Assembly: GCA_964402425.1 (NCBI GenBank)
Contig: CAYOCD010000001.1
Coordinates: forward strand, 82,934-146,933
Direction of reading: 5' to 3'
DNA from: an uncultured Gammaproteobacteria bacterium
Lineage (GTDB): Bacteria > Patescibacteriota > Patescibacteriia > UBA9934 > GWF2-40-263
Length of the DNA: 64,000 nt
Below are positions 1 through 64,000 of the stretch, piece after piece. Every line of letters starts with the position of its first letter. Positions within the stretch are counted from its first letter, which is position 1. The translations under genes and the position numbers were made by a program. Below the pieces are notes generated by a model that searched no databases, was not told where the DNA came from, and saw nothing but the letters and a program-made list of their open reading frames with translations.

Positions 1-1733
1 CGAGCAAGTGTTGCACCTGTAGCTCCTGTCACCAAATCAGATGATGGAGAATCAGCGCGCTTGGTGAATGTAACATCACCAGCAGCGACTGTTTGTGCAG
101 TTGCGTTGCGAGCAGAGAATGTTGTGTTGTTTGCTTTAACCAAAATTGGTTGTTGGTAATCATATTCTGTGAAGATTGCATCAGCAGCGCTGCGCAAGCT
201 TACAGAAACAGTTCGTGTTGAACCACCAACAACGTCAGCAAGAACCTTGAATGTGTGTGAGTTTGTTGTCAATTTTACAGGTGCAGCAGAGAGGTCAAAT
301 GTGACGTATCCGTTTGCATCTTGTTTTGCAACAGCTGTTCCCTTTTGAACACCAGCTACATACAAACGCCAGTTTTTGATGTCGTCTGCATTAATAGATC
401 CGATGTTGCGGAAACGAATAGATTGAAGCCAAGCTCCGTTTGAGTTGTTTCCAACTGTAACGTTGTTCTCCCAAACCTTGAAATCATTTTCAGGAGATGG
501 AGCTGCGTCACCTGTTGGGTTTGTTGTTGAAGCAAAAGAAACAGTTCCGAATGAACTTGGAGCAGCTGCCACTGTGTGTGTAGCGCTCATAAGTGGGAAT
601 GTTCCTGCTGCAGCAAATGCGCCTACAAATCCGACGTCAGCTGCAGAAGCGAGCTTAAGTCCAACGGTTTGTCCAGCTGCATCTGCAACATCTGTGCGAA
701 CGTTCACTGTCACAGTTCCACCAGCTGGAATTGTGAAGAGACCTGCTGCATCATTCCAAGCAATTGTTCCGCTTGAAACAGATGCAGAGTCAGACAAACG
801 AACATATCCGTTAAAAAGATATACGTTTGAAAGAGTGCTGTCAGATGATACTCCTGTACGTGCAAGCTTAACGCTCTTTACGGAAACAGGAGATGAAGTT
901 GGGTTTGTAAAATCAAGAGCCATCAAGTTTGCTACAGCTTGTCCAGCGATCACTGTTGATGCAGCTGGTGAGCTTGCAGAAAGGGCAACAGATACATTCT
1001 GTGAAACAGTGTATGTAGGTGTTGTTACTTTTTGTGCAGCGTCTGTGAGGTTTGCCATAGCTGCTGTAACGTCAGCACCAGCTGTGAGTCCAGACTTTGT
1101 GAAGCCTGTTCCTGCAAGAACGAATCCTGCATTGTAGCCGTTAGCTGCGAATCCAGCGTCTGTGACTTTTTGATACTTTGTTCCTGCAACAAGGTATTTA
1201 CCTGAAGCGTCTGACCAGAGCATTCCGTCATATCCGGATGCTGCTGTTGTCAAAGAATCTCCAACAGTGTAGTCGGTGAAGAATACATCTGGAACGTCAT
1301 CGATGTGAGCGTTCCAATTGTCTCCGCCGAGTCCTTTAGCTGTTGCTTCGTTTTCAACCCAGCGAACTTTTCCTGAAGTTGAAACAACGTAAACTTTTTT
1401 ATCACTTGTGATTTTGATCCAACGTGCACCTGGGCGGTAAACGATGTTTCCTGCAAGAGTGATGCTTGCGAGTTCTGAATCAGAGATTGTCTTCACGGTG
1501 GAGAAATCTTTGTACCAGCTAAAATAAGTCTTTTCGTTTGGAAACGCGTAGCGTTGTCCGTTTGAACCGTAGTAGTAAACAGTAGAGAGAGAAGTTCCCT
1601 TGATCAAATCACCAAATGAAGCAGCAGAAGCTGTTGTTGGCAAAAAGGCTGAGAGACCAACAGACCAAAGAATGGTTGTAGCCGCAACAGCAACAGAGAA
1701 TGCTTTCTTTACCAATGTTGTAGAATTGGTCAT
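1..1733 (-). CDS. Secreted Thr/Ser/Ala/Val-rich surface protein; N-terminus complete, C-terminus truncated at window edge. Start ATG at 1733; signal peptide MTNSTTLVKKAFSVAVAATTILWSVGLSAFLPTTASA.
   Basis: Manual translation of the minus strand from 1733 stays open to position 1. The ORF track omits edge-truncated ORFs. The listed plus-strand ORF 445..1137 is low-complexity and lies antisense to this reading frame. Beta-rich composition, no enzymatic motifs recognised. Confidence 0.5.
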   Translation of the reverse strand, partial: MTNSTTLVKKAFSVAVAATTILWSVGLSAFLPTTASAASFGDLIKGTSLSTVYYYGSNGQRYAFPNEKTYFSWYKDFSTVKTISDSELASITLAGNIVYRPGARWIKITSDKKVYVVSTSGKVRWVENEATAKGLGGDNWNAHIDDVPDVFFTDYTVGDSLTTAASGYDGMLWSDASGKYLVAGTKYQKVTDAGFAANGYNAGFVLAGTGFTKSGLTAGADVTAAMANLTDAAQKVTTPTYTVSQNVSVALSASSPAASTVIAGQAVANLMALDFTNPTSSPVSVKSVKLARTGVSSDSTLSNVYLFNGYVRLSDSASVSSGTIAWNDAAGLFTIPAGGTVTVNVRTDVADAAGQTVGLKLASAADVGFVGAFAAAGTFPLMSATHTVAAAPSSFGTVSFASTTNPTGDAAPSPENDFKVWENNVTVGNNSNGAWLQSIRFRNIGSINADDIKNWRLYVAGVQKGTAVAKQDANGYVTFDLSAAPVKLTTNSHTFKVLADVVGGSTRTVSVSLRSAADAIFTEYDYQQPILVKANNTTFSARNATAQTVAAGDVTFTKRADSPSSDLVTGATGATLA

Positions 1734-1917
1734 AATAAGTTTTCTGTCGAAATTTTCCCGTTATACGGGAGATTAGAATTAACGATGCACTGCGAGTCTT
1801 GCGACTCTCGACTTTTCAGCGAGGCATCAAATAGACACATTACGACCCGCCAACACCTAAAATAGTGTTTGGCGAGCGAATTCGATCGTCTTCCATTAAA
1901 GAAGACAACCGTGTTCG

Positions 1918-2811
1918 TTACTCTGCAATCACGTGAGCGAATTCAATTTCTTTTAGGAGCTGAAATGCTCGGCGGTAAATCCCTGCTTTTTGTAAAGCGG
2001 TGGCATTTACTAATTTTAACTGTTCTTCTTTTGTTGCAACCAAGCTTGCGTGTGCAAAAGCCTTTTGAAAGGCAAGATCTAGTTCATGTGTATTTTCTGC
2101 TGTTACCGCTTGTTCATGTGCGGTAATAATCACTTCAACAGCCTGTTCTTTTGTTTCAGTAATCATTGTCTTAACCTCATCTACTTGTGTTTGAACATCA
2201 AGTGGAAGAGTTGATGCGGAAGACGCTACTGTACTTGTGTAAACATCCGCCTTACGACCAACAGCTCGTGCGAGCTCTGTTGCCTGAGAGGAGGTTTCTG
2301 TTTTCAGATCAGACTTAATGTTTGCAACATTTTGCTTTACACGATCCACAGCCATGGCAATTTGTGAGATATCAGACTGTTTTCCAGATGCGGCAAGGGC
2401 AACCATTTCTTCTAGGCGTCTGCTGGTGAATTCCATACGAAGCTGAGCTTTTTGTGCATTAGATGTTGTGAGCATCATTTGAACACGTTCCATCCCAAGC
2501 TTTACCGGATACAACTGATCTCCAGGCAATGTTCCAAGAGAAGCGTTTGCAACTCCGAACCACCCACCAATAAAGAGAAAAACGGAAAAGGCTACCGCAC
2601 CAACAGGTTTTAACATGACATGTGTAAAATCCCAGATATAAAACTCCAACCAATCACGCCACGTGTGATTCATGCCGGAAATATCTTCTGGGAATCCACA
2701 ATCCTTTGCGATCCTCTTCCAGTTTTTTTCCGAATCAAAATCACGGCGAAAGATTGGATCATCTTTCACCTTTGCGAAAATTTGTTTTATGTCGTCGTCT
2801 TGGAATTTCAT
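1918..2811 (-). CDS. Putative anti-sigma-factor-like membrane protein: N-terminal cytoplasmic segment, one TM helix, extracytoplasmic Ala/Thr-rich coiled region.
   Basis: Start overlaps the stop of the upstream ECF sigma gene by 4 nt (ATGA). A single hydrophobic helix (VGAVAFSVFLFIGGWFGVANA) follows a 50-aa N-terminal domain. This is the typical sigma/anti-sigma arrangement. Confidence 0.4.
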   Translation of the reverse strand: MKFQDDDIKQIFAKVKDDPIFRRDFDSEKNWKRIAKDCGFPEDISGMNHTWRDWLEFYIWDFTHVMLKPVGAVAFSVFLFIGGWFGVANASLGTLPGDQLYPVKLGMERVQMMLTTSNAQKAQLRMEFTSRRLEEMVALAASGKQSDISQIAMAVDRVKQNVANIKSDLKTETSSQATELARAVGRKADVYTSTVASSASTLPLDVQTQVDEVKTMITETKEQAVEVIITAHEQAVTAENTHELDLAFQKAFAHASLVATKEEQLKLVNATALQKAGIYRRAFQLLKEIEFAHVIAE

Positions 2812-3365
2812 ATACTTCCGAATTTATCCTTTGCTATTTTACGAAGTTTATTGACTGATCTATGTACCATGACCGTGGTTGCATTTTCTGACTTGCCAAT
2901 TGTCTCTGCGATCTCTTTCATGCTTAATTCATCATGATAACGAAGGAGAATGACCTGAGCTTCATCTGCATCCAGTTCTTCAATAACAGATTTAAGAAAA
3001 TTTGCGTCTATCTTATTAATGGTCTCTTTTTCAAATTTGGTTGAGCTATAGCCTTCCATGAAGGTTTCATCAAACACAGCTTCCGAGACACGCCGACCCT
3101 TTGTTCGATAAAATTCAGCAATGACGGATCTTGCGATTGTATAGGCAACCGCTGGAAAAGATTCGATTTTTGTTTGAGTTGTATACCCCCACAAACGAAG
3201 TGCTGTTTCAGAATAAGCGTCTTCCGCATCTTGCACACGAGGAAGCTTGGCTTTCAAAAGCCCCTTAATTCTTGGGGAGACTTCGTTCAGCATCTTTTCA
3301 AAGGATTTGTGATCCTGAAAGGTCCGAACACGAAAGAGGTGAAATTGTTCAGCTGTTTTGTGCAC
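2808..3365 (-). CDS. ECF-type RNA polymerase sigma factor (sigma-70 family, regions 2 and 4).
   Basis: Region 2-like DAEDAYSETALRLWGY...AYTIARSVIAEFYR. Region 4-like LSMKEIAETIGKSENATTVMVHRSVNKLRK. Translationally coupled to the downstream membrane-protein gene. Confidence 0.7.
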   Translation of the reverse strand: MHKTAEQFHLFRVRTFQDHKSFEKMLNEVSPRIKGLLKAKLPRVQDAEDAYSETALRLWGYTTQTKIESFPAVAYTIARSVIAEFYRTKGRRVSEAVFDETFMEGYSSTKFEKETINKIDANFLKSVIEELDADEAQVILLRYHDELSMKEIAETIGKSENATTVMVHRSVNKLRKIAKDKFGSI

Positions 3366-3568
3366 ACGTAAAGATGCCTTTTAAATATTTACATTACAAT
3401 TACCAAACGATACGCTCAATTTAGCAAAAAATCAATGGTTCGTTCCCTATTTTGACTTTTTGGTCATATTTGGCTACACTGGTGTGGACAATAAGGTTAT
3501 TCACAAGGATAAAGAAAGAAATAAGCTAAGGCAGATGCCTCTTCTTTCCCTCACCCCTTCTTTTCCCT

Positions 3569-3847
3569 ATGCAACCCATCATCCGCCTCTCTGTTTCAGA
3601 AGCTTCCAAACTATTTGGAGTAAGCCAAAGAACTATTCGTCGTGCAATTGCATCTCAAGCTGTAACATATGTTGTGGTTCAAGGACGATACAAAATCAAT
3701 TTTGAATCCATTCTTAGATGGTCACAGCACACAACAACGGTTCGCAATAAAAGAGATAAACAAGGAATCGGACAATATGTTGATCAGTGGAAAGTAAAAA
3801 ACAAGCTATTTTCTCCAAATCCAAGTGCTGTTCAACATGATGTATGA
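3569..3847 (+). CDS. Small helix-turn-helix DNA-binding protein (excisionase/AlpA/MerR-like HTH_17 type).
   Basis: LSVSEASKLFGVSQRTIRRAIASQAVTYVVVQGRYKINFESILRW matches the excisionase-family HTH pattern (E-A-a-x-l-l-g-v-s-x-x-t-i-x-r). Ends 4 nt into the next gene. Could be spurious. Confidence 0.35.
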   Translation: MQPIIRLSVSEASKLFGVSQRTIRRAIASQAVTYVVVQGRYKINFESILRWSQHTTTVRNKRDKQGIGQYVDQWKVKNKLFSPNPSAVQHDV

Positions 3848-5868
3848 AACGCGCACTTGTCCTGCTTCTCATTCTTACATTTACCTGCGGCGTCTTTCTG
3901 AAGACGTCTAGTGCTTTTAATCAGCCTAATACCTTTGTTCGCACAGCGAACTATTTTTTGTTATCGGGAACAGAACTAGAAAAACCAGAGACCATTCAAG
4001 CGCTTGCACAATTTAATCTCATTGTGATTCCGCTTGAAGCACAGGTCTACAATAAAAACTTCTTTAAAACGATAAGAAGTCTCAACAAGAATATCATTAT
4101 ATTGGCATATGTTCCAACCGTAAGTTGGAACGATTTATATTGGACGGATCCGTTACATCAAGCACAATATCCTGATATTCAATCAAACTGGTGGCTGCGG
4201 GACGCAAACGGGAACCAAGTTTCCGTTTGGCCAAACACACGCGCACTTAACCTCAATACTGGATGGTCCAATTACCTAGCTCATTATGTGAAAGACATGG
4301 TCTTATCGACCGGGCTCTGGGATGGAATTTTTTATGATGAAGTTCAAGATTCCATTTCCTGGGTTGGTACTACGGATGTTGATCAAAATGGACTCAATGA
4401 TTCCGCCCAAACAGCCGATCAACTCTGGGCAAAAAAATACACAGAACTTTTTGCACAAACACGTGCACTTATTGGACAAGACGCTATCATGATTACAAAC
4501 GGAAGTTCAAACCCTGCGTTTGCGCCATACGTAAATGGCCGCATGTTTGAAACATTCCCTTCTTCCACAAACAACCTTACGGAATGGAAAAAAGCAACAC
4601 AAGATTATCTTTCACAAGCAAAACGTGTCGGATATCAAAATGTAGATATCATAAACGTTAACTCTGAAAACACAGGCATAAAAAATGATTACCAAAAAGT
4701 TCGATTCGGCATTACCACAACCCTGCTTGGAAATGGGTATTTTGGATTCGATTTTGGAACACAAAGCCACAACCAACTTTGGACCTACGATGAATTCCCT
4801 ATTGCCCTCGGTGCCCCAAAAACATCCCTGATGAATGTTTTTGATTCTGCAAAAACGGCAATCGATCAAGGGGTTTGGCAACGAGACTTTGAACGTGGAC
4901 GCGTTGTTGTAAATGCGACGGCAAACACCATAACCATTCCGCTTAACGCGGATTTTGAAAAAATTCACGGAACACAAGACCCTTCCACAAATGACGGATC
5001 AGTCGTTTCAGAAATCACACTTGCGGCCCGCGACGGCATTATTTTATTGCGTCCTATCGATAAAATCATCAACGCTCCTTTTCGCAACGGAGCATTTGCC
5101 CGCATATTCGACACAAACGGAAAAACAACACGCACAGGGTTTTTTGCCTACGATCATCAATTCAAAGGAGGAATTCAAATCGAACACATTGACTGGAATC
5201 ACGATGGAAGATTAGACACAATCGTCGCAGATCAATCAACCGTTCGATTATATGATGCAGACGGTACCCTCTTCTCCACATTCACTCCTTATGGCGATAC
5301 ATACAAAAACGGCGTAAACATCGCCGTAGCACCACTCGAAAAAAACGGTGATTATAAAATCATCACAGGAACACTTCACGAAAAAGCGATTGTGAAAATC
5401 TTCGATCTCACGGGTCGTGTTGTTCATGATGGATTCTATGCGTATGACAAAAACTTCCAAGGAGGCGTAAATATCGCTGTCGCAGATCTAAACGGTGATG
5501 GATCAAAACAAATCATTACATCGGCGGCAGCAAACGGCGGTGCGCATATTCGTATCTTTAACAAAGACGGGAAACTCCTTTCTCCAGGTTTTTTTGCCTA
5601 CGATAAAAAATTCCGTGGGGGTGCATATGTTGCGACCGGAGATGTTGATGGAGACAAAAAAGACGATATTGTCACAGGAATGGGTATCGGGGGCACTCCG
5701 GAAATCCGGATCTTTGATAAATCAGGAAAACTCAAAAAAACATTCCTTGCTTCTCAATCATCAAAAAAAACTGGAATAAAAATTGCCGTAACAGACCTTG
5801 ATGGAAACAATAGAGCGGAAATTATTGCTCTCACAACAGACGTATTTACCTTGAGTGTGTTTAAATAA
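3844..5868 (+). CDS. Secreted protein: N-terminal TIM-barrel glycoside-hydrolase-like domain (GH114/TM1410-like, motif LWDGIFYDEV) plus C-terminal FG-GAP/VCBS-type repeats.
   Basis: Signal peptide MKRALVLLLILTFTCGVFLKTSSA. Six or more repeats of FFAYD..F.GG...A..D.NGDG. in the C-terminal 300 aa. Family assignment of the N-terminal domain is by motif resemblance only. Confidence 0.55.
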   Translation: MKRALVLLLILTFTCGVFLKTSSAFNQPNTFVRTANYFLLSGTELEKPETIQALAQFNLIVIPLEAQVYNKNFFKTIRSLNKNIIILAYVPTVSWNDLYWTDPLHQAQYPDIQSNWWLRDANGNQVSVWPNTRALNLNTGWSNYLAHYVKDMVLSTGLWDGIFYDEVQDSISWVGTTDVDQNGLNDSAQTADQLWAKKYTELFAQTRALIGQDAIMITNGSSNPAFAPYVNGRMFETFPSSTNNLTEWKKATQDYLSQAKRVGYQNVDIINVNSENTGIKNDYQKVRFGITTTLLGNGYFGFDFGTQSHNQLWTYDEFPIALGAPKTSLMNVFDSAKTAIDQGVWQRDFERGRVVVNATANTITIPLNADFEKIHGTQDPSTNDGSVVSEITLAARDGIILLRPIDKIINAPFRNGAFARIFDTNGKTTRTGFFAYDHQFKGGIQIEHIDWNHDGRLDTIVADQSTVRLYDADGTLFSTFTPYGDTYKNGVNIAVAPLEKNGDYKIITGTLHEKAIVKIFDLTGRVVHDGFYAYDKNFQGGVNIAVADLNGDGSKQIITSAAANGGAHIRIFNKDGKLLSPGFFAYDKKFRGGAYVATGDVDGDKKDDIVTGMGIGGTPEIRIFDKSGKLKKTFLASQSSKKTGIKIAVTDLDGNNRAEIIALTTDVFTLSVFK

Positions 5869-5874
5869 ATTTGT

Positions 5875-7704
5875 ATGACCGTTGAACCAAAAAAAAATCA
5901 CTCACTTAAGGGTGAACCGCTTAAAACACCACACTCCTTGTTTGGGCACATGGTGTATCTTTCGATTCATCCGGGTCGATTATTTCTTCTTCCCTTCAAG
6001 CATTGGTTTGAAAAACATTATTCCGGAAAATACAAATTTGATCGAGCGGTTTATTCATTCGACCTTGCATTAATTGGTTCTGTCATTGCCTTATTCTTGA
6101 TCGCCCTTTTTCTCATTCTTGTTCCACCAAAACAATTTCGTGATGATATTTCATTTCGTGCAACCGTTGCTCCTCACGAAATCGTCTCCGGCGCATCCTC
6201 TACACTCGTTCTCACCTATCAAAACAACACAAGCGAGCCATTGCGCAACCCAAAACTCACCCTCTCATTTCCAAAACATTTTCTCTTACAATCCGTTTCC
6301 TCAAACGAAACGAACGTAGATACACAAAATATTCCGCTTCATGATATTCCCATTGACGGAACAGGGACAATTCATATTCGAGGAGTGATGTTTGGAGATG
6401 TGGGTGGAGAACAAACGTTTGGAAGCACTCTTGTCTTTACGCACGGAAAAGAAACAGATGTTATAGATCAAAAAACAGCCTATTATACTTTTTCCCCGAA
6501 ACGTTCCACACTCTCCCTTGATCTCAATCTTCCAAAACAAATTATCTCATCACAAACAATGTCAGGAACAATCACCTATAAAAACACAGGCCTCATTGAT
6601 TACCGAAAGATTCAAATAAAACCAGAATGGCCCGACGGATTCACCTTTAAAGACGCATCAGCACAAATGCAAGACGGAGCGTTCATTGTATCCAACATAA
6701 AAGCAGGCTCAAGCGGTAGTATTCATTTCACAGGAAAACTTGATGATATTCCAAACAATCTCTCGTTTCGCTTCCATCCATCATTTGCTTTTGAAACAGC
6801 CCAATATAAACAAGAAACTCTCGTAAGAGACGCGCCAATTCTTCCTGCACAAATTCAACTCAAACATTTTTTTGAAACAAATGTTCTTACCCCAGGAACA
6901 GAGGCAACCCTTCACGTCACCTACAAACACATTGGAAAAGAAATTCTACGCAATGTTGAAATAATATTTACTTCACGCGATCCATTTATCACCAATCAAA
7001 CACTCCGAGTTTTAGATGTCGACACATTAAACCCCGGAGATGAGAAAGATCTTGTCTTTCAAGTTCCTATTCGAGATTCTGTTGCAACAAATCTTCTCAC
7101 ATCCTATGAAAATCTTCGCGTGCGAACAAACACGATCGCACACTATTCACTTGATCAATTGCCAAATGAACAACTTTCTACCTCAAGCGACGAACTCCAA
7201 ACTCCTCTTACAACCCCACTCAACATAGAATCTTTCGCACGATACACAAGTCCCGGAGGTGATCAAATTGGTCGAGGACCTCTTCCTCCACGCGTGCAAC
7301 AAAAAACAAGCTATTGGATTTTCTGGAATGTGGACGGAACAACAAACCCACTTCAAAACACAATCATTGAGGGCACCCTTCCATCAAACGTCTCTTTTTC
7401 AGGAAACACAACCGCATCTGAAGATGAAGGAGTAACGTTTGATCCTCTAACCAGGAAAATCACTTGGGATCTTGCCCAAGTCCCACCTACACTGAATCCC
7501 GAAAGCAAAGTCTATAGTGTTGCTTTTGAGGTCATTCTCATACCAACAACAGCGCAAATCGGTTCCAGTGCTCCACTCCTGCAAAAGACGTCTTTTACAG
7601 GACAAGATGCGGTAACAGGCGTTACGCGCACCATCTCAAAACCAGACATCACCACAAATCTTCCAAGCGACACAATGGCTAAAAATAAAGCTATTGTCAG
7701 ATAG
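5875..7704 (+). CDS. Large single-pass membrane protein with repeated beta-rich extracellular domains (DUF11/CARDB-like?). Probably co-transcribed with 3844..5868.
   Basis: 7-nt gap from the upstream gene. One TM helix (LALIGSVIALFLIALFLILVP) after a 60-aa cytoplasmic N-terminus. Followed by a clear intrinsic terminator. Confidence 0.5.
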   Translation: MTVEPKKNHSLKGEPLKTPHSLFGHMVYLSIHPGRLFLLPFKHWFEKHYSGKYKFDRAVYSFDLALIGSVIALFLIALFLILVPPKQFRDDISFRATVAPHEIVSGASSTLVLTYQNNTSEPLRNPKLTLSFPKHFLLQSVSSNETNVDTQNIPLHDIPIDGTGTIHIRGVMFGDVGGEQTFGSTLVFTHGKETDVIDQKTAYYTFSPKRSTLSLDLNLPKQIISSQTMSGTITYKNTGLIDYRKIQIKPEWPDGFTFKDASAQMQDGAFIVSNIKAGSSGSIHFTGKLDDIPNNLSFRFHPSFAFETAQYKQETLVRDAPILPAQIQLKHFFETNVLTPGTEATLHVTYKHIGKEILRNVEIIFTSRDPFITNQTLRVLDVDTLNPGDEKDLVFQVPIRDSVATNLLTSYENLRVRTNTIAHYSLDQLPNEQLSTSSDELQTPLTTPLNIESFARYTSPGGDQIGRGPLPPRVQQKTSYWIFWNVDGTTNPLQNTIIEGTLPSNVSFSGNTTASEDEGVTFDPLTRKITWDLAQVPPTLNPESKVYSVAFEVILIPTTAQIGSSAPLLQKTSFTGQDAVTGVTRTISKPDITTNLPSDTMAKNKAIVR

Positions 7705-7715
7705 AAAAAACGTAA

Positions 7716-7741
7716 AAAACGCCCAATTTTGGGCGTTTTTT
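7716..7741 (+). terminator. Rho-independent terminator (10-bp perfect stem AAAACGCCCA/TGGGCGTTTT, 4-nt loop, T-run).
   Basis: Seen directly in the sequence aaaacgcccaattttgggcgtttttt, immediately after the stop of 5875..7704. Confidence 0.6.
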
Positions 7742-7752
7742 ACGTTTAACCA

Positions 7753-7781
7753 TTGACAAAAACCTCATTTTCTGGTATCCT
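7753..7781 (+). promoter_or_regulatory. Sigma-70-like promoter: TTGACA, 17-nt spacer, TATCCT. Lies upstream of the GT4 gene.
   Basis: cattgacaaaaacctcattttctggtatcct, 32 nt upstream of the ATG at 7814. Confidence 0.35.
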
Positions 7782-7813
7782 CCGGCGTTAAAACATGTTA
7801 AAAAACTGGGGAT

Positions 7814-8968
7814 ATGAAGATTGCCATGATTGGACAAAAAGGCATTCCAGCCAAAGCTGGAGGCATTGAGCGCCACGTAGAAGAACTCTCTGTGGAGCTT
7901 GCGCGTCGGGGACATGAAGTCCATGCATTTTGTCGTTCCTGGTATGCATGGCCAATCCAAGATTATCGTGGTGTGCATTGCATAAAAGCACCGACAATTG
8001 CCACAAAACACCTTGATGCGATCGTTCATACGTTTACATCAATTATTTTGGCCGTTCGACAAAATGCAGATATTATTCATATCCACGGGGTTGGCCCTGC
8101 CCTTTTAGCGTGGCTTCCAAAACTCCTTCGACCAAAAACAAAGGTGATTGTCACGTTTCACTGTATTGATCGTCATCACCAAAAATGGAATTGGTTTGCA
8201 CGTTTTATGCTCGCAATCGGAGAACGCTTTGCGTGTTTTGCTCCAGATGCGACCATCGCCGTTTCAAAAACCCTCGAGGCTTACTGCCGCATGAACTACA
8301 GCGTTAACACAAAATATATTCCAAACGGAACGCAAGTTCCAATCATCGAATCGGACAAGTCACATCTTGAAACATTCAAACTCGAGCCACAAAAATATCT
8401 CATGTTCTGTGCACGACTCGTGAAGCACAAAGGGGCGCACGTATTCGTTGAAGCTTGGAAAGAGGTAAAAAAACTTCGACCAGATCTCACACACGACATG
8501 AAAATTGCTATTGTGGGAGGAAGTGCATTTACAGATGATTATGTAAAATCACTTACAACTCTCTCAAAAGACGAACCTTCGATTATTCTCACAGGAACAC
8601 AAATTGGAGACACACTCCACACACTCTTCTCAAACAGTTATGCCGTTGTTCACCCTTCTGAATCAGAAGGACTCCCGATTGCTGTGCTTGAAGCGATGAG
8701 TTATGGAAAATGCGTGCTCTCATCTGACATTCCTGAAAATATGGAATTAACAAAAGACCACGGTCTCACCTTCCGTGTTGGGGATGTCCACGATCTCACA
8801 CAAAAAATCATCATGATGCTCGAAGCTCCGGAGCATGTAGCTGCCGTCGGAAAAGAAGCACGCTTGCATGTTGCAAAACATTACGACTGGAAAGACATTG
8901 CTGAGACAACAGAATATTTGTACGAACTTGTTTCCCTCGATCCATCCTTCGAAGAAGCAAAAGTATAA
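7814..8968 (+). CDS. Glycosyltransferase family 4 (GT-B fold, glycosyl transferase group 1).
   Basis: N-terminal IPAKAGGIERHVEELSVELARRGHEV. C-terminal E-x7-E motif region ESEGLPIAVLEAMSYGKCVLSSD. Confidence 0.75.
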   Translation: MKIAMIGQKGIPAKAGGIERHVEELSVELARRGHEVHAFCRSWYAWPIQDYRGVHCIKAPTIATKHLDAIVHTFTSIILAVRQNADIIHIHGVGPALLAWLPKLLRPKTKVIVTFHCIDRHHQKWNWFARFMLAIGERFACFAPDATIAVSKTLEAYCRMNYSVNTKYIPNGTQVPIIESDKSHLETFKLEPQKYLMFCARLVKHKGAHVFVEAWKEVKKLRPDLTHDMKIAIVGGSAFTDDYVKSLTTLSKDEPSIILTGTQIGDTLHTLFSNSYAVVHPSESEGLPIAVLEAMSYGKCVLSSDIPENMELTKDHGLTFRVGDVHDLTQKIIMMLEAPEHVAAVGKEARLHVAKHYDWKDIAETTEYLYELVSLDPSFEEAKV

Positions 8969-8976
8969 AAAATAAC

Positions 8977-9010
8977 CCCCACCCGTAAGCGAAAGCACGG
9001 GTGGGGTTTT
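8977..9010 (+). terminator. Rho-independent terminator (10-bp stem CCCCACCCGT/ACGGGTGGGG followed by TTTT).
   Basis: ccccacccgtaagcgaaagcacgggtggggtttt, directly after the GT4 stop. Confidence 0.55.
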
Positions 9011-9059
9011 GATTTGCAACAAAAAAAACCGAATACAATGTATTCGGAAGTGTACTCAA

Positions 9060-9551
9060 TCAACAATCGATCGAGGTCTGCCAACGGATCTGATCCGCAG
9101 CACTGAATTCTGTATTCTTCTTGGTTTTACCAGTAACATCGCCACAGCAGTTTGCAAGCGCGAAACTCATTTCAAAATGTGCCTCAAGAACACGTCGTGC
9201 AACATCCGTTCCTTTGAGTCGCATCACCTGTGCCCCGAGCACGGAGTCCGGATCCACGTCAATCTTGAGACCACCGGAAGGCAACCACTCATGACGCAAG
9301 ACTGCGTGAGCGATTTCATGCCCGAACCCATGCATCTGCTCACGCACAAACGCACTCGCATTTTCGATCTTGCTGTTCCACGCCTCAACAAGCAGGTGCG
9401 AGAACTGATAGCCGTACGGCGTATCCGTCTTGATGGCCTCGAGGAGTGCCTCGCTCGCCTGTGCGTCCGTGGCCGTTTCTGGTGTCACACCAAGATTCTG
9501 CAGATTCGTAAGAGCGGAAGGAAACGACATGTCAAACTCCTGAAAGAACAA
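9060..9551 (-). CDS. Putative zinc metallopeptidase (HExxH; ImmA/IrrE/DUF955-like).
   Basis: HEIAHAVLRHE motif with a downstream Glu. No signal peptide. Confidence 0.4.
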   Translation of the reverse strand: MFFQEFDMSFPSALTNLQNLGVTPETATDAQASEALLEAIKTDTPYGYQFSHLLVEAWNSKIENASAFVREQMHGFGHEIAHAVLRHEWLPSGGLKIDVDPDSVLGAQVMRLKGTDVARRVLEAHFEMSFALANCCGDVTGKTKKNTEFSAADQIRWQTSIDC

Positions 9552-9615
9552 GCGCGAATCACCCTATGTGACCCGCGATCAAACAACATTCGTACATTGT
9601 CTCATCGCGAATCAC

Positions 9616-10560
9616 TTATGGATTCAGCATAAAGTCCGGATCAATTTGTTCACTCAAATTTTTCCCAGTTGCCGCATTTCCCCAACTTTCCGCATTCTTC
9701 AAATGAAATTCGCACGCTTGTACATAGAGCTTGTTCCAATTCTTTTTTTGTTGATCGAGGTAAGTGTGCACATGCTCGAGCACAGCTCTATTCTGTTCTT
9801 CGAGTTCCAGAATAGGAAGTGCTACACCGCGATCTTGTTGCTTTACAAAAGACGAGTGCGAGAAACTGGCGATCAATGCATCGCCGATAGATTGTCGCAA
9901 GAACATTTCATCCGATGCATCCAGGATCTTATTTCCAACGGCAACAATCTTTACATCAAATCCTTCTGCGTATTTTTTATACTGATGAAACACAGAAACG
10001 GATTTCTCTGTTGGTTCAACCACAATGCATGTGACGTCAAACTTTGTAAACAATCCGGATGCAAATACATCTGCTCCTGCTGTCATATCCACAAGCACAT
10101 ACTCATCTTCACGATCAATCAGATGATTCAAGACCAGTTCGACAGCGCCTGTTTTTGCATGAAAACATTTTGTTCCCAAATCTTCTTCTTGAAATCCTCC
10201 AACCGAAAGTAGTGAGATGTTTCCCATTATTTGCGCGCATGTATCCATGATGGGATTCCTGTTCGAAATACGAAGCAGGTTCGAGCCAGTTCCGGGCGGC
10301 GTTGTCTTGATCATGGATGCATTATCCGGAATCCGATGATTCTTCCCGCGCAAATACGTTTTGATGAGTGGTATTGAATCTGCAAGCGAAGATTTTTCTG
10401 GATTCGATGAACTACCGAGCGTTTGTGCGAGGTGTTGATTAATATCCGCATCGATCGCAAGCACGGCTCGATCTTGTGCAGATAAAAAACGTGCGAACAA
10501 TCCGCACACCGTTGTCTTTCCGCTTCCACCTTTTCCGACAAACGCGATCCGCATAGACAA
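9616..10560 (-). CDS. ParA/MinD/CooC-family P-loop ATPase (deviant Walker A).
   Basis: MRIAFVGKGGSGKTTV (KGGxGKT[ST]) at the N-terminus and Walker-B-like YVLVDMTAG. Orphan: no parB, minC/E or CODH genes adjacent. Confidence 0.6.
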   Translation of the reverse strand: MSMRIAFVGKGGSGKTTVCGLFARFLSAQDRAVLAIDADINQHLAQTLGSSSNPEKSSLADSIPLIKTYLRGKNHRIPDNASMIKTTPPGTGSNLLRISNRNPIMDTCAQIMGNISLLSVGGFQEEDLGTKCFHAKTGAVELVLNHLIDREDEYVLVDMTAGADVFASGLFTKFDVTCIVVEPTEKSVSVFHQYKKYAEGFDVKIVAVGNKILDASDEMFLRQSIGDALIASFSHSSFVKQQDRGVALPILELEEQNRAVLEHVHTYLDQQKKNWNKLYVQACEFHLKNAESWGNAATGKNLSEQIDPDFMLNP

Positions 10561-10606
10561 TGCAACTTACTTGCATTTACAAAGTACCGTACGCAAAAAC
10601 CTCTGT

Positions 10607-10616
10607 CAAGTACTTG
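10607..10616. promoter_or_regulatory. Perfect 10-bp palindrome CAAGTACTTG within the fur / parA-like divergent promoter region. Candidate operator, next to TTGCAA-17-TATTCT promoter-like hexamers.
   Basis: Seen in sequence. TTGCATTT also recurs twice nearby at about 10570 and 10626. Confidence 0.25.
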
Positions 10617-10724
10617 CAATTTTGTTGCATTTGTGATATTCTGCTGTCATCTCGACCGACCAACGGGAACAGAGAGATCCTCAATTCATCACCGACCCCT
10701 CACTCGGGATGAGACAAAAAAACT

Positions 10725-11159
10725 ATGTCTTGCAAAACACACACAAACAACCACACGCAAACTCTCCGAGCCAACCAACTCAAGGCCACACCCGCTCGAC
10801 TTGGTTTGTTAGACGTGTTCGTTCATGCAAAAAAACCACTTTCCGTAAAAGATCTTGAGGAAATTTCCAACAAAAAAGGTTCCGTAGATCGCGTGACGCT
10901 CTATCGAAACGTAGAACAACTTGAAAAACTTGGACTCATCCGAAAAATTCACCTCCAGGGTCGTGAAGCTCTTTATGAAACAATCGAATCCAACCACCAT
11001 CATCACATGGTCTGTAAATCCTGTGGAATTGTGAAGGATGTTGATTCATGTGGGGTCGAGAAATTCGAAACCTCACTGCTCAAATCAACAGGATTTGCGA
11101 GTGTACTCGATCACTCTCTTGAATTCTTTGGACTTTGTAAATCGTGTAAAAAAAAATAA
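10725..11159 (+). CDS. fur: Fur-family metal-responsive transcriptional regulator.
   Basis: Winged-helix N-terminus (ATPARLGLLDVFVHAKKPLSVKDL), His cluster plus CxxC (HHHHMVCKSCG) and C-terminal CKSC, typical of Fur/Zur/PerR. Confidence 0.7.
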   Translation: MSCKTHTNNHTQTLRANQLKATPARLGLLDVFVHAKKPLSVKDLEEISNKKGSVDRVTLYRNVEQLEKLGLIRKIHLQGREALYETIESNHHHHMVCKSCGIVKDVDSCGVEKFETSLLKSTGFASVLDHSLEFFGLCKSCKKK

Positions 11160-11177
11160 GTCGTGCATAAGCACGCC

Positions 11178-12404
11178 TTATTTTTTTTGTTTCATCCCAA
11201 TCGCCTCTTCATAATACATCAGAAGCTTTCTGTGATGTTGATCAAGCGAAAACCGTGTTTCAACAAGATCACGTGCATTGTGACTTAGTTTCTTTTGTAA
11301 ATCATCATCGTAAAAAATGCGCATCAAACTTTCTGTCCAGGAACGCAAATCAAGCGGCGATACCAAAAATCCATTTACGCCATCCTCCACAACCTCTGGA
11401 ATTCCCCCAACACGAGACGCGATCACCGGTTTTCCATGCGCCATTGCTTCCAAAATGGAGAGTCCAAAAACTTCATGCACCCGAGACGGCGCAAGCACAA
11501 CCGTAGCGTGTGCATACAGCTCTTTAAGCTCTTCCCCCATTCGAAACCCAACAAATTCGATATTTGGACACTTATCCCCAGCACGGTGCAACTTGGCCAT
11601 TTCCGGTCCTCTTCCCACGATTTTAAACGTAATGTCTGGCAAGATGGACGCCAATTGAATAATAGTCTCAATCCCCTTCTCTTCTGAGAGTCGCCCGACA
11701 AAGAGCGCGTATTTTTCATGTGAATAATTTGTGCGCGTGCTATTTGGATCTATTCCATACGGCAACACACGCAATTTCTTTTCCGGAAATCCTCCACGTA
11801 TTAATTGTTGTTGAATATATTTTGAGGGACACAAAAACAAATCAACATTGCGAGCATAGATGTTTAACCATCGATGATATTTATGCGTGATGAGCTGTGC
11901 AAAACTCGCAGCAAAAGAATTTTTGTGAAACTTTGAAAACGTTCCTTTCACAATTCCGATATCACGATTATCAGGTCCGCATCCATCTGCCCACACATTA
12001 TACTGCGGAGAAACAAGATGATGATCATGAACGGTCATCACGGTTGGAACACACTGATCAGACAACGTATGAAGAACAGATGGTGAGAGTTGTGTATAAA
12101 TGTTGTGAATATGACACAGATCCGGTTTTTCCCGAGCAATAAGTGTTGCCAACTTTCTACGCGACTCAAGCGAATACACCATGCGTCCAAGTGTATGCAA
12201 ACCGCGTACATTCAACTTTACATTCTCCGTTTCAACCTCTGACGGAAAATACATTTCATACGGCGTTGAAAGATTCTCTGGGTATTTCATGGCAAACGGA
12301 ATCACCGTGTGATTGTTTGACGCAAGCCACCCTGAAAGAGAGAGCATGTAGTTCTCTGCTCCACCACGAAGATAAAAATACTTGTTCGCTTGAATAATTT
12401 TCAT
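11178..12404 (-). CDS. Glycosyltransferase family 4. Likely start MKIIQ at 12404, which overlaps the stop of the upstream gene (ATGA).
   Basis: GT4 C-terminal motif EVFGLSILEAMAHGKPVIASRVGGIPEVV. The listed ORF extends 16 codons upstream, but the ATG at 12404 gives translational coupling with 12401..13924. Confidence 0.7.
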   Translation of the reverse strand: MKIIQANKYFYLRGGAENYMLSLSGWLASNNHTVIPFAMKYPENLSTPYEMYFPSEVETENVKLNVRGLHTLGRMVYSLESRRKLATLIAREKPDLCHIHNIYTQLSPSVLHTLSDQCVPTVMTVHDHHLVSPQYNVWADGCGPDNRDIGIVKGTFSKFHKNSFAASFAQLITHKYHRWLNIYARNVDLFLCPSKYIQQQLIRGGFPEKKLRVLPYGIDPNSTRTNYSHEKYALFVGRLSEEKGIETIIQLASILPDITFKIVGRGPEMAKLHRAGDKCPNIEFVGFRMGEELKELYAHATVVLAPSRVHEVFGLSILEAMAHGKPVIASRVGGIPEVVEDGVNGFLVSPLDLRSWTESLMRIFYDDDLQKKLSHNARDLVETRFSLDQHHRKLLMYYEEAIGMKQKK

Positions 12405-13924
12405 ATTTTTTTCTTTTCTCCAAGCACAACGACAAACCCGCCATACAACCAAAAATAAAATGCAATCGTACGGATTTCAAATACCGTTGAAGTAAATCCA
12501 TTAAACGAGATGGCGATAACACACGCCGCAAACCCAAGAGCAATCGCTTGTGTAAATGGATCTTTCGATCCGCGATACACATCCATGGCATATCGGAACA
12601 ACACAACAAATATCCAAATGAACAAACCAATCCCAAGCGTTCCTGCTTCACCCCAAATGGAAAACCAGTTGTTATCGATATGTCCTTCCACCCCATACAC
12701 CCCAAACGGCAACCCGAGCTTGTCATACACCTTTGTATTACGAAGCGCCGCTACCGCTCCCCCGCCAAATTGTCCGGGACCCACACCAAAAATCGGAGAC
12801 GAAGGAATAACAGCGAGAGGCGTTTGAACGTCCCAATAAATGCGCCCTAATCCATAATATTCTCCACGCCATCGCGCCGCACTAAACGATTCATAAAAAC
12901 GCTCAATAAACGTTTGCCCCGGCGCTTCTGTAATAGTTCGAACAGCAAGACCCGTTAAAGCAACATATCCAAAAACAACGATAATGAATGATACAAGAGC
13001 GATTGCTACACGACGATCTCGCTTCACCCACAAACCAATAAAAAGAAATCCGAAGAGAAACGCAAACCAAGACGCGCGCGAAAATGTCATCATCAAAGCT
13101 AAACTTCCAAAAGCAAATATCCATGGGATCCATCGCTGAATACGCTTCTCTTGTTTTACAAATAAAAATCCTGTTGCGATGAGCAAAAAGATATAAAGAA
13201 AATTTCCTAATCGATCATATCGTCCGAGCGTTGCAAAAATACGAGAACCAGGATCCCAAAATGCTGTTACTCCGGATGTAAGTGTGATGTCCCCAACAAA
13301 TCTTGCATCTGACGGAAGTAAAAACGTATCCATCCGCTCCCCAATAATGGATTGGGAAAAACCTAGACCGCATTCAAAAAGAACGATCCCAAACAAAATG
13401 AGCGTCAATGTTTGAATGAATTTTTTTGATGGCCTGAGATAAACAGCGAGAAAAAAGACAAGCATGAAACGCACAATCTGGCGCATGCCCAAAATAGCAA
13501 CGGGAGGCTCGACTAAATTAATCACCGCGGATCCGGCAAGTACTGCAAGGAATAAAACAAAGGGTAAATCAATAGGCGTCTGCGGAACTTTGATGATTCT
13601 GACAACAACACGCACAAGAACCACAAGTGCAATCACATAAATCAACAACTCTGAAGCGTACCGGATTAAAACATATGCATCTTGCGGCGTATATTTGAGT
13701 AGAAGTGATTCAAACGGTAGATACACTGCAAGAAACCCCAAAATCCAAAGTGGACGAACAATCGTAAGAAAAATTGTGGCACTCAAAAAAATAAGCGCAA
13801 GAACAATTGTTGGAGAAAAAATCGTCTGAAGCAGAATCAAAAACGCCAAACAGAAAAATAATCCCCCAATGTAAAGTGCGGTGTGTTCTTCTGCATGACG
13901 ATAAACGGAACGAAAGTTAAGCAT
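12401..13924 (-). CDS. Polytopic membrane protein, O-antigen ligase/polymerase-like (Wzy_C-type).
   Basis: At least 10 predicted TM helices and a large periplasmic loop. Sits between two GT4 genes. Family call from architecture only. Confidence 0.45.
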   Translation of the reverse strand: MLNFRSVYRHAEEHTALYIGGLFFCLAFLILLQTIFSPTIVLALIFLSATIFLTIVRPLWILGFLAVYLPFESLLLKYTPQDAYVLIRYASELLIYVIALVVLVRVVVRIIKVPQTPIDLPFVLFLAVLAGSAVINLVEPPVAILGMRQIVRFMLVFFLAVYLRPSKKFIQTLTLILFGIVLFECGLGFSQSIIGERMDTFLLPSDARFVGDITLTSGVTAFWDPGSRIFATLGRYDRLGNFLYIFLLIATGFLFVKQEKRIQRWIPWIFAFGSLALMMTFSRASWFAFLFGFLFIGLWVKRDRRVAIALVSFIIVVFGYVALTGLAVRTITEAPGQTFIERFYESFSAARWRGEYYGLGRIYWDVQTPLAVIPSSPIFGVGPGQFGGGAVAALRNTKVYDKLGLPFGVYGVEGHIDNNWFSIWGEAGTLGIGLFIWIFVVLFRYAMDVYRGSKDPFTQAIALGFAACVIAISFNGFTSTVFEIRTIAFYFWLYGGFVVVLGEKKKI

Positions 13925-13986
13925 GCAGATATTATAGCAGAAATAAAAAAACCCCGAAGAAAATCTTCAGAGTTGAGAGTTCTGCC

Positions 13987-16311
13987 TTATTGGCAGACGA
14001 ACATGACTTCAACCGACTTCGTGGTAACCGCATCAAGGACAACGTTATCCGATCCGATCACACCACCCGAAATGGACGACGTGCCCATCTTGGCGCACGT
14101 ACCCGTAGGCTTGCCAGCTGCAGCAAGCGTCGGGTCATAGTACGTAACCGACGTAGTGCTCGGATTGGCTGAACACGATCCGTGAAGGAGCGCGGCAACC
14201 GTTCCGGTACCTGCCGTAATGATCTGCAAAGAGAACTTGGTCATTCCAGACTGCGGCTTCGGAGCCAAGACGACTTCCGCTGCCGTGAGTTTGGTCTTGA
14301 GTGCCGGACCGGACGAACACTGGTACGTGTCAATGAGCGATGCAGCGGGAGAAGAAGGCCACACAACGGTGTACTTCTGACCACACGGCACCTGAATCAC
14401 GTTCAGGCATTGGTTGCATGAAGAAATCATGCCACCGTTGCCATCAGACTTCTGATCGGTCTTGCCATCGCAATTGTTGTCCACGCTATCACACGTGTCC
14501 GCTGCATCCGGCTTAACATTGCCTTCCGCGTCGTTGCAGTCGCCTTCCTTGCACGCTGCCGTGGAAAGGAATGGCATTGCACTGTCGCAGAAGCCGTCCA
14601 TGTCGTCGTCGCAACCTTCATCGGTATCGCCGTCGCAATCGTTATCTGCGCCATCGCAGAGCTCGGTTGCGTTCAGGTACGAGGACTTGTTGGTGTCGTC
14701 GCAGTCCTTGTCGTTCTTGGAGTACCCACTCGGAAGTGCGCACATCATGACCGACTTGGTCGCGTCACCGTAAGTATCGCCGTCCATGTCCTTGTAGTAG
14801 GGGGTCTGGACTTCTTCGTCCACGAGCCCGTCGCAGTCATTGTCTTTTTCGTCACAGGTCTCCGTATCGGCAAGAGCGCTCGAGCTGCAAACCGCGGCAG
14901 AGCCGTTGTTCAAACACTCCACCTTGCCATTGGCACAGACACCGACGCCGCAGGCTTCGCCCAACTTCTTGGTGCTGCCGTCGTAGTCCTTGGCCGTGTA
15001 GCCTTCATCCATCTGAGCATCACAGTCATCGTCCACGCCGTTGCACTTTTCCGTTGCGCCGGGATAGACCGAATCGTTGCCGTCGTTGCAGTCACCATCG
15101 ACTTTAACGACGTAGCCATTAAACGCTCCGCACTGAAGAGAACCAGAGCCTCCACCGAACGTATCGTTGTCTGCATCTTTGTAGTACACAGACTTCGGCT
15201 CGAGGCCATTGTCAACGATGCCATTGCAATCGTTGTCCTTGCCGTCGCACGATTCACTGGTGGCATTGCCACCAGTGGAACATACTGCCGATTTACCATC
15301 GACTGCACACTGCACGCTGCCGTTTGCACAGACACCGACGCCGCAGGCTTCGCCCAGGGCCTTGGTGCTGTCGTCGTAATCCTTGAAGGAGAACCCTTCA
15401 TCGGTCTGACCGCTGCAGTTGTTGTCAATATTGTCACAAGCTTCCGCAGCCTTCGTATTGACGGCACTCTTTTTGTCGTCGCAATCGTCTGCCGCAGTCG
15501 CAGTAAACGTCGAATTGGTGTCTTCGGGGTCCTTGCCGGCGCCGCAAAGGCACTTAGCAGAAGAACCCTTGGCACCAAAGGTGTCCTTGTCGCCGTCCGG
15601 ATAGAAATCCGTGCAGCCCTGCGCATCCACTTCGTCAGTCAGACCATCACAGTCGTCGTCGACGCCATTGCACGCTTCGGGGAGCTTGTTGGTTTCATTG
15701 TCCGCCGTGACTGAGCACGAGCAAGCACCATTTGCACACGTGCTCTTGCCCTTCTTCGCACACACACCGTTGCCGGCCGTGCACGTTGCAAAAGCATTAA
15801 AGCAGACGCCTGACACACCGTCCGGCTTGAGCGACATCTCGGTCCGCAAGCAAGTCGGATTCATGAGCCAAGTCTTGCTATCGTCCGGATCCGGGAAATA
15901 GGACGGGTATTCGATCTTTGCCTGGCTGATGCAGTCCTGATCCTGCAAGCAGCCGTTGTAGACGCACGTCTTCTGAGAACCGATGCCGCCGAGCATTTCG
16001 TACGTACAGCCGGAATCCGACTCATAGTACGTACACTTTTTGGTATCGGATCCGCACTTGGTCCATTGGCCCGGCCCCTCTGCATTGCAGTTGGGATCGT
16101 CCGTGGGAGTACAGTCTTGCGACTGCCAAATGGTCGCAGTCGGATCATTGGGATCCTGAACCGCCGTCATCGTCAACGCGGGAGTAATCACCGCGAACCC
16201 CGATTTGTCCGATTCGGACGTGTCGGGCTTCTGAGTCGGCGCACCGATGTCGGCACAGGCCGAAGCGAGCAGCGCCAAAAAACAACTGAGATAAAGTGCA
16301 AAACTGCGCAT
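13987..16311 (-). CDS. Secreted Cys/Asp-rich repeat protein with multiple MopE-like putative metal-binding repeats (C..DNDCDG..DE). Likely start MRSFALYL at 16311.
   Basis: More than 8 copies of CxGxDDDCDGxxDE / CDxKDNDCDGLVDE. Signal peptide MRSFALYLSCFLALLASACA. G+C visibly higher than flanks. The listed ORF extends 38 codons upstream; AAGGAG precedes the ATG at 16311. Confidence 0.6.
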   Translation of the reverse strand: MRSFALYLSCFLALLASACADIGAPTQKPDTSESDKSGFAVITPALTMTAVQDPNDPTATIWQSQDCTPTDDPNCNAEGPGQWTKCGSDTKKCTYYESDSGCTYEMLGGIGSQKTCVYNGCLQDQDCISQAKIEYPSYFPDPDDSKTWLMNPTCLRTEMSLKPDGVSGVCFNAFATCTAGNGVCAKKGKSTCANGACSCSVTADNETNKLPEACNGVDDDCDGLTDEVDAQGCTDFYPDGDKDTFGAKGSSAKCLCGAGKDPEDTNSTFTATAADDCDDKKSAVNTKAAEACDNIDNNCSGQTDEGFSFKDYDDSTKALGEACGVGVCANGSVQCAVDGKSAVCSTGGNATSESCDGKDNDCNGIVDNGLEPKSVYYKDADNDTFGGGSGSLQCGAFNGYVVKVDGDCNDGNDSVYPGATEKCNGVDDDCDAQMDEGYTAKDYDGSTKKLGEACGVGVCANGKVECLNNGSAAVCSSSALADTETCDEKDNDCDGLVDEEVQTPYYKDMDGDTYGDATKSVMMCALPSGYSKNDKDCDDTNKSSYLNATELCDGADNDCDGDTDEGCDDDMDGFCDSAMPFLSTAACKEGDCNDAEGNVKPDAADTCDSVDNNCDGKTDQKSDGNGGMISSCNQCLNVIQVPCGQKYTVVWPSSPAASLIDTYQCSSGPALKTKLTAAEVVLAPKPQSGMTKFSLQIITAGTGTVAALLHGSCSANPSTTSVTYYDPTLAAAGKPTGTCAKMGTSSISGGVIGSDNVVLDAVTTKSVEVMFVCQ

Positions 16312-16463
16312 CTTCTTCTCCTTGAGGGAACACACACAGGATACCGCCCGTGCCACGGTGAGGTTGAAATCAACCTCGACAGCAGCTTGCATAAGAAATC
16401 CTTCGCTTTGCTCAGGATGACACACGTAAACTATTGTCGAATTTGATTTGAAAAAATGGGACG

Positions 16464-16502
16464 GGTGTGAGGAAGGCGGAAGAGTACCACTTTCCTCACA
16501 CC
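16464..16502 (-). terminator. Hairpin (10-bp stem GGTGTGAGGA/TCCTCACACC) with a GGCGGAAGAG loop, followed on the minus strand by CCCATTTTTT. Intrinsic terminator after 16520..18148 and a mini-member of the GA-rich repeat family.
   Basis: Seen in sequence: gggtgtgaggaaggcggaagagtaccactttcctcacacc. Confidence 0.5.
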
Positions 16503-16519
16503 ACGTCTAGACCTACTGA

Positions 16520-18148
16520 CTAGAAATTACACGCAGGAACGTCCTTGGCGGTCAGATCGTACTCGATCGTTACACCAACAACAACATTACCAGGCGTTGC
16601 TTTTTTGATTTCAATATTCGTGAAGCTGTCGATAAGCTTCACGAATGTCGTCTCGACCCACACAAACTTCGGATCGAAATCGATCTGGACGAATACACTG
16701 ATGTGTAGGGTCTTACCCTGCTTGAGTTCGGCACACACATCCGCCATGAGAGGCGAAGACGCGACCTTCTCGAACGTCATGACGATCTTCTTGTCCGCGA
16801 TCGCATCACCAAAGTAATACGCCACGCCACACGAATATCCGTCAGACTCCTTGTAGAGATCAGGGTTTGAGCATGTCATTAGGAATTTTCGATCTTCCCA
16901 CTGACACCCCTTGGCACCTTGGCAAAAGTCCTTGGTGAAATTATTACCATCTTCGCAGAGCGCGTCGGGTTCCTTGGGAGGCATCGGGAGGCCGGTGCAG
17001 GCGTTGTCTTTGCCGTCGCAGAGCTCGGGCGCGCCTGGATAGACATCCGAATCCGTGTCATCACAGTCCGCATTCGGACCAAACGCGAGCGCCATGCCAG
17101 CCGGAGCCGAACACGCGAGCGTGGTCTTAGATGTCGGGTTTCCATACCCATCACCGTCTGCATCCATGTGATAAACCATCTGCACACCATCGTCGGTCTG
17201 CCCATTGCAGTTGTCGTCGACTTCGTTGCAGGTTTCAACCGCACCGGGATGAATCTTCTTTCCGGTAACCGGCGTGTCGTTGCAGTCCGTGCTCGTGGTA
17301 GTTGCACCAACGGGCGCGTCACATGCTTCAACCTTCTTATCAGGAGCGCCGTAGCCATCGCCATCGTCGTCCTTAAAGTAGGTCTTTTTAACTTTGTCAC
17401 CATCGTCGACTAGCTTGTTGCAATCGTTGTCGACGTTGTCGCAGACTTCCGGGTTGCCCGGGAAGCGCTTGGCATCGGCATCATCGCAATCAGTGCCTGA
17501 AACAACGACACCCTTTTCAGGCTTGCAAGCCTTGACGGGCTTACTCACTGAACCATGACCATCAAGATCCTGATCAACGAAGAAATCACCCTTCACACCT
17601 TCGTCGGTCTGCCCATTGCAGTTGTCGTCGATGTCCGGCGTGTCGCAAGTTTCCTTCATTCCAGGATTGATGATCTTCAGGTTGTCGTTGCAGTCGTCGC
17701 CGTTTGCGACGTACTTCAGAGCGAAGCCACTGCACGCACCCGACAATTCACTTGCCGGATTGCCATAGCCATCACCATCATTGTCGAAATACCACGACTT
17801 CGTGGTGTCGTCGACCTTATAGTTACAGTCGTTGTCGACCTTGTCGCACTGCTCTTTTGCGTCCGGGTGGACGCTTGGAGCGGCATCATCGCAATCGTTC
17901 ATGTTCAAGACGTGCCCCGGAGGGGGCGCGTTCTTACATGTCACGTATGGCTTCGCAGGATCGCCAAAGCCATCCTTGTCGCCATCGAGGTAAAACGTCT
18001 GCTCGACGCATGGCGTCGGAGTCAGGTTGTTCGAACCTCCCGCGACGAAATCGTCATCGGCCGGAAAGACACCTGTGCCAGAGGCACAGCCAGCGATAGC
18101 CAACGCCATCGCAAGACACTGGAAGCGCAGCTTCATCGCGGTCTCCAT
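16520..18148 (-). CDS. Cys/Asp-rich repeat lipoprotein (MopE-like repeats; lipobox AIAGC).
   Basis: MKLRFQCLAMALAIAGCASG. Repeats CDxVDNDCNxKVDD and CDNVDNDCNKLVDDG. High G+C. Confidence 0.6.
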   Translation of the reverse strand: METAMKLRFQCLAMALAIAGCASGTGVFPADDDFVAGGSNNLTPTPCVEQTFYLDGDKDGFGDPAKPYVTCKNAPPPGHVLNMNDCDDAAPSVHPDAKEQCDKVDNDCNYKVDDTTKSWYFDNDGDGYGNPASELSGACSGFALKYVANGDDCNDNLKIINPGMKETCDTPDIDDNCNGQTDEGVKGDFFVDQDLDGHGSVSKPVKACKPEKGVVVSGTDCDDADAKRFPGNPEVCDNVDNDCNKLVDDGDKVKKTYFKDDDGDGYGAPDKKVEACDAPVGATTTSTDCNDTPVTGKKIHPGAVETCNEVDDNCNGQTDDGVQMVYHMDADGDGYGNPTSKTTLACSAPAGMALAFGPNADCDDTDSDVYPGAPELCDGKDNACTGLPMPPKEPDALCEDGNNFTKDFCQGAKGCQWEDRKFLMTCSNPDLYKESDGYSCGVAYYFGDAIADKKIVMTFEKVASSPLMADVCAELKQGKTLHISVFVQIDFDPKFVWVETTFVKLIDSFTNIEIKKATPGNVVVGVTIEYDLTAKDVPACNF

Positions 18149-18282
18149 TTAAAGAGTGTACTGGCGCAGGCCCGCCCGTACGTTGTTGTGTGTAGATCAC
18201 GGCCTGATTCCATGGCTTAATTAGCACTAGAATCAGCTCACAATCGACCCGGAAAAATATCATGTTTTGAGAAAAATGTCAA

Positions 18283-18413
18283 GGGAAAAGGGCGGAAGTG
18301 GCAGAAAAGGCGGAAGAGGCGGAAAGGAACACAAAGTGGGAAGCGCAAAAAAATGCGCGGAAACAGACATTCCTTTCCGCCCTTTCCGCCTCTTCCGCCC
18401 TTTCTGCCTTTCC
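18283..18413. repeat. GA-rich palindromic element A: arms of about 45 bp (GGAAAAGGGCGGAAGTGGCAGAAAAGGCGGAAGAGGCGGAAAGG / inverted copy) around a 40-nt loop containing the mini-hairpin GCGCAAAAAAATGCGC.
   Basis: Seen in sequence, between two lipoprotein genes. Confidence 0.7.
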
Positions 18414-18478
18414 TTAAAAAATGAAAAATCCCTCAGTTTCTTGCGAAACCAAGGGACGAGTTGAGGGGTCCAGGGCTG

Positions 18479-19438
18479 CTACTTGCAGTCGTGGATTTCG
18501 AGGTTGACCGAGCAGCCGCCTTCAGGGGCAGGCCACTTCTTGACGAGCTTTGTGACGTCGAGGATCGAGCCATCGCCCTTGACCACGAAGATCACGGCGT
18601 CGGGGTTGATCTTGTCGTCCATGCAGAGCCACTCGCTTGCCGGCTTGCCGTGGGCCGTGTTGAAGCGGACACCGCAGGCGTTGCCGTCGGGAACGAGCGT
18701 GAAGACGATGTTGTTGATCGACTCCTGGAACCAGACCCAGTCCTTGCCGATGTCCGCTTGCGCGTAGTACGGCACCGCCATGATCTTCTGACCCATCTTC
18801 TCAGACGGCCAGGAGACGACGAGGGCGAAATTGTCGCCGAGGAGCAGGTCGTCGAACGACTCGCGGGGGGCACAACCTTCGTCGGTCTTGCCGTCGCAGT
18901 CGTTGTCGATGTCGTCGTCACACGTCTCGGTCGCGTCCTGGTTCAACCAGAAGCCGTCGACCTTGCCGTCACTGTTGGCATCCTTCGCCGAGTCGTTGCA
19001 GTCGCCCCCGTGAGCCGAATAGCCCTTGGGAACTTCTGCACCGATGCACACGGTGGTCACTTCCTTCGACAGGCCGTAACCGTCCTTGTCGCCATCGAAG
19101 TAAACTTCTTCGGTCAGGCCTTCATCGGCATGACCGTCGCAGTTGTTGTCGATGCCGTCGCAGATCTCCACGGCGTACTTGTTCACCGCCGGGTTGGTCT
19201 CGTCGCAATCGTTGCCGAGTGCGGGCGAGAAGCCGTCGCCATCCAAGTCACCGTAGACCTTCTTGGGGGTCTCGGTCTCGGTGGGCGTGGTCGCAGCCGG
19301 CGGGTCGACAGTGCTGGTCGTCTCGTCGGTCGCACCTTGCTCGTCGTCCGTCGCATCGAAGACACCGTTGCCACTTTCGCAGGCACCGAAGGAGATAATG
19401 GTCGCGATAGCCAGAAACAGCTTGAGAAACGTATTCAT
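18479..19438 (-). CDS. Cys/Asp-rich repeat lipoprotein (lipobox SFGAC; repeats CDGIDNNCDGHADEG, DNDCDGKTDEGC).
   Basis: MNTFLKLFLAIATIISFGACESG. Paralogous to neighbouring genes. Confidence 0.6.
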   Translation of the reverse strand: MNTFLKLFLAIATIISFGACESGNGVFDATDDEQGATDETTSTVDPPAATTPTETETPKKVYGDLDGDGFSPALGNDCDETNPAVNKYAVEICDGIDNNCDGHADEGLTEEVYFDGDKDGYGLSKEVTTVCIGAEVPKGYSAHGGDCNDSAKDANSDGKVDGFWLNQDATETCDDDIDNDCDGKTDEGCAPRESFDDLLLGDNFALVVSWPSEKMGQKIMAVPYYAQADIGKDWVWFQESINNIVFTLVPDGNACGVRFNTAHGKPASEWLCMDDKINPDAVIFVVKGDGSILDVTKLVKKWPAPEGGCSVNLEIHDCK

Positions 19439-19815
19439 CTGAACTTCCTTTCCCTTGCGGGAGTCTTATCTTGCCTGACAGAACTTTCTGCCCGACCTGA
19501 CTCGACACTCCCCGCAGGGAGATTTTTTTGTTGAAACACCGGGAATCCGGGACAGCAGAGGCTTTTGAGACCCCTACGAATGTGAGTTTGGGTACTGATA
19601 CGAGAATTTCTTTCGATTTATCATCTACATCATCTAGTTCACGCAAACACACATTTGTAAGGACCTCGTTTTCAAGCCTTATTGCTCATTTAGTAACAAG
19701 CAACTATACCATAAAATCGCACTTTTGTCAAGGGTTGCTGGATGCAATTTGGAACAAATATTGGGCTTTTTTGATTATTTGGCTATTTTTGTCAGGGATT
19801 ATGAGACAAAGTAAA

Positions 19816-19920
19816 AGCTGGAGAGGCGAGAGAGGCTGGAGATGCTTGAGAGGCTTTAGAAACGCGCTTTTCCCCTCCCCTTCGGCCTCTCTCGCCTCTC
19901 CAGCCTTTCAAGCCTTCCCC
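19816..19920. repeat. GA-rich palindromic element D (GAGAGGCGAGAGAGGCTGGAGATGCTTGAGAGGC ... GCCTCTCTCGCCTCTCCAGCC). Preceded by the TTTTGTCAGGG leader motif at about 19786.
   Basis: Seen in sequence. Shares the core GATGCTTGAGAGGCTTTAGAAACGCGCTTT with element E. Confidence 0.7.
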
Positions 19921-19997
19921 CCCCTCCTCTTTCCCAAAAAAAACGACCCCACCTCAACAAAGAGATAGGGTCAGAAAGTGGGCCGAAATTGGCCGAG

Positions 19998-20963
19998 TTA
20001 CGGGGTGGGGCACGAGGCGCCGGGCTTGGCGACCAGGAAGTACGCCGAGCAGCCGCCGTCCTTGAGGACCGTCTTCACGCTGGACGTATTATACGTCTGG
20101 CCGAACAGCGTGGCCGTAATCGTGGGTTGCGAGTTGAGAACTGCCGTCGAACTTCCCATGCAGAGCCACCCTTGTGGCTGGTCCACATTGAAGCGCAAAT
20201 ACGTGCAGTTGCTCTGAGTGAGATTGCCAAGGTCGACGCTGAGCGATGCATTCATCGTCCAGGCCTGGGGCTTCCAGTCCGTGAACGAGGTATCGGGCGT
20301 AATGCCATAGCTCAAGCGGCGGTAGGCGCTGTCCGGGTACGTCACCGTGAGGGTGTTGTTGCCCGTAGGTGCCGTGCAGCCTTCGTCGATCAGACCGTCG
20401 CAGTCGTTGTCTTTGCTGTCGGCGCAGACTTCCGCGGTTGCTACGCATGGAGCGACGCAACCTTCGTCCGCCTGGCCATCGCAATCGTTGTCCTTGTTGT
20501 CGCCGCAGACCTCATTGGTCGGGACGCACTGTGCGGCACAACCTTCGTCAACCTGCCCGTTGCAGTTGTTGTCGACGTTGTCGCCGCACTTCTCCGGAAC
20601 ACCCGGATTTACGTTGACGTTGTTGTCATTGCAGTCGCCCTGCTTGGGGGCGGTACTGCAGTAGCCATCGCCGTCACCGTCGGTGCAGTTCGTCGAGACA
20701 CACTGTGACTGGTAGTCGTTGCAGCAGTCCTTGTTGACCACACACTCGGCGTCGCATTGACATTGTGCCTTGTTGTTGTACGCCGTGCCACACTTGCCTT
20801 GGCAAGTGGGCGCCGGCGCCGTGTCGGTCGAGTCGCGGCCGGAGGCCGTCGAGTCGACCGAAACGGCCGTGTCGGACTCCTCGTTGATGTCGAACGGCTC
20901 GTGAGAGCCACAGGCCGCCACGATGGCGAGGGAAAGAATCAAACAAGCGGGGATGTAACGCAT
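19998..20963 (-). CDS. Cys/Asp-rich repeat lipoprotein (lipobox IVAAC; repeats CGDNVDNNCNGQVDEGC, CGDNKDNDCDGQADEGC, CADSKDNDCDGLIDEGC).
   Basis: MRYIPACLILSLAIVAACGS. Three near-identical 25-aa repeats in tandem. Confidence 0.6.
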   Translation of the reverse strand: MRYIPACLILSLAIVAACGSHEPFDINEESDTAVSVDSTASGRDSTDTAPAPTCQGKCGTAYNNKAQCQCDAECVVNKDCCNDYQSQCVSTNCTDGDGDGYCSTAPKQGDCNDNNVNVNPGVPEKCGDNVDNNCNGQVDEGCAAQCVPTNEVCGDNKDNDCDGQADEGCVAPCVATAEVCADSKDNDCDGLIDEGCTAPTGNNTLTVTYPDSAYRRLSYGITPDTSFTDWKPQAWTMNASLSVDLGNLTQSNCTYLRFNVDQPQGWLCMGSSTAVLNSQPTITATLFGQTYNTSSVKTVLKDGGCSAYFLVAKPGASCPTP

Positions 20964-21163
20964 GAAACACTCCAGTCGGACGCATGAAGCGCGCGACGTT
21001 CTGTTGCCCGGCCCTGATGCCGGAGCAGTTGCCTGCTTTCACCGAAACCATATCGGCTGCATCAGGACAAACATCGATACAACAATGTTCTATCGATATT
21101 TATCACGACACAATTTATGTAAAATGTACCTTAATGAACGTTGAATAGTATCACAATTCTCTG

Positions 21164-21288
21164 ATTTTGTCAAGGGGAAGGGCTGAAAAGGCGAGAGAGG
21201 CTTGAGATGCTTGAGAGGCTTTAGAAACGCGCTTTCTTCGACATCTCAAACCTCTCAAGCCTTTCTTACAGCCTTCCCCAAAAAAAAC
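21164..21288. repeat. GA-rich palindromic element E with leader TTTTGTCAAGGGG. Core shared with elements D, F and H.
   Basis: ttttgtcaaggggaagggctgaaaaggcgagagaggcttgagatgcttgagaggctttagaaacgcgcttt...acatctcaaacctctcaagcctttc. Confidence 0.7.
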
Positions 21289-21362
21289 AGCTCTCTCAAT
21301 CCATTCCCGAAGGAAATTCATGAGAGAGCCGAGAGGGCCACCAACGTCGCGAGAGTCTGCGA

Positions 21363-22901
21363 CTACTTGGGGCCGAAGCCAAAGTTGATGCCGGCCGAGA
21401 AGGCGGCGAACGGGCTGGTATCGCTACCCTTGCCCGCGCCGTAACTCTCGACACCCACGGTCGCACGAGCTTGGAAGCCAACCTTGAAGTTAGTGCCGGA
21501 AGTCGTGGAGACGTAGGAGAGGCCAGCACCGCCGCCGCGCGAATAAGAGTTCGCGCCAACGACCGAGCCTCCCGCATCGTGCTGAAGGAACATGGCGTGG
21601 ACACCGAAGCCGTAGAGCGCCTTGAAGGTCACTTCCGCACCACCTTGGTAGGCGATGCTCGATTCCCAACCCTTCGGACCGTCATCCGCAAGCGGAAGCA
21701 GGTTGAAGAAGCCGTTGAACCGACCAGTCTCGTTGGCGTAGCCCAGGTTCAGACCGACGTAGCCACCCGGTGACGTGTTGCCACGCATCTGGTAGACCTT
21801 GCCGTTCTTGGTGACGTGAGCGTCGTGACCGAGGAGCGCTGCACCACCGAGCGAAAGCTCAACGAGGACACCCTGCTTCTCCAGTTCCGTGACGGTCGCG
21901 ATGACCTGGTCGGCCTTTGCTTCAGCTTCGGTCGAACGATCGATCGCGGCTTGCGCCTTGGTGTCGATCGCCGCTTCCGCCGCCTTCGCACGAGCTTCCT
22001 CGTTCGCGATGGCCGTCTTCTGCTCCGCGAGGGCCGTGTCAAAAGCACTAAGCTGCTCGGTGTGACCCTGCAGCGCCGCGTCGAAGGTGTTGACCTTGGC
22101 CGAAGCCGCGTCCGCAACCTTCTTCGCATCGTCCGCCGTGGCCTGAGCCTTGGCGATCGGAGCGCTGTAGTCGACGCCGCGCACTGCCTTGGCCGAAGCC
22201 TTGGGAGCGGGAGCAGCGGGATCTGCCGGCGTCACCGAGCCCGGGAGGGGCGCGGCGGCGGACGGAGTGCGACGAACAGCCTTGGCCTTAGGAGCGCCGG
22301 GGCAGGTCGGACACGCGGTGGGACGAACCTTCTTGCACTTGTCCTGATCCTGCAGCGTCGGGCTGTACGAGTCAGGAACGAAGTTCAACACTCCGTCACA
22401 ATCCACATCCACCGAACGGTAACCAGTTGCCGGAGTCAGCTTGCCACCCGTGAAGTCCACGGTGCAGTTGCCAGCCTTGCACGCCAGGATGTCCTTGAGG
22501 AGCCGAAGCTCCGAGGACGACTTGGGCGTGATCGAACGGCCGAGGCCACGCGCGAAACGCGCAACCACATCCGGACCACCGACGACGTTCAGCGACGCAG
22601 TGTCGCCGCTCGCCGTCTCCCAAGCACTCACCTTGCAGTCATTGTTCAGGCCATCGTCCCACAACTTGGGGTCGGCGGCCTCGTTGATGCCGGGGTTGAT
22701 ATCGGCATGCTGATCGTCGCAGTCACCACACTTAATGGCGCCGGGGGGCAGAACATTGCAGACAGCGTCGCACACTGCGTACTTGTCGCCATCATCATTC
22801 TTGCACTCCACCGGAGCCGCGAAAGCGGACGAGGAAACGATCGTGGCCGCGAGGGCCAACAACAACAGGGAAAACTTCTTCATCGGGAACTCCTTGGGCA
22901 T
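21363..22901 (-). CDS. Secreted protein: Cys-rich N-terminal module, Ala/Lys-rich coiled-coil, C-terminal Gly/aromatic-rich beta-strand domain of about 170 aa (possible beta-barrel-like anchor).
   Basis: Signal peptide MKKFSLLLLALAATIVSSSAFA. Middle region KAQATADDAKKVADAASAKV...EARAKAAEAAIDTKAQAAI. C-terminus has alternating hydrophobic patterns and ends FGFGPK. Confidence 0.5.
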   Translation of the reverse strand: MPKEFPMKKFSLLLLALAATIVSSSAFAAPVECKNDDGDKYAVCDAVCNVLPPGAIKCGDCDDQHADINPGINEAADPKLWDDGLNNDCKVSAWETASGDTASLNVVGGPDVVARFARGLGRSITPKSSSELRLLKDILACKAGNCTVDFTGGKLTPATGYRSVDVDCDGVLNFVPDSYSPTLQDQDKCKKVRPTACPTCPGAPKAKAVRRTPSAAAPLPGSVTPADPAAPAPKASAKAVRGVDYSAPIAKAQATADDAKKVADAASAKVNTFDAALQGHTEQLSAFDTALAEQKTAIANEEARAKAAEAAIDTKAQAAIDRSTEAEAKADQVIATVTELEKQGVLVELSLGGAALLGHDAHVTKNGKVYQMRGNTSPGGYVGLNLGYANETGRFNGFFNLLPLADDGPKGWESSIAYQGGAEVTFKALYGFGVHAMFLQHDAGGSVVGANSYSRGGGAGLSYVSTTSGTNFKVGFQARATVGVESYGAGKGSDTSPFAAFSAGINFGFGPK

Positions 22902-23262
22902 CGCCCAGGTGATGGGAACACTACTGTCCCCTCGGGGTGTAGAGTTTGGGAAACCTATCCCTTACTCCACTCACGTCACCCCGAGGGGTTGACGCGTAGC
23001 CTTGGAATCCATTCTTTTGAAGAACTTCATCCGCGACCAGTGCAAATAAACCAATGATTTACTTGAATTGATCGCGGACTCAAGTGGTTCGGCTTCTTTT
23101 ACAACAAGGAGGAATGTGTGAAAGAGGTCAAACCGCTTGAAAACACGAGTTTTACTAAATTGCTTGGAAATGAACTGTTCACTGCCTCATTACTGAACGG
23201 AGAACTATATCATAATTTTGCAATTTTGTCAAGAGATCCATGACATCATCCACAGGTGTGGG

Positions 23263-23291
23263 TTGACCAAAAAGGCACAATTCTTTATACT
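23263..23291 (+). promoter_or_regulatory. Near-consensus sigma-70 promoter: TTGACC, 17-nt spacer, TATACT. It reads toward, and antisense to, the four-helix-bundle gene.
   Basis: ggttgaccaaaaaggcacaattctttatactattgg. No convincing downstream plus-strand CDS. Confidence 0.3.
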
Positions 23292-23440
23292 ATTGGGGTC
23301 TTCTGAAGCTCTTTTCCCAAAAGAAAAACAGCCCGTCGGACAACAAAAAGAACGCTCCTATGGCTTGGGAGCAGCGGTTTCCGCGTCTCCTCCTCGCGAA
23401 AACATGCCAGTCCCAAGCTCTAAGAGGGTTTTTTTATTTG

Positions 23441-23930
23441 GGAAGGCGAGAGAGGTTTGAGAGACTGGAGATGCTTGAGAGGCCGAAGAGAAGGCCAAAA
23501 AAACAGTCAATTGTCTGGATAGACGATTGACTGTTTGTATTTTCTAAGAAGAAAGTCTGCTCTGGCTCTAATATCTTCCAAAAATTCGTAGGATATCTCA
23601 TCAAGAAAACCTAATGAATATGAGATCTCGAGAAAAAAAGCACATTCTTTCGAAGAACCCTCTGCAATATTTAAATATCGAATAAAGTCTTTTTGTGATT
23701 GTGTAGCTCGTCCTTCAACAATATTCGCAGGAATAGAGAGTGCTGCCCGACGCAACTGTGACGTAATTCCAAATATCTCCTGTTTAGGAAATGACTCTGT
23801 TTTTTTATAAACCTCAATGACAAACTTATTGGCTTCCTGCCAAGCTAATATTTTATGATACGGCTGTTGTTTCATATTTTCTTCGGCCTCTCAAACATCT
23901 CCAACCTCTCTCGCCTCTCCAGCCTTCCCC
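23441..23930. mobile_element. Putative full-length member of the GA-rich palindromic element family. Its inverted arms (23441-23506 and 23881-23930) flank a four-helix-bundle protein gene as cargo. No transposase.
   Basis: The reverse complement of the right arm, ggggaaggctggagaggcgagagaggttggagatgtttgagaggccgaag, nearly equals the left arm gggaaggcgagagaggtttgagagactggagatgcttgagaggccgaag. Confidence 0.35.
23507..23875 (-). CDS. Four-helix-bundle protein of the 23S rRNA intervening-sequence protein family (TIGR02436/PF05635-like).
   Basis: LAWQEANKFVIEVYKKTESFPKQEIFGITSQLRRAALSIPANIVEG...IRYLNIAEGSSKECAFFLEISYSLGFLD matches the characteristic pattern of this family. Recognised from memory, no search run. 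Confidence 0.6.
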   Translation of the reverse strand: MKQQPYHKILAWQEANKFVIEVYKKTESFPKQEIFGITSQLRRAALSIPANIVEGRATQSQKDFIRYLNIAEGSSKECAFFLEISYSLGFLDEISYEFLEDIRARADFLLRKYKQSIVYPDN

Positions 23931-24571
23931 TACTCTTCATGCACAAACTGGTGACGGCGGCGGATGCGCTCAAGATGTAAAAGGATATTTGCGACTCCGA
24001 CCAATCCCCCAAGAAAAAACCCAGATGCAATGTTTGCAAGAATATTTGGCTTCACAGGCCACTGTGAACTAAGCGGAGCATCAACCAAACGCATTTGGAC
24101 ACTTCCACCAGACGTATATTCTTTTACATGCTGCGTCAGAACAAACGCGATTGCACGAACCAATTGTTCTGCTTGTGTGACATCTGTGTGATAAGCGGTA
24201 ATGGTGAGCAATCCTGTTCCGTGCGAGACGGCTGCATCAACCGTACGCGCCCATTCGCGACGTCGTTTAATATCATCTTTTGGAAAGTTCTTTGTATCAA
24301 CTTGGAATCCACTTGAAAATACTTGATCAAAGAAAGTACTTGTATACACAATTGTTGAAAGATTTTCTGCAATGCGCTCTTCTGAACGTGAGGCTGTATA
24401 GGCATCAACAGATGATCCAAGATCTTGCAAAATAAGCAATCGAACTGTGGACGAATATCTGAGAGGTTGAATAAACGAAATAATAAGTGCAAGGACGAGT
24501 CCAAGCAATCCAAACAAAATAATTGTTTGCCATCGTCGAAAAAGTTCTCGTGTGTAGTTAAAAGAAGCCAT
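23930..24571 (-). CDS. Wzz/chain-length-determinant-like protein (N-terminal TM, periplasmic domain, C-terminal TM).
   Basis: Two terminal TM helices (IILFGLLGLVLALIISFI and IASGFFLGGLVGVANILL) with a 150-aa domain between them. Its stop abuts a repeat arm. Confidence 0.45.
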   Translation of the reverse strand: MASFNYTRELFRRWQTIILFGLLGLVLALIISFIQPLRYSSTVRLLILQDLGSSVDAYTASRSEERIAENLSTIVYTSTFFDQVFSSGFQVDTKNFPKDDIKRRREWARTVDAAVSHGTGLLTITAYHTDVTQAEQLVRAIAFVLTQHVKEYTSGGSVQMRLVDAPLSSQWPVKPNILANIASGFFLGGLVGVANILLHLERIRRRHQFVHEE

Positions 24572-24588
24572 ACACTAGATAGTATATC

Positions 24589-25677
24589 CTATTTATTATA
24601 TTCCCCCAAAACAACCTCGATTATTTTCTTTTCTCCAGCACGGTCAATCGTGAGACTGATCATATCTCCCGGACGTGTAGACAAAAGACGTTCACTTAAT
24701 CCACGCGAATAATTTATCTCTTGTTCGTCCATCGCAAGAAGAATATCTCCTTCCCTTAATCCAGCCTTTGCTGCTGGACTTCCCTTTTTTATTGCAGCTG
24801 GACCAGCAATATACGCTCCAACCTGATGCCCACGACGCAAGGCATCAGAAAAACCAACTGTGTGTGCAAGATCAAGATAAGTAATTCCAAGTGCTGGGTG
24901 AGAAAGATTTTTCTTTTCAAGAAGCGCATTGAGCGAAGGTAAAACGTGCTCAAATGGAACCAAGATTACTTGTGAATCTTTTTTAGATGCAAATCCAACA
25001 AATGATCCAGACAAATCAAAAATTGGAGCGCTTGCGCTATTTACACTTGTAGAAAGCAACAGATTACGTGAAGGAATATCCGACGACAGAAGTGTTCCTT
25101 GTTGCCAGAGATGTTGAGCAACGAACGCTTGAGAGAATTGATCTACGCGCATACTCACAAACAACTGATCCCCCACAGACAAATCAAACGCATTTCCAAA
25201 ACGAACCACTGATAAATTGTTCGCTGCGCATTTCAAAAAAACAGTCTGCGTTAATGGATCAACCACAACACGCGTAACATCAAGCACCTGATCTTTTATT
25301 TGAACGGAAAGCGCATCTGCAGAAAGTTGCGAAAGCATGGGGGCAATAATCCATCCATCAGAAGTCACCACAACCCCTGTTCCAATCGATGCATCTTGTG
25401 TATATCCATACGCTGTTTTTGCCGACGTTGGAAAAATAGAAACAACACTCGCAAGCGTCACATCTGAAAAATGCTTCGTTGCTTCTGCATAGGAATTAGG
25501 GAATGCTTTTGGACCAGTTTCATCCAAATTCAATGGACGTGTTAATTGATTCAATTGAAGTGCATAATCAGACAAATACGAATTTGTCATGGCTGTCGCA
25601 AGCACTCCACTTGCTGCACCAAGAGCAATCGATAAGAGAACAACATGAGCGATTCTGGAGGTGAACATTTTTTTCAT
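24589..25677 (-). CDS. HtrA-like trypsin-fold plus PDZ protein that appears catalytically inactive (pseudo-protease).
   Basis: The PDZ region (GSPAAKAGLREGDILLAMDEQEI) is conserved. The His motif is replaced (GTGVVVTSDGWIIAPMLS versus GTGFFVTQDGLILTNRHVV in the genuine HtrA at 36412). The Ser motif reads NSASAPIF versus GNSGGPLIN. Confidence 0.5.
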   Translation of the reverse strand: MKKMFTSRIAHVVLLSIALGAASGVLATAMTNSYLSDYALQLNQLTRPLNLDETGPKAFPNSYAEATKHFSDVTLASVVSIFPTSAKTAYGYTQDASIGTGVVVTSDGWIIAPMLSQLSADALSVQIKDQVLDVTRVVVDPLTQTVFLKCAANNLSVVRFGNAFDLSVGDQLFVSMRVDQFSQAFVAQHLWQQGTLLSSDIPSRNLLLSTSVNSASAPIFDLSGSFVGFASKKDSQVILVPFEHVLPSLNALLEKKNLSHPALGITYLDLAHTVGFSDALRRGHQVGAYIAGPAAIKKGSPAAKAGLREGDILLAMDEQEINYSRGLSERLLSTRPGDMISLTIDRAGEKKIIEVVLGEYNK

Positions 25678-25695
25678 AAAGTATTTACAAAATAA

Positions 25696-26460
25696 CTACA
25701 GCCATTTTGAGCTCACAGCGACAATTAAAAGAAGAATGATCGAAGTGAATACATAACGCTTAATCACCTCACGTGAGAGCTTATGTAAAGCTTCCGTTCG
25801 CGTCAACCCAAAAAAGGCGTACGAGAAAATTGTCATGAATGCGGCGTTCGTATAAAAACCCGTCGGGAAAAAAGTAATACAGACAAATAATTCCGTAAGA
25901 ATAATCGCTCCAAACAACGCGTACAGATGTGAACGGAATGATTCTGCTTTTGTAACCCACAAAACACCATACACCAAGAAAAAACTCAGCAGAAAAAAGA
26001 GCAGTGCCAAAAATGAAAGGGGAATCTGAATTAATAATCGTGTAGCAAAGGCAAAACTGCTAAAGAAAAAAATCGAGAGAAGATTTAATAACGACGCAAG
26101 ATGCTCTAAAGAAAATGGTTGATAATGCGATGGAAGGTGAGTATAAAGAAAAACGAACTCTGTAAATAAAACTAAAAGGAACGTGCTTACGACAGCAAGA
26201 GCAATACTGACCCATAAGGTTTCAAACAAAAAGAGCATGCCAAACGAGGACAGAAAAAAGAAACAGGCAATTCCAAGAAAAAACCAAAAGGAAAATTCCT
26301 GCGCGCGCCAGCGCAATAATCTTGCGACAAGCAAAGCAACGCACACAAAACTTACCCCCAAGGCAACAACAGGATGTATTACACGAAACACGAACATCGC
26401 ATACCCCAAAAGAGCAACGATTGCGACCAGAAATGGGGTGATACGATAAAGTAAGATCAT
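25696..26460 (-). CDS. Polytopic integral membrane protein, hypothetical (at least 7 TM).
   Basis: Highly hydrophobic Phe/Leu-rich sequence throughout. Confidence 0.45.
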   Translation of the reverse strand: MILLYRITPFLVAIVALLGYAMFVFRVIHPVVALGVSFVCVALLVARLLRWRAQEFSFWFFLGIACFFFLSSFGMLFLFETLWVSIALAVVSTFLLVLFTEFVFLYTHLPSHYQPFSLEHLASLLNLLSIFFFSSFAFATRLLIQIPLSFLALLFFLLSFFLVYGVLWVTKAESFRSHLYALFGAIILTELFVCITFFPTGFYTNAAFMTIFSYAFFGLTRTEALHKLSREVIKRYVFTSIILLLIVAVSSKWL

Positions 26461-26464
26461 ACAA

Positions 26465-27229
26465 CTATTTTTGAATCTGAACAGTAAATGTTCCAGATGC
26501 GCTTAAAATTCCTTTTTGTGTTGTGAGCGAATCAACATGCATATATGAACTAAGCGATTTGTTCAATGTACCCAATTCACGGTTCACAAACGGTTGAACA
26601 AATGAAGCAATCAACATGTTTGGAACATGAAAAGAGCCAAGTTTGACATCTATCAAATTTAAAGCAAAAACACCTTGATCTGCATGCAGAGAAAAACGTA
26701 TTGCAAGCGCCGTAATATTTTTATTGGGTTGTATCGGCAAAAACAGTTCAAATTCCTGCCCTTCTAATACAGCAATCTGTGCACGATTGGCAACTATGCG
26801 CGTTTCCCCTGATTGCTTTAATCCGTTTTGCAGCGAAGTTGTCAGAGAAGACTCTGGCAATGCAAGGACAATGGAACGATCTGCCAAAACGCCTCCCCCA
26901 TCCTGTAATCGTTTTAAAAGCGTTGCTTTAAAAAACGATTCGGAATGTTGTTCTACAGAAACACCCGGTTTAATCACACGAACAGGCCGAACATCAGAAT
27001 AGGCAAGCGTGGAAAAAACAGGAATCGTAATAAGTCCCGTTGCTGCCACTTGCCAAGCAAGGAACCCAACAAAAAGAATGAAACAAGCAAAAATAAAAGA
27101 CAAACAAGAAAAACGTCCACCTGTTTTTTTCTTTTGTTCTCCAAACGTTTCCACAACCTCATCCTTTATGTACGAGGAGGGTTTTTGTGATTCGTCTATT
27201 TTTTCAACACGACTCATAGGCTTAACCAA
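26465..27229 (-). CDS. Single-pass membrane protein, hypothetical.
   Basis: One TM helix (FSCLSFIFACFILFVGFLAWQVA) after a charged N-terminus. Confidence 0.4.
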   Translation of the reverse strand: MVKPMSRVEKIDESQKPSSYIKDEVVETFGEQKKKTGGRFSCLSFIFACFILFVGFLAWQVAATGLITIPVFSTLAYSDVRPVRVIKPGVSVEQHSESFFKATLLKRLQDGGGVLADRSIVLALPESSLTTSLQNGLKQSGETRIVANRAQIAVLEGQEFELFLPIQPNKNITALAIRFSLHADQGVFALNLIDVKLGSFHVPNMLIASFVQPFVNRELGTLNKSLSSYMHVDSLTTQKGILSASGTFTVQIQK

Positions 27230-27624
27230 TTCGTTTGTGAAATGATTTGTTTTATTTGCATATATCCCTCCATAACATCTTGCGGATTTGCCACAAAGCC
27301 CTGCTTCATTTTCTGAAGAAAAATAGCAAGAGTGAGGTGGAGATCTTTTTCTTGCACCGGAACGCGCATTGTGAGAAGTGTGCTAAGTGTTTGATCTGTT
27401 AGTTGTGCACGCACAGATAGATCCTGTGTTGTATCAAATGCTGTCACAAATTTTTTCAACACAATTTTAAGTGCCTCTTGATATTGCTTATCTGATACAG
27501 GTGGTGTTTGTATAACAACATCTTTTTGTCCTGCAAGTTTTGGCGAAGCGGAAAAAACAAATCCTGTTACAAGGATAAGCGTAAGTGCAAGCACGAGAAA
27601 AGGAAAGAACGATGTGTGTTTCAT
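27214..27624 (-). CDS. Small secreted or membrane-anchored protein, hypothetical.
   Basis: N-terminal hydrophobic signal/anchor FFPFLVLALTLILVTGFVFSA. Overlaps neighbouring genes by 4-16 nt, consistent with an operon. Confidence 0.4.
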   Translation of the reverse strand: MKHTSFFPFLVLALTLILVTGFVFSASPKLAGQKDVVIQTPPVSDKQYQEALKIVLKKFVTAFDTTQDLSVRAQLTDQTLSTLLTMRVPVQEKDLHLTLAIFLQKMKQGFVANPQDVMEGYMQIKQIISQTNWLSL

Positions 27625-28670
27625 AAACGCGTTTGTTGAACAAATAAATCTTCTGCTATAACGGTAAGCATCATCGCAACAGGAATCGCAAAAAATGCAC
27701 CAGGAATTCCTCCTAGTTTTACTCCGATAAGAAGCGCAATAATACTCACAATCGGATTCAATCCTGTTGCTCTTTGCATAACCTTTGGAACAAGGATGTG
27801 ATTTTCAATTTGCTGAATAATCACATACAACCCAAGAACAATTAACCCGAGTGTGGGAGATTGTGTAAAGGCAATCATTACAGCGGGAATCGCCGAAAAA
27901 ATAGGACCAACATATGGAACCATCTCAAATAATCCCGCAATCACAGCAAGCAACAATGCATACCGAACGTTTAAAAGAGATAACCCAATATAACTCACAA
28001 ATCCGATCACAAATCCAAGAAATAACTGTCCACGAAGCCATGCCCCAATTTTTACCTGCATTTTTTTCATGAGCTCTGAAAGATATGGTTGATATTCAAT
28101 CGGTGCAAGAGATTTAAAATATCTTTGCATCTTCTCCCCTTCTGCAACCATATAAAACGTCAGCACTAAAATCACCAATCCTGTAACCAATCCTCCAAAA
28201 AACCCTTTCACGGTTGAAAAAAAAGATTGAGAAGTTTGAGAGACAGCTCCTTCAATTCCTTGAAGAGTCTTTAAAATATCTTGTGATAGTCCATGTTGAA
28301 CGGAAAATGTTTGCAATCGCGCAAATGTTTGTTCAATCTCAATAAAAAACGAACTCGCACTTGAAGTCACTTGAGTAAATTGTTCTGTCACAATTGGTGT
28401 AAGTCCAAGAAAAACCAAAATAACAACCGTCAACAACACAATATACACAATCAAAACGGAAAGCGCGCGAGGAATATTCTTTTTTGAAAACCAATCTGCA
28501 AATGGCTCAATAAGTGCCGCAAGAAGAAGCGATGCAAAAAAGATAATAACGATTTCATGGATGTACCACAAAAATCCCATCAAAAGAACAATAAGAGCGG
28601 CTTTTATAAATGTTCCTGTGGAAATCGTGACTTGATGATTCGACTTCATAATAATGACAGTATAACACAA
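27621..28670 (-). CDS. AI-2E family transporter (UPF0118/PerM-like permease).
   Basis: 8-TM architecture with the conserved N-terminal helix pair (LLLAALIEPFADWFSKKNIPRALSVLIVYIVLL) and C-terminal GLNPIVSIIALLIGVKLGGIPGAFFAIPV. Confidence 0.55.
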   Translation of the reverse strand: MCYTVIIMKSNHQVTISTGTFIKAALIVLLMGFLWYIHEIVIIFFASLLLAALIEPFADWFSKKNIPRALSVLIVYIVLLTVVILVFLGLTPIVTEQFTQVTSSASSFFIEIEQTFARLQTFSVQHGLSQDILKTLQGIEGAVSQTSQSFFSTVKGFFGGLVTGLVILVLTFYMVAEGEKMQRYFKSLAPIEYQPYLSELMKKMQVKIGAWLRGQLFLGFVIGFVSYIGLSLLNVRYALLLAVIAGLFEMVPYVGPIFSAIPAVMIAFTQSPTLGLIVLGLYVIIQQIENHILVPKVMQRATGLNPIVSIIALLIGVKLGGIPGAFFAIPVAMMLTVIAEDLFVQQTRL

Positions 28671-28697
28671 AACCCATCACGTGCATGATGGGTTTTG

Positions 28698-29088
28698 TGG
28701 TGGAATTGGGGGGAATTGAACCCCCGTCTGATAAGTGTTTTTGAACGGACGTTTGCAAGTTGAGTCTCGCTTGAATAATCCTATGTATTTGAAGCGAGAC
28801 GAAACACACATAAGATCATCGATCGCAATTTTGACACGCAGGAGACCGAACACCCTACGTGCGAGCTCAATAAATATAGCACCCGCATTTCCTTATTGAG
28901 CATCAGGAAGACGGATGGGTTTTACGCAATTAAGCGAAAACCGGAGCGAATGCAGGTGCGCGGAAAGCGTCCTTGATCATCGCCATGACGTTTTTTGCAT
29001 TTGGCGTCTGTGTGATGGATTTATGAGGTATCACACACCCTCAACTTGATCACGAACAAATCGACTCTCATCGATACCGATCAATCCC
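28698..29088 (-). ncRNA. ssrA: tmRNA (ssrA). 5' GGGAUUGAUCGGUAUCGAUG..., 3' ...GGGGGUUCAAUUCCCCCCAAUUCCACCA. The acceptor stem has a G3:U70 pair. Putative tag ORF ends ...AFRAPAFAPVFA-stop (TAA).
   Basis: T-arm and ACCA-3' seen at 28698-28730. Complementary 5' strand found at 29082-29088. UAUCGAUG (UUCGAC-like) element present. smpB lies 1.3 kb away. Tag boundaries uncertain. Confidence 0.55.
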
Positions 29089-29239
29089 GTTTTATCCTTA
29101 AGAACAAGAGCAAAACGTGACAGATCGATGACAGAAGGATAGTGCAAAAAATCAATTTTGTCCAGTCATCATTGACAAAAACCATTTTTCCGGATATCTT
29201 GAGACGTTTCTTGGCTGCAAACAACAGGAGGTCCTGCTA

Positions 29240-30340
29240 ATGAAACATGTGCCTTTCTTGACGACTCTTTTCACGATCATTGTTTTTTCGATGCTCATCT
29301 CGAACCTGGCTTTCGCAGAACTTCCGCCGCACATGAGCGGAATGTGCATGTTCACGTTCAAGTCGAGCGTGTCGGCTGCAGAAAGCCCGCAAGCGGCGCG
29401 CATATATCTGCAGCTGATAAAAAACAAGGGCTACCCTTGTGTGATCATCAAGAGCCACGACGGCGACAACTGGGGTACAAAGGTGAACGGCAAATTTGTG
29501 CCGGCATTTTCAAAGCACCTGGTTGACGCGGGGCATGAGCTCAACATGCGCGTGTACAGCTACTTCACTGCTCGACTGAATCACGACTCCGTGATCGAAG
29601 AATCCGTCATTCTCGCCGAACGCACACTCAACATGGGTGCCGACGGCGTTGTCATTGACGATCTTGCACTCGAACGCACGGGAGTCGATCCAACAAAGTG
29701 GAGAAAGGTTTTTCCTCTGCTTCGTGCAATGACAGACAGACACAAGGGAACCATCTTGGCTTCGTCTACACACCCACACCAATCGGCAAACGGAAGGTTC
29801 CCGACACTCTGGGGTATTGCCTTCGAGCACTCGGACTTTTTCCTTCCCCAAGCCTACTGGATGGAATTTCTTGCCTACAAAGATGGTAAGGCTGTGAAGA
29901 TGACACCTCAGGATGCACTCGCCTATGCACAGGCGCAATTCGATATTGTGAAGACACGTTTTCCGAACGCGAGAAACTGCAAGCTTATCCCCATCGGCAG
30001 AACGTATGGAAAGAACGTGACGGCCGAACAGGTCAAAACGTTCATCCAAACGGCCATGCCCTTCTACAAAGGCGCCGGTCTGTTTGTGATTGAACAGGAA
30101 CCGCCAAAGGGTGGATGGAACGCAATCAAAGATGCGGTAACGGCATTCAATAAGCCGGGCCGAACGGTAAAATCCATTTCGCCGTACGACCAAGTCAACG
30201 ATCCTTCTGAAACGGAAATTGTCGACTCTTCCCCCACTCCCAAGAAACCCGCAACGGAAAAAATGGGTGGAACCAAAAAAATCGATCAGCCGATTCGGAA
30301 ACAACCCGACTCGTCCTCTCGATGTGGAGCCTGTCCCTAA
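29240..30340 (+). CDS. Secreted protein with possible TIM-barrel hydrolase-like core (MGADGVVIDDL motif), Pro/Lys-rich linker and C-terminal SRCGACP motif.
   Basis: Signal peptide MKHVPFLTTLFTIIVFSMLISNLAFA. Higher G+C than flanks. Terminal residues ...DSSSRCGACP-stop. Confidence 0.55.
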   Translation: MKHVPFLTTLFTIIVFSMLISNLAFAELPPHMSGMCMFTFKSSVSAAESPQAARIYLQLIKNKGYPCVIIKSHDGDNWGTKVNGKFVPAFSKHLVDAGHELNMRVYSYFTARLNHDSVIEESVILAERTLNMGADGVVIDDLALERTGVDPTKWRKVFPLLRAMTDRHKGTILASSTHPHQSANGRFPTLWGIAFEHSDFFLPQAYWMEFLAYKDGKAVKMTPQDALAYAQAQFDIVKTRFPNARNCKLIPIGRTYGKNVTAEQVKTFIQTAMPFYKGAGLFVIEQEPPKGGWNAIKDAVTAFNKPGRTVKSISPYDQVNDPSETEIVDSSPTPKKPATEKMGGTKKIDQPIRKQPDSSSRCGACP

Positions 30341-30393
30341 TCTTAGCACCCTTCGACTTCGCTCAGGGTGCTTTTTCTTTTTCTCCAAAAAAA

Positions 30394-30834
30394 TTATTGA
30401 CGCAAATGTTCTTTCATCTGACGATCAACATCGCGCTTCTTAATCGCTTCTCGCTTTTCATATTTCTTTTTTCCCTTTGCAACCGCAAACACAAGCTTTA
30501 CCAAATTTCCTTTTGTGTAGATACGAAGCGGAACAAGTGTTAATCCTTCTGTCTGTTTTTTCCCCATCAGTCGTTTGAGCTCACGCTTGTGAACCAAGAC
30601 TTTTCGGTCTCGATCTGACTGAACCTCTTGATTCCCTGCTGGCTTATATGGACTGATGAATACATTCTTAAGCCAGAGTTCGCCGTTATGAATATGAAGA
30701 AAGGCTCCCTTTAACTGGACATGCCCGGCTTTTGCCGACTTCACTTCCCAACCCTGCAACACCAAACCTGCTTCAAATTCTTCTTGAAGATCAAAGTCAA
30801 AACCAGCTTTTTTGTTCGTGGCGAGGCTCGGCAT
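30394..30834 (-). CDS. smpB: SsrA-binding protein SmpB. Likely start MPSLATNKKA at 30834; the listed ORF extends 20 codons upstream.
   Basis: LATNKKAGFDFDL...EAGLVLQGWEVKS...GAFLHIHNGELWL...RDRKVLVHKRELKRL...LTLVPLRIYTKGNLVKLVFAVAKGKKKYEKRE is a textbook SmpB pattern. Confidence 0.8.
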   Translation of the reverse strand: MPSLATNKKAGFDFDLQEEFEAGLVLQGWEVKSAKAGHVQLKGAFLHIHNGELWLKNVFISPYKPAGNQEVQSDRDRKVLVHKRELKRLMGKKQTEGLTLVPLRIYTKGNLVKLVFAVAKGKKKYEKREAIKKRDVDRQMKEHLRQ

Positions 30835-30909
30835 ACCAGCAGAGTATAACGAAACGCTTGATATTTTGAAAGTTCTTTTGTATAGTAGCGACAACTTATT
30901 CTATCAATT

Positions 30910-30958
30910 CGGCCTTTTAAGCCTCTCCGGCCTCTCTCGCCTCTCAAGCCTTTCCCCA
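30910..30958. repeat. Solo arm (pyrimidine-rich strand CTCTCGCCTCTCAAGCC) of the GA-rich palindromic element family, in the smpB/infC divergent region.
   Basis: cggccttttaagcctctccggcctctctcgcctctcaagcctttcccc. Responsible for the spurious N-terminal extension of the infC ORF. Confidence 0.6.
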
Positions 30959-30961
30959 CCT

Positions 30962-31513
30962 ATGCGCATCCACCGCCACCGTGCCCGCCAATCCAACCTT
31001 CATGTCCAAAAATTTCGGATGAATGAAAAAATCACCGCACCGGAAGTGCGTGTTGTTGATGATGAAGGAAAACCACTCGGAATCCTGAAAACAGAGGATG
31101 CAATCGTAATTGCAAGAACAAAAGAACTTGATTTGGTTGAGGTTTCCCCTAAAGCAGAACCTCCTGTTTGTAAAATTCTTGATTACGGGGCATTTAAATA
31201 TCAAAAAGAAAAAGAAGCCCGAAAACAAAAAGCTCAATCAAAAGAAGTAGACACAAAAGGCATTCGTCTCACCTTCCGCATTGGAGCTCACGACTTTGAC
31301 GTTAGATTAGCTCAAGCGGGAAAATTTCTTGACCGAGGCGATAAAGTAAACGTAGAACTTCCATTACGAGGTCGTGAAAAAGCCCACAAAGACGTCGCGG
31401 AAGCGGTCATTACACGTTTTGTCGAAAGCTTAAAAGCCAAATACAACCTTCGTATTGAACAGGCGGTCACCTATCAAGGTGGAAAACTTACGGCTATCGT
31501 AACAAAAGCCTAA
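30962..31513 (+). CDS. infC: Translation initiation factor IF-3. Start uncertain: ATG at 30962 or ATG at 31019 (MNEKITAPEVRVV). IF-3 genes often use unusual start codons.
   Basis: INEKITAPEVRVVDDEGKPLGIL...ARTKELDLVEVSPKAEPPVCKILDYGAFKYQ...RLTFRIGAHDFDVRLAQAGKFL. Followed by rpmI-rplT, a conserved operon. Confidence 0.75.
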   Translation: MRIHRHRARQSNLHVQKFRMNEKITAPEVRVVDDEGKPLGILKTEDAIVIARTKELDLVEVSPKAEPPVCKILDYGAFKYQKEKEARKQKAQSKEVDTKGIRLTFRIGAHDFDVRLAQAGKFLDRGDKVNVELPLRGREKAHKDVAEAVITRFVESLKAKYNLRIEQAVTYQGGKLTAIVTKA

Positions 31514-31545
31514 TTTTTTCCTCACTTTTTTACTAACACCCCATC

Positions 31546-31574
31546 TTGACGCTTTTCACTCCTTCTTATATACT
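31546..31574 (+). promoter_or_regulatory. Internal sigma-70-like promoter: TTGACG, 17-nt spacer, TATACT. Lies upstream of rpmI.
   Basis: cttgacgcttttcactccttcttatatact, then GGAG and ATG at 31590. Confidence 0.35.
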
Positions 31575-31589
31575 TCCGGAGACTTTCCT

Positions 31590-31787
31590 ATGAAAACGAA
31601 AACACACCAGGCGACTGCAAAGCGCCTCAAAGTAACAAAAACAGGAAAAGTGATAAAGCGCTATGCAGGGCAGGATCATTTTAATAGCCGAGATCCAGGC
31701 AAAATCACCCGCAAAAAACGCCGAGACACTTCCCTTTCTGAGTCTTACACAAAGACCGTTAAGATGTTAATCCAGAAACAGGGATAA
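31590..31787 (+). CDS. rpmI: 50S ribosomal protein L35.
   Basis: MKTKTHQATAKRLKVTKTGKVIKRYAG, basic, 65 aa. Positioned between infC and rplT. Confidence 0.75.
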   Translation: MKTKTHQATAKRLKVTKTGKVIKRYAGQDHFNSRDPGKITRKKRRDTSLSESYTKTVKMLIQKQG

Positions 31788-31813
31788 TTACAGAACGGGA
31801 ATACTAAAATCAT

Positions 31814-32158
31814 ATGCCTCGAGTAAAACGTGGAACCCAGCATGTTAAGCGCCGCAAAAACTTGCTGAAAAAAGTAAAAGGAATGATGTGGAAGCGCAAA
31901 TCAAGCATCAAGCTTGCGCGCCCTGCTTTTTTGAAGGCGGGTGTAAATGCCTATCGCGATCGCCGCAATAAGAAACGTGCGTTTCGTCGCCTTTTCCAAG
32001 TTCGCATCAATGCTGGAGTTCGACCGTTCGATCTCAGCTACAGCAAATTCATGGATATGGCAAAAAAGGCAAACATTGCATTGGATCGCAAAATCCTTTC
32101 AACTCTTGCAAAAGACCACCCATCCGTATTTGCAAAGATTGTAGAAAAAGTGAAATAG
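31814..32158 (+). CDS. rplT: 50S ribosomal protein L20.
   Basis: MPRVKRGTQHVKRRKNLLKKVKG...YRDRRNKKRAFRRLFQVRINAGVR...LSYSKFMDMAKKANIALDRKILS. Confidence 0.85.
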   Translation: MPRVKRGTQHVKRRKNLLKKVKGMMWKRKSSIKLARPAFLKAGVNAYRDRRNKKRAFRRLFQVRINAGVRPFDLSYSKFMDMAKKANIALDRKILSTLAKDHPSVFAKIVEKVK

Positions 32159-32208
32159 CGCACCACTATTTCATCCTGAGTGCAACGAAGGATCCCTTCA
32201 AAAAAAGA

Positions 32209-32236
32209 ATCACCTAGAAACAGGTGGTTTTTTGTT
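32209..32236 (+). terminator. Rho-independent terminator after rplT (stem CACCT/AGGTG, T-run).
   Basis: aatcacctagaaacaggtggttttttg. Confidence 0.4.
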
Positions 32237-32365
32237 TTCACAATATCTCATGCACAAACAACACATCTTGACCTTTCCTCTTTTCCATGTTAGTTTTACG
32301 TGTCCAATCAATACAGGACTTCATGATAATCATGTCATGAATCACACATTTCACATGGAGGTGTC

Positions 32366-33175
32366 ATGCCGCGGACGTTCTTTCTTTCTCCAGACCCAAA
32401 GCCAAACCATCGATTTGAGGCAACCTTTGTCATCGAAGGGACTGATGATGACAAAAAACCTCTAGCGGTTGTTGGAGATGAATACATCATCGCTGCACCG
32501 CCAGGATGTATTCTCTTTGAGACACATTCGCTGAAAATCAAAAATGTAGATGAGAAATCAAACCACCGAGCAGAACTGGTTTTTGTCTCTCGGGAAGGCT
32601 TTACTCAAAGCGGTCAATTCAACCTGGTGTGCTCACTTGCACACGACCCGAGTCTGCGTGAAGAAACACTTGTAAGTGTTGCCACAGCCTTAAAACTCGT
32701 CGCACCGCCACGTGTCATCATCAATATTCCTGACAACGAAACCCCGCCTGCAAAGACGGAAAATCCCATTCCAGCAGCAACTCCCGTTGTTGTCACCCCA
32801 GCTGTCGTCGCTCCAGTTGTTGCGGCGCCTATCGCACCACCAGCTAGATCTTTTCGTAAACAAATCATCACAGCCTTTCTTGTAGGACTGGCATTGTCCA
32901 CAATGGTCGGTACTATTGTGATCAAATTCGATTCTATCTTGAAATCGCTTCCGCCTTTCTCAACCCACGCACGCGTGATTCAAAAGACAGAGCCTGTCGT
33001 CATTCCTGTCGTAACTGAGACTCCACAAGATGCCGTACAGGAACCTGAAGCGCCTGATGTTGTAGCAATACAACCAACACACACCCAGCAAGATACCGCG
33101 GCTCCAGAGCCAGAAGTCGTGATTCCAACCACCCCACCTCCCAATCCAGCTTCAAGATGCGGCGCTTGTCCGTAA
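32366..33175 (+). CDS. Hypothetical bitopic protein: N-terminal 130-aa domain, Pro/Val/Ala-rich segment, one TM helix, Pro-rich tail ending in SRCGACP.
   Basis: Strong SD GGAGGT 7 nt upstream. TM IITAFLVGLALSTMVGTIVI. Terminal ...PPPNPASRCGACP-stop. Confidence 0.5.
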   Translation: MPRTFFLSPDPKPNHRFEATFVIEGTDDDKKPLAVVGDEYIIAAPPGCILFETHSLKIKNVDEKSNHRAELVFVSREGFTQSGQFNLVCSLAHDPSLREETLVSVATALKLVAPPRVIINIPDNETPPAKTENPIPAATPVVVTPAVVAPVVAAPIAPPARSFRKQIITAFLVGLALSTMVGTIVIKFDSILKSLPPFSTHARVIQKTEPVVIPVVTETPQDAVQEPEAPDVVAIQPTHTQQDTAAPEPEVVIPTTPPPNPASRCGACP

Positions 33176-33275
33176 CAGATAAACTCCTCCTTGCACCAAT
33201 CGATCCGATTTGGTGCTTTTTATTTCAGGATGGTTTATTGCCAAAACCCCTCAGATCGACTATCCTCACTCACAT

Positions 33276-34064
33276 ATGTCCGAACCTGTCCGCATCAACA
33301 AATATCTCGCAGATCATCATTATTGCTCACGTCGTGAAGCAGATCGATTAATTGCCTCTGGCAATGTTTTTTTGAACAATCGACCCGCTAAACTTGGGGA
33401 CAAGGTTGGTGATTCTGATACGGTTCGTGTAAACGGACGCGATCGAGGACAAAAGAGCACGAGTCGTGTTTACCTCATGATGAACAAACCTGCTGGAATT
33501 TCTTTACAGAAAAAAACAGAACACACTGTTTACGATCTGATTGATCTGCAACAAGCGTTTTTTCCGGTTGGAGAAATGAGTATGCGCGATGAAGGTCTAT
33601 TGATTTTGACAAACGATTCTTTTTTTTCAAAACGCTTATCTCTCCCAAAATATACACTTGATCAAGAATTTGTTGTCGAGGTCAACAAACCCATTTCACG
33701 TGGAGATATTGTAAAATTACAAAACGGTATCCAGCTTAAAGACGGCATGACAAAACCTGTTAAAGCCCGTCAACTCGACTCACATCGTTTTGCCATCATT
33801 CCCTCAGAGACGAAGCAGGATCTCATTCGTCGGATGTGTGCAGAACTCGGCTATGAAGTGGAAACACTCATGCGCACAAGAATTCTCACCCTTAAGATGA
33901 TTTCAACATACCCCGTTGGAAACTGGCGCAACCTGACAGAATCAGAAGTTGAGGATTTAAAAAAAGCCGCAGGGATTACATTGACCCAAAAAGCCCCAAA
34001 GCAAAAACCTTGGACCGAAAACAAAAAAAAGAAACTGGCGCGAGAGCGTAAATCCCCTCGATAA
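33276..34064 (+). CDS. S4-domain pseudouridine synthase of the RsuA/RluB family with a divergent catalytic motif. Likely start MSEPVRINKYL at 33276.
   Basis: S4-like N-terminus (RINKYLADHHYCSRREADRLIASGNVFLN). GLLILTNDS matches the family, but the expected GRLDxDSEG reads GEMSMRDEG. Confidence 0.55.
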   Translation: MSEPVRINKYLADHHYCSRREADRLIASGNVFLNNRPAKLGDKVGDSDTVRVNGRDRGQKSTSRVYLMMNKPAGISLQKKTEHTVYDLIDLQQAFFPVGEMSMRDEGLLILTNDSFFSKRLSLPKYTLDQEFVVEVNKPISRGDIVKLQNGIQLKDGMTKPVKARQLDSHRFAIIPSETKQDLIRRMCAELGYEVETLMRTRILTLKMISTYPVGNWRNLTESEVEDLKKAAGITLTQKAPKQKPWTENKKKKLARERKSPR

Positions 34065-34166
34065 ATCCCTGAATTATCCAAGTTTTTCTCGAGGGTTCTT
34101 GCTCTTGCATAAGATCAACCCCCATGCTATTATTTCGTCACATTTCGGAACAAATCTGTGGCTGTT

Positions 34167-34244
34167 GGACTGGTGGTGTAGCCCGGTTAACACGTCTCCC
34201 TGTCACGGAGAAGATCGCGGGTTCGAATCCCGTCCGGTCCGCCA
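34167..34244 (+). tRNA. tRNA-Asp (anticodon GTC), CCA encoded.
   Basis: GGACTGGTGGTGTAGCCCGGTTAACACGTCTCCCTGTCACGGAGAAGATCGCGGGTTCGAATCCCGTCCGGTCCGCCA. The 7-bp acceptor stem closes. Anticodon loop CTGTCAC. T-loop GGTTCGAATCC. Confidence 0.85.
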
Positions 34245-34261
34245 GCCAAAGATTTGTTCAA

Positions 34262-34290
34262 AAAAACCTCAGGTCAACCTGAGGTTTTTT
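34262..34290 (+). terminator. Rho-independent terminator after tRNA-Asp (stem CCTCAGG/CCTGAGG, TTTTTT).
   Basis: aaaaaacctcaggtcaacctgaggtttttt. Confidence 0.55.
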
Positions 34291-34324
34291 GTTCGATAAA
34301 AAAACCGCCCGTATATAGAGGCGA

Positions 34325-34858
34325 TTAGGGAACATAGAGTCTTTTATCGAGCAACTGACTTCGACACTCAAGTTCAGTTATGACAGTTGCATCCTTGCAA
34401 AGTTCCACAAACCATTGATCTTCGTTTGGTGTTTTTCGATCAGCTTTTTCTGTATCATCGAAAATAAGTACCCGACAAGGCACGCCTTTGTACGCCCCAT
34501 GATCAAACAAGATTCGCGTAAGCGCGTCATGCGGCGCATTCACAAAAACAAACAGACGATCTGGCGAATACCCTTGAATGAGCGCCGCCTGATTATCGAT
34601 TGCAGATTTGAAGGAATAACAACCACCATGCACAAACTCAACAAGCACAGTTGCGCGCCCCATAGGCTTACAATCCTTTGGAGAACGCGCATCGCACTCT
34701 CGTTTCAGCCAGTCGTTCAGGGCACGATTCTCCCACGTCGGCTTACACTTCACAACAGGAGGAAGCGGCTCTATAGGAGGTTGAGATGTACAAGCGATCA
34801 AACTGAGCAAGAACAATAAAGCACAAACAGCACGCATGGATTTATCTCCCTTTTTCAT
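34325..34858 (-). CDS. Lipoprotein, hypothetical (lipobox LSLIAC), Cys-rich.
   Basis: MKKGDKSMRAVCALLFLLSLIACTSQPP. Start among M1/M6/M13 uncertain. Confidence 0.45.
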   Translation of the reverse strand: MKKGDKSMRAVCALLFLLSLIACTSQPPIEPLPPVVKCKPTWENRALNDWLKRECDARSPKDCKPMGRATVLVEFVHGGCYSFKSAIDNQAALIQGYSPDRLFVFVNAPHDALTRILFDHGAYKGVPCRVLIFDDTEKADRKTPNEDQWFVELCKDATVITELECRSQLLDKRLYVP

Positions 34859-34988
34859 CAGTCTTATATACACCGCCTTCTTTATGAAGACATGTGATCC
34901 TATTCGATTTTGGGATTTGTGTCAATAACCTTCCGATGATATCAAAACAAAAAAGTGAACACTTCGTGTCCACTTTTTTGTTTTGTCA

Positions 34989-36386
34989 TTACACAACGAT
35001 ATGATCGAATCCTTCTCCATGAGTTCCTCCCATCACGACAGCAAGCTTCATCCTTTTTTTTATCCATTTCCTTTTCTTGAGCTCTGCAAGAGCGAGCTTT
35101 ACAAACGTTTTCTCATTTGCGTTTTTGAGAACAAATGGAATGGCCCCCCATCGAAGAACAGTTTGTTGTTCGAGTCCTTTATTCGGTACAGCCATAAACA
35201 ATGGAATTTCTGGATGTGATCTAAGAACTGTTTCTGACCATGGTGCCAACTCTTGTGAAACAAGAACTCCATCTACTGATTTTTGTATGGCGAGCAATTT
35301 AATCGCATGCGCAACAGAAGCTGGTTGATCTGTTGGTGGCTCAACGGACAATGGAACATGAACAAAGACAGATCCCTCCGCTTCTTTAATAATCTGTGCC
35401 ATCATTTTTACCGCTGCGAGCGGGTACTTTCCTGACGCGGATTCTCCTGAAAGCATAACACCATCTGTGTGATCAAACACCGCGTTCGCCACATCAGAAA
35501 CCTCCGCACGTGTTGGACGAGGATTACGAATCATGGAATCAAGCATTTGCGTTGCAACCACAACAGGCTTCCCTGCTTCACGACATTTTTCAATGATTTC
35601 TTTTTGGCGAATTGGAACTTCTTCTGCTGGAATTTCCACACCAAGATCTCCACGGGCAACCATAACTGCGTCCGTTGCTTTCATGATTTCGTCAAAGCGC
35701 TCAATAGCCTCATGCTTTTCAATCTTAACAATAATGCGAGGAAGGACCTGATTTGGTTTTGCAGCAGCTTTAATAAGCTGTCGAAGCAATTTCACATCCT
35801 CTGCGGATGTTACAAATGAGAGCGCCATCCAATCCACCTCTTGCTCAACACCAAATTTCACATCATCACGATCTTTCTGTGTAAGCGATGAAACTTTGAG
35901 TGTTGAATCTGGGAAATTCATTCCTTTGTGTGAGGTAACCATCCCACCATTTATCATTTTTGCATGAATGTTTTTTCCAACAACTTTTGTGACTTCAGCC
36001 TCAAGGAGACCATCATCAATCAACAATCGATGACCCGCCTTCACATCCTTATGAAGATTCGCATATGTCACAGGAATGATTCCGTCTTTATATGCGCTCG
36101 TTGACGTTGAAAAAACAACGGATGATCCGGTTGGAATCGATACACCCGTTTCCGGCAAAACACCAAGACGAATCTTTGGACCTTGAAGATCTCCAATGAT
36201 TGCGATGGGTTTATTTAATTTCTTTGCTGTTCTACGCACAAGTCGCAAAAGTTTTGCGTGACCTTCATGTGTTCCGTGAGAAAAATTCAATCGAGCAACA
36301 TCCATTCCGGCTTTCATCATGGATGAAAGCATGGATTCTTTGTTAGAAGCAGGGCCAATAGTACAAACGATTTTTGTGCGTTTCAT
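34989..36386 (-). CDS. pyk: Pyruvate kinase.
   Basis: MKRTKIVCTIGPASNKESMLSSMMKAGMDVARLNFSHGTHEGH...IIGDLQGPKIRLG...MVARGDLGVEIP. Confidence 0.85.
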   Translation of the reverse strand: MKRTKIVCTIGPASNKESMLSSMMKAGMDVARLNFSHGTHEGHAKLLRLVRRTAKKLNKPIAIIGDLQGPKIRLGVLPETGVSIPTGSSVVFSTSTSAYKDGIIPVTYANLHKDVKAGHRLLIDDGLLEAEVTKVVGKNIHAKMINGGMVTSHKGMNFPDSTLKVSSLTQKDRDDVKFGVEQEVDWMALSFVTSAEDVKLLRQLIKAAAKPNQVLPRIIVKIEKHEAIERFDEIMKATDAVMVARGDLGVEIPAEEVPIRQKEIIEKCREAGKPVVVATQMLDSMIRNPRPTRAEVSDVANAVFDHTDGVMLSGESASGKYPLAAVKMMAQIIKEAEGSVFVHVPLSVEPPTDQPASVAHAIKLLAIQKSVDGVLVSQELAPWSETVLRSHPEIPLFMAVPNKGLEQQTVLRWGAIPFVLKNANEKTFVKLALAELKKRKWIKKRMKLAVVMGGTHGEGFDHIVV

Positions 36387-36411
36387 AACGTTATGACAAA
36401 TAAAATTCTGA

Positions 36412-37665
36412 TTACTTCTTTTCTTGCTTGGCTTCTCCTAAAACGATCGTTGTATCAAACAACTTACCGTCTCTAATATATTGAACCTTGATTTTATCAC
36501 CTGATCTGTGAGGAGCAATGAGTTCCGCAAGTGCTTTTCCCTGTTCAAACTCCACCCCATCAACAGCAATGATAATGTCATGTTCTTTTAATCCCGCCTC
36601 TTCTGCAGGACTATTTTTGATCACGGCATCTTCTGATGCAGCATTCCCTTTTGCCAGTTTTGCGCCAAAAGTAAATGGAGGTTTGGCATTCTCACCCCTC
36701 ACAAACACATAGCGAACCCCGATCCATGGACGAGCAATATATCCGATTGTTTTAACATCTTCAATTGCACGTTTCACTTGATTGATAGGGATTGCAAATC
36801 CAACAGCTTGACCATCAACGCTCACAGCTGTGTTTATCCCAATCACCTCTCCTAGCAAGTTGATGAGTGGGCCACCTGAATTTCCAGGATTGATGGCCGC
36901 GTCTGTTTGAATCGCTTTTTCAATCACTTCTGAACCACCGATATTAAACCCAGCTGTTACACGGCGATTCATTCCAGAGACAACTCCTTTTGTCACAGTA
37001 TTGCGAAATTCTGAAAGGGTATTTCCAATCGCAATAACCGTTTGTCCAATGCGGATCTTATCCGAGTCTGCAAGTGTTACGATAGGAAATTTTGGAAGTT
37101 GATTTTCTTCTGACGAAGGTTCGACACGCAACAACGCGATATCAAGAAACATATCTGTGTCCACAAGTTTTGCAGGATATTCTTTTCCTTCATTTGTGAC
37201 AATGAAAAACTGTGTCCCTGGTGCGTCTACAACATGACGATTCGTTAAAATCAATCCATCCTGCGTCACAAAAAAACCGGTTCCACTTGAAACATCAACC
37301 ATTTTTAACCCCTCTTCATCTGAAAGCGTTTCATTAAAGAAAAACGCACGAGAGCCATACGGTTGTTGACGAAACGATTTAACAACATCCGCACGCGATT
37401 TTCTGACAATGACACTAACAACAGCTGGTGTTACTTCATCCACAACATGAATCGTTGCGCTTTCTTCTTCTATCAAATTAACAATAGTGCTTGCATTTTT
37501 TGGATCAATATTTGTTCCTACTTTATATTGTGCCACAACGCTTGGATAGACACTTGCGACAATCCACGCACCGAATCCTCCAAAAAAAAGACTTATTCCT
37601 ACACACAACAAAATAAGACGAGAAGTATTCATACAACATGTTTTACTTAGAAAGTTTTTTCCCAA
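36412..37665 (-). CDS. htrA: HtrA/DegP-family serine protease (trypsin fold plus PDZ), catalytic triad intact.
   Basis: GTGFFVTQDGLILTNRHVV (His), DIALLRV (Asp), GNSGGPLINLLGEVIGINTA (Ser), PDZ GSPAEEAGLKEHDIIIAVDG. An N-terminal TM anchor is present; exact start is ambiguous (M1 or M12). Confidence 0.8.
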   Translation of the reverse strand: MGKNFLSKTCCMNTSRLILLCVGISLFFGGFGAWIVASVYPSVVAQYKVGTNIDPKNASTIVNLIEEESATIHVVDEVTPAVVSVIVRKSRADVVKSFRQQPYGSRAFFFNETLSDEEGLKMVDVSSGTGFFVTQDGLILTNRHVVDAPGTQFFIVTNEGKEYPAKLVDTDMFLDIALLRVEPSSEENQLPKFPIVTLADSDKIRIGQTVIAIGNTLSEFRNTVTKGVVSGMNRRVTAGFNIGGSEVIEKAIQTDAAINPGNSGGPLINLLGEVIGINTAVSVDGQAVGFAIPINQVKRAIEDVKTIGYIARPWIGVRYVFVRGENAKPPFTFGAKLAKGNAASEDAVIKNSPAEEAGLKEHDIIIAVDGVEFEQGKALAELIAPHRSGDKIKVQYIRDGKLFDTTIVLGEAKQEKK

Positions 37666-38137
37666 CAGGGAGTATTTTTTGTGATTTTGTTCCGATCAAT
37701 TTATTTAATTCACGTTCAAATGTTTTTACATCTTCAAACGATCGATAAACAGATGCAAAACGGATGTATGCAACCTTATCAAAGGTCTTCAATTGATTCA
37801 TGACAATATCTCCTAGCTCGGCCGTTGTAATCTGTCCGTGAGTCTTTTTTTGAATATGACGTTCAATTCTATGAATCAAACTTTGAAAAGACTGATCTGT
37901 GTATGGACGCTTTTGGAGCGCTCGCTCAAGCCCGCGAACCATTTTTTCTCTTGAATAGGTTTCACGTCGCCCATCTCGTTTTACAACTGTTAAATCTAAA
38001 AGTTCCAGCTCTTCCAACGTAGAAAATCGAAAACTACATTTTTCGCACTCACGACGTCTGCGCACACTTGCACCATCAGAAGACATGCGCGAATCAACAA
38101 CTTTTGAGTCTTTGTGATTACAAACGGGACAATACAT
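37643..38137 (-). CDS. nrdR: Transcriptional repressor NrdR. Start MYCPVCNH at 38137; the listed ORF extends 44 codons upstream into repeat element B.
   Basis: Zn-ribbon CPVC...CEKC followed by an ATP-cone (VVKRDGRRETYSREKMVRGLERA). Confidence 0.8.
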   Translation of the reverse strand: MYCPVCNHKDSKVVDSRMSSDGASVRRRRECEKCSFRFSTLEELELLDLTVVKRDGRRETYSREKMVRGLERALQKRPYTDQSFQSLIHRIERHIQKKTHGQITTAELGDIVMNQLKTFDKVAYIRFASVYRSFEDVKTFERELNKLIGTKSQKILPVGKKLSK

Positions 38138-38138
38138 A

Positions 38139-38292
38139 AAGGAAGGGCGGAAAAGGATGAAAAGGCGGAAGGGGCGGAGAGGAACGTAAATGGCATGCAG
38201 GGATGATAACAAAAAAAAGCAAAAAGAAAAAACGGATAAACCGTTCTTCTTCTCATTCCTTTCCGCCACCTCCGTCTTTTCCGCCCTTTTTC
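38139..38292. repeat. GA-rich palindromic element B (GGCGGAA type): arms GGAAGGGCGGAAAAGGATGAAAAGGCGGAAGGGGCGGAGAGGAACG / TTCCTTTCCGCCACCTCCGTCTTTTCCGCCC. The loop contains the mini-hairpin AACGGATAAACCGTT. Abuts the ftsZ stop codon.
   Basis: Seen in sequence between ftsZ and nrdR. Confidence 0.7.
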
Positions 38293-39671
38293 TAAATCAT
38301 TTTCTTTCTAATAAATGCCGGGATCTCAATCTCGTCTTCTTGTGCTTGTTGTGGGGACGGTGAGATAGGAGCAGGTCTTGGCGCAACACGCATTGGGACC
38401 TCTTGCAGTTGTTGCGGCTGTTGTTGCGGTTGTTGTTGCGGTTGTTGTTGATGATGTTGCATCATTGGTTGAGGAATGGGCGCCGCAATAGGTTGTGGTG
38501 TCATCATGGTTGGTGCTGGTTGACTGTAAAACTCTCTACGCATTTCCATTTGTGGAGGCCTTACTTCCATTTGCGGTTTTGGAGGTTGAAAATTTACTTT
38601 TGGTCGTGGAGCTGGACGCTGCAAACTTTCTTCTTCTCGCACACGCAAAAAGGTGTTTGGCGCCCATGTGCCTTGTGCTTGAACTTCTACAACACCAGGT
38701 GACGTTGTGCGGCGTTCACGTGAATCAAAACCTGTTGCGACAACCGCAATACGAATCTCATCACCCAACGAGTCATCAATGTTCGCTCCGAAAATGACTT
38801 TTGCGTCTTCATCCGCAGAACTTGTAATAATCTTTGCAGCCTCTGCAACCTCATGCATTCCAAGATCACTTCCACCCGTAATGGTAAATAAGATTCCACG
38901 CGCCCCATCAATCGACAACTCAAGCAACGGACTTGCAATCGCTTGTTTTGCTGCCTCGACAGCTCTGTTCTCACCACTTGCACGACCGATTCCCATTAAG
39001 GCTGATCCGGAAGATTCCATGATCGCTTTTACATCGGCGTAGTCAACGTTAATCAAACCAGGAACGGTAATTAACTCGGCGATCCCTTGCACACCTTGGC
39101 GCAAGACATCATCCACAACCTTAAACGCATCCATGAGAGAAGTTTTTTTATCGATGATTTGAAGAACACGATCGTTTGGGATGGTGATGATGGCGTCCAC
39201 GTACTTCATGACTTTCTCAAAACCTTCATCTGCAATGCGACGGCGTTGTGCGCCTTCAAAGGTAAATGGTTTTGTGACAACAGCAACGGTGAGTGCTCCA
39301 ATATCCTTTGCGAGTTTGGCAACTTCTGGAATGGCACCCGTTCCAGTTCCACCTCCGAGTCCGCACGTAAGAAAGACCATGTCTGAACCCATGAGCGCTT
39401 CACGAATTTCATTTTGTGTTTCTTCTGCTGCGCGCGCACCAACCTCTGGATTCATTCCAGCACCGAGTCCGCGTGTAATGGTTTTTCCAATAGCGATCTT
39501 TGTTGCGGCAAGATTCTGATTCAACGCTTGAACATCTGTATTAATAACAATAAATTCAACACCTTTAATGTTGTCAGAGATCATGCGGTTAATAGCCGCA
39601 CTTCCACCACCACCAATTCCAACAACTTTAATTTTTGCGAACGTTTCAATATCTGGTTTTACTTGAGCCAT
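38292..39671 (-). CDS. ftsZ: Cell division GTPase FtsZ with a long Pro/Gln-rich C-terminal linker. Start MAQVKPDIE at about 39671; the listed ORF extends 59 codons upstream.
   Basis: GIGGGGSAAINRM...NTDVQAL...GLGAGMNPEVGARAAEE...FLTCGLGGGTGTGAIPEVAKLAKDIGALTVAVVTKPFTFEG. The tail carries (QQPQQ)n. Confidence 0.9.
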   Translation of the reverse strand: MAQVKPDIETFAKIKVVGIGGGGSAAINRMISDNIKGVEFIVINTDVQALNQNLAATKIAIGKTITRGLGAGMNPEVGARAAEETQNEIREALMGSDMVFLTCGLGGGTGTGAIPEVAKLAKDIGALTVAVVTKPFTFEGAQRRRIADEGFEKVMKYVDAIITIPNDRVLQIIDKKTSLMDAFKVVDDVLRQGVQGIAELITVPGLINVDYADVKAIMESSGSALMGIGRASGENRAVEAAKQAIASPLLELSIDGARGILFTITGGSDLGMHEVAEAAKIITSSADEDAKVIFGANIDDSLGDEIRIAVVATGFDSRERRTTSPGVVEVQAQGTWAPNTFLRVREEESLQRPAPRPKVNFQPPKPQMEVRPPQMEMRREFYSQPAPTMMTPQPIAAPIPQPMMQHHQQQPQQQPQQQPQQLQEVPMRVAPRPAPISPSPQQAQEDEIEIPAFIRKKMI

Positions 39672-39833
39672 ACAATTGGTATTCAATCGAATAAATTTTG
39701 TGCAAAGATGAACACTATTATTGTTCAACAAATCATCATTTGTACACAAAAATTGTAACAACACTGTAACATCGCCAAAGGGGAAGTCAAGAAAAAATGA
39801 GAACAACTGTGGATAGAACGATTGAGTGAACGA

Positions 39834-39862
39834 TTGACAAAATCGCAAAAATCGAGTACTCT
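39834..39862 (+). promoter_or_regulatory. Sigma-70-like promoter: TTGACA, 17-nt spacer, TACTCT. Lies upstream of 39931..40407.
   Basis: cgattgacaaaatcgcaaaaatcgagtactct. Strong SD AAGGAGG 5 nt before the ATG at 39931. Confidence 0.35.
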
Positions 39863-39930
39863 CTTCCGGTCAAGGTGACCCTTATGAACGACCGAGGAGT
39901 GGTCGAGTTCATCCAACCAAGGAGGAAACG

Positions 39931-40407
39931 ATGAGCGATTTGAACCCCCAAGAAATGAGCGTGGAACAGCTGCGCTCCAAAATCCTGGAGCGGACAGCCG
40001 CGAACAAAGATGATCAAGAAAAGCGCAAACAGCGCGGTCGCGAAATTCACGAATTATCCAAGGCTCTTGCTGCCAAGACAGCGATTGGCTACATTGTCAT
40101 CACAACATCATCGATGCCAGACGTTTTGTTGTCTGCCTCCCCAGAAACAACAACCTTTCATGAGTGGATCTCCTTCCGTGCATTGAGCGGAGACCCTCCC
40201 CTCATCGAAATGCAACTCATCACCAATCGCGATGAGAAAATCACCTTTCGCCTTGCACTAGGCGACACAATCCGTTTCCAACACGAATACAACAGTTCGA
40301 AAAACGGCGGAACACCATCTGTTCATGATTACACCGTCAAAACGTTCAAGACAGAAAACGAACTTCTTGGATGGGCCTACAGGAAACATGTTTGTCTACC
40401 AACCTGA
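39931..40407 (+). CDS. Hypothetical cytoplasmic protein (158 aa), encoded between ftsA and ftsZ on the opposite strand.
   Basis: Strong RBS. Followed by two hairpins with T-runs (40410-40440 and 40450-40480). No recognisable motifs. Confidence 0.5.
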   Translation: MSDLNPQEMSVEQLRSKILERTAANKDDQEKRKQRGREIHELSKALAAKTAIGYIVITTSSMPDVLLSASPETTTFHEWISFRALSGDPPLIEMQLITNRDEKITFRLALGDTIRFQHEYNSSKNGGTPSVHDYTVKTFKTENELLGWAYRKHVCLPT

Positions 40408-40480
40408 CACCCCTTTTGGGCGGGTGTCTTTTTCTTTTATCAGAAAACACGTGACCGATCGGTCGCGTGTTTTTATTTTT

Positions 40481-40528
40481 ATTCCTTTCAGACCTTTCCG
40501 CTCCTTCCGCCTTCTCCGCCCTTCCCCT
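40481..40528. repeat. Solo arm C of the GGCGGAA-type GA-rich element (CCTTTCCGCTCCTTCCGCCTTCTCCGCCCTTCCCC) abutting the ftsA stop codon.
   Basis: Seen in sequence. Confidence 0.6.
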
Positions 40529-41786
40529 ACGGTTTCAACTGTTTCAGCATTTTCATGAATCCACTTCCGACTTTTTCTAATCCGCCGATCTTTGACATGA
40601 TTTGTCCAAGACCTTTTGTGTTTGTAACACCCCTCATGTGTTTCCCCCAAAGAACAAGTCCGATAGCTGTTGTCATGCCGGGGTCATTGATGCGATCAAT
40701 CACAGACGAAACACCAATTGGCGTTCCAAGTGAGATAGGCAAACGGAGAGTCGCCTTCCCTGCCTCTAACATACCAACAAGTTTTGCGCCACCACCCGTA
40801 AGAATAATACCGGCTGGCAACATTCCTGAGCGATCAATTTTTTGAAGTTCGCGATCAACAAGTTCGAAGATCTCTGATACGCGCGCTTCCGTAATATCGG
40901 CGACAAATCTTCGGCCTACCCATTCTTCTTCTGGACTTCCGAGTTCTGCAAGGTTGATATCATCTTTTTTTCCGACTTCTTCTGGAAGACAGGTGGCATA
41001 ACGAAGTTTCATTTGTTCCGCAACATCAATAGAAGTTCTAAGTCCAATCGCAATGTCTGACGTAATATGATCAGACCCGATTGGCAACACGGCTGTATGG
41101 AGAATATCTCCTTCTTCAAACACCACGAGACTGGTTGTTGATGCTCCAATATTCACAACACAAACCCCAAGTTCTTTTTGACGATCTGTAATAACAGCTT
41201 CTGCTGTTGCAAGAATGGAGAATACCAAATCTTCAATATCAAGACCGGTTCTGTAAACCGCCTTTGTCATGTTTTTAATTTGCGAGCCAAGTCCTTGAAT
41301 AATGAGAGCGTCCACCTCAAGACGAATACCGTTCATTCCGACAGGATCCTTAATTCCCCGCTGGCCATCTACAATGAAGCTTTTTGGAATGACGTGAATG
41401 ATTTCATAATTGGTTGGCGTAGCGACCGTTCTTGCGGCTTCAATGGAGCGCTCGACGTCTTCTTCCCGAATCTCACCATCAGACCTTCCGACACCAATAA
41501 CCCCTCTGGATTCCTGCGAGATGATGTGACTTCCACTAATCCCCACCCAAGCTTTGTTCAAAGGCAATCCTGTAATGCGTTCCGCTTGTTCAAGTGCACG
41601 CGAAACAGAAGACACCGCATCTTCCAAATTGGTGATGGTGCCTTTGTTGATACCAGCAGATGGGACTTCCACTGCCCCAACGATATGAATTTGTTCTTTT
41701 CCGTCCGCGGATGGAACAATTTTTCCAACAGCAACACGCACGGCACAAGAACCAATATCGAGACCAGTGAATACTTCTTCAGACAT
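40527..41786 (-). CDS. ftsA: Cell division protein FtsA (actin-like ATPase).
   Basis: FTGLDIGSCAVRVAVGKI...HIVGAVEVPSAGINKGTITNLEDAVSSVSRALEQAE... . The C-terminal amphipathic tail is ...GLEKVGSGFMKMLKQLKP. Confidence 0.85.
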   Translation of the reverse strand: MSEEVFTGLDIGSCAVRVAVGKIVPSADGKEQIHIVGAVEVPSAGINKGTITNLEDAVSSVSRALEQAERITGLPLNKAWVGISGSHIISQESRGVIGVGRSDGEIREEDVERSIEAARTVATPTNYEIIHVIPKSFIVDGQRGIKDPVGMNGIRLEVDALIIQGLGSQIKNMTKAVYRTGLDIEDLVFSILATAEAVITDRQKELGVCVVNIGASTTSLVVFEEGDILHTAVLPIGSDHITSDIAIGLRTSIDVAEQMKLRYATCLPEEVGKKDDINLAELGSPEEEWVGRRFVADITEARVSEIFELVDRELQKIDRSGMLPAGIILTGGGAKLVGMLEAGKATLRLPISLGTPIGVSSVIDRINDPGMTTAIGLVLWGKHMRGVTNTKGLGQIMSKIGGLEKVGSGFMKMLKQLKP

Positions 41787-41857
41787 AAGAAAGCCGAGGG
41801 TTAGATGCAGGAAAGAAAAAAATGAAAAAACTTAATACGAAAATTATAGCGCAAAAA

Positions 41858-42226
41858 TCATGAAAACAACAAACGGAGATAGGGATAAAAAATCAGAACC
41901 CCAATAATAAAGGCAAACAACGACATAAGGAGTACTGCTGCGGCCATCATGTCTTTGGCTTCCTTTACAATTGGATGCAAACGAGGTTTGAACGCGTCCA
42001 GAACTCGTTCAAAAATACTGTTGATCAGCTCCAAAACAAGAACAGATGCAATCAAAAGTAAAAGAACGATATATTCCGAATTGGAAACTCTAAATCCGAT
42101 TGCAAACACAAGAACACCTACAGCCATGACAATTTGCAAACGAAAACTTTGCTCAGACCGAAAAACGGTCAAAAGGCCGTTTGTTGCATACCCGAAACTT
42201 TTTTTTAGCTGTTTCCAAAGAATCAT
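41858..42226 (-). CDS. dgkA: Diacylglycerol/undecaprenol kinase (DgkA family).
   Basis: Three TM, 122 aa. Motifs GYATNGL..VFRSEQSFR and ELINSIFERVLD...HPIVKEAKDMMAAAVL. Confidence 0.75.
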   Translation of the reverse strand: MILWKQLKKSFGYATNGLLTVFRSEQSFRLQIVMAVGVLVFAIGFRVSNSEYIVLLLLIASVLVLELINSIFERVLDAFKPRLHPIVKEAKDMMAAAVLLMSLFAFIIGVLIFYPYLRLLFS

Positions 42227-42660
42227 ATTCTGGGATCAACTCCAAGTTTCAGTAAAATTTTTGTTTGGAGTGGAAACATTTTTTTTGCATCAAATTCTTG
42301 TTCGTGGTCGAACCCGAAAACATGCAAAAGTCCGTGCACGATAAGGAACGTAAGCTCGTCACGCACGGAATGTTTCATTTCTTTTGCTTGTCGCTTGGCC
42401 TGCTCGTAACTCAACAAAATTTCTCCAAAATAATCTTCGTTATCAAGGGTAAAGGATAAAACATCTGTAACAGAATTTTTTCCTCGATGTTGCAAATTCA
42501 ACTTTTTCATTTCTTTTTCGGAAATAAATGCAATGGAAACGTTGTGTTTGCGCTTAAGTTTAAGGGCTTTTGAAACCTCCTCATCAATCTGAATAAGGCG
42601 CGTTTCTGGAAACCGCATCCCTCCTTTCAATCGCTGTTGATTCAGATCAATTTGGATCAT
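42223..42660 (-). CDS. ybeY: rRNA maturation endoribonuclease YbeY.
   Basis: Zinc-binding H-x3-H-x5-H motif FLIVHGLLHVFGFDHE. 4-nt overlaps with both neighbours. Confidence 0.8.
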   Translation of the reverse strand: MIQIDLNQQRLKGGMRFPETRLIQIDEEVSKALKLKRKHNVSIAFISEKEMKKLNLQHRGKNSVTDVLSFTLDNEDYFGEILLSYEQAKRQAKEMKHSVRDELTFLIVHGLLHVFGFDHEQEFDAKKMFPLQTKILLKLGVDPRI

Positions 42661-43652
42661 AATTTTTCCACACTATTCACCATCATTTGAACCGTTTGGA
42701 GATAATCAATGGTGGCTTTTGTTGAGGTGTCGTAAATAAGCGTCACAACTTGGCTTCCAAGATCAATATATGAACTCAACTGGTTTTTTGCGACAAGCAT
42801 TGGATATCCTTTTTTGCTTTTTGAAGCAGAGGGAGTTCCGTCTGTGACATTTTGCTGATACCAATCAACAAGGGTCAATGATGCATCTTTTGCTACAACC
42901 TGCACAGTCATATTTTCCCCCGTATTCGTTGTGATAACAGATCCTATCCCCACCTCCAAAGGTGCAGAAACCCATTTTGCAGGATACAACAACTGAAATC
43001 CATCTACCTGAAGCATTTGTGCGAGCCCTGCTAAAACTAACGTGCCCGGAGCTGTTCCGTTCGGGTTATACCCGTGATAAACCTCATTCCCATCCAAAAA
43101 TCCATCACTGTCAGAATCAGGTAAATTTGGATTTGTGGAGTAGACAATCGTCTCTTCCCCATCTGTTAATCCATCAGAGTCTGTGTCAACTCCCGGAGTT
43201 GCCGCTGGTGGAAATGGATTTGTAGATATCTCTGTACTTGGGGGTGTTGTAACAGGCGGTGTTGTTTGTGTGACGTCAGGCGTCTCTTTAGGTGTTTCTG
43301 TTACAATTGGTTGCTCTAAAATCACAGCTTCATTATTTTTTTGAACACTTCGGAAAAAGAGATATCCTCCGATCATAAGTGCCACAAGAACAATGAATCC
43401 CGCAATCAATAAACCTTTTTTGGTATGTGTTGGTTGATTCATTTGAGCTGCCACTGGAATTGGTGGAAGTGTTTTTGGTGGAGCAGGAGGCTGAACAACT
43501 GTAACAGGAGTTACAGCAACCTTTTGAGGTTCAACCATGTTTACAACAGCCCCATGACGATAGCGTGCCGGCATCGCAAATACACGCACCGGATCAGAGA
43601 TGCTTTCATTTGGAGGTTGCATAATCATCGATTGTGTATGTGCGTCCGCCAT
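42657..43652 (-). CDS. Single-pass membrane protein with C-terminal Asp-rich Ca-binding-like repeats (DTDSDG..DGEE..NPN.PDSDSDGFLDGNEV..GYNPNG; TSP3/dockerin-like) and an extracellular beta-rich domain.
   Basis: TM GLLIAGFIVLVALMIGGYLFF. Thr/Pro-rich linker. Paralogous C-terminus shared with the next two genes. Confidence 0.55.
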   Translation of the reverse strand: MADAHTQSMIMQPPNESISDPVRVFAMPARYRHGAVVNMVEPQKVAVTPVTVVQPPAPPKTLPPIPVAAQMNQPTHTKKGLLIAGFIVLVALMIGGYLFFRSVQKNNEAVILEQPIVTETPKETPDVTQTTPPVTTPPSTEISTNPFPPAATPGVDTDSDGLTDGEETIVYSTNPNLPDSDSDGFLDGNEVYHGYNPNGTAPGTLVLAGLAQMLQVDGFQLLYPAKWVSAPLEVGIGSVITTNTGENMTVQVVAKDASLTLVDWYQQNVTDGTPSASKSKKGYPMLVAKNQLSSYIDLGSQVVTLIYDTSTKATIDYLQTVQMMVNSVEKL

Positions 43653-43666
43653 ATGTTTTACGATTC

Positions 43667-44299
43667 CTATTTTTTTGGAATTTGAAGGAGTTGACCTGGC
43701 CCGCTTGGGTTATATCCTTTTTTAACCTCGTCACCATCTTTGTAGGTATCGCCATCTGTGTCTGGATTCAATGGGTTGGTTTGATAAACATCTACTTCTT
43801 CTTTATCAAAGAGTCCATCTGCATCTGTGTCTGGACTATTTGGATCTGTTCCCAAAAGAGCTTCACGTGCGTCCGGCAATCCGTCTTTGTCTGTATCTGC
43901 CGTTTGATCTTCTGCAGGAACTTGCACAGCCTCTTCCAAAGGAGCTGGTGTTGGCGTTGGTGTTTCAATCTCTGATGTTTCTAGTGACTCAGATGTAACA
44001 ACAGGAGCCGGTGGAGTCACAGGTGTACGAGAATTCAAAATTCTCATGGAGAGAAAAAACGCGAGTCCGACAACAGCGACAATCGCCACAAACAGAACGA
44101 TGAGCTTCCAAGGAAACGCTCGTTTCTCCCCCATTTCCGATCCCATCTCCATGCTTTTCATGGATGGCGGTTGAGGAGTTGCCATTGGTGCAAGAGAAGA
44201 TTCTGATTGCACACTCATGGTTGGAGGATTCATTTGAGGGGCGGTCGCATCGGTCTGAGCAAAAACATCTTCAGGTTCCTTTTGGAGTTCGTCGAACAT
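43667..44299 (-). CDS. Single-pass membrane protein with DxDxDG Ca-binding-like repeats (paralog 2).
   Basis: TM WKLIVLFVAIVAVVGLAFFL. DTDKDGLPDAREALLGTDPNSPDTDADGLFDKEEVDVYQTNPLNPDTDGDTYKDGDEVKKGYNPSG. Confidence 0.55.
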   Translation of the reverse strand: MFDELQKEPEDVFAQTDATAPQMNPPTMSVQSESSLAPMATPQPPSMKSMEMGSEMGEKRAFPWKLIVLFVAIVAVVGLAFFLSMRILNSRTPVTPPAPVVTSESLETSEIETPTPTPAPLEEAVQVPAEDQTADTDKDGLPDAREALLGTDPNSPDTDADGLFDKEEVDVYQTNPLNPDTDGDTYKDGDEVKKGYNPSGPGQLLQIPKK

Positions 44300-44354
44300 A
44301 TGTGGGGGAAAGTAGTAAGTAGAGAGAAGAAAGTAGAAAGGGGGAAAATGGAAA

Positions 44355-45158
44355 TTACTTCTTTAAAGGATCATACCCAGCATTTATCTCTTGTCCATCA
44401 AGAAAGGAATCGCCGTCTGTATCTGGATTGCGTGGATTTGTTCCATACAGAACGATTTCTTGTGTTGAGTCAATACCATCAAGATCCGGATCATTCACCA
44501 AAACTTGCGCTCGACATTCTGCAGAACGTTTTGGATCAAGTACGGCACAAACTTCCGCATCTTGTACTTGATTTGCTGCCGCAAGAACACGAACAAAGAA
44601 ACAATCTCCCTCATTATTCTCGCAAACCTGTGTTGTTGCAGATGCAATGACCTGCTTACAACTTATTTTCATTTGTCCATCCACTATTTTATCACACAAT
44701 GCCGTATCTGACGCAGTAATCGCCTTCAACACATTCAATTCATTCACACATCCTGACAACCAATCTTTATTTGCTATTTTTTCACAAATCGAAACATCTT
44801 CATTTACACGTGCCACACTCCAAAAACAATCATCTTTGTCTTCTTCTGTCAGAACATCACAGCTTTCTGATTTTTTTTCCGTGATCGCACGTTCTTTTGT
44901 TTTCAACACCTTACACGCCTCAGAATCTTCCGACACTTCACAAGACGCTTCTGCCGAAACAGATGTTGTGACTTGCTCCGATATTGTCCCAAAGACGCTC
45001 GCTGCTCCTGTCGCTTGCGTTGCTTGAGGAGTACGGTCACGAATGACATAAAGGACCCCTCCAATGATTCCCAGAGCCAAAACAACCCCGCCCGCAATGA
45101 TCGCGATCAGTTTCCAGGGGGTTTGTTTTGACTCGGATGGTTGGTCACCAAAATCCAT
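44355..45158 (-). CDS. Single-pass membrane protein with a Cys-rich ectodomain and C-terminal DxDxDG repeats (paralog 3).
   Basis: TM WKLIAIIAGGVVLALGIIGGVLYVI. About 14 Cys. C-terminus DPDLDGIDSTQEIVLYGTNPRNPDTDGDSFLDGQEINAGYDPLKK. Confidence 0.55.
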   Translation of the reverse strand: MDFGDQPSESKQTPWKLIAIIAGGVVLALGIIGGVLYVIRDRTPQATQATGAASVFGTISEQVTTSVSAEASCEVSEDSEACKVLKTKERAITEKKSESCDVLTEEDKDDCFWSVARVNEDVSICEKIANKDWLSGCVNELNVLKAITASDTALCDKIVDGQMKISCKQVIASATTQVCENNEGDCFFVRVLAAANQVQDAEVCAVLDPKRSAECRAQVLVNDPDLDGIDSTQEIVLYGTNPRNPDTDGDSFLDGQEINAGYDPLKK

Positions 45159-45162
45159 ACGT

Positions 45163-48100
45163 TTAATTTACGGGACAATAGGTGAATTCAATATTACTCA
45201 GAGTGACAGATGCACTTGTTGGATTCAATTTAACATTAATTGGAAGAGAAAATGGAGCATCCTGACAGATAAACTTGCTTGGAAGTGGCAACTTCAATCC
45301 GTTTCCGATCTCAAGCAAAGAAGTTCCTGTTTGTGGAAGTGTATATTTTCCATTTGCATCTTTAAATGTTGCTGCAATTAACGACACGGTATTTCCAGCA
45401 TTCAAAAGTGAACTTGATGAAGAAACATTTGCCGTAATTCCGACCCCAACTCGGCATGCTGGAAGCAACAAACTTGCACGATCTGGTGTTTTTCCTTCTG
45501 TATTTTCCAAACTAAATAAGGTGATACTGCTTGATGGTTGAGATTCGGCTACATTTCCTTGCACTTGAAGAGCAACTTTTTGGAATGCGGTCGGACAAGA
45601 ACTATTACAACTCGATGAACAAGTTGGCAGTACACATGTTCCTACACCTATACATTTTTCATTATTAGCCGTATTGCAATCACCGTTCCAGTTACAAGTA
45701 CTACCGGATGTTTCACAATATCCATCACAATTATTTTGATAAGCTGCGCATTTTTTTCCATTCTCCCCACGAAGAGAGCCTCCATTACAAGTACCCACAA
45801 TGCGACATGAATACCCCTTATCACAGGAAGTTCCGTGCCACGTTGATGTTGAACCATCATCTTTCTTCCCGTTAGCTGTGCCATCTGAGGTTAGTCCGAC
45901 ATCTTTTGAATCACACGGACCCTTTAGATCCATTTCATCCGCACTGATTGATTTTGTACATGTTCCATTTAACTTCGTACCATCACAATATTCGCCACCA
46001 TTGATTGCTCCATCTCCACAATACGGACCAGATTGTGTTTTGTACTGACAGTATTGATTACAGAAGTTACAGCTTGATCCGTACGCCGCATTACAAGCGA
46101 TTCCGTTTGCCTTACCGCTGTCACACGACTCGATTCCAACGTTTACAAAGTTATCGCCACACACGTTTGTCTTACAGGCGTTTGTACAACTGTCATTGCT
46201 GGAACTGTTTCCGTCATCGCATTCTTCTGTTCCTTCTTTCTTTCCATTACCACATTGTTGTGGACCACCAGCACACGCACCCCATCCACCACCGGCAAGA
46301 TTTGTGATCCACTGACAGCTGTTTGAAGATGGATTGTTGTAATTCTGACAGGTGCGTGTTCTGGTGAGGTCATATTGTTCTGCTGAACATTTTCCACCTG
46401 CCCCACAAGAAGCATCATCTGTACAAATCGCACCAATTGTTGTTCCGGCGGTACAAATCTTTGCTTTTGCACAAGCCGCAACAGGACATCCAGATGAAGC
46501 CGTACATTTTGTTCCATCGTTATTCAATGCACCAGCATACGTTTCTGTATTTCCATCGCATTTTTCTGATGAATCATTAATCAAATTGTCCCCGCACATT
46601 GGTCCTGGAGCTTTACACTCTGCAGTACAATTTTTTCCATCTTTGTCGTAATTTCCGTTATAGGTTGCACAATGATTACCGGACTTTGCCCAACTTGTTC
46701 CCGCAAGTGTCGACCAATTTGATGGCGTTCCGCAATCACATTGTTCATTCCCCGCGAGGTACCCGTCACCACACGCAAAATTAGAAACAACTTTACAATC
46801 TTTACCACAGTGGCCGTACGTACCATTCAGCGCAGTACCATCATCACAGACTTCACCAAGCGCTTTATCAATCACACCATCTCCACAAGAAAATGGCTTA
46901 CATGTTCCACCGGCTTTTTTTGCAGCATCCTCAGCGGCTGCATCTGTTGCATAATTTTTACAATCATTTTTACAAGTAACATTGATGAACCCTGCGTTGT
47001 TTGCGCAAGCAATCGATTTGACTTCACCAATTTCACAATCTTCACCCACACCCTTTACTCCATCACCACAAATCGTAGAGCTTCCAAAAACAGTTGCGTT
47101 GCAATAAGCGGAAGTTGAGACAAATCCTGGCAGGAGATTTGCAGGAGCTTTCCCGTTTAGATAAGCCGCTTTAATGGTCGCTTGATCACCAGATGCGTCT
47201 ATTTTATTGTTCCACGCAACCGTACTGTATTCCAATTCTGTTGTGAGGACATATGCTTCCCCACCAAAATTTTGATATCCGTACACATGAGAACCGTTTG
47301 GACAAAGAGATTTTCCTTGTGCGCTATTCCAACACGTTGCGGAATCATATCCTTCACCTACATTTTTACACTGTCCCCAGAATTGGTTGAGCGGATCTGT
47401 TGGCAGAGCACCCCCAACCTCATTTCCAAGCGTACTGTTCCAAGATGGCCAGATACTGTTACTTACAGAAGGAACAAACGTTCCTGCTTGAATAGTTGGA
47501 TAGCTCGGGATACATGTTTCTGTTCCTGGACAAGCAGAATTCGCTCCTGTACCCGCTTTACTGTTTTGAGAAACAACACAGGCTTGACTCTTGGTTACCG
47601 CACAACGACCGTTTGTGTTTCCGTATTTTTCAAATGTGGTCACCATCTCTGTGACATCTGTCAATCGTTTTGTGTCTCTGATCAATTTTTGTTTGTCTGC
47701 ATCACAGAACATGTTTGGATCAGCTACTGCACATTCCGCATTTCCTAATTTTGGATTACAAACTTTATCCGAAACGGAACATTTTCCATCTGGCTTACAT
47801 TGATCCAAACAGTCTCCATCCCATGAACATGTGGTAAACGGACCACTTGGTGGAACATAGGCACTTCCACTCTTACAAAGACCAACGTGCGACACTCCAG
47901 TTACACCAGTATCATTCGCGTTTAATCGGAAATTTTGTAAGACAAGATCAAAAATCTGTTGCGCATCTTTTCCGGCATCTGCGTTAAATGAGATAACGTA
48001 AATATTTGAATAGAGATTTGATCCGTTGCGATTTGCCGCTGCTGCATAAATCGTTGTTCCTGTTTGCACAGCTTCATATCCATCCAACTTGGCCGCCTTT

Positions 48101-51100
48101 GGTATTCCAGTAAATCCCTGTGATTTAAACCAAGCCATTGGTGACAGATAATTTGGATTTGAGAGAACACGCACTCCAATAGAGTCTTTTGTTCCAGAAA
48201 CGCGGAACACTAATTCTTTCAAGACATCTGTTGTAATGAGTTGATTTACATCTGGTGTTGCATCTGTTGGAGGAAGTTCAAGAGCAGGCAGCTTCTTTCC
48301 TTCTTCTGGTTTTCCAACATCTCGACAATAGAATAAGGAGAAGTTTGTGTTCGCTCCATTTTCAACAAATGGAACCCCGTGTGCCAAATCCGGCCATGGA
48401 TTTTCACACAAGAACGCAACCTCTGACACATGACCAGATACAGCCGAACCAACCGTTGATTTTGCACTTATTGTATCTGCAGAGATTGTTGCGGTTGCAA
48501 TAACATTTCCTGAACCGTTCTTTCCAAGGGCTTTATATTGCGCTGTTTGTGCGATGCTTGGTCCAACAATTCCTAAAATATCCATTTTAGTTGCCGTATC
48601 TTTCACGTTTGCAGCCCAGACCCACGTCCAAGCGTATACACCTGAAATTGAAGAGATTTCTTCAAGTGTTCCTGTGTTTTTGCGATAAGAAAACGGCTTT
48701 GTTGTAAATGCGTGGACTTCATTTGTCTTAGAATAATATCCGGGGCTCTTTGAGAGATACGAAGGTGGAGTTGGGGTGATTCCACCATCTGTTGTTTCCA
48801 CAACGTCAAGCAAACAAACATCCGCACCGGTTGTGAAAGTACTTGAGAGAGAAACAACGGAGCAAGTTGTGCCATTGTCACCAAGACAAACACTGACCTT
48901 GTTTTTACTAAGAACTCCCTTTGACGTTTCTCCGTTTTTTGTTTTTACCGTCAATTTATATTGCGCATTTGGAAGTAATTGTTCTGTGTAACGAAGATAA
49001 ACTTGATGTGTACCTGGGTCTTGTTCAAACGAAACAGGAACAAAACATTGCGTGGTTGCATTTGCCATGGCAGATTGCCCAAAAGCATCTTTAACCCAAT
49101 TCCAAACAAAAGAGAAAATATTTTTTGCACGCATGAATCCAACAGGCTTTGGATAATACGGACAGTTAACTGCTGTTACAGCCTCATTGATACCTAAACT
49201 ATTTTTCTTCGTAATCAGCTCAAGCTGAAGATTTGGATCTGTTTCTGCCGCACTTAATTTTCCATCTCCGTCAGTATCTACGGAACCAAACGTACTCGCA
49301 TCCATTTCTTGATCAAACGCAATGGAAATAGCCGTATTGCGACAAATGTTTGTTGCATTATTTCCAGGAACCATCGCTGTAATCGTTGGGCGCTCAAAAC
49401 AACACTTTTCCACACCGCAACCAAGCGATTTTGAAGATTCCCCTGTTTTTGTTCCACACTGATTATCGGAAGCACAGGAACAAAGCAATTTCACTTCGCC
49501 TGTACCTGTCTTTCCTCCAACGGAGACCTGTACATTTGAAACAGCATATCCGTATGTTGCTTTTTTCTCATCTTTTTCTACCTCAAGCGACGCTCCACTT
49601 GAAACTTCTGCAACACCATAAGCACCAACGGTATATGTTGCGGAAGCAGCTGCTTCACACTGCTCGCCCGGTTCAAGAGCTCCCCCATTTCCACAAACAG
49701 AAGGGATAGCATAATTTGGATTTGAACCCATCTTTAAACAACTCTTTGAACATCCAGGAGCGATAGATCCAACACCAAGATCACATCCTGCATCTTCCCC
49801 GGAATCTGTAACACCGTTTCCACAGACAAATTTTGCTGGATCTTTTCCAGGACTTGTTCCGCGATTCAAACAAAGATCTGTACAAGCCACTGTGGTACGA
49901 ACCTCACATTTTGAACCATCCTGACACGCTGCACCACCAATGGTACAGACAGCCCCATCCGCACAATGCGTTCCTGGATCACATGTCTCTCCAACACTAG
50001 CAATTCCATCTCCACAACGTGCATTTGAATACGCAACAACACCTCCTTCAAACAAACAATTTGAGGAACATCCATCTCCTTCTTTTATGTTTCCGTCATC
50101 ACAGGCTTCCCCACCATTTGTCTTTGAGTTATCAGCAACTCCGTCTCCACAAATAGATTTAATAGAGGAAACCCCTTCAAACAAACACTTTGCAGAACAT
50201 CCATCTCCACCCAAAACTTTTCCATCATCACATTGTTCACCCGCATCCACAACGTTATTTCCACACGTTGGAGCAACCGTTCCTTCTTTCAAACAACTTG
50301 ATGAACAGCCGTCTTTGTCATTTGTGTTTCCATCATCACAAGACTCCCCGTAATTTACTGCCCCATTTCCACAAACAGCTTGTCCGACTTTGATTGGGTT
50401 TCCTGTATACAAACAGTTTCCTCCACACATTTTTGGGAGTGTGTTTGTAAGAGCAAGCGAACCATTATTCAACAAAAACGCAGTGATCTCATTGTATTTA
50501 TGATCTGCTCCTATTACATACGATGCTGCACCGATCTTGTTTGGTGTATCTGTTGCACCCCATCCACCCCATCCACTTGCTTGCAAGGCTTGCCCTGTTA
50601 CAGAACATTCGTCCGGAGCTCCATATGCAATCGCGTTGTATTCTTGACGTTGACCAACATATTTAAGTATTGCCGACTTTGGAGAAAGCCCAACACGATC
50701 AACGGCACATGAGGTGAGCGAATCTTTTGACTTAAATTTCCAAGAAAACGCACCTGGATAAAATTTATTTTCAGGAGTTCCGTAATTAGATCCAGATTCT
50801 GAAAGAGATGAGGACACACTCGATTTAATCCAATCTGCGACAACAACTCGATACCACGTATTTGACACAAACGCAGCGCCATCTGTCACAATTGATGCTC
50901 GATATGTTGCAGAATCATATATGACACTCGTAACATGATTCCATGCGGTCAACTGACTCTTTTCACAAAGGGCATTTTCACATTGAAAAATACGAATTGC
51001 ACCCGCAATATTAAAGACAGCTGGATTCATTGGAACATTAAATGAAACCCACGGCTTCACGTTTGCACATGCGGCAGAACAGTTTGGAAAATAATCACTT

Positions 51101-54100
51101 ACTTTTGGTGTTGCAAGCGCGATGGTCAGAAGTCCTTTATTCGTTGGTTTATTTCCAACATCCGTAACCGTTGCACTAATTTCTGCAGGGATTCCAATAG
51201 GGGTGTTATAAAGAGGATTGACATTTACGGTACAAACACCGGCTGCAGGATTACTTGTTAATGTGTCACCCGGTAGGAATTTTGCTGCCTGTTGTGAAGA
51301 ACTCCAACTTACCGAATGTCCAGCACACGCAAGCACAACACACTTGTCTTTGTTTGAAAGTAATTGTGCAAGATATCCAACAGCATCTCCGGCATTTTTT
51401 GCCGTGAACGTTGCTGGAGAAACACTCACTCCACCAACACCACATGGCGCATTTGAGGAGGATGTTCTGAATTCCCAAGAATAATCTTTTGCCATGGAAG
51501 CACCCGAAACAAGTCCATTCACCTTAGATTTTACCCCACCCCCAGGAGCAGATGCCCCTTTGATGGTAACGCGATGCAAAGTACTTGTATCAAAATGATT
51601 ATTTGGAGACCATTGAAATGTATATTCACCTGGTGTCTGAAAAGAACCTGGCACCACTTGCCAATCTGCTGCTACACATGTTCCATTTACCTCTTTGGCT
51701 ATTGGACATTTTTCTATAACGATATTTGTGTTTCCGATACCGATCGTTGCAGGATCCATTGGAACCGCAAACGAAGCTGTCACTGCAGCTGAAACACAGA
51801 TATCATTTTGCGTACTCCAAAGTGGTGATGGGGATGGTGATGGCTTTGGAAATTTTGGATCCGCACAATTCACAACAACCGTTGGCGCAACAGGAATTGG
51901 GCTCGTTGAAACCTTGTAAACAAATTGAGAAAATTTCGGCCCATCGCTTGGACAGGCTTGGCCTACAAGTGAACACGAGCCATCTCCACAGCATGCCTGA
52001 CCAGCCGTACAGAGACTTGGAGTTTGCAGACAATTTCCAACCGCAAAATTTACCGAGTTTGATTGTTTCAGCGCAGCATCTACCACATAAACAGGACCTG
52101 ACTTTGTTCCAACAGGAACGCTCGCTGATCCGATTTCAGTTCCTGTCCAGGAACCAGGATCTTCGGAAAGATTTGTTGTAAACACAACCGCTCCTTTTTG
52201 ATCTCCAAAATTTTCTCCAAAAATATCAATCGATGTTCCGGCAGGACCCGCGTTTTTGCTTAAAAGACAAATTCCTGGTGTTGGTTTTCCATCCACAACG
52301 GTAAATGGTTTTGCATCAGAAGCATTTCCGGTCTGAGGCACAACACTCACTTCATAATTACCAGGTTTGATAGGACTCTTATCTAGATTAAATGGAACTT
52401 TTACCGTAACCGAATTAGTGTGCCAAAAAAGATCTCCACAAGCTTTTGGGAACTCTACATTTCCGTTTATAACCTCATTTGAAGTAAGATTTTTAAATTT
52501 AACGTATCCTGTAGATGACCCAAAATTGGATCCATAAATGGTTACATATTGTCCAGAAGGACCCCATGCTGACTGCGATTTACAAGAACCAGCTACGCCA
52601 CCACAATCCTTATCCGTAGAACAATATTGATTTGCTATCGCTCCTCCATTACAGACTTTCCAACCTGTATCAATTGTAGCGATCGTTGCTTTTTCTACAT
52701 TTGGTGTGTTTGTTGCAACAAATTTCTTTGTATTAGAACCAACGCGAACATCCATACATGTTCCACCCGCAGCTCCACAAGCCGTATTATCCTGACAATA
52801 TTGAAGCGTCTCAGAACACCAGGACATTCCACACTTATATGCTGCATCTACTTTTGTACAATCCGCATTTGAAAAACAAGAAAGCGCTGGACTCACTTTT
52901 GCCCCACTCGCATTCAAACAGAAATAATCACCTGTAAAAACTTGGGCATTATACGTTCCGCTTGCAACTCCTGGTACATTTCCTTTCAATTCCGTCGCTC
53001 CCCACAAAGAAGGCGTCAACTGAAAATTTGAAAGATAAACAGAAGACGAACCTTGTCCAGCACCAAACGCAAGACCAGTCAGAGTAATTAACGTATTCAC
53101 TTCCGCAGCTGGTGTAATCGAACACAAACCAGGGCGCTTAATTGCGTTTACATCAAATTTAGATATGACGGGTCCAACAGCATCATCAGTTCTTTCTGAC
53201 TGTGCTGCTGCCCCCAGAGCACCTGCTGGAATATTGATTTTTAACGGACCATCAATAGCACCAGCCGGTACTTTCACAACAATTTCCTTTTCTTTCCAAG
53301 AAGAAGTTCCGCCACACTGGAATGCGTTTGCCACTTTTGTCGTTCCATCTTTTTCTGCTCCAAGAAATTCAACCGTACCGGGCGTTGTCCCAAATCCAGA
53401 ACCTGTAATCGTGATTAAGTTTTCTACAGCACCATTGTCTGGAGAGATAGATTGAATAACAGGGACATCCTGACATCTTCCTGCAATACAAAACCCAGAA
53501 GAACATTGTGCATTACTCGTACACGCAGACGGCTTACAGAGCCCGCAAAAATATTCGCTTGTTGCGTCTCCACCACAATCACACGCATCACCAACTGCAC
53601 ATGTTCCCGTTTCTCCATACGGAGCACTTGCATCTTGCGTGCCATTGTCACAGTTTGGCGCACGAAGCATGACAGAAACTTTTCTGGAAATTTGTGTAGA
53701 TCCCGCACAATCAGTAGCCATTGCCCAAACGGCATATGACTTATTTGCAACAAATCCAACCGGAGTCCATTCTCCATTAAAAAATGCTGTTGTGAGTCCA
53801 TTTAATGCCGTAGGATTCACCGCAATAGAAGATGTATCAACAGAAGTTTCTCCGTCTGCAGCAAAAAATTCAACACTGGCCACTCCTGTATCATCAACCG
53901 TTCTTACTTGAAGTGGTTTGCTTAATCCCAAAATAGCTTTTGCTCCAGCTTGTGGTTCTACAAACGAAACTTCTTGAGGTGGTTTTGTGTCCACAACAGA
54001 GCCTGTTGTGAAATCAAACGAACAAGGATTCACTCCCCCCTCCGTCTTACAAGTAAGCGTTGCACCGCTTGCTGATTTAACTTGTGCAGGATCTACCTCA

Positions 54101-54816
54101 ACATGAAATGCGGCGTTTGGTGCAAAACAAGACAAAGATTCATTTGGAGTCGGACATTTTTCTTCTGGCGTGAACATGACTTTTCTGCCAGAAAACGTAA
54201 AAGACCCGGGAACATCCACCCCGTCTCTTGTGATCTTTATTCCCTTTTCATCTTTCACGGATTTTGAAAAAACAAGGGATAATTTAAGGTTACGAACACC
54301 CGCAGCACATTGGATAATGGACGTTGGCGGATTTAATGAGAATACAGGAGTTGGTGACGGAAACGGTGAAGTTTTTAAACAAGATAGATCTGTAGGATTT
54401 TTTTTACAAAACGCAATAATATCTGCATTCGATGTTGCTCCCACCAACTTTGAAATGACGAATTGTGCAATCGCAAACGATGACAAAACAATCACAAGAC
54501 CGATTAAACCGTTTTTAATGGAGTTCTTTGCTTTTTTGAGACGATCTTCGTTTCCACCCGCCGTCATGTACATGAATCCTCCGTACAGAACAATCATGAC
54601 CGCAATAATTCCAAGAAACGAAATGACTGTGCGAATCAAACGCGCAATAATGACGGTAATGGAAGGCCCTGTTGAAAACCCCGCGTTGGCCGCAAAAGAA
54701 GCAAACGCATCTGGATCTACAGGACTTGCAGCGAGGATTGGTTGAGCAAAAAAGATTCCCGTGCAAAGGAGAACGGTTAGAATAAACATCGATTGAAGCA
54801 ATCTGCGGAGGTTCAT
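45163..54816 (-). CDS. Giant (3217 aa) cysteine-rich cell-surface protein. N-terminal signal peptide plus two-helix membrane hairpin domain, SbsA-type Ig-like / beta-rich regions, and at least 10 Myxococcus-type cysteine-rich repeats (CGNGxxxxGExCDDGNxxxGDGCSxxC).
   Basis: Single uninterrupted ORF. N-terminus MNLRRLLQSMFILTVLLCTGIFFAQPILAAS...IIARLIRTVISFLGIIAVMIVLYGGFMYMTAGGNEDRLKKAKNSIKNGLIGLVIVLSSFAIAQFVI. Repeats such as CGNGAVNYGESCDDGNTNDKDGCSSSCLKEG, CGNNVVDAGEQCDDGKVLGGDGCSAKCLFEG and CGDGAINGGEYCDG. Confidence 0.7.
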   Translation of the reverse strand: MNLRRLLQSMFILTVLLCTGIFFAQPILAASPVDPDAFASFAANAGFSTGPSITVIIARLIRTVISFLGIIAVMIVLYGGFMYMTAGGNEDRLKKAKNSIKNGLIGLVIVLSSFAIAQFVISKLVGATSNADIIAFCKKNPTDLSCLKTSPFPSPTPVFSLNPPTSIIQCAAGVRNLKLSLVFSKSVKDEKGIKITRDGVDVPGSFTFSGRKVMFTPEEKCPTPNESLSCFAPNAAFHVEVDPAQVKSASGATLTCKTEGGVNPCSFDFTTGSVVDTKPPQEVSFVEPQAGAKAILGLSKPLQVRTVDDTGVASVEFFAADGETSVDTSSIAVNPTALNGLTTAFFNGEWTPVGFVANKSYAVWAMATDCAGSTQISRKVSVMLRAPNCDNGTQDASAPYGETGTCAVGDACDCGGDATSEYFCGLCKPSACTSNAQCSSGFCIAGRCQDVPVIQSISPDNGAVENLITITGSGFGTTPGTVEFLGAEKDGTTKVANAFQCGGTSSWKEKEIVVKVPAGAIDGPLKINIPAGALGAAAQSERTDDAVGPVISKFDVNAIKRPGLCSITPAAEVNTLITLTGLAFGAGQGSSSVYLSNFQLTPSLWGATELKGNVPGVASGTYNAQVFTGDYFCLNASGAKVSPALSCFSNADCTKVDAAYKCGMSWCSETLQYCQDNTACGAAGGTCMDVRVGSNTKKFVATNTPNVEKATIATIDTGWKVCNGGAIANQYCSTDKDCGGVAGSCKSQSAWGPSGQYVTIYGSNFGSSTGYVKFKNLTSNEVINGNVEFPKACGDLFWHTNSVTVKVPFNLDKSPIKPGNYEVSVVPQTGNASDAKPFTVVDGKPTPGICLLSKNAGPAGTSIDIFGENFGDQKGAVVFTTNLSEDPGSWTGTEIGSASVPVGTKSGPVYVVDAALKQSNSVNFAVGNCLQTPSLCTAGQACCGDGSCSLVGQACPSDGPKFSQFVYKVSTSPIPVAPTVVVNCADPKFPKPSPSPSPLWSTQNDICVSAAVTASFAVPMDPATIGIGNTNIVIEKCPIAKEVNGTCVAADWQVVPGSFQTPGEYTFQWSPNNHFDTSTLHRVTIKGASAPGGGVKSKVNGLVSGASMAKDYSWEFRTSSSNAPCGVGGVSVSPATFTAKNAGDAVGYLAQLLSNKDKCVVLACAGHSVSWSSSQQAAKFLPGDTLTSNPAAGVCTVNVNPLYNTPIGIPAEISATVTDVGNKPTNKGLLTIALATPKVSDYFPNCSAACANVKPWVSFNVPMNPAVFNIAGAIRIFQCENALCEKSQLTAWNHVTSVIYDSATYRASIVTDGAAFVSNTWYRVVVADWIKSSVSSSLSESGSNYGTPENKFYPGAFSWKFKSKDSLTSCAVDRVGLSPKSAILKYVGQRQEYNAIAYGAPDECSVTGQALQASGWGGWGATDTPNKIGAASYVIGADHKYNEITAFLLNNGSLALTNTLPKMCGGNCLYTGNPIKVGQAVCGNGAVNYGESCDDGNTNDKDGCSSSCLKEGTVAPTCGNNVVDAGEQCDDGKVLGGDGCSAKCLFEGVSSIKSICGDGVADNSKTNGGEACDDGNIKEGDGCSSNCLFEGGVVAYSNARCGDGIASVGETCDPGTHCADGAVCTIGGAACQDGSKCEVRTTVACTDLCLNRGTSPGKDPAKFVCGNGVTDSGEDAGCDLGVGSIAPGCSKSCLKMGSNPNYAIPSVCGNGGALEPGEQCEAAASATYTVGAYGVAEVSSGASLEVEKDEKKATYGYAVSNVQVSVGGKTGTGEVKLLCSCASDNQCGTKTGESSKSLGCGVEKCCFERPTITAMVPGNNATNICRNTAISIAFDQEMDASTFGSVDTDGDGKLSAAETDPNLQLELITKKNSLGINEAVTAVNCPYYPKPVGFMRAKNIFSFVWNWVKDAFGQSAMANATTQCFVPVSFEQDPGTHQVYLRYTEQLLPNAQYKLTVKTKNGETSKGVLSKNKVSVCLGDNGTTCSVVSLSSTFTTGADVCLLDVVETTDGGITPTPPSYLSKSPGYYSKTNEVHAFTTKPFSYRKNTGTLEEISSISGVYAWTWVWAANVKDTATKMDILGIVGPSIAQTAQYKALGKNGSGNVIATATISADTISAKSTVGSAVSGHVSEVAFLCENPWPDLAHGVPFVENGANTNFSLFYCRDVGKPEEGKKLPALELPPTDATPDVNQLITTDVLKELVFRVSGTKDSIGVRVLSNPNYLSPMAWFKSQGFTGIPKAAKLDGYEAVQTGTTIYAAAANRNGSNLYSNIYVISFNADAGKDAQQIFDLVLQNFRLNANDTGVTGVSHVGLCKSGSAYVPPSGPFTTCSWDGDCLDQCKPDGKCSVSDKVCNPKLGNAECAVADPNMFCDADKQKLIRDTKRLTDVTEMVTTFEKYGNTNGRCAVTKSQACVVSQNSKAGTGANSACPGTETCIPSYPTIQAGTFVPSVSNSIWPSWNSTLGNEVGGALPTDPLNQFWGQCKNVGEGYDSATCWNSAQGKSLCPNGSHVYGYQNFGGEAYVLTTELEYSTVAWNNKIDASGDQATIKAAYLNGKAPANLLPGFVSTSAYCNATVFGSSTICGDGVKGVGEDCEIGEVKSIACANNAGFINVTCKNDCKNYATDAAAEDAAKKAGGTCKPFSCGDGVIDKALGEVCDDGTALNGTYGHCGKDCKVVSNFACGDGYLAGNEQCDCGTPSNWSTLAGTSWAKSGNHCATYNGNYDKDGKNCTAECKAPGPMCGDNLINDSSEKCDGNTETYAGALNNDGTKCTASSGCPVAACAKAKICTAGTTIGAICTDDASCGAGGKCSAEQYDLTRTRTCQNYNNPSSNSCQWITNLAGGGWGACAGGPQQCGNGKKEGTEECDDGNSSSNDSCTNACKTNVCGDNFVNVGIESCDSGKANGIACNAAYGSSCNFCNQYCQYKTQSGPYCGDGAINGGEYCDGTKLNGTCTKSISADEMDLKGPCDSKDVGLTSDGTANGKKDDGSTSTWHGTSCDKGYSCRIVGTCNGGSLRGENGKKCAAYQNNCDGYCETSGSTCNWNGDCNTANNEKCIGVGTCVLPTCSSSCNSSCPTAFQKVALQVQGNVAESQPSSSITLFSLENTEGKTPDRASLLLPACRVGVGITANVSSSSSLLNAGNTVSLIAATFKDANGKYTLPQTGTSLLEIGNGLKLPLPSKFICQDAPFSLPINVKLNPTSASVTLSNIEFTYCPVN

Positions 54817-54826
54817 GTAAAAAAGA

Positions 54827-56737
54827 TTACGGTGCGATCACAGGATAGGGACACGCGGGACTTGAAACTGAGCTCGATGGTTCTCCGTTACAGCAATAAG
54901 GCTTCGTTTCATCTGTTCCGTTACAATTTTTTGCTGAACTTGCGGCTGTTGCCGCTGACGGGAACATACAAATCTGATACACACTTTTGACATCTTGTGT
55001 GACAGATGGCCAATAAGATGACCCACCTTCTGCATTTGAAATAAACGCTGGATGAGAAATATGTACGACGGATTTAGTTGGGATATCTGTTTTAAGCGCA
55101 TTCGGAAGATCTGTTTTTGATACCGAGTACCACATGGGATATTTTGGATCCGGCAACAAAGAGATGTTTGTTGCATTGACTGTTGAGGCTTTGAGCAACG
55201 TATTAAACGAAAGTGTAACATCTGCCGATACATCAATGTTTCCTTCAAGGATATCTGGTGCAAGCGCTTCAATTTTTGGAACCGTGTCATTAATGATGTT
55301 TGTTGTCTTAAAACTCCATGCGTAATCATCATTTGCTTGCGTTCCGGAACACGCAACACTATCTTTTGAACTTCCGCATGCTTTACCATCATTATTTCCG
55401 TCTAACGAATTTCCTGCGGCATCCACAACTCCATCATAACTTACCCCAGTCAAAACACCTTGTGGGACGTTTGTAGGATCAATACTTGCTGCTTTAGCCG
55501 TAACGGTTATTTGTTTTCCTCCTGGCAAACAATAAATCTTTCCACCACACGGATCTTTTCCACAATCATCTGTTGTTGTGAAACTCACTGTTTTATATCC
55601 GTTACTGATATCATAAGTACCGTTTATTGGGTTTGCTCCACCATCACTTGATGCGATACGCTGAAATGCCTTTAGCTCTCCCCCTCCCGCAAGATATGTT
55701 CCTGATACAGCGATCGGATCCATTGGTTCATTAAATGTCAGTTCTATGGAAATGTTTCGTGCAAATTCTGAAAGTGATTGACCTTCTTGTAAAGGCTTCA
55801 CGGATGGAATGACAGAAATAATCGTTGGTGGTGTTAAATCAACATTGGTTGAAACGGTGAAATTCCATCCATATCCTGCCGAATTCACACCGGTAAATGC
55901 AGCACCACCCGCTTGTTTTTCAATACTTGGTTTAAGAGCAACGGTAAAAGATGCATTTGTTTGAGGATTTCCAAGATATGTAACTGGCTTGAACACAAAT
56001 GTCTTGAAATCCTCACTCACAGTTACCACAACTTTATCACTCGCAAGTTTTGTTGTTTCACCTTTTGCTGTCTCAAAAATGGAGACGGCGTTTGTTTTTA
56101 ACTTTGTGCTACACAAAGGAACGGTTTGATTAGCTGCAACTGTATACGTACAAGGTGATTTGTAGCCATCAATAATGGTCTCAGGTTTAATTGGCTCTTT
56201 GAAGGTAACAAAGATTTTTGTGTTACGTGGAACATCTGAAGCGTTTCTGACAGGAAAATGACTTTCAAGAATACCCGCCCCAAGTGAACCCGCAAGCGGC
56301 TCTGTATATTTTTTTGCAACAGACACAATCGAGCCTGGGCCATAAGCAGCATTAAGCAATTTTCCAAGAATCCATGAAGCGATGGAATAGGAAGAAAGAA
56401 TAATGACAAGACCGATGACTGCGTTTGAAATGATCTTTTTTGCTTTTGCAACTTTTGCCAAATCTCCGGAAGCGGTCATGTACATGAACCCGGCAGAAAT
56501 AACCAAAAGAACCATCACAATTCCAAGAACCCCAAGAACTGCCCGAATGATGCGCGCAATGAAAATAGGCAAGCTTGTTTGTGGGAGTCCTGCTCCCTCA
56601 CCCAAAGACTGAAGAGCATCCGCTGCAAATACCCCGTGCGGAATCAAAAAAGATCCGATGACAACAAAGAACAGCACACCAAAAAAAGCTACTCTGTAAG
56701 CCGGAAGTTTATTTGTAAGACGGAAAAATCGCTTCAT
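54827..56737 (-). CDS. 636-aa surface protein with the same N-terminal two-helix hairpin domain as the giant protein, followed by Ig-like (SbsA_Ig-type) domains and a Cys-containing C-terminus.
   Basis: N-terminus ...FIARIIRAVLGVLGIVMVLLVISAGFMYMTASGDLAKVAKAKKIISNAVIGLVIILSSYSIASWIL. Ig-like signature TPPTIISVIP...ISIELTFNEPMDPIAV. 10-nt gap to the giant gene. Confidence 0.65.
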   Translation of the reverse strand: MKRFFRLTNKLPAYRVAFFGVLFFVVIGSFLIPHGVFAADALQSLGEGAGLPQTSLPIFIARIIRAVLGVLGIVMVLLVISAGFMYMTASGDLAKVAKAKKIISNAVIGLVIILSSYSIASWILGKLLNAAYGPGSIVSVAKKYTEPLAGSLGAGILESHFPVRNASDVPRNTKIFVTFKEPIKPETIIDGYKSPCTYTVAANQTVPLCSTKLKTNAVSIFETAKGETTKLASDKVVVTVSEDFKTFVFKPVTYLGNPQTNASFTVALKPSIEKQAGGAAFTGVNSAGYGWNFTVSTNVDLTPPTIISVIPSVKPLQEGQSLSEFARNISIELTFNEPMDPIAVSGTYLAGGGELKAFQRIASSDGGANPINGTYDISNGYKTVSFTTTDDCGKDPCGGKIYCLPGGKQITVTAKAASIDPTNVPQGVLTGVSYDGVVDAAGNSLDGNNDGKACGSSKDSVACSGTQANDDYAWSFKTTNIINDTVPKIEALAPDILEGNIDVSADVTLSFNTLLKASTVNATNISLLPDPKYPMWYSVSKTDLPNALKTDIPTKSVVHISHPAFISNAEGGSSYWPSVTQDVKSVYQICMFPSAATAASSAKNCNGTDETKPYCCNGEPSSSVSSPACPYPVIAP

Positions 56738-56809
56738 GTAATATCAAAAATACGACACAAACATTGTATCGTATTTTTCTTCAATCGAATAGAAAAAGAT
56801 GGGGATAAA

Positions 56810-56946
56810 GAGTAAGGCTATAAAGGCAATAGAGGCTTGAGATGCCGAAGGGAACAAAAAAAAGAACGCGGTCAACGCGTTCTTTATTTTCTTGTTTCTT
56901 TTTTTCGGCATCTCAAGCCTCTCCAGCATCTCTCGCCTCTCTAGCT
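56810..56946. repeat. GA-rich palindromic element H: 16-bp perfect inverted repeat GAGGCTTGAGATGCCG/CGGCATCTCAAGCCTC plus CTCTCGCCTCTC arm. Loop carries the hairpin GAACGCGGTCAACGCGTTC. Abuts the stop of the yqeY-fusion gene.
   Basis: Seen in sequence between 56737 and 56941. Confidence 0.7.
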
Positions 56947-57714
56947 TATCTGATTCAATACCGCCGTTGTGACAAAAAACAACGCCACAACAACTCCCAT
57001 ATTCATAAATCCACCCATGATTTTCTGTTCCGCTTTATCTCTTACAACATCTCGTGCGGACCCAACAGTCATTTCAATCCCACCACGAATAATTTCAATG
57101 ATAGAAAAAAGTCCGGCGAACAAGAACATGACACGCACAAGACGAATCCCCATTTCAAGATATGGCAAATACGAATAGGTTCCGAATTCTGGCAATGTTA
57201 TCATGCCGATTTCCGCATGCGCAGAAGAGACGACTATCGTATTTACCAAAACAGCAAAGATAAACACTCCAAGCAACTTCTCAACGAGTCCTTTCACACG
57301 TGTACCGTCAGCACGCCCTGCAACGGCCTTCATGACAAATCCCATCGCCTTGCCCATGTCCGCTTTTGATGCAGCTCCCGATTGCAAAACAGCTTCACGA
57401 ACCACCATTTCAAGATCGGCATCAGACAATTCTGCTGGCATGTATTTTTTTAACACTTCAAGCTCAAGTTTATTCCCTTCTGCAAGATCGGCTCGTCCGC
57501 CAGCCTCAAACTGATCAATCGCTTCTTTCAATTGTTTTGCCTGAGACTTAATCACATCCGATACCTCCGCATCCGTAAGCGGACGCATAAGATCAATCTC
57601 TTTATTTTTAAGAGCAGACTTAAGCATGCGAAGTGTGGAAAGTGTTGATTCGTCTTTTGCACGCATGGCGTCTTTAAGGTCTGAACCGATTTGTTCAAGA
57701 AGAGTCATAGACAA
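56941..57714 (-). CDS. yqeY: GatB/YqeY-domain protein (N-terminal 150 aa) fused in frame to a C-terminal signal-peptide-like segment plus a third copy of the two-helix hairpin domain. Possibly two genes sharing a frame (internal GTG start).
   Basis: YqeY pattern LKDAMRAKDESTLSTLRMLKSALKNKEIDL...LTDAEVSDVIKSQAKQLKEAIDQFEAGGRADLAEGNKLELEVLKKYMP. The tail LLGVFIFAVLVNTIVVSSAHAEIG...IRLVRVMFLFAGLFSIIEIIRGGIEMTVGSARDVVRDKAEQKIMGGFMNMGVVVALFFV aligns with the N-termini of 54827..56737 and 45163..54816. Confidence 0.6.
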   Translation of the reverse strand: MSMTLLEQIGSDLKDAMRAKDESTLSTLRMLKSALKNKEIDLMRPLTDAEVSDVIKSQAKQLKEAIDQFEAGGRADLAEGNKLELEVLKKYMPAELSDADLEMVVREAVLQSGAASKADMGKAMGFVMKAVAGRADGTRVKGLVEKLLGVFIFAVLVNTIVVSSAHAEIGMITLPEFGTYSYLPYLEMGIRLVRVMFLFAGLFSIIEIIRGGIEMTVGSARDVVRDKAEQKIMGGFMNMGVVVALFFVTTAVLNQIS

Positions 57715-57764
57715 ATTATTATAAACGAAAAAGAGGGGCGGATAAACCGCTCCCTCATTTTACC

Positions 57765-58007
57765 CTATCTGCGTTTCTGTGTACGAGGTTCATCCACAAG
57801 CTGTCCGATACGTGCCAAGTATTCGCGCTTATCGCGAATTTCAAGACGACGAATCGCACTTACTTTTTGTTTGTTTTTGGTTGGTGCTGGGATATAAGAA
57901 CGGAGCTTGCGTGCTTCAAGCGCGTTTCCAGACTGCTGGAGACGACGAGAGTAGCGACGGAGCAAACTTTCGAAACTTTCACCTTTGCGACGTTTAACAT
58001 CTACCAC
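57765..58007 (-). CDS. rpsU: 30S ribosomal protein S21.
   Basis: MVDVKRRKGESFESLLRRYSRRLQQSGNALEARKLRSYIPAPTKNKQK, basic, 80 aa. Immediately upstream of yqeY, as in Firmicutes. Confidence 0.7.
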   Translation of the reverse strand: MVDVKRRKGESFESLLRRYSRRLQQSGNALEARKLRSYIPAPTKNKQKVSAIRRLEIRDKREYLARIGQLVDEPRTQKRR

Positions 58008-58119
58008 AAATTTTTCACTTCCTTTCAGTGGTTACGAATAATGGCGAAATAATACAGAAAATAGGCGAATGCGTCAAGAACCTCAAACCTGTCTACAAAC
58101 AAGAGGATCTTAACGAATT

Positions 58120-58650
58120 TTAGCGAGATGCTGTAATCGTTGTGGTTGTAGCAGCTTCAGATTCACAGGCTGTAACGGTTGCGATTCCATTTGAATCAAC
58201 GGAGAGTGCGTATCCTGTTCCTTTTGAGGATCCGCTATCCCAAGTTGTTGCACCTTTTGGACTAATTGGAACGCTCTTCAAGTATCCTCCCGAAACAAGA
58301 CCAGTCAAATCTACACAGTTACCGGTTGCTGCGATTGTTGCGTCACATGTTGAATTACAACCAGACGCCATCGGTTCTCCTGTAATCATGTAATTTGTTC
58401 CGGCTGTTAATGCTGCAACAGAAGCAAGATACGATCCCCCATTATCAACTTGCTGCAATTTAATAGCCGATAAAACTTCTTGCACGGCATTTTGTCTCAC
58501 AGAATCACGAGCTTGTTGAAAACGTGCTGCTGGATTTAACGCCACAAAAATAACCCCGACCAAAACTCCCACAATAGCAATAACAACAAGAAGCTCGATT
58601 AAGGTAAACCCTTCATTTGAACGCATGACGGACACTTTTTGAGTATTCAT
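58120..58650 (-). CDS. Type IV pilin / pseudopilin (class III signal, N-methylation motif).
   Basis: SNEGFTLIELLVVIAIVGVLVGVIFVAL matches G|FTLIEL with E+5. Confidence 0.75.
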   Translation of the reverse strand: MNTQKVSVMRSNEGFTLIELLVVIAIVGVLVGVIFVALNPAARFQQARDSVRQNAVQEVLSAIKLQQVDNGGSYLASVAALTAGTNYMITGEPMASGCNSTCDATIAATGNCVDLTGLVSGGYLKSVPISPKGATTWDSGSSKGTGYALSVDSNGIATVTACESEAATTTTITASR

Positions 58651-59642
58651 ACTGACACATTAAAAAAATTATGTTGAGAGATATATGTATGAGGCTGCGC
58701 CGCACGAAGCCCCGCACCAATGGACGCCGCAAAAATCTGACATTCGGTTTTTTTCATTTTTGAATGTTTTAACAAGTCTCCTGCGTATGAGGGAGAAATC
58801 TGCGGAAGACGTGTTTTGATTGCTTGAACCATGTTTGCCGTCCGCGCCTCTGTTCCGGCAAGCAAAAACAGATTCACAAAATAATTCTGCGACTGGAAGT
58901 ATAACACGGCTCCTTCTGTTATCCCAATCAAACTATCCACAATCTCATCCAAAAGCTCACCCGGAATATTTGCAGAAATGTTCTGTTGTTTATAAGAAAT
59001 TGTACGAGAAAATAGACGCGATCCGTTTTGTGTACAAAATGAAAGTGTAGCCCATGCATGTCCAATATCTAAAACGCCGTCACACATTTTTTGATCACGT
59101 TTTTTGACAGCCGTTTTCTGAAACACGTGCTTTAAACGAAAAATAGATTGGATATTTGATTCAATCGCCATGAGATGCAACCCAGTTTCAACAAAACTTG
59201 TTTCAATCCCCTGAACAACAGGTGCATCAACAGCATAAACGGTTGTCTGTACCTCTTGCGATTCTTTTTCTCCAAACGAAACATCTATACGAGCAGATTC
59301 AAAATTCAACGGAATTTCTTTTTGCGCACGCACGTGCGCCAACTCTTCCAACTCTTCTTTTTTTAATGTGGCATCTGATAAAAACGAATGAGAAAATACG
59401 CGCGATTCTGGAATCAAACAAACCGTGCGCATGTGCTTTGTTGAAAGCCCCATTTCAGATACGGTTTTTTTCACAATAGCCTGAAAGGCTTTTGTATCCA
59501 CAATCTGTTCATCAAGCACAATCCCTTCATCTAAAACAACTTCCTTACACTGAAGAACATGACCAAAAAGACCAACATGTGCAAAACGCACATGGTGTTC
59601 GGAAAAATCAATGCCTATTCCTGAAAAATATTTTTCAAACAT
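58647..59642 (-). CDS. PilM-like type IV pilus assembly protein (actin-like fold, no TM).
   Basis: N-terminal GIGIDFSEHHVRFAHV resembles the PilM/FtsA phosphate-1 motif. 331 aa. Embedded among pilin genes with 4-nt overlaps. Confidence 0.4.
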   Translation of the reverse strand: MFEKYFSGIGIDFSEHHVRFAHVGLFGHVLQCKEVVLDEGIVLDEQIVDTKAFQAIVKKTVSEMGLSTKHMRTVCLIPESRVFSHSFLSDATLKKEELEELAHVRAQKEIPLNFESARIDVSFGEKESQEVQTTVYAVDAPVVQGIETSFVETGLHLMAIESNIQSIFRLKHVFQKTAVKKRDQKMCDGVLDIGHAWATLSFCTQNGSRLFSRTISYKQQNISANIPGELLDEIVDSLIGITEGAVLYFQSQNYFVNLFLLAGTEARTANMVQAIKTRLPQISPSYAGDLLKHSKMKKTECQIFAASIGAGLRAAQPHTYISQHNFFNVSV

Positions 59643-59645
59643 ACG

Positions 59646-60047
59646 TTAATCAACTTCTTGCCAACTCGTTAATGTAACAAGCGAACCTGATTTTACAAGA
59701 GTTGTTTGCAAACGCCGCGTATATGGCCCTGTAACGGATGAAATATTTACCGTACAGCTCCCGCAAGGAGTTCCCTGAACCACAATTGTACAAACAGCAT
59801 TTCCAACAGGAAGAGTGCCGCCATTATAACTTGCATTTCGTTTAATGCGAAGGATGGCTTCTTCTGCACAACTCTCGGCAGACATAATCGATTCAGTACT
59901 TCGCCATTCAGAATACCCTGTCTCTAAATCATCCACTCCAAAAAACATCACTCCACCCAACATCAGTGAAATAATAGCAAGAACAATCATCACAACAATG
60001 AGTCCAGCTGATCCAGTTTGATTAGAGCGAAGAGATGACAACATACT
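59646..60047 (-). CDS. Pilin-like protein with a degenerate prepilin signal (NQTGSAGLIVVMIVLAIISL; lacks F+1 and E+5). Likely start MLSSLRSNQ at 60047.
   Basis: The listed ORF 59646..60140 overlaps the upstream gene by 94 nt. The internal ATG at 60047 removes the overlap and yields a leader paralogous to MRNQKGFTLFE of the neighbour. Confidence 0.4.
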   Translation of the reverse strand, partial: SMLSSLRSNQTGSAGLIVVMIVLAIISLMLGGVMFFGVDDLETGYSEWRSTESIMSAESCAEEAILRIKRNASYNGGTLPVGNAVCTIVVQGTPCGSCTVNISSVTGPYTRRLQTTLVKSGSLVTLTSWQEVD

Positions 60048-60568
60048 CAAGGGAGAGGTGGAATGCGAAATGAGGACTGAAATGATTTTGTTGCAGAATA
60101 AAAGGGGGTATTCGATGGGTTGAGCGTAGATAAATCCCATTCTGCCCGTACAACCCCTTTATCTTTTACTGTTGTAAGATTTGTAAACACAAGATTTGTC
60201 ACAGAAATCTTTGCGGTTGTTAGAGAAACAAACGCACCCCCTTGTTCACTCACTTCAAGTGTGCCGTTATCTTGATTAAGCCTGAATACGGTTGGATTTT
60301 TAAGAGGGTCAATCATTTCAAGCGAAAGAACACCTGGATCCGTCCCAAAAACAGAAGATCCAACTTGGATGGATTTTGCATGGCGCACAGCGTCTGAAAG
60401 ACGTTCTTCAAACAAACGTGAGGAATGCATAATTTCTGATTGTGCTTGGATTTTTACTCGTGCATTCATGAGCTGCATGACAAAGGAAGATAGGGTTACC
60501 AAAATAAACCCAATGAGGGATACGTATAAAATGGCTTCAAATAATGTAAACCCTTTTTGATTACGCAT
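60047..60568 (-). CDS. Type IV pseudopilin (prepilin motif KGFTLFEAILYVSLIG).
   Basis: MRNQKG|FTLFE with E+5. Confidence 0.7.
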   Translation of the reverse strand: MRNQKGFTLFEAILYVSLIGFILVTLSSFVMQLMNARVKIQAQSEIMHSSRLFEERLSDAVRHAKSIQVGSSVFGTDPGVLSLEMIDPLKNPTVFRLNQDNGTLEVSEQGGAFVSLTTAKISVTNLVFTNLTTVKDKGVVRAEWDLSTLNPSNTPFYSATKSFQSSFRIPPLP

Positions 60569-60569
60569 A

Positions 60570-63407
60570 TTACGGAGAATAAGAGGCGCTCACATCTAAC
60601 AGACTTGGTGCGTTTGATCCATCACCAGATAAAATAGCCTGAAATTGGATCCAGCGTTTTCCTGTTGCCGCAGGGTCTGTCACCACAGCTGTTCCTGAAA
60701 CGGTATAATGTGAGGCAGATGTTCCGAGTGGACCAACCCATTTTGCTGTTTGAAGATTCGCTTCTGAATCCGCTGTCCGGATCATGAACTCAACCGTTCC
60801 CGTTCCAGACGTGGTCCATTCAAGCGAATCCCATGTAGCAACAGACGTTGCATCATACGCCTGAGAAGTAAAAATAGCTTCATGTGCATAATTTGGAAGT
60901 GTGAGGGGTCCCAAAATCTGAAGTGTTTGTGTTGTACTAGATGTAACCACGAAAACAGTTGATCCTTTATCGATAATTTCAACCCCACTTGATCCTAAAT
61001 TTTCTATTGAAACAAGAAGGGGGCTTGCGGGATTTGAAATATCCCATCGTTGATACTGTGCACCTGTTTGTGCCGTTGCTACCTGTAACGCACTACTATC
61101 TGTTTGCGAAAGTCCGACAACATCCCCTGTCGTTTGTGCTGATCCAAGCAAAGAAGGAGTCGCAGAGGTAATGTTCAACAGCGAAATCTCTGGATCCGTA
61201 CCATTTAATCGTCCCAAAGCAAGCGTAGAAGAATAAATCGAAATAGCCGCACCATCTTGGTTTCCAGAAGCATTATAAAGGGAAAGTACGGAGGGTGCGG
61301 AAGGTGTCGCAATATTTACAATGGCTATTTCCCCTGAATTGTTTGTAGATGCAGCATATAATCTTGTGGAATAAATACCGAGATCTAAGATATTTCCTGT
61401 TAAGTTCACACTCCCAATAACAGATGGCGTAGCTGGGTTTGTGATATTCACAACATACATCTCTGGACTTGAACTTGTATTGACCCCCACATACAAGTTT
61501 GTTCCTGATAAAGCCAGAGCGTTAGCCGCTTGTGAACCGGAAAGATTAACGCTTGATATCAGTGTTGGTGCCGCCTTATTTGTGATATTCAAAATTCTCA
61601 CTTCAGAAGATGTATTTGCTGTTGCAAGATAGGCATAATTTCCGCTTACAATAATACGATTAACCGATGATCCAACCAGATACGACCCAACATACGTCGG
61701 CGTGCTTGGATTTGAGATATTATAAATCGTAAATTCAGGTTTTGAACTTCCCGATGTTGTTCCAACGTATGCGTAAATACCATCCACAAACAAAGCAGAA
61801 CCTGGGCGAGGATTACTTTGGTTTATTGTGCTCGACACCTGCGGATTACTCCACCCTGCGTTTATCACGCCATACACAAGTATTTCCGAACTGTTGTCAT
61901 CGCTTCCGAAATAAACATTTGTTCCGTAAATAGCCGCAACTTTTCCACCTCCGGCAACCGAAGCATCTATTGTCTGATAAAGAGCGAGGGTTGCAGGATC
62001 CACAAGCACAAGTTCATTTGTCAAACCACTCGTTGCAAGCGCAAGGGTTGTTTTTTGTTTATTAAAGGATATTTTATTTACAGATGAACCAAGCTCAAGT
62101 CCACTCAATGTTGGCATACCGTTTTCAGGCATAGAGCCATCCAATCGCACAAATTCAACACCCGCCCCAGACGCACGACCAACAAAGATCGTCGTTCCAT
62201 CTACGGCAACAGAAAGAGCGTCTGTTGCCGTAGGCATATCAAGCGTATTCAAAATCGACATTGTTAATGCCTGTATCGCTGTAAGCTCTGCCGAATTTGC
62301 ATTTGATACAACAAAGACATGTTGATGATTCAATGCAATACTCGTTACATCATATCCAAGCTCCGTACTTCCAATAAGCGCAGGAGTGACTGGATTTGTT
62401 ATGTCATAATAAAACACCTCTTGTGTACTCACACTGCTCATACGCCCAATCACGAGCCAGTTTCCATTCAGAGCTAAAGCTGTTGCCTTTGCATTTTGCG
62501 GAAGATCGATCGTTGCGACCGTAGCCATGGTAAATAAATCCACGACCACAATTTCCGCTCCTTCTGAACCATCATCATCCGCTGACACAATGACATAATC
62601 CCCTTTGACAACAAAACTTGTTCCTTGCGTTATGTTTTTTCCTCGTAACAAGACAGGTGCTGCATTTGAAATATTTGAAGCATCATAAACCTGCAGTTCA
62701 TTTCCAGTAGTTGAGTCTTGTAATGTAATGAGTACATTATGCGATTCATCAAAAAACATGTCGATCATGTCACCAGATCCATTTGCGTTTATACCGAATC
62801 GTGATCCTATGCTATTCCAGTTTGCACTTGCCGGAGCAAGAGTCACCTCCCCTCCGGAAATTGTTGTTGCGACAGAACCGTTATTGATTCCCGCGCTAAA
62901 ATCTGCAAGGAGTGTTTGTACCCACGCCAAAGAAGTCCAGTTTGTAATGTAAAAAACGGAAGTCAAACTTTTTACCTTTGATGCAAACAGTGTCCAAATA
63001 ACGTTGATAGATACTTTTTTTGTTTTTGTATCCAAAACACCCGTAGGGGCGATGTCCCCCGTTAAACTTCCGTTTCTATAAACATCCTCAACCATCACCG
63101 TTCGTGTAAATCCACCAGGTAAAGATTCAGACGTGCCGCTAAATTCAAATTTGGATCCGTTTGTTGTGAGTCCATGTGCACCATTTGTGACATTTGCCCA
63201 TGCTTGATCACGAATAGATCTCACAGCTTCCAACCCTTCCCCCATGTACCCACGCGCAACAATATAATCACCCCCCTGTTTTGAGGAATGCAATCCGGAA
63301 AGAAGCGTGGAAACAATTCCTGTTCCGATAACCGCAAAAAGACCGGTGATCAAAATGATCTCGATCATGGACTCTCCTTTTTGATTATTCAATCTTGCCC
63401 GCAGCAT
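60570..63407 (-). CDS. Large pilin-like protein (945 aa): prepilin N-terminus (NNQKG|ESMIEIILITGLFAVIG) fused to a beta-propeller of at least 8 LVIVD-like repeats. Candidate pilus tip adhesin.
   Basis: Repeats YDITNPVTPALIGSTELG, VNITNPATPSVIGSVNLTGN, VNIATPSAPSVLSLYNASGN, LNITNKAAPTLISSVNLSGS, YNISNPSTPTYVGSYLVGSS, WDISNPASPLLVSIENLGSS, each followed by YA..A or VAT hydrophobic strands. Confidence 0.6.
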   Translation of the reverse strand: MLRARLNNQKGESMIEIILITGLFAVIGTGIVSTLLSGLHSSKQGGDYIVARGYMGEGLEAVRSIRDQAWANVTNGAHGLTTNGSKFEFSGTSESLPGGFTRTVMVEDVYRNGSLTGDIAPTGVLDTKTKKVSINVIWTLFASKVKSLTSVFYITNWTSLAWVQTLLADFSAGINNGSVATTISGGEVTLAPASANWNSIGSRFGINANGSGDMIDMFFDESHNVLITLQDSTTGNELQVYDASNISNAAPVLLRGKNITQGTSFVVKGDYVIVSADDDGSEGAEIVVVDLFTMATVATIDLPQNAKATALALNGNWLVIGRMSSVSTQEVFYYDITNPVTPALIGSTELGYDVTSIALNHQHVFVVSNANSAELTAIQALTMSILNTLDMPTATDALSVAVDGTTIFVGRASGAGVEFVRLDGSMPENGMPTLSGLELGSSVNKISFNKQKTTLALATSGLTNELVLVDPATLALYQTIDASVAGGGKVAAIYGTNVYFGSDDNSSEILVYGVINAGWSNPQVSSTINQSNPRPGSALFVDGIYAYVGTTSGSSKPEFTIYNISNPSTPTYVGSYLVGSSVNRIIVSGNYAYLATANTSSEVRILNITNKAAPTLISSVNLSGSQAANALALSGTNLYVGVNTSSSPEMYVVNITNPATPSVIGSVNLTGNILDLGIYSTRLYAASTNNSGEIAIVNIATPSAPSVLSLYNASGNQDGAAISIYSSTLALGRLNGTDPEISLLNITSATPSLLGSAQTTGDVVGLSQTDSSALQVATAQTGAQYQRWDISNPASPLLVSIENLGSSGVEIIDKGSTVFVVTSSTTQTLQILGPLTLPNYAHEAIFTSQAYDATSVATWDSLEWTTSGTGTVEFMIRTADSEANLQTAKWVGPLGTSASHYTVSGTAVVTDPAATGKRWIQFQAILSGDGSNAPSLLDVSASYSP

Positions 63408-63819
63408 TCAGGTTTAAAGTTATGGTTTTACCCGTTGATCCTTGTGTAAGAACAATATCACCTGTTGTACTTGGAGTTCCTGTGCGTGCCGAAAACAGCA
63501 CTTCCGTAAGCCCCGATAATACCAGATCTTCCGGAAAAGAATGTGCTTGATCAAGTGCTGTCACACGTGCCGCATACGTATCCCCTGCAAACAAGACCAT
63601 CTGCGAAGCATTAAACTTAACCCCCCATGTTTCATCTTTTGTTCCTGTAATTGCTTTACTTTGCGCCCGACGAACGGTTTGTAAAACAATGGCGGATTCT
63701 ATGGAAAGTTGCGTGCGTGGAAACGCAGCAACAGACAAAGACCCAACGATTGAAAATAAAATCGCTGAAATGGTAAGAACGATAATCAACTCAATAAGGG
63801 TAAAACCTTTTTGATTCAT
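63385..63819 (-). CDS. Type IV pilin/pseudopilin (GspH-like). Start MNQKGFTLIEL at 63819; the listed ORF extends 34 codons upstream.
   Basis: MNQKG|FTLIELIIVLTISAILFSIVG. The stop of the pilC fragment lies 1 nt upstream. Confidence 0.7.
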   Translation of the reverse strand: MNQKGFTLIELIIVLTISAILFSIVGSLSVAAFPRTQLSIESAIVLQTVRRAQSKAITGTKDETWGVKFNASQMVLFAGDTYAARVTALDQAHSFPEDLVLSGLTEVLFSARTGTPSTTGDIVLTQGSTGKTITLNLNAAGKIE

Positions 63820-63821
63820 AC

Positions 63822-64000
63822 TAAGCTGTAAGTCCGTTTGTGATGGAATAAATTGGAGTGAAAATGGCAAGGGCAATAAATCCCACACACAATCCAACAA
63901 ACAAAAGCAACAAAGGCTCAATAATACTCGAAATATTCTTTGCTTGAATTTCTACCTTTTGTTCATAAAATCGAGCAAGATACAAAAGGGCCTTACTCAG
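63822..64000 (-). CDS. pilC: C-terminal fragment of the type IV pilus / T2SS platform protein PilC/GspF (N-terminus outside the window).
   Basis: Manual translation of the minus strand 64000..63822: ...LSKALLYLARFYEQKVEIQAKNISSIIEPLLLLFVGLCVGFIALAIFTPIYSITNGLTA-stop matches the conserved GspF C-terminal helix. Confidence 0.55.

Follow-up and report, generated by a model that had tools for sequence, protein, structure and literature searches.

A family of palindromic repeats is dispersed at gene boundaries across the window, the whole 64,000-nucleotide stretch analysed here, whose source organism is a species of Uhrbacteria (CPR). We read these repeats as lineage-specific inserted palindromes, selfish elements of the IVS type that would probably be cut by RNase III when transcribed and that belong to the same structural class as the cassettes, known across bacteria, that carry a gene for the 'intervening-sequence protein' (IVP/S23p), among them the S23p-encoding intervening sequence (IVS) of 23S rRNA genes; we put the probability of this reading at about 0.55. 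The earlier note had proposed a dispersed REP/MITE-like palindromic family at the gene boundaries of a small-genome uncultivated lineage, and this description stands, with Candidatus Uhrbacteria as the lineage.

An nhmmer profile built from 27 arms recovered 14 arms at eight loci in the 64-kb window and no other matches; 13 of the 14 had E<0.01, the right arm of element G being marginal (E 1.8). A generic three-unit pattern, GCNNNARAGGCNNNARAKGCNNNARAK, searched with up to two mismatches, matched the window 29 times against 0.07 expected, always within the reported loci, and the type-2 core matched it six times against 0.00 expected. From the arm profile and the pattern counts, the repeats are one real family, to which eight of the nine loci first listed belong. 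The ninth, at 16464-16502, is a plain hairpin with about one unit that the arm profile does not detect, and it is probably the terminator of 16520..18148. The elements and the signals around them are as follows.

16464-16502, minus strand: non-member; simple hairpin, then a T-run
18254-18282, minus strand: sigma-70-type promoter, 10-11/12 matches, TG extended -10
19703-19731, 21145-21173 and 23204-23232: paralogous copies of this promoter
18283-18413: element B, paired; arms 18288-18330 (GA-rich) and 18369-18416 (CT-rich); GGCGGAARA-type 9-mers
19813-19930: element C, paired; arms 19813-19856 and 19877-19920
21174-21282: element D, paired; arms 21175-21221 and 21237-21279; folding z -6.6
23441-23930, minus strand: element E, ORF-bearing pair; folding z -10.2
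23507-23875, minus strand: IVP gene in the loop of E; 122 aa, PF05635 23S_rRNA_IVP, TIGR02436
23501-23536, minus strand: intrinsic terminator in the loop of E; hairpin and T-run overlapping the end of the IVP ORF
30909-30958, plus strand: element F, single CT-rich arm
38139-38292: element G, paired; the whole spacer from ftsZ stop to nrdR ATG; folding z -6.5
40480-40527, minus strand: element H, single arm, GA-rich as read on the minus strand
56810-56950: element I, paired; arms 56812-56856 and 56905-56947; folding z -8.5/-9.9

Each arm is a module of about 50 nt running from a conserved outer end, GGGGAAGG, through three to six degenerate 9-mers (GCNNNARAG) to a conserved inner end, GCCGAAG, and TRF reported a tandem array of period 9 in every arm. 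Two sub-types had been distinguished in the earlier note; the variable triplet of the 9-mer is all that separates them. Neither the 9-nt periodicity nor the PF05635 gene in copy E had been part of that reading. Six loci (B, C, D, E, G and I) are inverted pairs and two (F and H) are single arms. The arms are purine-rich and lack internal self-complementarity, and a stem needs two arms together; the inverted pairs fold into stems of 30-50 bp, far better than shuffled sequences do (z = -6.3 to -10.2, with the minus strand of C weaker at z = -3.3). This anatomy contains no repeat-spacer units, which effectively refutes guide-RNA arrays of a CRISPR-like or TIGR-Tas-like system, a reading with negligible probability. 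TIGR arrays are found in CPR bacteria and are not strongly conserved in sequence (PMC12045711), but a period of 9 nt with only three variable bases is too short for spacers, the copies are short, dispersed and palindromic, and the window yielded no Tas or Cas gene and no PADLOC match.

The left arm of D, together with part of the loop, matches its counterpart in C at 94% identity, and some arms at non-orthologous loci of two species are 97% identical, synonymous sites being saturated. Independent origin at each locus by replication slippage, like that of Borg or microsatellite repeats and without copying between loci, would fit a unit number that ranges from 3 to 10 (10 at locus L031) and a partial unit duplication at L030. 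It is already disfavoured and we consider it very improbable, since arms at unrelated loci have the same unit order and the same outer and inner ends, since the 97% identity spans non-orthologous loci, and since E is a single discrete insertion of 490 nt.

The insertions are precise. Element E occupies 490 nt (23441-23930) where the syntenic sister genome L125 has 2 nt, and the stop codon at the site differs (TAA to TAG), its G being provided by the arm; E is therefore an insertion placed directly after the wzz stop codon. Element F was inserted next to a start codon: it lies in the spacer between the divergent genes smpB and infC, 2-3 nt ahead of the infC ATG, as part of a ~66-nt insertion missing from L125. 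The sister MAG (L027) lacks element H at the corresponding site, unrelated palindromes take the place of B, C and D in the sister species, and no family members were found in 51 kb of three syntenic relatives. No target-site duplication was evident at E when filled and empty sites were compared, and F showed at most an ambiguous 'AG'. The arrays turn over rapidly between sister species, and 30 or more additional arms occur in the sister MAG. Single arms are tolerated in frame inside genes: three in the sister MAG lie in linkers of LigA (between HhH and BRCT), UvrA (as a 15-aa insertion relative to PDB 9gxk) and a Pif1-like helicase. No in-frame arms inside genes were seen in the window, which has no rRNA gene and in which all copies lie between protein-coding genes.

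Adjacency to stop codons, as described in the earlier note, was confirmed for ftsZ, ftsA, wzz and yqeY and not for 16520..18148: H lies directly 3' of the ftsA stop codon TAG and is followed by a separate terminator hairpin, and the yqeY stop codon TAG (56943-56941) falls within the first 9-mer of I. The loop between the arms holds a terminator hairpin and T-run in E, G and I; that of G also has an extended -10 (TGTTATCAT), and the hairpin of I, GAACGCG..CGCGTTC, is bidirectional. A separate canonical intrinsic terminator precedes each of B, C and D (18457-18428, 19973-19944 and ~21296-21340, respectively), and a consensus promoter follows each: B (folding z -8.5) abuts the -35 of 18282-18254, the outer end of D abuts that of 21173-21145, and C is ~80 nt upstream of 19731-19703. 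The shared leader described in the earlier note proved not to be part of the element, as TTTTGTCAAGGG/CACAATTCT is the reverse complement of this sigma-70-type promoter (TTGACA-17-TATAGT with TG), which serves paralogous minus-strand genes.

These positions bear on the proposal that the repeats are REP/BIME-type 3'-UTR elements whose hairpins terminate transcription or keep 3' exonucleases off the upstream mRNA. In favour of it, the hairpins are highly stable, arms adjoin the four stop codons named above, and a hairpin with T-run is found in several sister-MAG copies as well as in E, G and I. Nevertheless, with separate intrinsic terminators present and three elements lying between terminator and promoter, this reading is only partly supported. 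The terminators preceding B, C and D would leave those elements in untranscribed spacer next to a -35; no stem can form at single arms, which include F, H and ~10 arms of the sister MAG; F precedes a start codon and lies within a divergent promoter region; some arms lie within coding regions; and at orthologous sites where elements are absent or replaced in the sister, the true terminators and promoters are conserved. The separate terminators, the terminators placed between the arms in E, G and I, the single arms, in-gene arms and absences in the sister argue against the earlier view of the arms as terminators or stabilisers of upstream genes, and we judge such a role to be quite unlikely.

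Another reading is a benefit to the host, with the arrays acting as iteron-like binding sites for a DNA- or RNA-binding protein, possibly pentameric IVP, that organise or regulate their neighbours, for example as an insulator or an upstream activating array for MopE-type genes. B and D directly adjoin the -35 of strong promoters, the sister has some palindromic array in the same spacers between terminator and promoter, and the unit common to IVP flanks and ORF-less arrays is lineage-specific (L039/L127). Arm conservation between the two closest species is far above the synonymous rate, F differing at 2-3 of 55 positions. However, the contexts are heterogeneous (in operons, in coding regions, on either side of functionally unrelated genes), E, F and H are simply missing from close relatives, and IVP is the only associated candidate, with no other regulator gene. 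We therefore hold this possibility to be unlikely.

Returning to inserted palindromes of the IVS type, the gene in E provides the connection to known elements. Its product matches PF05635 (E 5e-31), is homologous to PDB 2GSC, that is XCC0516 (E 7e-21), a four-helix-bundle protein, and is under purifying selection (dN/dS 0.02). On the minus strand, E reads from the GA arm (23931-23882) through the IVP ORF and the terminator hairpin to the CT arm (23486-23440); the stem of ~50 bp encloses the ORF, and the ATG is preceded by tandem repeats, as it is in Coxiella. In the Coxiella IVS, RNase III cuts a 28-bp inverted-repeat stem, and tandem GACAGAT heptamers directly precede the S23p ATG (PMC4990558). 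The Xanthomonas gene XCC0516 likewise has one of 186 dispersed GGGAATC arrays immediately upstream (PMC4692102 supplement), and insertions in CPR 16S and 23S rRNA genes contain IVP ORFs (PMC11270868).

This architecture extends well beyond the window. In a set of 70 distinct IVP genes drawn from many phyla, the gene is flanked by tandem repeats of 6-10 nt in inverted arrays; flank complementarity exceeded the 95th percentile of 154 control ORFs at 49 of 70 metagenome IVP genes (p = 2e-15), and flank periodicity was likewise higher than in controls (p 1e-16 and 2e-11). Neighbouring genes are mostly co-directional (48/59 downstream and 45/56 upstream, with median gaps of 47 and 51 nt), and no rRNA motif was found near 80 metagenome IVP loci. 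Six independent IVP insertions with inverted arrays occur in CPR or CPR-like contigs, in the xseA-xseB and ybaB-recR spacers, beside release-factor (PCRF/RF-1) genes, ahead of dnaX and behind an RNase J gene. Finished cyanobacterial plasmids show the same arrangement, with one IVP gene between cas10 and cmr3 and with AGTCAGG heptamers flanking the IVP genes of Nostoc and Aulosira plasmids. The unit sequence is lineage-specific, and within one genome the IVP flanks and the arrays without an ORF are built on the same unit (L039/L127). IVP genes and flanking arrays are thus generally linked, a link that we did not find drawn in the searchable literature on dispersed short tandem-repeat arrays.

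Among known systems, the rRNA IVS of Coxiella, Leptospira, Brucella and CPR share with the present family the terminal inverted repeats that form a long stem around a PF05635 ORF, an ORF reading from the purine-rich arm, short tandem repeats of variable copy number directly upstream of the ATG, and short forms without an ORF. They have been viewed as selfish or as perhaps mobile in the past (PMC4990558, PMC11270868). In contrast, the window copies and the 80 metagenome IVP loci lie outside rRNA genes, between or inside protein-coding genes, and the window family is multi-copy, mostly ORF-less and built on a 9-mer; RNase III cutting is proposed here by analogy.

The cyanobacterial STRR heptamers are also dispersed short tandem-repeat arrays. 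In X. campestris, GGGAATC heptamer arrays are dispersed and include ~70 convergent inverted pairs (Rehm et al. 2015, PMC4692102). Like these two kinds of array, the present family has tandem units of 7-9 nt in many dispersed copies, mostly intergenic with some in genes, either single or as convergent inverted pairs, with position kept between close species and length variable; unlike them, its period is 9 rather than 7, it is GA-rich rather than G4-prone, and each of its arms has well-defined, conserved ends and arranges its units in a set order. With REP/BIME elements and REPIN-RAYT systems it shares extragenic copies at 3' gene ends, common inverted doublets alongside singlets (six doublets and two singlets in 64 kb), a species-specific repeat and a single-copy associated gene flanked by cognate repeats. 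Its arm is a tandem array, however, and not a self-complementary hairpin unit of 20-40 nt, and the associated gene encodes a PF05635 four-helix bundle instead of a Y1 (IS200/IS605-like) transposase; no RAYT (PF01797) was present among ~40 window ORFs scanned.

Rickettsia palindromic elements (RPE) are selfish repeats of a reduced genome; they enter protein-coding genes in frame, at positions where the protein can accommodate them. The in-frame arms of the sister MAG resemble them by analogy only, with no sequence relationship; here only single arms occur in genes, and tolerance would follow from the 9-nt unit. Correia elements of Neisseria are MITEs of ~100-150 bp with inverted ends, co-transcribed with their neighbours; their hairpins are cleaved by RNase III and may contain promoter or terminator signals. 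The likeness lies in the inverted ends and in abundant elements of roughly 100-150 bp; the differences are that E and F show no evident target-site duplication, that a parent IS with a transposase is lacking, and that the inverted ends are tandem arrays. Derivation from, and mobilisation by, a transposase-encoding IS with the same ends was rejected, as the only ORF-bearing copies (E, L030, L032, L038, L039 and L122) encode IVP and not a transposase.

Several observations count against selfish elements. The window has no transposase, RAYT or reverse transcriptase; IVP, a four-helix bundle of 120 aa, is not known to act as a nuclease or recombinase; and ORF-less cognate arrays near IVP genes are rare in other lineages (4 in 113 kb). 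The different palindromes at the B, C and D sites of the sister are also compatible with a conserved host function that requires some palindrome at these positions. Arms within one element are no more alike than arms across elements (p 0.10) and folding energies show no preference for the transcribed strand, so there is no direct sign of RNA-level selection on the stem; moreover, the terminator in the loops of E, G and I would normally halt transcription ahead of the second arm.

In a paired element, two inverted arms bracket a short loop, often with an intrinsic terminator and, in E, with an IVP/S23p gene. On our preferred reading, the elements would be selfish and would persist by landing at gene boundaries or between terminator and promoter. 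Where a whole pair is transcribed, its 30-50-bp stem may be cut by RNase III, as rRNA IVS stems are, with the flanking genes remaining functional after cleavage. As the 9-nt unit corresponds to three codons, single arms could survive in coding regions, and IVP, or a factor co-evolving with this protein, may recognise the repeat unit.

The GA-rich and CT-rich arms described in the earlier note were recovered at their coordinates by direct reading and by an all-against-all repeat search. Their palindromic pairing had been seen correctly, but a 9-nt periodicity had been missed: Tandem Repeats Finder gave a period of 9 in every arm, each arm thus being a tandem array, and the repeat unit of the window family is GCNNNARAG. 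A degenerate three-unit pattern matched 29 times (0.07 expected), never outside the loci listed in the earlier note, and the type-2 core matched 6 times (0.00 expected). The two sub-types proposed before, type 1 (GGCGGAA arms) and type 2, differ solely in the variable triplet of the 9-mer, and alignment of arms from the window and from the genome of a sister species yielded one family. Arms are laid out from an outer GGGGAAGG through ordered units, usually GCTGGAGAG GCGAGAGAG GCTGGAGAT GCTTGAGAG, to an inner GCCGAAG. An nhmmer arm profile detected 14 arms at eight loci of the window and no other match; it passed over 16464-16502, formerly counted as a copy, which is a plain hairpin followed by a T-run. 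The eight elements are:

B, 18283-18413, inverted pair of arms
C, 19813-19930, inverted pair of arms
D, 21174-21282, inverted pair of arms
E, 23441-23930, inverted pair of arms with a gene in its loop (23507..23875, minus strand)
F, 30909-30958, complete single arm
G, 38139-38292, inverted pair of arms
H, 40480-40527, complete single arm
I, 56810-56950, inverted pair of arms

This amounts to about one element per 8 kb and ~2% of the sequence. The paired elements form stems of 30-50 bp with folding z of -6.3 to -10.2, the minus strand of C folding more weakly (z -3.3). RNA folding of the elements showed no meaningful strand bias, and partner arms of one element were no more similar to each other than to non-partner arms (p 0.10) and did not co-vary. 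At Rfam gathering thresholds only tmRNA and tRNA were matched; at E<=1 there were only sub-threshold matches to eukaryotic miRNA-precursor models, which we ascribe to generic long hairpins. The tmRNA gene (28698-29088, minus strand) encodes the tag peptide AKNVMAMIKDAFRAPAFAPVFA and adjoins smpB (30394-30894).

The spread of the family was assessed by scanning a genome collection, one genome per species, for the type-2 core. Fifteen loci were found in 'Candidatus Uhrbacteria bacterium RIFOXYB2_FULL_45_11' (the sister MAG), a sister species that is syntenic with window 23-42 kb at 78-91% nucleotide identity. The same scan gave 7 single matches in unrelated phyla, against ~9 estimated beforehand by hand arithmetic; they were rejected as family members, being at chance level, and five of these seven loci still hold one short array match each. 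The loci fetched from the sister MAG contain at least 30 further arms, both pairs and singles. Three genes there carry a single in-frame arm: ligA, where it falls in the linker joining the HhH and BRCT domains; uvrA, where it adds 15 residues relative to solved structures; and the gene of a Pif1-like helicase, where it lies in a linker. Such inserts would be tolerated because the 9-nt unit equals three codons. Some arms at non-orthologous loci of the two closest species are 97% identical. Three syntenic relatives, L125, L126 and L127, were found through the Wzz-like neighbour gene (Wzz identity 91%, 84% and 71%), and no member of the 9-mer family was found in their 51 kb. L127 (GCA_016188475.1) has another dispersed family, REP-like and made of inverted TTATTNCCTGAGCYTGTCGAAGG pairs, at no fewer than seven sites in 20 kb (at least 7; e.g. 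251-415, 3755-3821, 7019-7089, 8795-8879, 14701-14765 and 17861-17934), and an ORF-less heptamer palindrome of GTCRGAA units at 10983-11082. Nine metagenome contigs of the window species (L001-L009) are >=99.98% identical, so no insertion polymorphism can be read from them. One of them, the independent contig L004, ends inside element D (window 21206), and L001 ends at the non-member 16464 hairpin (window 16456), consistent with repeat-induced assembly breaks.

Elements B, C and D each lie 3′ of a separate canonical terminator, and the next promoter follows them directly; B and D touch its -35 with their outer ends. The shared "leader" formerly assigned to the elements is instead, once reverse-complemented, a sigma-70-type promoter (TTGACA-17-TATAGT, extended -10 TG) that occurs in four paralogous copies and drives minus-strand genes for MopE-type Cys-rich proteins. 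Element G occupies the entire spacer from the ftsZ stop to the nrdR ATG, and its loop holds a terminator hairpin with T-run and an extended -10, both kept in the sister MAG. Element I has a bidirectional terminator in its loop and the yqeY stop codon within its first 9-mer. In the window and the sister MAG, TAG, TAA or CATAG very often stands directly before the outer end of an arm in GA orientation; such an arm thus abuts or supplies a stop codon, and in the opposite orientation it ends ...CCCCT right before the ATG of the next gene. The pattern may stem from a TA-type target or from selection alone. These data show that the elements are positioned at gene boundaries or in terminator/promoter spacers. 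An ORF scan of the window revealed no transposase, RAYT or reverse transcriptase.

Several neighbouring features were recorded. The segment 13987-22901 has a G+C content of 52-59%, against ~42% elsewhere in the window, and contains five minus-strand genes in tandem, all for secreted Cys/Asp-rich proteins; four of them have MopE-type putative metal-binding motifs and one also has a Somatomedin-B domain. Its synteny is conserved in three other Uhrbacteria genomes, so the block was not imported recently. Two MopE-type genes are separated from their promoters by 5′ leaders (18150-18250 and 20965-21060, minus strand) that are ~90% identical to those of L125, beside spacer that is unalignable, and have no Rfam match; these leaders are candidate conserved cis-regulatory leader RNAs. 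At 39931-40407 (plus strand), a 158-aa ORF without Pfam or PADLOC match runs antisense between ftsA and ftsZ, where the sister MAG has a mere 99-nt spacer. A giant ORF of 3217 aa (45163-54816, minus strand), adjoined by genes for TSP3-repeat proteins, has internal repeats of ~108-129 nt (e.g. 50045-50354).

Orthologous sites were then compared. At site E, the 490 nt of window 23441-23930 correspond to 2 nt in L125; the junction falls exactly at the wzz stop codon, where TAA has become TAG through a G contributed by the arm, and the insertion lies 5′ of the conserved wzz terminator. At site F, an insertion of ~66 nt separates the infC ATG from its -10; the CT-rich arm creates an infC leader of that length without a Shine-Dalgarno. 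The empty site (L125 2990-3075 versus window 30850-30975) has the infC ATG ~10 nt after a -10-like hexamer, suggesting that the infC mRNA is leaderless there. The sister MAG lacks the arm at site H. At site G the two genomes share a homologous loop, which is bracketed by two type 1 arms in the window and by two type 2 arms in the sister MAG. Sites B, C and D of L125 hold different palindromes, including G-rich heptamer-like arrays; the terminator on one side of them and the promoter plus 5′ leader on the other are well conserved. The constant presence of some palindrome at these sites leaves room for a host function. No target-site duplication was evident. These comparisons show that the elements are discrete inserted modules with defined ends and that they turn over rapidly between species.

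The loop of element E, in which the earlier note had recorded no gene, contains a 122-aa ORF identified by its match to the PF05635 intervening-sequence protein family (23S_rRNA_IVP, E 5e-31); it also matches TIGR02436 and PDB 2GSC XCC0516 (E 7e-21). A terminator hairpin of its own lies 3′ of this ORF. PADLOC gave no match for it or for ORF 39931-40407. The IVP gene is saturated at synonymous sites (dS ~2.8) and has a dN/dS of 0.02, showing that the ORF is under purifying selection; the elements exist in an ORF-bearing form and in ORF-less forms. Members of PF05635 (IVP, or S23p) are the non-DGR relatives of Avd. Their structure has been solved since 2006, and we know of no function for the family and no catalytic activity of IVP. 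Given the 97% identity at non-orthologous loci, the saturated synonymous sites and the site-by-site turnover, the arms behave as copied or homogenised modules and not as slowly drifting spacer.

Six further IVP genes on CPR-type contigs each sit at an operon junction, with inverted 9-mer arrays on both flanks: one between xseA and xseB, one between ybaB and recR, two adjoining release-factor (PCRF/RF-1) genes (one before, one after), one before dnaX and one after the RNase J gene. Their array units are lineage-specific, e.g. GGTCGGAAA, GGCTGGAAA, ACCAAAGYG, GGCTATAAA and GGGCTKCAR. Eighty metagenome loci selected by protein pattern only contained 70 distinct IVP ORFs, for which 154 other ORFs of the same loci served as controls. 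Complementarity between upstream and downstream flanks had a median score of 12.25 for IVP and 7.0 for controls (p 2e-15), 49 of the 70 exceeding the control 95th percentile, and 5-12-nt periodicity was higher around IVP both upstream (p 1e-16) and downstream (p 2e-11); the direct-repeat score did not differ between the 70 and the 154. Neighbours were mostly co-directional (48/59 downstream, 45/56 upstream), with median gaps (47 and 51 nt) close to the length of one array, and none of the 80 loci lay inside an rRNA gene. Around the IVP genes of other lineages, cognate arrays lacking an ORF were rare (4 in 113 kb versus 0 with shuffled units), so array proliferation is lineage-specific.

An assembly artefact is ruled out by the same arrangement in finished cyanobacterial plasmids. 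AGTCAGG heptamers flank the IVP genes of Nostoc punctiforme and Aulosira plasmids, and on a Picosynechococcus sp. PCC 7003 plasmid (NZ_CP016476.1 126543-126899) an IVP gene flanked by inverted short repeats interrupts a type III-B operon, with cas10/cmr2 on one side and cmr3 on the other. The latter suggests that the IVP genes noticed inside cas loci (PMC3936711) are cassette insertions. These data show that the link of IVP genes to flanking inverted arrays is general.

Published cases fit alongside. In the Coxiella 23S IVS, RNase III cuts a 28-bp inverted-repeat stem, and a variable number of tandem GACAGAT heptamers stand just 5′ of the S23p ATG (PMC4990558). Xanthomonas has 186 dispersed GGGAATC arrays, ~70 in convergent pairs (PMC4692102), one of which overlaps the annotated start of XCC0516, a solved IVP homologue. 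Insertions in CPR rRNA genes contain 22 IVP ORFs (PMC11270868). The Coxiella heptamers excepted, we found no link in the literature between PF05635/IVP genes in general and flanking tandem arrays, these four papers included, and no description of such dispersed repeats in CPR/Patescibacteria. The window elements work like REPINs, MITEs and IVSs but lack what defines each: an arm is not a palindrome by itself and the window showed no RAYT gene (REP), there is no transposase parent and no evident target-site duplication (MITE), and they do not lie in rRNA genes (strict IVS). They do answer to the description of dispersed short tandem-repeat arrays (Xanthomonas, cyanobacterial STRR), to which they add arms with defined ends, a unit of 9 nt and the tie to IVP. 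A TIGR-Tas or CRISPR reading is rejected because of the anatomy and the lack of Tas or Cas genes in the window.

We infer that the elements are selfish insertions of the IVS type. If the whole pair is transcribed, the long stem would serve as a substrate of RNase III, as experiments have shown for rRNA IVSs, and the cut would uncouple the insert from its neighbours; the loop terminator, together with the loop promoter in G, would keep the flanking genes correctly expressed. IVP, or a co-evolving factor, may recognise the repeat unit, from which species-specific array homogeneity would follow. More broadly, we put at about one in three the chance that IVP cassettes and arrays form one widespread, unrecognised class, built as array, IVP gene and inverted array, with a pentameric IVP as trans-acting partner. 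Such cassettes would insert co-directionally at operon stop/start junctions and occasionally in rRNA genes, then being called IVSs, and the pentamer would recognise its own 6-10-nt unit and maintain or spread ORF-less arrays. The weak points are that no IVP catalysis is known, that no target-site duplication is evident, that partner-arm co-variation and a folding strand bias are lacking, that ORF-less arrays are rare near the IVP genes of other lineages, and that B, C and D always hold a palindrome.

These results record a dense family of dispersed repeats from a CPR/Patescibacteria genome and provide a testable lead on PF05635 by tying it to short tandem-repeat arrays. They could account for the presence of IVP genes in cas operons (PMC3936711) and between tightly coupled genes such as xseA/xseB or ybaB/recR. 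In practical terms, the repeats break metagenome assemblies, and the 9-nt unit gives rise to in-frame low-complexity inserts in essential proteins. The results also suggest that, within a much broader type of cassette, rRNA intervening sequences are the minority that resides in rRNA genes. If the single-class reading is true, 23S rRNA IVSs, Xanthomonas GGGAATC arrays, cyanobacterial heptamer arrays and CPR 9-mer palindromes would be one phenomenon, analogous to RAYT-REPIN with a different chemistry.

Follow-up and report, generated by a model that had tools for sequence, protein, structure and literature searches.

A PF05635 four-helix-bundle gene enclosed by inverted arrays of 9-nt repeats: a candidate hairpin cassette of the intervening-sequence type

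At positions 23440-23929 of the window (the whole 64,000-nt stretch of DNA analysed here) lies a four-helix-bundle (4HB) protein gene set between inverted arrays of 9-mers. We favour, with some reserve, the reading that it is an insertable hairpin cassette of the intervening-sequence (IVS) type that is co-transcribed with its host operon. The gene keeps its arms, as a single unit, in orthologues, in paralogues and in most of the distant homologues, and at a gene junction that is otherwise intact this unit may be there or be missing. A full-text literature search found no paper tying the PF05635/TIGR02436 family to tandem-repeat hairpins; the present analysis shows that the arms of PF05635 genes are inverted tandem arrays with a preferred unit number and a fixed polarity, and that the whole unit comes and goes at an intact gene overlap.

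Anatomy of the cassette

The two arms are inverted relative to each other, each 53 nt long (23440-23492 and 23877-23929), with a spacing of 384 nt. The first-pass annotation had taken them for near-perfect inverted copies; the inversion holds, while the match is looser, at 83% complementarity. Each arm is built of a GGGAAG terminus and five 9-nt units resembling GCNNGAGAG, of which the innermost reads GCCGAAGAR, and TRF, run independently, also calls period-9 arrays. The sole ORF between them (23507-23875, minus strand, 122 aa) is the one that the first-pass annotation had named as the only cargo. That annotation described neither the tandem 9-mer nature of the arms nor their occurrence across the protein family. 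The components, in the order of the sense strand, are as follows:

23930-24571, minus strand: upstream host gene, Wzz/GNVR-like, 213 aa; its stop codon touches the 5′ arm
23877-23929, minus strand: 5′ arm (sense orientation), purine-rich; GGGAAG followed by GCTGGAGAG GCGAGAGAG GTTGGAGAT GTTTGAGAG GCCGAAGAA
23507-23875, minus strand: 4HB gene, 122 aa, PF05635/TIGR02436; homologue of the pentameric XCC0516 (PDB 2GSC)
23501-23536: 16-bp hairpin over the final codons of the 4HB ORF; a sense-strand T-run comes next and runs into the 3′ arm
23440-23492, minus strand: 3′ arm, pyrimidine-rich on the sense strand; five 9-nt units, outer terminus CCTTCCC
23341-23440: large hairpin with an A-run and a T-run, directly downstream of the cassette; conserved in the Uhrbacteria orthologue (locus L010)

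The cassette is flanked by the Wzz-like gene and a 512-aa ORF and fits tightly against its surroundings, with the outer end of the 5′ arm abutting the Wzz-like stop codon and the inner end lying 1 nt short of the 4HB ATG. A consensus scan found no sigma-70-like promoter between the Wzz-like gene and the 4HB gene, from which we infer that the latter is co-transcribed with the former. The hairpin at 23341-23440 is probably the operon terminator. The smaller one at 23501-23536, together with its T-run, also looks like a terminator, and a hairpin is retained at this position in L010 with a different stem sequence. Since it precedes the 3′ arm, transcription may in many cases stop too early for a stem to form.

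The sense RNA of the cassette is predicted to fold into a structure closed by a stem of ~50 bp, with an energy of −175 kcal/mol against −122 ± 5 for shuffled sequences (z = −10.2). Its flanking-repeat score of 61 compares with 99th percentiles of 23 for the random placements and 45 for the real ORFs that serve as controls below. The 4HB gene occurs in the identical context on 22 independent metagenome contigs, which excludes an assembly artefact. Rfam returned no known RNA family matching the cassette and no rRNA lies within the window; no target-site duplication was seen at the window cassette.

The four-helix-bundle protein

The 122-aa protein matches PF05635 over residues 9-101 (5e-31, 107.5 bits, cut-off 33.8) and TIGR02436 (3.5e-30, 104.4 bits, cut-off 24), and the HMM searches thus bear out the 4HB assignment made at first pass. 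At the sequence level, it also matches the solved pentameric four-helix-bundle structures 2GSC (XCC0516, 5 chains, E = 7e-21) and 2RLD (E = 5e-7). Small proteins of this type make up the very large PF05635/TIGR02436 family, which is named after the few copies that lie inside rRNA genes and for which we know of no established function; nor, to our knowledge, has the 4HB protein any catalytic activity. Eleven positions are invariant across 46 homologues (Y23, E33, S39, Q40, R42, R43, S47, N51, E54, G55, and E77; alignment A1), and the window protein retains every one of them, giving a conserved motif of Y, E, SQLRRAA, N, EG, and E. Compared with its orthologue in L010, the gene has a dN/dS of 0.058 (second value, 0.044); at about 0.05, the protein is under strong purifying selection.

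Beyond this family, the searches gave little. PF05635 is the only Pfam match; relaxing the E-value brought up no transposase domain, and remote Pfam relatives at E ≤ 10 included nothing useful. PADLOC defence-system models yielded no family at E ≤ 0.1, and the Avd equivalog NF033474 scored 19.1 bits against a cut-off of 80. A tblastn search of the window found neither a second 4HB gene nor xseA. That no mobility enzyme is encoded counts against the cassette model.

Homologous loci across phyla

The family was surveyed at 78 homologous loci from many phyla, which are the best matches to a CPR-centred alignment and not a random sample of PF05635. Their flanking inverted repeats were scored against 770 random placements and against 363 real neighbouring ORFs from the same loci. 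The median score was 35.5 at the 4HB genes, compared with 15 for the random placements and 16 for the real ORFs; 60 of the 78 loci exceeded the 99th percentile of the former and 59 the 95th percentile of the latter (Mann-Whitney p = 3.5e-30), which answers, in the affirmative, whether other copies of the gene family are also flanked by repeats. TRF called arrays in 59/64 upstream and 56/64 downstream flanks. Their period is most often 7 (37 loci), followed by 9 (11 loci) and 8 (10 loci), with period 7 in most phyla and period 9 in CPR bacteria; arrays of 4-5 units are the most frequent, and the median copy number is 4.3-4.4. The polarity is nearly constant, the 5′ arm being purine-rich in 62 of 65 loci. 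A weak consensus, G-Y-Y-A-G-N-A (5.3 bits, null 3.8 ± 0.3), emerges for the heptamer units, and the 8-mer and 9-mer units, from too few loci, share none above the null. As an independent case, a RefSeq-annotated 4HB gene of Nostoc punctiforme has five GTCAGRA units ahead of its ATG.

Co-directional neighbours lie upstream at 64 and downstream at 59 of 71 loci; the median distance is 4 nt from the preceding stop codon to the 5′ arm and 10 nt from the 3′ arm to the next start codon. Rfam detected rRNA near none of the 78 loci (0/78). Within this sample, the survey shows that the typical PF05635/TIGR02436 copy is a hairpin-enclosed cassette between operon genes, outside rRNA. Asymmetry in G-U wobble, examined as a means of telling selection on RNA from selection on DNA, is weak and does not decide the matter: 88 cases favour the sense and 65 the antisense RNA, alongside 152 transversions. 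The flanking-array rule for 4HB genes has exceptions: a significant flanking repeat is absent from about a quarter of the 78 loci, and among three plasmid-borne copies from cyanobacteria, one shows five heptamers clearly as its 5′ arm together with a short 3′ arm, another, adjacent to IS elements, has an array on the 3′ side alone, and the third no array at all.

Close relatives and the xseA/xseB junction

The Uhrbacteria orthologue (L010) and the paralogues L014, L018, and L101 have the same layout of gene and arms as the window, with repeat units specific to each locus. The arms measure 51 nt in L010 (86% complementary), 44 nt in L014 (six copies of GGTCGGAAA, 86% complementary), and 33 nt in L018, where the cassette follows RF-1 (91% complementary). 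The copy in L014 lies between xseA and xseB, and this paralogous cassette is inserted precisely at the ATGA overlap of the two genes. The site is filled, with arms and gene, in L014, L105, L107, and L101; it is empty in L106 and L108 (91% identical to L014 in xseA and 95% in xseB), which retain the ATGA overlap, and in about ten more relatives. The overlap without an insert is the ancestral state. At the empty site, the hairpin is entirely absent, and no intermediate occurs among 34 related loci. A target-site duplication is at best ambiguous here: filled sites read GTCTGA ... CTATGA where empty ones read GTATGA, and the left copy is itself part of a repeat unit. As to one gain with precise loss versus repeated gains, the lineages are nearly equidistant in the xseA tree. 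This presence/absence polymorphism refers to the paralogous xseA/xseB copy and not to that in the window. The window cassette and at least one short element, that at 21174-21280, are syntenic in a genome at a dS of about 1, so that nothing points to recent movement of either at the window locus.

The arms of the window and L010 are 87-89% identical, compared with 54% at four-fold degenerate sites, and arm sequence is thus conserved far beyond neutral sites. That sequence, and not pairing alone, is conserved lends some weight to a reading that we nonetheless consider unlikely, in which the 4HB pentamer is a sequence-specific nucleic-acid-binding regulator with a resident host function and the feature is no mobile element; the arrays at its own gene would then serve autoregulation, and the hairpins dispersed without cargo would make up its regulon or be structural sites of binding. 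Arms of 4-5 units irrespective of unit length would fit a pentamer, the innermost arm unit extends into the region where ribosomes would bind ahead of the 4HB gene, and a diverged genome has at least one of the short elements in the orthologous place. The authors of a Geobacter genome study, moreover, independently took paired arrays of five heptamers for the sites of a global regulator (PMC2700814). A resident regulator accounts poorly for the joint gain or loss of arms and gene at the xseA/xseB overlap and for homologous cassettes within rRNA genes. Its binding sites would also have to vary between paralogues and phyla while the conserved motif of the protein stays nearly invariant, and the host operons are unrelated, with no functional theme. 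The two readings are only partly rivals, in that the protein could equally bind the repeats within a selfish cassette.

Short elements and repeat families in the window

Two 9-mer families, one of them that of the cassette, are dispersed in the window as short palindromic elements and solo arms:

19813-19925: cargo-less palindromic element, cassette's 9-mer family; fold z −3.2, array called by TRF
21174-21280: cargo-less palindromic element, cassette's family; fold z −7.2, flanked by a terminator and the next gene's TTGACA box
56809-56950: cargo-less palindromic element, cassette's family; z −9.6, small terminator-like hairpin in the loop
30905-30957: solo arm, cassette's family, pyrimidine-rich; just upstream of the likely infC start codon, array called by TRF
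18283-18412: palindromic element, second 9-mer family (unit GGCGGAARA); fold z −8.8, array called by TRF
38140-38290: palindromic element, second family; fold z −6.5, begins 2 nt past the ftsZ stop codon
40480-40528: solo arm, second family; abuts the ftsA stop codon, with a terminator-like hairpin next to it

The cassette arms align with the three palindromic elements of their family, as the first-pass annotation had claimed, and with its solo arm (alignment A2, 71% mean column identity), and the consensus of the terminal inverted repeats common to long and short copies is GGGnAAGGCTnGAGAGGCGAGAGAGGCTGGAGAGGCTTGAGAGGCCGAAGAAAAG. Arm motifs occur 5-7 times in the window and never in 100 shuffles (0/100). 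The cargo-less hairpins and the cassette are one repeat family, and derivation may have run in either direction. L010 has an element orthologous in position to 21174-21280, with its units reshuffled, and the GGCGGAARA unit of the second family resembles the GGTCGGAAA arms of the xseA/xseB 4HB paralogue in relatives. Cargo-less hairpins with a matching repeat unit are also found alongside 4HB copies in several phyla. Loops of the cargo-less hairpins in the window span about 5-60 nt, and those at three loci (L071, L084, and L099) resemble the 4HB gene next to them no more than shuffled controls do.

The short elements had been interpreted at first pass as cargo-less derivatives of a gene-bearing parent, in the manner of MITEs, with a hint, still conjectural, at a role of the protein in propagation or RNA processing. 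The MITE proposal is borne out in part: terminal repeats in common, the recurrence of the unit, and the xseA/xseB polymorphism agree with it; the missing transposase does not, and the loops hold none of the gene remnants by which deletion derivatives would be recognised. The lack of such remnants instead suits a rather improbable alternative, namely that hairpins arise and spread alone, by slippage or another host process, and that a separate 4HB cassette inserts into their loops with a preference like that seen for rRNA helices, so that the arms lie outside the moving unit. Cargo-less copies do outnumber those with the gene: the window has three hairpins and one solo arm of the family to one 4HB copy, and in X. 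campestris, 186 arrays have been catalogued (70 cases of inverted pairs), and one of them is located at XCC0516, the 4HB gene. The arms around a 4HB copy also resemble the local hairpin family. Against this, the empty xseA/xseB site is hairpin-free where filled sites have both arms and gene, with 0 intermediates in the 34 related loci; furthermore, the arms reach inward as far as the ATG and the stop codon, so that no sequence of a loop remains.

It is very improbable, in our view, that the elements are a conventional MITE family, that is, non-autonomous transposons moved by a transposase encoded elsewhere and acting in trans, with the 4HB gene a passenger in one copy. The terminal inverted repeats common to long and short copies and the polymorphism between relatives at xseA/xseB are what such a family would display, but a random passenger would not be expected to associate with inverted arrays in 59/78 loci across phyla. 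In addition, a transposase recognises terminal repeats that are conserved, whereas the arms are tandem arrays whose unit varies by locus; no clear target-site duplication is present, and no transposase was seen among the window genes examined, which were part of those in the window. Ordinary intergenic hairpins (terminators or REP-like stabilisers of mRNA) that flank the gene by chance are scarcely credible, since for all that the short elements sit between terminators and promoters, some with small terminator-like hairpins, the flanking-repeat scores far exceed those of the 363 neighbouring ORFs, the arms stand ~380 nt apart on either side of a gene, which is not terminator geometry, and the pattern is repeated in unrelated phyla.

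Proposed mechanism and implications

We return, then, to the IVS-type hairpin cassette. Situated at a junction of co-directional host genes, it would probably be read within the host transcript, where pairing of the arms into the ~50-bp stem would loop out the insert and bring the host stop and start codons back together in space. By analogy with the ORF-bearing 23S rRNA IVSs, whose proteins belong to the same family, the stem is a likely substrate of RNase III. More speculatively, the pentameric 4HB ring might bind the 4-5 tandem units of an arm and in this way govern its own translation, or else the fate and spread of the hairpin.

A broader proposal, which we advance tentatively, is that PF05635 4HB proteins are dedicated partners of a new kind of transposase-less selfish element that consists of dispersed inverted 7-9-nt arrays. 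With its ring reading about five tandem units, the protein would help repeat hairpins to persist, to be copied, or to insert at gene junctions, and the stem would hide the insert from the operon. If true, this would explain the origin of ribosomal intervening sequences with or without an ORF, the long-noted excess of intergenic heptamers (GGGAATC in Xanthomonas, those of Geobacter, the STRR of Nostoc/Calothrix, and TAACTGA in Beggiatoaceae), and the function of a very large protein family. Isolated puzzles, namely the nature of rRNA IVSs, the heptamer excess, and the ligand of the 4HB pentamer, would merge into one testable hypothesis, for which Xanthomonas XCC0516 with its GGGAATC arrays, Nostoc punctiforme, and Geobacter are tractable models. 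The layout also suggests how inserts may be tolerated in translationally coupled operons, through a stem that reunites stop and start codons.

Comparison with known systems

The closest counterparts are the ORF-bearing 23S rRNA IVSs of Leptospira, Coxiella burnetii, and others, which are viewed as selfish elements that spread horizontally. Directly ahead of the ATG they have an AG-rich region and short tandem repeats, which are heptamers in Coxiella and differ in copy number among strains. [quoted passage not shown] Insertions in CPR 16S and 23S genes likewise carry ORFs of this family (PMC11270868); the transposase-bearing rRNA inserts of PMC2672173 are not relevant to the cassette. Both 23S IVSs and the cassette have an S23p/PF05635 protein as their only ORF, enclosed in a long stem by terminal inverted repeats. 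The IVSs lie in a helix of an rRNA gene, whereas the window cassette and all 78 homologous loci lie between protein-coding genes, and in the cassette both arms are full tandem arrays, made of 9-mers. The Coxiella ORF is decaying, while the cassette protein is under strong purifying selection, and RNase III excision, demonstrated for IVSs, would extend to the cassette by analogy.

The arrangement also recalls REPIN-RAYT systems, in which a single-copy gene is flanked inversely by the dispersed repeat of its genome, with paired hairpins elsewhere (for 4HB genes, such flanking by the dispersed repeat is seen in the window, in other phyla, and at XCC0516), and differing gene copies go with differing repeat families. 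RAYT is an HUH tyrosine transposase with known DNA-cleaving activity, and REPs are single imperfect palindromes. The 4HB protein, by contrast, with PF05635 as its only Pfam match, is not an HUH/Y1 transposase, and its repeats are 7-9-nt tandem arrays. MITEs, for their part, are bounded by conserved terminal inverted repeats and by target duplications of a defined kind, and they are related to a parent that bears a transposase; the Correia elements of Neisseria are small palindromic intergenic MITEs that are co-transcribed with their neighbours and form RNase III substrates. Neither a defined target duplication nor a transposase-bearing parent was found here.

Dispersed arrays of heptamers, reported so far without a link to a protein, have short purine-rich units as well, usually 4-5 of them, and are intergenic, often in convergent pairs, near junctions or gene starts; those described here bracket a 4HB gene and, in the window, have units of 9 nt instead of 7. 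In Geobacter, paired sets of five MTYCTGA units lie at operon junctions (PMC2700814), and the reverse complement, TCAGRAK, fits the G-Y-Y-A-G-N-A consensus of the 4HB loci. Other such intergenic arrays are GGGGAYT in Nostoc, TAACTGA in Beggiatoaceae, and the cyanobacterial STRR. The gene of the crystallised 4HB protein XCC0516 itself has a dispersed GGGAATC array of Xanthomonas on its start codon, catalogued without comment (PMC4692102, supplement).

Avd, an accessory of diversity-generating retroelements, has the homologous pentameric four-helix-bundle fold (PMC10053308). It serves as a scaffold that binds nucleic acid and reverse transcriptase, whereas the cassette's neighbours have no reverse transcriptase domain and no template/variable repeat pair. 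Given this role of Avd, binding of RNA or DNA by the 4HB protein is plausible.

A four-helix-bundle gene enclosed by inverted tandem arrays

The window comes from a population genome of Candidatus Uhrbacteria (CPR/Patescibacteria) and has a G+C content of 44.8%. The palindromic element described in the first-pass annotation, with inverted arms that enclose only a four-helix-bundle (4HB) gene, was confirmed at 23440-23929:

23440-23492 and 23877-23929, inverted arms, 53 nt each, 83% complementary, spacing 384 nt
23507-23875, minus strand, 4HB ORF, the sole ORF enclosed by the arms

While the arms are indeed inverted copies, calling them near-perfect was an overstatement at 83% complementarity, and their tandem make-up had been overlooked, namely five 9-nt units (GCNNGAGAG-like, the innermost GCCGAAGAR) behind a GGGAAG terminus. 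The 4HB assignment held in HMM searches (PF05635, 5e-31; TIGR02436, 3.5e-30), and the ORF also matched structure 2GSC (XCC0516, a pentameric four-helix bundle) at 7e-21. The sense RNA of the element is predicted to fold with a closing stem of ~50 bp, at -175 kcal/mol versus -122 +/- 5 for shuffles (z = -10.2). The TAG of the upstream Wzz-like host gene directly adjoins the arm, and no promoter-like site was found between this gene and the 4HB gene. The identical protein occurs on 22 independent contigs (freshwater or groundwater), its context constant throughout, and its closest named relatives are Uhrbacteria MAGs.

Among homologous loci fetched from other genomes and metagenomes (L-numbers), the orthologue (L010-L013) is 89% identical, unchanged in position, and carries the same arms (51 nt, 86% complementary). 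A paralogue in the orthologue's genome (L014-L017; also L101-L104), 65% identical, lies between xseA and xseB with arm units GGTCGGAAA/GGTCTGAAA, and a 76%-identical copy (L018-L020) follows the RF-1 gene with GGCTATAAA-type units. All three groups are bracketed by inverted 9-mer arrays, with the inner unit against the ATG and an outer CCTTCCC terminus, indicating a conserved design in which the unit sequence is locus-specific. In L010 (2928-2993), a 33-nt block, the inner half of the 5′ arm (GGGGAAGGTTGGAGATGCTTGAGAGGCCGAAAA), occurs in tandem and the half-arm is triplicated, pointing to arms that expand by copying blocks of several units; the left arm of L014 is homogenised to six identical units and its right arm is not. 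A short uORF inside the 5′ arm, its TGA overlapping the 4HB ATG (ATATGA), encodes MFERPKKI in the window (23880-23905) and MLERPKRDI in L010 (2975-3003); it is kept in both orthologous loci and missing in L014 and L018. A group II intron domain match (42.7 bits; L024, 60-139) lies ~2.3 kb upstream of another Uhrbacteria 4HB cassette (gene plus arms).

The 4HB gene showed dN/dS values of 0.058 between the window and L010 (dS 1.09) and 0.044 between L014 and L101. The arms of the former pair are 87-89% identical, compared with 54% at four-fold degenerate sites of the ORF, so the arm sequence is either constrained or homogenised with the dispersed family.

Flanking arrays across the 4HB family

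We fetched 80 homologue-encoding loci from many phyla and scored 78 by aligning the 130 nt before the start codon with the reverse-complemented 130 nt after the stop codon.

Flanking inverted-repeat scores
4HB loci, n = 78, median 35.5
Random placements of the same length, n = 770, median 15
Real neighbouring ORFs at the same loci, n = 363, median 16

Scores exceeded the random 99th percentile in 60/78 loci and the real-ORF 95th percentile in 59/78 (Mann-Whitney p = 3.5e-30), which leaves chance as the weakest of the rival explanations. The arms are inverted tandem arrays with units varying by locus (GGCTGTA, GGAGACA, GTAGCGG, AATCGTG, and AGGCACTA, for example). Tandem Repeats Finder (TRF) arrays were present in 59/64 upstream and 56/64 downstream flanks, with periods of 7 (37 loci), 9 (11 loci, CPR except one), and 8 (10 loci) and a copy number spread narrowly about 4-5. 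The 5′ arm is purine-rich in 62/65 loci, and the heptamers agree on a consensus (G-Y-Y-A-G-N-A) that is weak but significant. No rRNA was found in or beside any of the 78 loci; the rRNA location that gave the family its name is the exception.

Gene junctions and gain or loss of the unit

Neighbouring genes were co-directional with the 4HB gene upstream in 64/71 and downstream in 59/71 loci, raw counts uncalibrated against any baseline, and adjacent genes in bacteria often share a direction in any case. More telling are the distances from arm to codon: the upstream stop codon precedes the 5′ arm by a median of 4 nt (≤10 nt in 37/49 loci) and the downstream start codon, ATG in 47/58 loci, follows the 3′ arm by a median of 10 nt, so at its base the stem would place the host stop and start next to each other.

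A metagenome scan with the L014 xseA protein returned 40 loci. In L106 and L108 (xseA 91% and xseB 95% identical to L014), as in ~10 more distant relatives, the xseA/xseB ATGA overlap is intact without an insert. In L105, L107, L014, and L101, arms and gene lie exactly at the ATGA point, with the xseA stop and xseB start both restored. The xseA tree places the empty allele among filled ones, with the lineages nearly equidistant, consistent with either precise loss or repeated gains. The boundaries (GTCTGA ... CTATGA filled; GTATGA empty) could reflect a short target-site duplication, but the copy on the left is a repeat unit in its own right. Insertions appear to recur at the junction: other CPR relatives (L118, L119, L123, L127, L128, L137) carry unrelated inserts there, including different palindromes of ~120-130 nt, a lone CCCCTTNNN-type array, and two further small genes.

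Elements without the gene

Arm motifs number 5-7 in the window and zero in shuffles. Elements in the window comprise:

19813-19925, complete palindrome, family of the 4HB-copy arms
21174-21280, complete palindrome, same family
56809-56950, complete palindrome, same family
30905-30957, solo arm, same family
18283-18412, palindrome, second family (unit GGCGGAARA)
38140-38290, palindrome, second family, after the ftsZ stop
40480-40528, solo arm, second family, after the ftsA stop

All four same-family elements can be aligned to the arms flanking the 4HB gene (alignment A2), as the first-pass annotation had claimed for its short elements, and the three palindromes fold far better than shuffles. 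Several elements begin at or a few bases from stop codons (ftsA, ftsZ, the Wzz-like gene). The second-family elements all sit directly behind gene ends, and their unit is one base off the GGTCGGAAA arms of the xseA/xseB paralogue in relatives; no 4HB gene matching this family was found in the window. A counterpart of element 21174-21280, with its units reshuffled, stands at the orthologous position in L010; this element and the 4HB cassette are old residents. Beyond the window, further arrays of the cassette's own unit lay within +/-4 kb of the gene, the span covered, in 10/64 loci. Clear cargo-less hairpins occurred near the 4HB gene in L071 (Verrucomicrobia MAG), L084 (Pyrinomonadaceae MAG), and L099, with no gene similarity in their loops.

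Several neighbouring features were also noted. A promoter-like TTGATA-17-TATAGT and the likely infC start bracket the solo pyrimidine-rich arm (30869-30965 region), which would thus be the leader of infC; in the longest ORF call (30812-31513), infC is probably extended too far, across this arm. Palindromic elements separate three genes whose products look secreted and contain Cu-binding MopE motifs, with a Somatomedin B domain in one of them as well. Further features are:

16520-20963, the three MopE-motif genes
20380-20588, 81-nt tandem repeat within a gene
21363-22901, 512-aa ORF adjoining the MopE cluster, without a Pfam match, unusually Ala/Pro-rich and, by eye, apparently G+C-rich
44299-44345, purine-rich period-7 array (GAAAGTA x4.7) with G-runs on either side, located between two minus-strand genes, no inverted partner seen
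45163-54816, minus strand, very large ORF (3217 aa)

A proposed insertable cassette and its rivals

The best-supported reading is an insertable cassette of the intervening sequence (IVS) type, consisting of the gene and its two repeat arrays. Such a cassette would sit at operon junctions and be transcribed by read-through of the host operon. Its stem probably loops out the inserted segment in the RNA and, if IVSs are a guide, would serve as an RNase III site. A putative further part of this model is binding of the repeats by the 4HB protein, made attractive by a unit number that varies little, a pentameric protein, and arms conserved at the level of sequence.

Among the rivals is a resident regulator with operator arrays; the orthologous placement of element 21174-21280 speaks for it, and the empty and filled xseA/xseB alleles speak against it. 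Hairpins could instead be landing pads, as cargo-less copies might suggest; no hairpin-only state was found at the xseA/xseB junction. Conventional MITEs are a further rival. The parent-and-derivative relationship proposed in the first-pass annotation would account for arms common to long and short copies and for a polymorphic unit, but no transposase, no clear target duplication, and no gene remnant in the short copies were found, and the two elements compared with L010 are old residents. The interpretation in that annotation is therefore only partly supported.

Comparison with known systems

Catalogues of dispersed tandem heptamers exist, without explanation, for Xanthomonas and Nostoc (PMC4692102) and for Beggiatoaceae (PMC4679880), and those of Geobacter were interpreted as regulator sites (PMC2700814); such heptamers are often convergent pairs at gene junctions (PMC4692102, PMC2700814, PMC4679880). 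Array number 15 of the Xanthomonas supplement (GGGAATC-type) overlaps the start codon of XCC0516, an overlap on which the authors are silent (PMC4692102). XCC0516 is the crystallised 4HB protein, a five-membered ring of four-helix bundles from a family homologous to the DGR protein Avd (PMC10053308). A RefSeq-annotated 4HB gene of Nostoc punctiforme has five GTCAGRA units ahead of its ATG. In the plasmid collection searched, the great majority of homologues belong to heterocystous cyanobacteria (Nostoc, Calothrix, Trichormus, Scytonema), from which STRR heptamer repeats were originally described. We found no published link of the 4HB family to such arrays in the literature covered, which is incomplete enough that a prior description is possible; the family-wide architecture is apparently undescribed so far. 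A figure legend in PMC10910872 gives "23S rRNA IVP" among domains newly tied to CRISPR, and array finders might conceivably take the 4HB-flanking arrays for CRISPR-like repeats.

The Coxiella IVS has a 28-bp terminal inverted-repeat stem, an S23p ORF of the 4HB family, an AG-rich leader, and tandem GACAGAT heptamers of strain-variable copy number, and is excised by RNase III (PMC4990558). A mobility role for the IVS ORF is an idea of Ralph and McClelland (1993), here as relayed in PMC4990558, and some CPR rRNA insertions also carry a 4HB-family ORF (PMC11270868). The element belongs with these ORF-bearing intervening sequences as a variant of that kind, and its extension beyond them is plausible and would be far-reaching.

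Follow-up and report, generated by a model that had tools for sequence, protein, structure and literature searches.

Two unrelated envelope proteins encoded in the 64-kb window (the whole stretch of DNA that was analysed), a secreted protein designated here as A and a membrane protein designated as B, carry C-terminal tails that are true protein ends, are under selection at the peptide level, match each other within genomes and switch together between genomes. Such co-switching of A and B is better explained by a pairing or docking tag of a kind not yet described than by coincidence. In the window, both proteins end in SRCGACP followed by the stop codon, and the features concerned are as follows.

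29240..30340, + strand: gene A (ORF, AlphaFold2, Foldseek), encoding a secreted protein of 366 aa with a signal peptide, a predicted glycoside hydrolase (GH)-like TIM barrel, a disordered linker and the tail
29240..29317, + strand: predicted signal peptide of A (MKHVPFLTTLFTIIVFSMLISNLAFA), read from the sequence, with predicted cleavage after AFA
30200..30316, + strand: disordered Pro/Lys/Ser/Thr-rich linker of A, residues 321-359 (pLDDT 35-42; P6 K6 S5 D4 T4 in 39 residues)
30317..30337, + strand: tail of A, SRCGACP, with stop TAA at 30338..30340; CGACP is retained in A orthologues down to 40% identity (P0019)
30345..30372, + strand: terminator hairpin after A, then a T-run (fold -13.8 kcal/mol, z -4.1)
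32366..33175, + strand: gene B (ORF, AlphaFold2, Foldseek), encoding a bitopic membrane protein of 269 aa
32852..32947, + strand: transmembrane helix of B, residues 163-194, core AFLVGLALSTMVGTIVI (model helix; Kyte-Doolittle peak 2.25)
33152..33172, + strand: tail of B, SRCGACP, with stop TAA at 33173..33175; [RKPH]CGACP is retained in B orthologues of six other genomes
33193..33216, + strand: terminator hairpin after B, then a T-run (fold -11.9 kcal/mol, z -4.0)

The identical heptapeptide reported by the initial annotation is real, with A terminating in ...QPDSSSRCGACP-TAA and B in ...PPNPASRCGACP-TAA, and the two proteins are indeed unrelated, since BLASTP detected no similarity between them outside this C-terminal stretch. 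Conservation had been placed at the peptide level, and the codons bear this out: with TCT CGA TGT GGA GCC TGT CCC in A and TCA AGA TGC GGC GCT TGT CCG in B, six of the seven differ, all synonymously and without a single replacement. Also confirmed were the Pro/Lys/Thr-rich linkers preceding both tails and a G+C content (0.514 for A, 0.494 for B) above that of the neighbouring genes (0.37-0.45). Across all six frames of the window, CGACP strings occur only in A and B, and no further pair among the window ORFs of at least 80 aa has more than four of the last eight residues in common. The stop codon directly follows the motif, with a terminator hairpin within 5-20 nt, in A, B and 12/12 related loci; the stable hairpin and T-run after each stop codon identify the tails of A and B as true protein ends. 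The 26-nt core of the A terminator (GCACCCTTCGACTTCGCTCAGGGTGC, at 30346..30371) is present in one copy in the window, and is found 3' of B, not of A, in the related locus L141.

The N-terminus of A is basic and leads into a hydrophobic core (Kyte-Doolittle 2.3), and the A-x-A site after it is conserved across the aligned family members; this Sec signal peptide places the A tail outside the cytoplasm. In the AlphaFold2 model (mean pLDDT 83.6), residues 34-320 adopt an alternating strand/helix arrangement corresponding to a (beta/alpha)8 barrel, and the top PDB matches are GH barrels. The best Foldseek match was the C-terminal domain of PgaB (GH153; E 4.5e-9), followed by GH13, GH18, GH20, GH27/36 and GH53 barrels. 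Although the barrel fold is common to A and these glycoside hydrolases, sequence identity is 10-16% and the TM score with PgaB is only 0.46. Neither A nor ten of its distant relatives gave a Pfam or NCBIfam match (E up to 1 for A), and membership of A in a described GH or GHL family was rejected on this ground; comparison with the GHL15 protein of the window by hhalign revealed no detectable relation (probability 0.6%). Based on its model, A is glycoside-hydrolase-like and a putative enzyme. Its homologues form 21 clusters, all Uhrbacteria-like, and the linker is unalignable between distant orthologues. The gene neighbourhood of A includes Wzz, Wzy_C and glycosyltransferase genes.

In B, an N-terminal Ig-like beta-sandwich is followed by a Pro/Ala/Val linker, one transmembrane helix, a Pro/Thr/Val linker and the tail. 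AlphaFold2 predicted seven strands at residues 3-105 (pLDDT 72-89) and a helix at 163-194, with disorder elsewhere; Foldseek returned generic Ig-like matches (transglutaminase beta-barrel, SoxYZ, CARDB; E 5e-4 to 1e-2), and no Pfam or NCBIfam model matched at E up to 1. B is devoid of a signal peptide, and basic residues are more numerous on the N-terminal flank of the helix (RSFRK), as in most homologues. Simple sequence rules predict an N-in, C-out topology, which would bring the B tail to the outside as well, but the four hydrophobic segments of the B protein of locus L142 would place both ends on the same side of the membrane. The predicted outside part of B consists of a disordered linker and the tail, the sole conserved element there, as expected of a tether. 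The models of both proteins are disordered in this region (pLDDT <50), supporting the initial view of tails at the ends of flexible linkers on exported or membrane proteins. Locus L142 encodes a third carrier (C), an unrelated protein with three transmembrane segments and a Pro/Thr linker, which ends in NPHHLPSL, the tail of A and B at that locus.

Syntenic loci were compared across 12 Uhrbacteria genomes, with about 20 kb inspected in each related genome and 64 kb here. The tail of A equals the tail of B in 11 of these 12 genomes, and at least six unrelated tail types were distinguished: CGACP, MRSIK(V/I)xY, KKKIRFSxENEQxFxF, HAPSGxxRxWxVxL, GGGMxEWPGH and HLPSL. Their chemistry is equally unrelated, ranging from a Cys pair to amphipathic strands ending in Tyr or Phe and His-rich sequences. 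With this same-tail rule holding in 11/12 genomes over six types, the permutation probability of the A-B pairing is 7!/12! = 1e-5, and chance is thereby excluded. Genomes that are about 95% identical in flanking housekeeping proteins may differ in tail type, in both genes. Judged by their flanking proteins, L016 and L141 stand at the same distance from the window (SmpB 96%, L20 97-98%, AI-2E 94%), yet L016 has KKKIRFSxENEQxFxF in both genes, whereas the window and L141 have CGACP. SRCGACP is therefore not the invariant tag that it first appeared to be, but belongs to a set of six or more unrelated tails that are exchanged jointly in A and B.

Selection on the tail peptide is indicated when the A tail is compared with the B tail genome by genome, 36 of the differences being synonymous and 18 replacements (pS 0.71, binomial P 5e-12, and pN 0.10, a value biased downwards by the choice of blocks with matching peptides); in all CGACP pairs, pN is 0. 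Synonymous sites between the two tails are near saturation in most genomes (pS 0.5-1.1), and the peptide is retained. Conservation in orthologues of related genomes, a check named beforehand, was likewise found, with CGACP persisting down to 40% identity beside a linker that turns over completely. The tail assorts independently of the catalytic-domain class of A: L138 and L140 have the same tail and catalytic domains only 48% identical, L143 and L016 have domains 86% identical and different tails, and the window and L146 have linker and tail in common with a domain identity of 46%. The tail thus follows the genome, not the enzyme domain. The exception to the same-tail rule is the L143 clade, in which A keeps TRCGACP and B ends in a conserved polybasic NPYLRRAKRKR, indicating that the A tail can persist without a matching B. 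Polybasic endings occur in some A and B proteins (P0014, P0031-33). Within the 64-kb window and about 20 kb at each of the 12 related loci, the carriers are A and B only, plus C in L142, and the overall distribution is very narrow (about 30 protein clusters).

Like sortase, exosortase, rhombosortase and myxosortase signals, these tails are short C-terminal motifs on exported proteins; a Thr/Ser/Pro-rich low-complexity stretch often precedes the motif, as in sortase-type signals, and the CGACP type has invariant cysteines, as in those four known signals. In sortase-type signals, however, a hydrophobic transmembrane segment and an Arg-rich cluster come after the motif, whereas the tails described here are the very end of the protein, with stop codon and terminator next. 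No transmembrane segment follows the motif in A, B or the 12 related loci. The tails end in ...CGACP, ...VRY, ...FKF, ...PGH, ...PSL or ...VKL with no terminal basic cluster, and the sole polybasic ending encountered in the tail test, that of B in the L143 clade, is not preceded by a motif with a transmembrane segment after it. Lacking both elements, the tail is not of the sortase, exosortase or myxosortase type. Sortase-type signals are, moreover, conserved over wide taxa and borne by many proteins per genome; here, at least six unrelated versions exist in one genus-level clade, with two or three carriers seen per locus. The analogy in role with sortase, exosortase or rhombosortase signals, put forward from the sequence alone, thus found no support: neither a hydrophobic segment nor a basic cluster is present, no dedicated enzyme was detected at the inspected loci, and the carriers number two (three in one genome), all in the same neighbourhood. 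The accompanying statement that this is not a described signal stands: NCBIfam and Pfam searches were empty, none of the curated NCBIfam/TIGRFAM CTERM models matched A or B (E up to 1), and a full-text literature search for CGACP returned nothing relevant. In CAAX-box and Rab-type motifs, the cysteine lies at position -4 (CaaX), or a CC or CXC is terminal, on a cytoplasmic protein; lipidation of this kind was rejected, the cysteines of CGACP being at -5 and -2, the A tail extracytoplasmic and the other types Cys-free.

The explanation that we favour, tentatively and with rather less than even confidence, is that A and B end in a specificity-matched extracytoplasmic pairing tag of 5-17 residues, carried on a long flexible linker. 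The carrier tails, we infer, would associate with each other, so that membrane-anchored B would tether the secreted and otherwise anchorless enzyme A to the cell surface; in L142 only, the small 3-TM protein C would do the same alongside B. Tails of the CGACP type might be joined by two interchain disulfides or, alternatively, by a metal ion held by four thiols. Interchain Cys clasps on flexible arms are known from the IgG1 hinge, with its core CPPCP, and from the CxxC of the Rad50 zinc hook, in which, as here, CxxC(P) stands at the end of a Pro-rich extended segment in each chain to be joined. This likeness is at the motif level only, the other five tail types being Cys-free, and those types might instead rely on short strand or hairpin pairing, or on His-mediated contacts. 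With at least six unrelated and interchangeable tails, cysteine or metal chemistry is not the general principle, and the disulfide- or metal-mediated anchoring first envisaged could not extend beyond the CGACP type. If only the identity of the partner matters, a tail would be frozen within a lineage and replaceable wholesale once both genes change, and chemically unrelated tail types are more easily explained by matching a partner than by fitting one conserved receptor. Counting against direct pairing, Cys-free peptides of 5-8 residues rarely self-associate stably, and the L143 clade has its A tail without a matching B.

Possible, although we consider it doubtful, is that a single extracytoplasmic protein, co-evolving with the tail and encoded beyond the examined regions, recognises it. 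This protein might be a peptide-binding domain, a component of the surface layer or wall, or a transpeptidase or protease attaching or processing the carriers. A, B and C would then have the same tail because they have the same destination. Co-switching and peptide-level selection fit this explanation as well as direct pairing, the three unrelated carriers of L142 resemble a small substrate set, and the L143 clade is easier to accommodate if the A tail has a partner of its own. The polybasic endings suggest that the C-terminus may generally be an envelope-retention element, and the HLPSL and IPTL tails loosely recall LPxT-type motifs. Each switch would, however, need at least three coordinated changes, the tail has neither the transmembrane segment nor the basic cluster, the distribution is very narrow, and the inspected loci yielded no candidate. 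The conserved neighbourhood does encode two PDZ proteins, which were compared between genomes.

24589..25677 and 36412..37665: two PDZ-domain proteins, membrane-anchored or secreted

Ligands of PDZ domains and of tail-specific or HtrA-type proteases are recognised by their last residues and free carboxylate, and the tails described here are also true C-termini, several types being amphipathic strands with Tyr, Phe or Leu as the last residue. As a PDZ ligand, however, CGACP would be atypical, and neither the two PDZ proteins nor the other neighbours co-switch with tail type at the inspected loci: PDZ proteins 81-85% identical to those of the window occur in a CGACP genome and in a non-CGACP genome alike. 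When the tail pattern was scored (window, L141 and L017 alike, L016 different), 8 positions tracked it in the 362-aa PDZ protein versus 17 and 5 for control patterns, and 8 in HtrA versus 13 and 4, without clustering in the PDZ domains of either protein. A cognate PDZ domain co-varying with the tail was therefore rejected for these two nearby proteins.

By analogy with peptide signalling, several carriers might supply the same strain-specific, pheromone-like peptide through extracellular cleavage of their C-terminal 5-8 residues, a reading that we regard as improbable. Phr, PapR and XIP peptides and the agr specificity groups are the comparators from the RRNPP and agr literature, and polymorphic specificity groups are known for agr, PlcR-PapR pherotypes, Rap-Phr and ComRS. 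There, as here, discrete and deeply diverged alleles occur among close relatives and interacting parts co-vary; several of these systems have their activity in the extreme C-terminal 5-8 residues of a secreted precursor, and the conserved element of the tails is exactly the few C-terminal residues after a basic or disordered stretch, the same peptide being encoded by several genes. Unlike agr and Phr systems, the carriers (a 366-aa putative enzyme and membrane proteins) are sizeable envelope proteins that look functional, with no small precursor, no linked receptor gene and no co-varying receptor or peptide importer nearby, and some tail types are 14-17 residues long. With carriers of 269-366 aa that have conserved domains, and no co-varying neighbour gene, an RRNPP- or agr-type pheromone was rejected. 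Least probable of all, matching tails might be neutral and without function, produced by gene conversion or by the copying of a 3' cassette (tail and terminator), since 3'-end DNA exchange does occur (the 26-nt core after A in the window and after B in L141) and the A and B tails and terminators of L142 are nearly identical as DNA, but the peptide is kept at pS 0.5-1.1 in most genomes, CGACP persists to 40% identity beside an unalignable linker, and the hairpin is not a repeated element in the window.

In bacteria of the candidate phyla radiation, which include the Uhrbacteria, genomes are very small, and the construction and decoration of the envelope are poorly understood. The C-terminal mini-tag described here is common to two or three unrelated envelope proteins, contains no defining part of the known sorting signals, and was replaced at least five times, in step in A and B (the L143 clade excepted). 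If the tags pair, or dock to one partner, they would represent a new and unusually compact way of holding a secreted enzyme at the surface. At this locus, close strains also differ by cassette-like exchange of the enzyme domain, which singles out the locus as one subject to diversifying selection, plausibly where the cell is in contact with hosts or phages. Returning to direct pairing, a bolder and speculative form of it is that an ultra-small episymbiotic bacterium uses the tails as address labels that recognise themselves, in which case any self-pairing short peptide would clip a secreted enzyme to its membrane tether. The label might, just as speculatively, be swapped as a module among strains by recombination, giving rise to strain-specific pairing types at a hypervariable surface locus. 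If true, this would add a new, minimal principle to the ways of retaining surface proteins, and nature would have supplied a set of peptide pairing tags that are mutually orthogonal; the six natural types may prove useful as orthogonal peptide tags.

Two exported proteins encoded in the window, here named A and B, end in the same seven residues, SRCGACP:

29240..30340, +, 366 aa: protein A, a secreted TIM-barrel protein ending in ...QPDSSSRCGACP-TAA
32366..33175, +, 269 aa: protein B, a bitopic membrane protein ending in ...PPNPASRCGACP-TAA

A stable hairpin and a T-run follow each stop codon, indicating that both proteins genuinely terminate there. The initial annotation had described A and B as unrelated, and BLASTP detected no similarity between them outside the C-terminal stretch. 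It had also placed the conservation at the peptide level, in agreement with the finding that six of the seven tail codons differ, every difference being synonymous. When all frames of the window were considered, CGACP was found only at these two ends, and other ORF pairs had at most four of their last eight residues in common. The higher G+C content of the two genes was likewise confirmed (0.514 for A and 0.494 for B, with neighbours at 0.37-0.45).

About 20 metagenome contigs carry identical copies of A and B in an unchanged gene order, namely an AI-2E-family permease (-), A (+), smpB (-), infC, rpmI and rplT (+), B (+), a RluB-like pseudouridine synthase (+), a lipoprotein (-) and pyruvate kinase (-). 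Every named homologue of A or B derives from a Candidatus Uhrbacteria MAG. Envelope genes are found across the window and include glycosyltransferases, a Wzy_C protein and a Wzz-like protein, together with PilM, FtsA, FtsZ, two PDZ proteins and giant proteins with pilin-like N-termini. Proteins of 3217 aa (45163..54816, -) and 636 aa (54827..56737, -) display a T4SS_pilin-like N-terminus followed by Ig-like domains (TIG, Big_5), and are probably large surface proteins of a kind common in CPR genomes. A G+C-rich island (13987..22901, -; 52-63% versus 43% elsewhere) encodes five Cys-rich secreted proteins or lipoproteins with 12-61 Cys each, four of them carrying PF11617 MopE-type putative metal-binding repeats and one also Somatomedin_B; relatives lie upstream of the Wzz-like gene in the related loci L013, L014 and L017.

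Protein A has a predicted Sec-type signal peptide (cleavage site AFA) and a confidently predicted TIM-barrel domain (pLDDT 83.6) whose nearest structural matches are glycoside-hydrolase barrels, with the PgaB C-terminal domain first among them (E 4.5e-9, TM 0.46). The barrel is followed by about 40 disordered Pro/Lys/Ser/Thr-rich residues and the tail. Protein B, which has no signal peptide, begins with a seven-stranded Ig-like sandwich giving only generic Foldseek matches, continues with a Pro/Ala/Val-rich linker and a single transmembrane helix (residues 163-194), and ends with a disordered Pro/Thr/Val-rich stretch of about 70 residues and the tail. The missing signal peptide and the charge distribution suggest an N-in, C-out topology, so that the portion of B outside the cell would consist of linker and tail alone. 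Complementation of the Ig-like domain of B by a tail acting as a donor strand was rejected, since the predicted topology places them on opposite sides of the membrane. Neither protein matched a Pfam or NCBIfam model. Both families are small (A, 21 clusters; B, about 12), and an exhaustive profile search recovered A as a single 50%-identity cluster whose distant relatives had neither linker nor tail. The A profile detected five loci in a collection of genome contigs that does not include the window's own species, and the B profile added just three sequences, low-complexity words having saturated its candidate list.

Many but not all homologues of A and B end in [RKPH]CGACP, and the homologue lists revealed alternatives that recur in both families. 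Syntenic loci were therefore taken from genomes and assemblies, and A and B were paired at each locus. In L017, a masked N run in the genome record (~13400..13470) introduces an artificial frame break in gene B, whose true C-terminus, read in frame past the gap, is ...PQSKPCGACP.

C-terminal tails of A and B at paired loci (A tail / B tail)
Window: SRCGACP / SRCGACP
L141: SRCGACP / PKCGACP
L145: SRCGACP / GHCGACP
L146: SRCGACP / PKCGACP
L147: PRCGACP / PKCGACP
L017: ARCGACPP / KPCGACP
L016: KKKIRFSPENEQSFKF / KKKIRFSSENEQNFTF
L013: HAPSGSDRSWPVKL / HAPSGAERQWEVNLD
L014: GGGMQEWPGH / GGGGMNEWPGH
L138: PMRSIKVRY / VMRSIKIEY
L142: NPHHLPSL / GSYHLPSL
L143 (exception): TRCGACP / NPYLRRAKRKR

The tails of A and B match in 11 of the 12 pairs and fall into six unrelated types. 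Random re-pairing would give such a match with a probability of 7!/12! = 1e-5, so the shared end first noticed in the window is far from chance. L016 and L141 are equally close to the window in their flanks (SmpB 96%, L20 97-98%, AI-2E 94%, Wzz 98%), yet the L016 tail is entirely different from that of the window in both A and B. A third carrier was identified in L142, where a small gene between rplT and B (~8240..8675, +), uncalled in the original annotation because the gene caller chose a different frame, encodes three hydrophobic helices, a Pro/Thr linker, a Lys-rich stretch and the end NRNPHHLPSL, the same tail as that of A and B at this locus. This gene has no counterpart in the window, and no further ORF with the local tail was found within the 64 kb of the window or about 20 kb of each related locus. 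Metagenome contigs were also scanned at the DNA level for [STPA]-R-CGACP-TAA; this was uninformative on further carriers, with no Uhrbacteria gene among the matches listed (at least 120), which were chance or off-frame hits, a repeated short element ...FCPVGARCGACP and a high-G+C Cys-rich family ending in SCGACP. The short element, translating as ...GPARGNKKEPDRFCPVGARCGACP, is present in very short open frames on many unrelated soil and sediment contigs (L018, L023, L026 and L030, for example, among the matches L018-L137) and probably represents a conserved non-coding or RNA element that fits the pattern by chance. Separate from this element, the Cys-rich family comprises proteins of about 150 aa ending in ...YPSCGACP from organisms of about 70% G+C.

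We propose that the tail is a specificity-matched extracytoplasmic pairing or docking tag. In the version that we tentatively prefer, the tails of secreted A and of membrane-anchored B, or of the small three-helix protein of L142, would bind each other directly and thereby tether A. Direct pairing would need the fewest coordinated changes, would account for the function of chemically unrelated tails, and would give a role to the otherwise featureless outer segment of B. By analogy, the tails may be likened to C-terminal docking peptides, and the CGACP type to the interchain Cys clasps on Pro-rich arms exemplified by the IgG hinge CPPCP and the Rad50 zinc hook.

Nearly as likely, and itself doubtful, is recognition of the tails by a common partner or processing enzyme that is encoded elsewhere and co-evolves with them. 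This would better account for L143, the sole mismatch, in which A ends in TRCGACP and B in a polybasic sequence, NPYLRRAKRKR, that is conserved with three variants in its clade (L143 3192..3965, P0031-P0033). One A protein, P0014, is also polybasic at its end (KKGGKHNKKKIRNR), and together these polybasic ends hint that the C-terminus in general may be an envelope-retention element. However, no neighbouring gene varies with tail type. The conserved neighbourhood encodes two proteins with PDZ domains, a type of domain that binds C-terminal peptides:

24589..25677: PDZ protein
36412..37665: HtrA, a PDZ protein

Positions following the tail pattern, at which the three CGACP genomes agree against L016, numbered 8 in each PDZ protein; control patterns gave 17 and 5 positions in the protein at 24589..25677 and 13 and 4 in HtrA, and no enrichment of tail-pattern positions was seen in the PDZ domains. 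A PDZ protein as tail receptor is thus unsupported, its alleles showing no correlation with tail type. Co-variation of the neighbouring lipoprotein with the tail was dropped as a candidate, as tandem paralogues present or absent by genome confound the comparison. This Cys-containing family (34325..34873, -, in the window; end ...C.SQL.DK.LY.P) is represented by a single gene or a tandem pair, according to the genome, with tandem paralogues in L013, L017 and L141, and the window and L016 appear to retain different paralogues.

Release of the tail as a pheromone-like peptide is improbable, as the tails do not conform to the definition of pheromone precursors, nor to those of CAAX-type or heme-binding motifs. 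Sortase, exosortase and rhombosortase signals are tripartite, a motif being followed by a transmembrane segment and then an Arg cluster, as are the Cys-containing MYXO-, JDVT-, Synerg- and CGP-CTERM signals. In contrast, nothing follows the motif in A and B, which on the tested features excludes membership in these classes. No description of this tail came to light in a full-text search for CGACP or in related searches. Three further ideas were rejected because the final residue of other tails is L, H, Y, F or D and because close strains differ in type: a heme CxxCH site, a redox swinging arm, suggested by a weak SoxY fold match, and a stalling or tmRNA-related role of the C-terminal Pro, to which the adjacent smpB had pointed.

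It is very improbable that matching tails are a neutral by-product of conversion, even if 3'-end DNA exchange between A and B does occur, because the peptide persists although synonymous sites are nearly saturated. Within genomes, the tails of A and B differ by 36 synonymous and 18 replacement changes (pS 0.71, pN 0.10; excess of synonymous change, P = 5e-12), with pN = 0 in every CGACP pair; the compared blocks were picked for matching peptides, which biases pN downwards, and the informative point is the retention of the peptide at this level of synonymous change. The expectation of conservation in orthologues held: A orthologues with as little as 40% identity retain CGACP, as do B orthologues with unalignable linkers. 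Evidence of exchange is provided by a 26-nt terminator hairpin core, GCACCCTTCGACTTCGCTCAGGGTGC, which follows A in the window (30346..30371) and B in L141 (10913..10938), with a near-identical copy (one mismatch) at B of L146, suggesting that 3' modules move between A and B. In L142, the tail and terminator DNA of A and B are almost identical. Taken together, conversion probably spreads the tail and selection retains it. A repeat-element origin of tail and terminator was rejected, the hairpin occurring once in the window and synonymous sites being saturated.

Gene A itself acts as a recombination cassette. A three-way nucleotide alignment (window 29170..30375, L141 and L016) revealed sharp recombination boundaries at its edges, the window being 93-95% identical to L141 and 54-67% to L016 inside A, with flanks at 80-90%; the C-terminal half of B was unalignable in all three-way comparisons. 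In L141 (6275..6787) and L145 (3929..4441), a 170-aa gene separates the permease gene from A; it is missing from the window (~29170), and the alignment suggests the same insertion in L016. The catalytic domain of A falls into deep classes (46-50% identity) that assort independently of the tail. L138 and L140, from near-identical genomes, have the same signal peptide and tail with domains only 48% identical, L143 and L016 have A domains 86% identical with different tails, and the window and L146 have A domains 46% identical with nearly the same linker and tail. The tail thus tracks the genome and the other carrier, and not the attached enzyme. The broader proposal of a functional C-terminal tag on exported proteins finds support, and the co-switching may be compared with polymorphic specificity groups such as agr and PlcR-PapR. 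SRCGACP, initially regarded as an invariant signal, is instead one allele within a system of co-switching tags. This system fits no described class, and its known extent is two or three neighbouring genes in a narrow Uhrbacteria clade.
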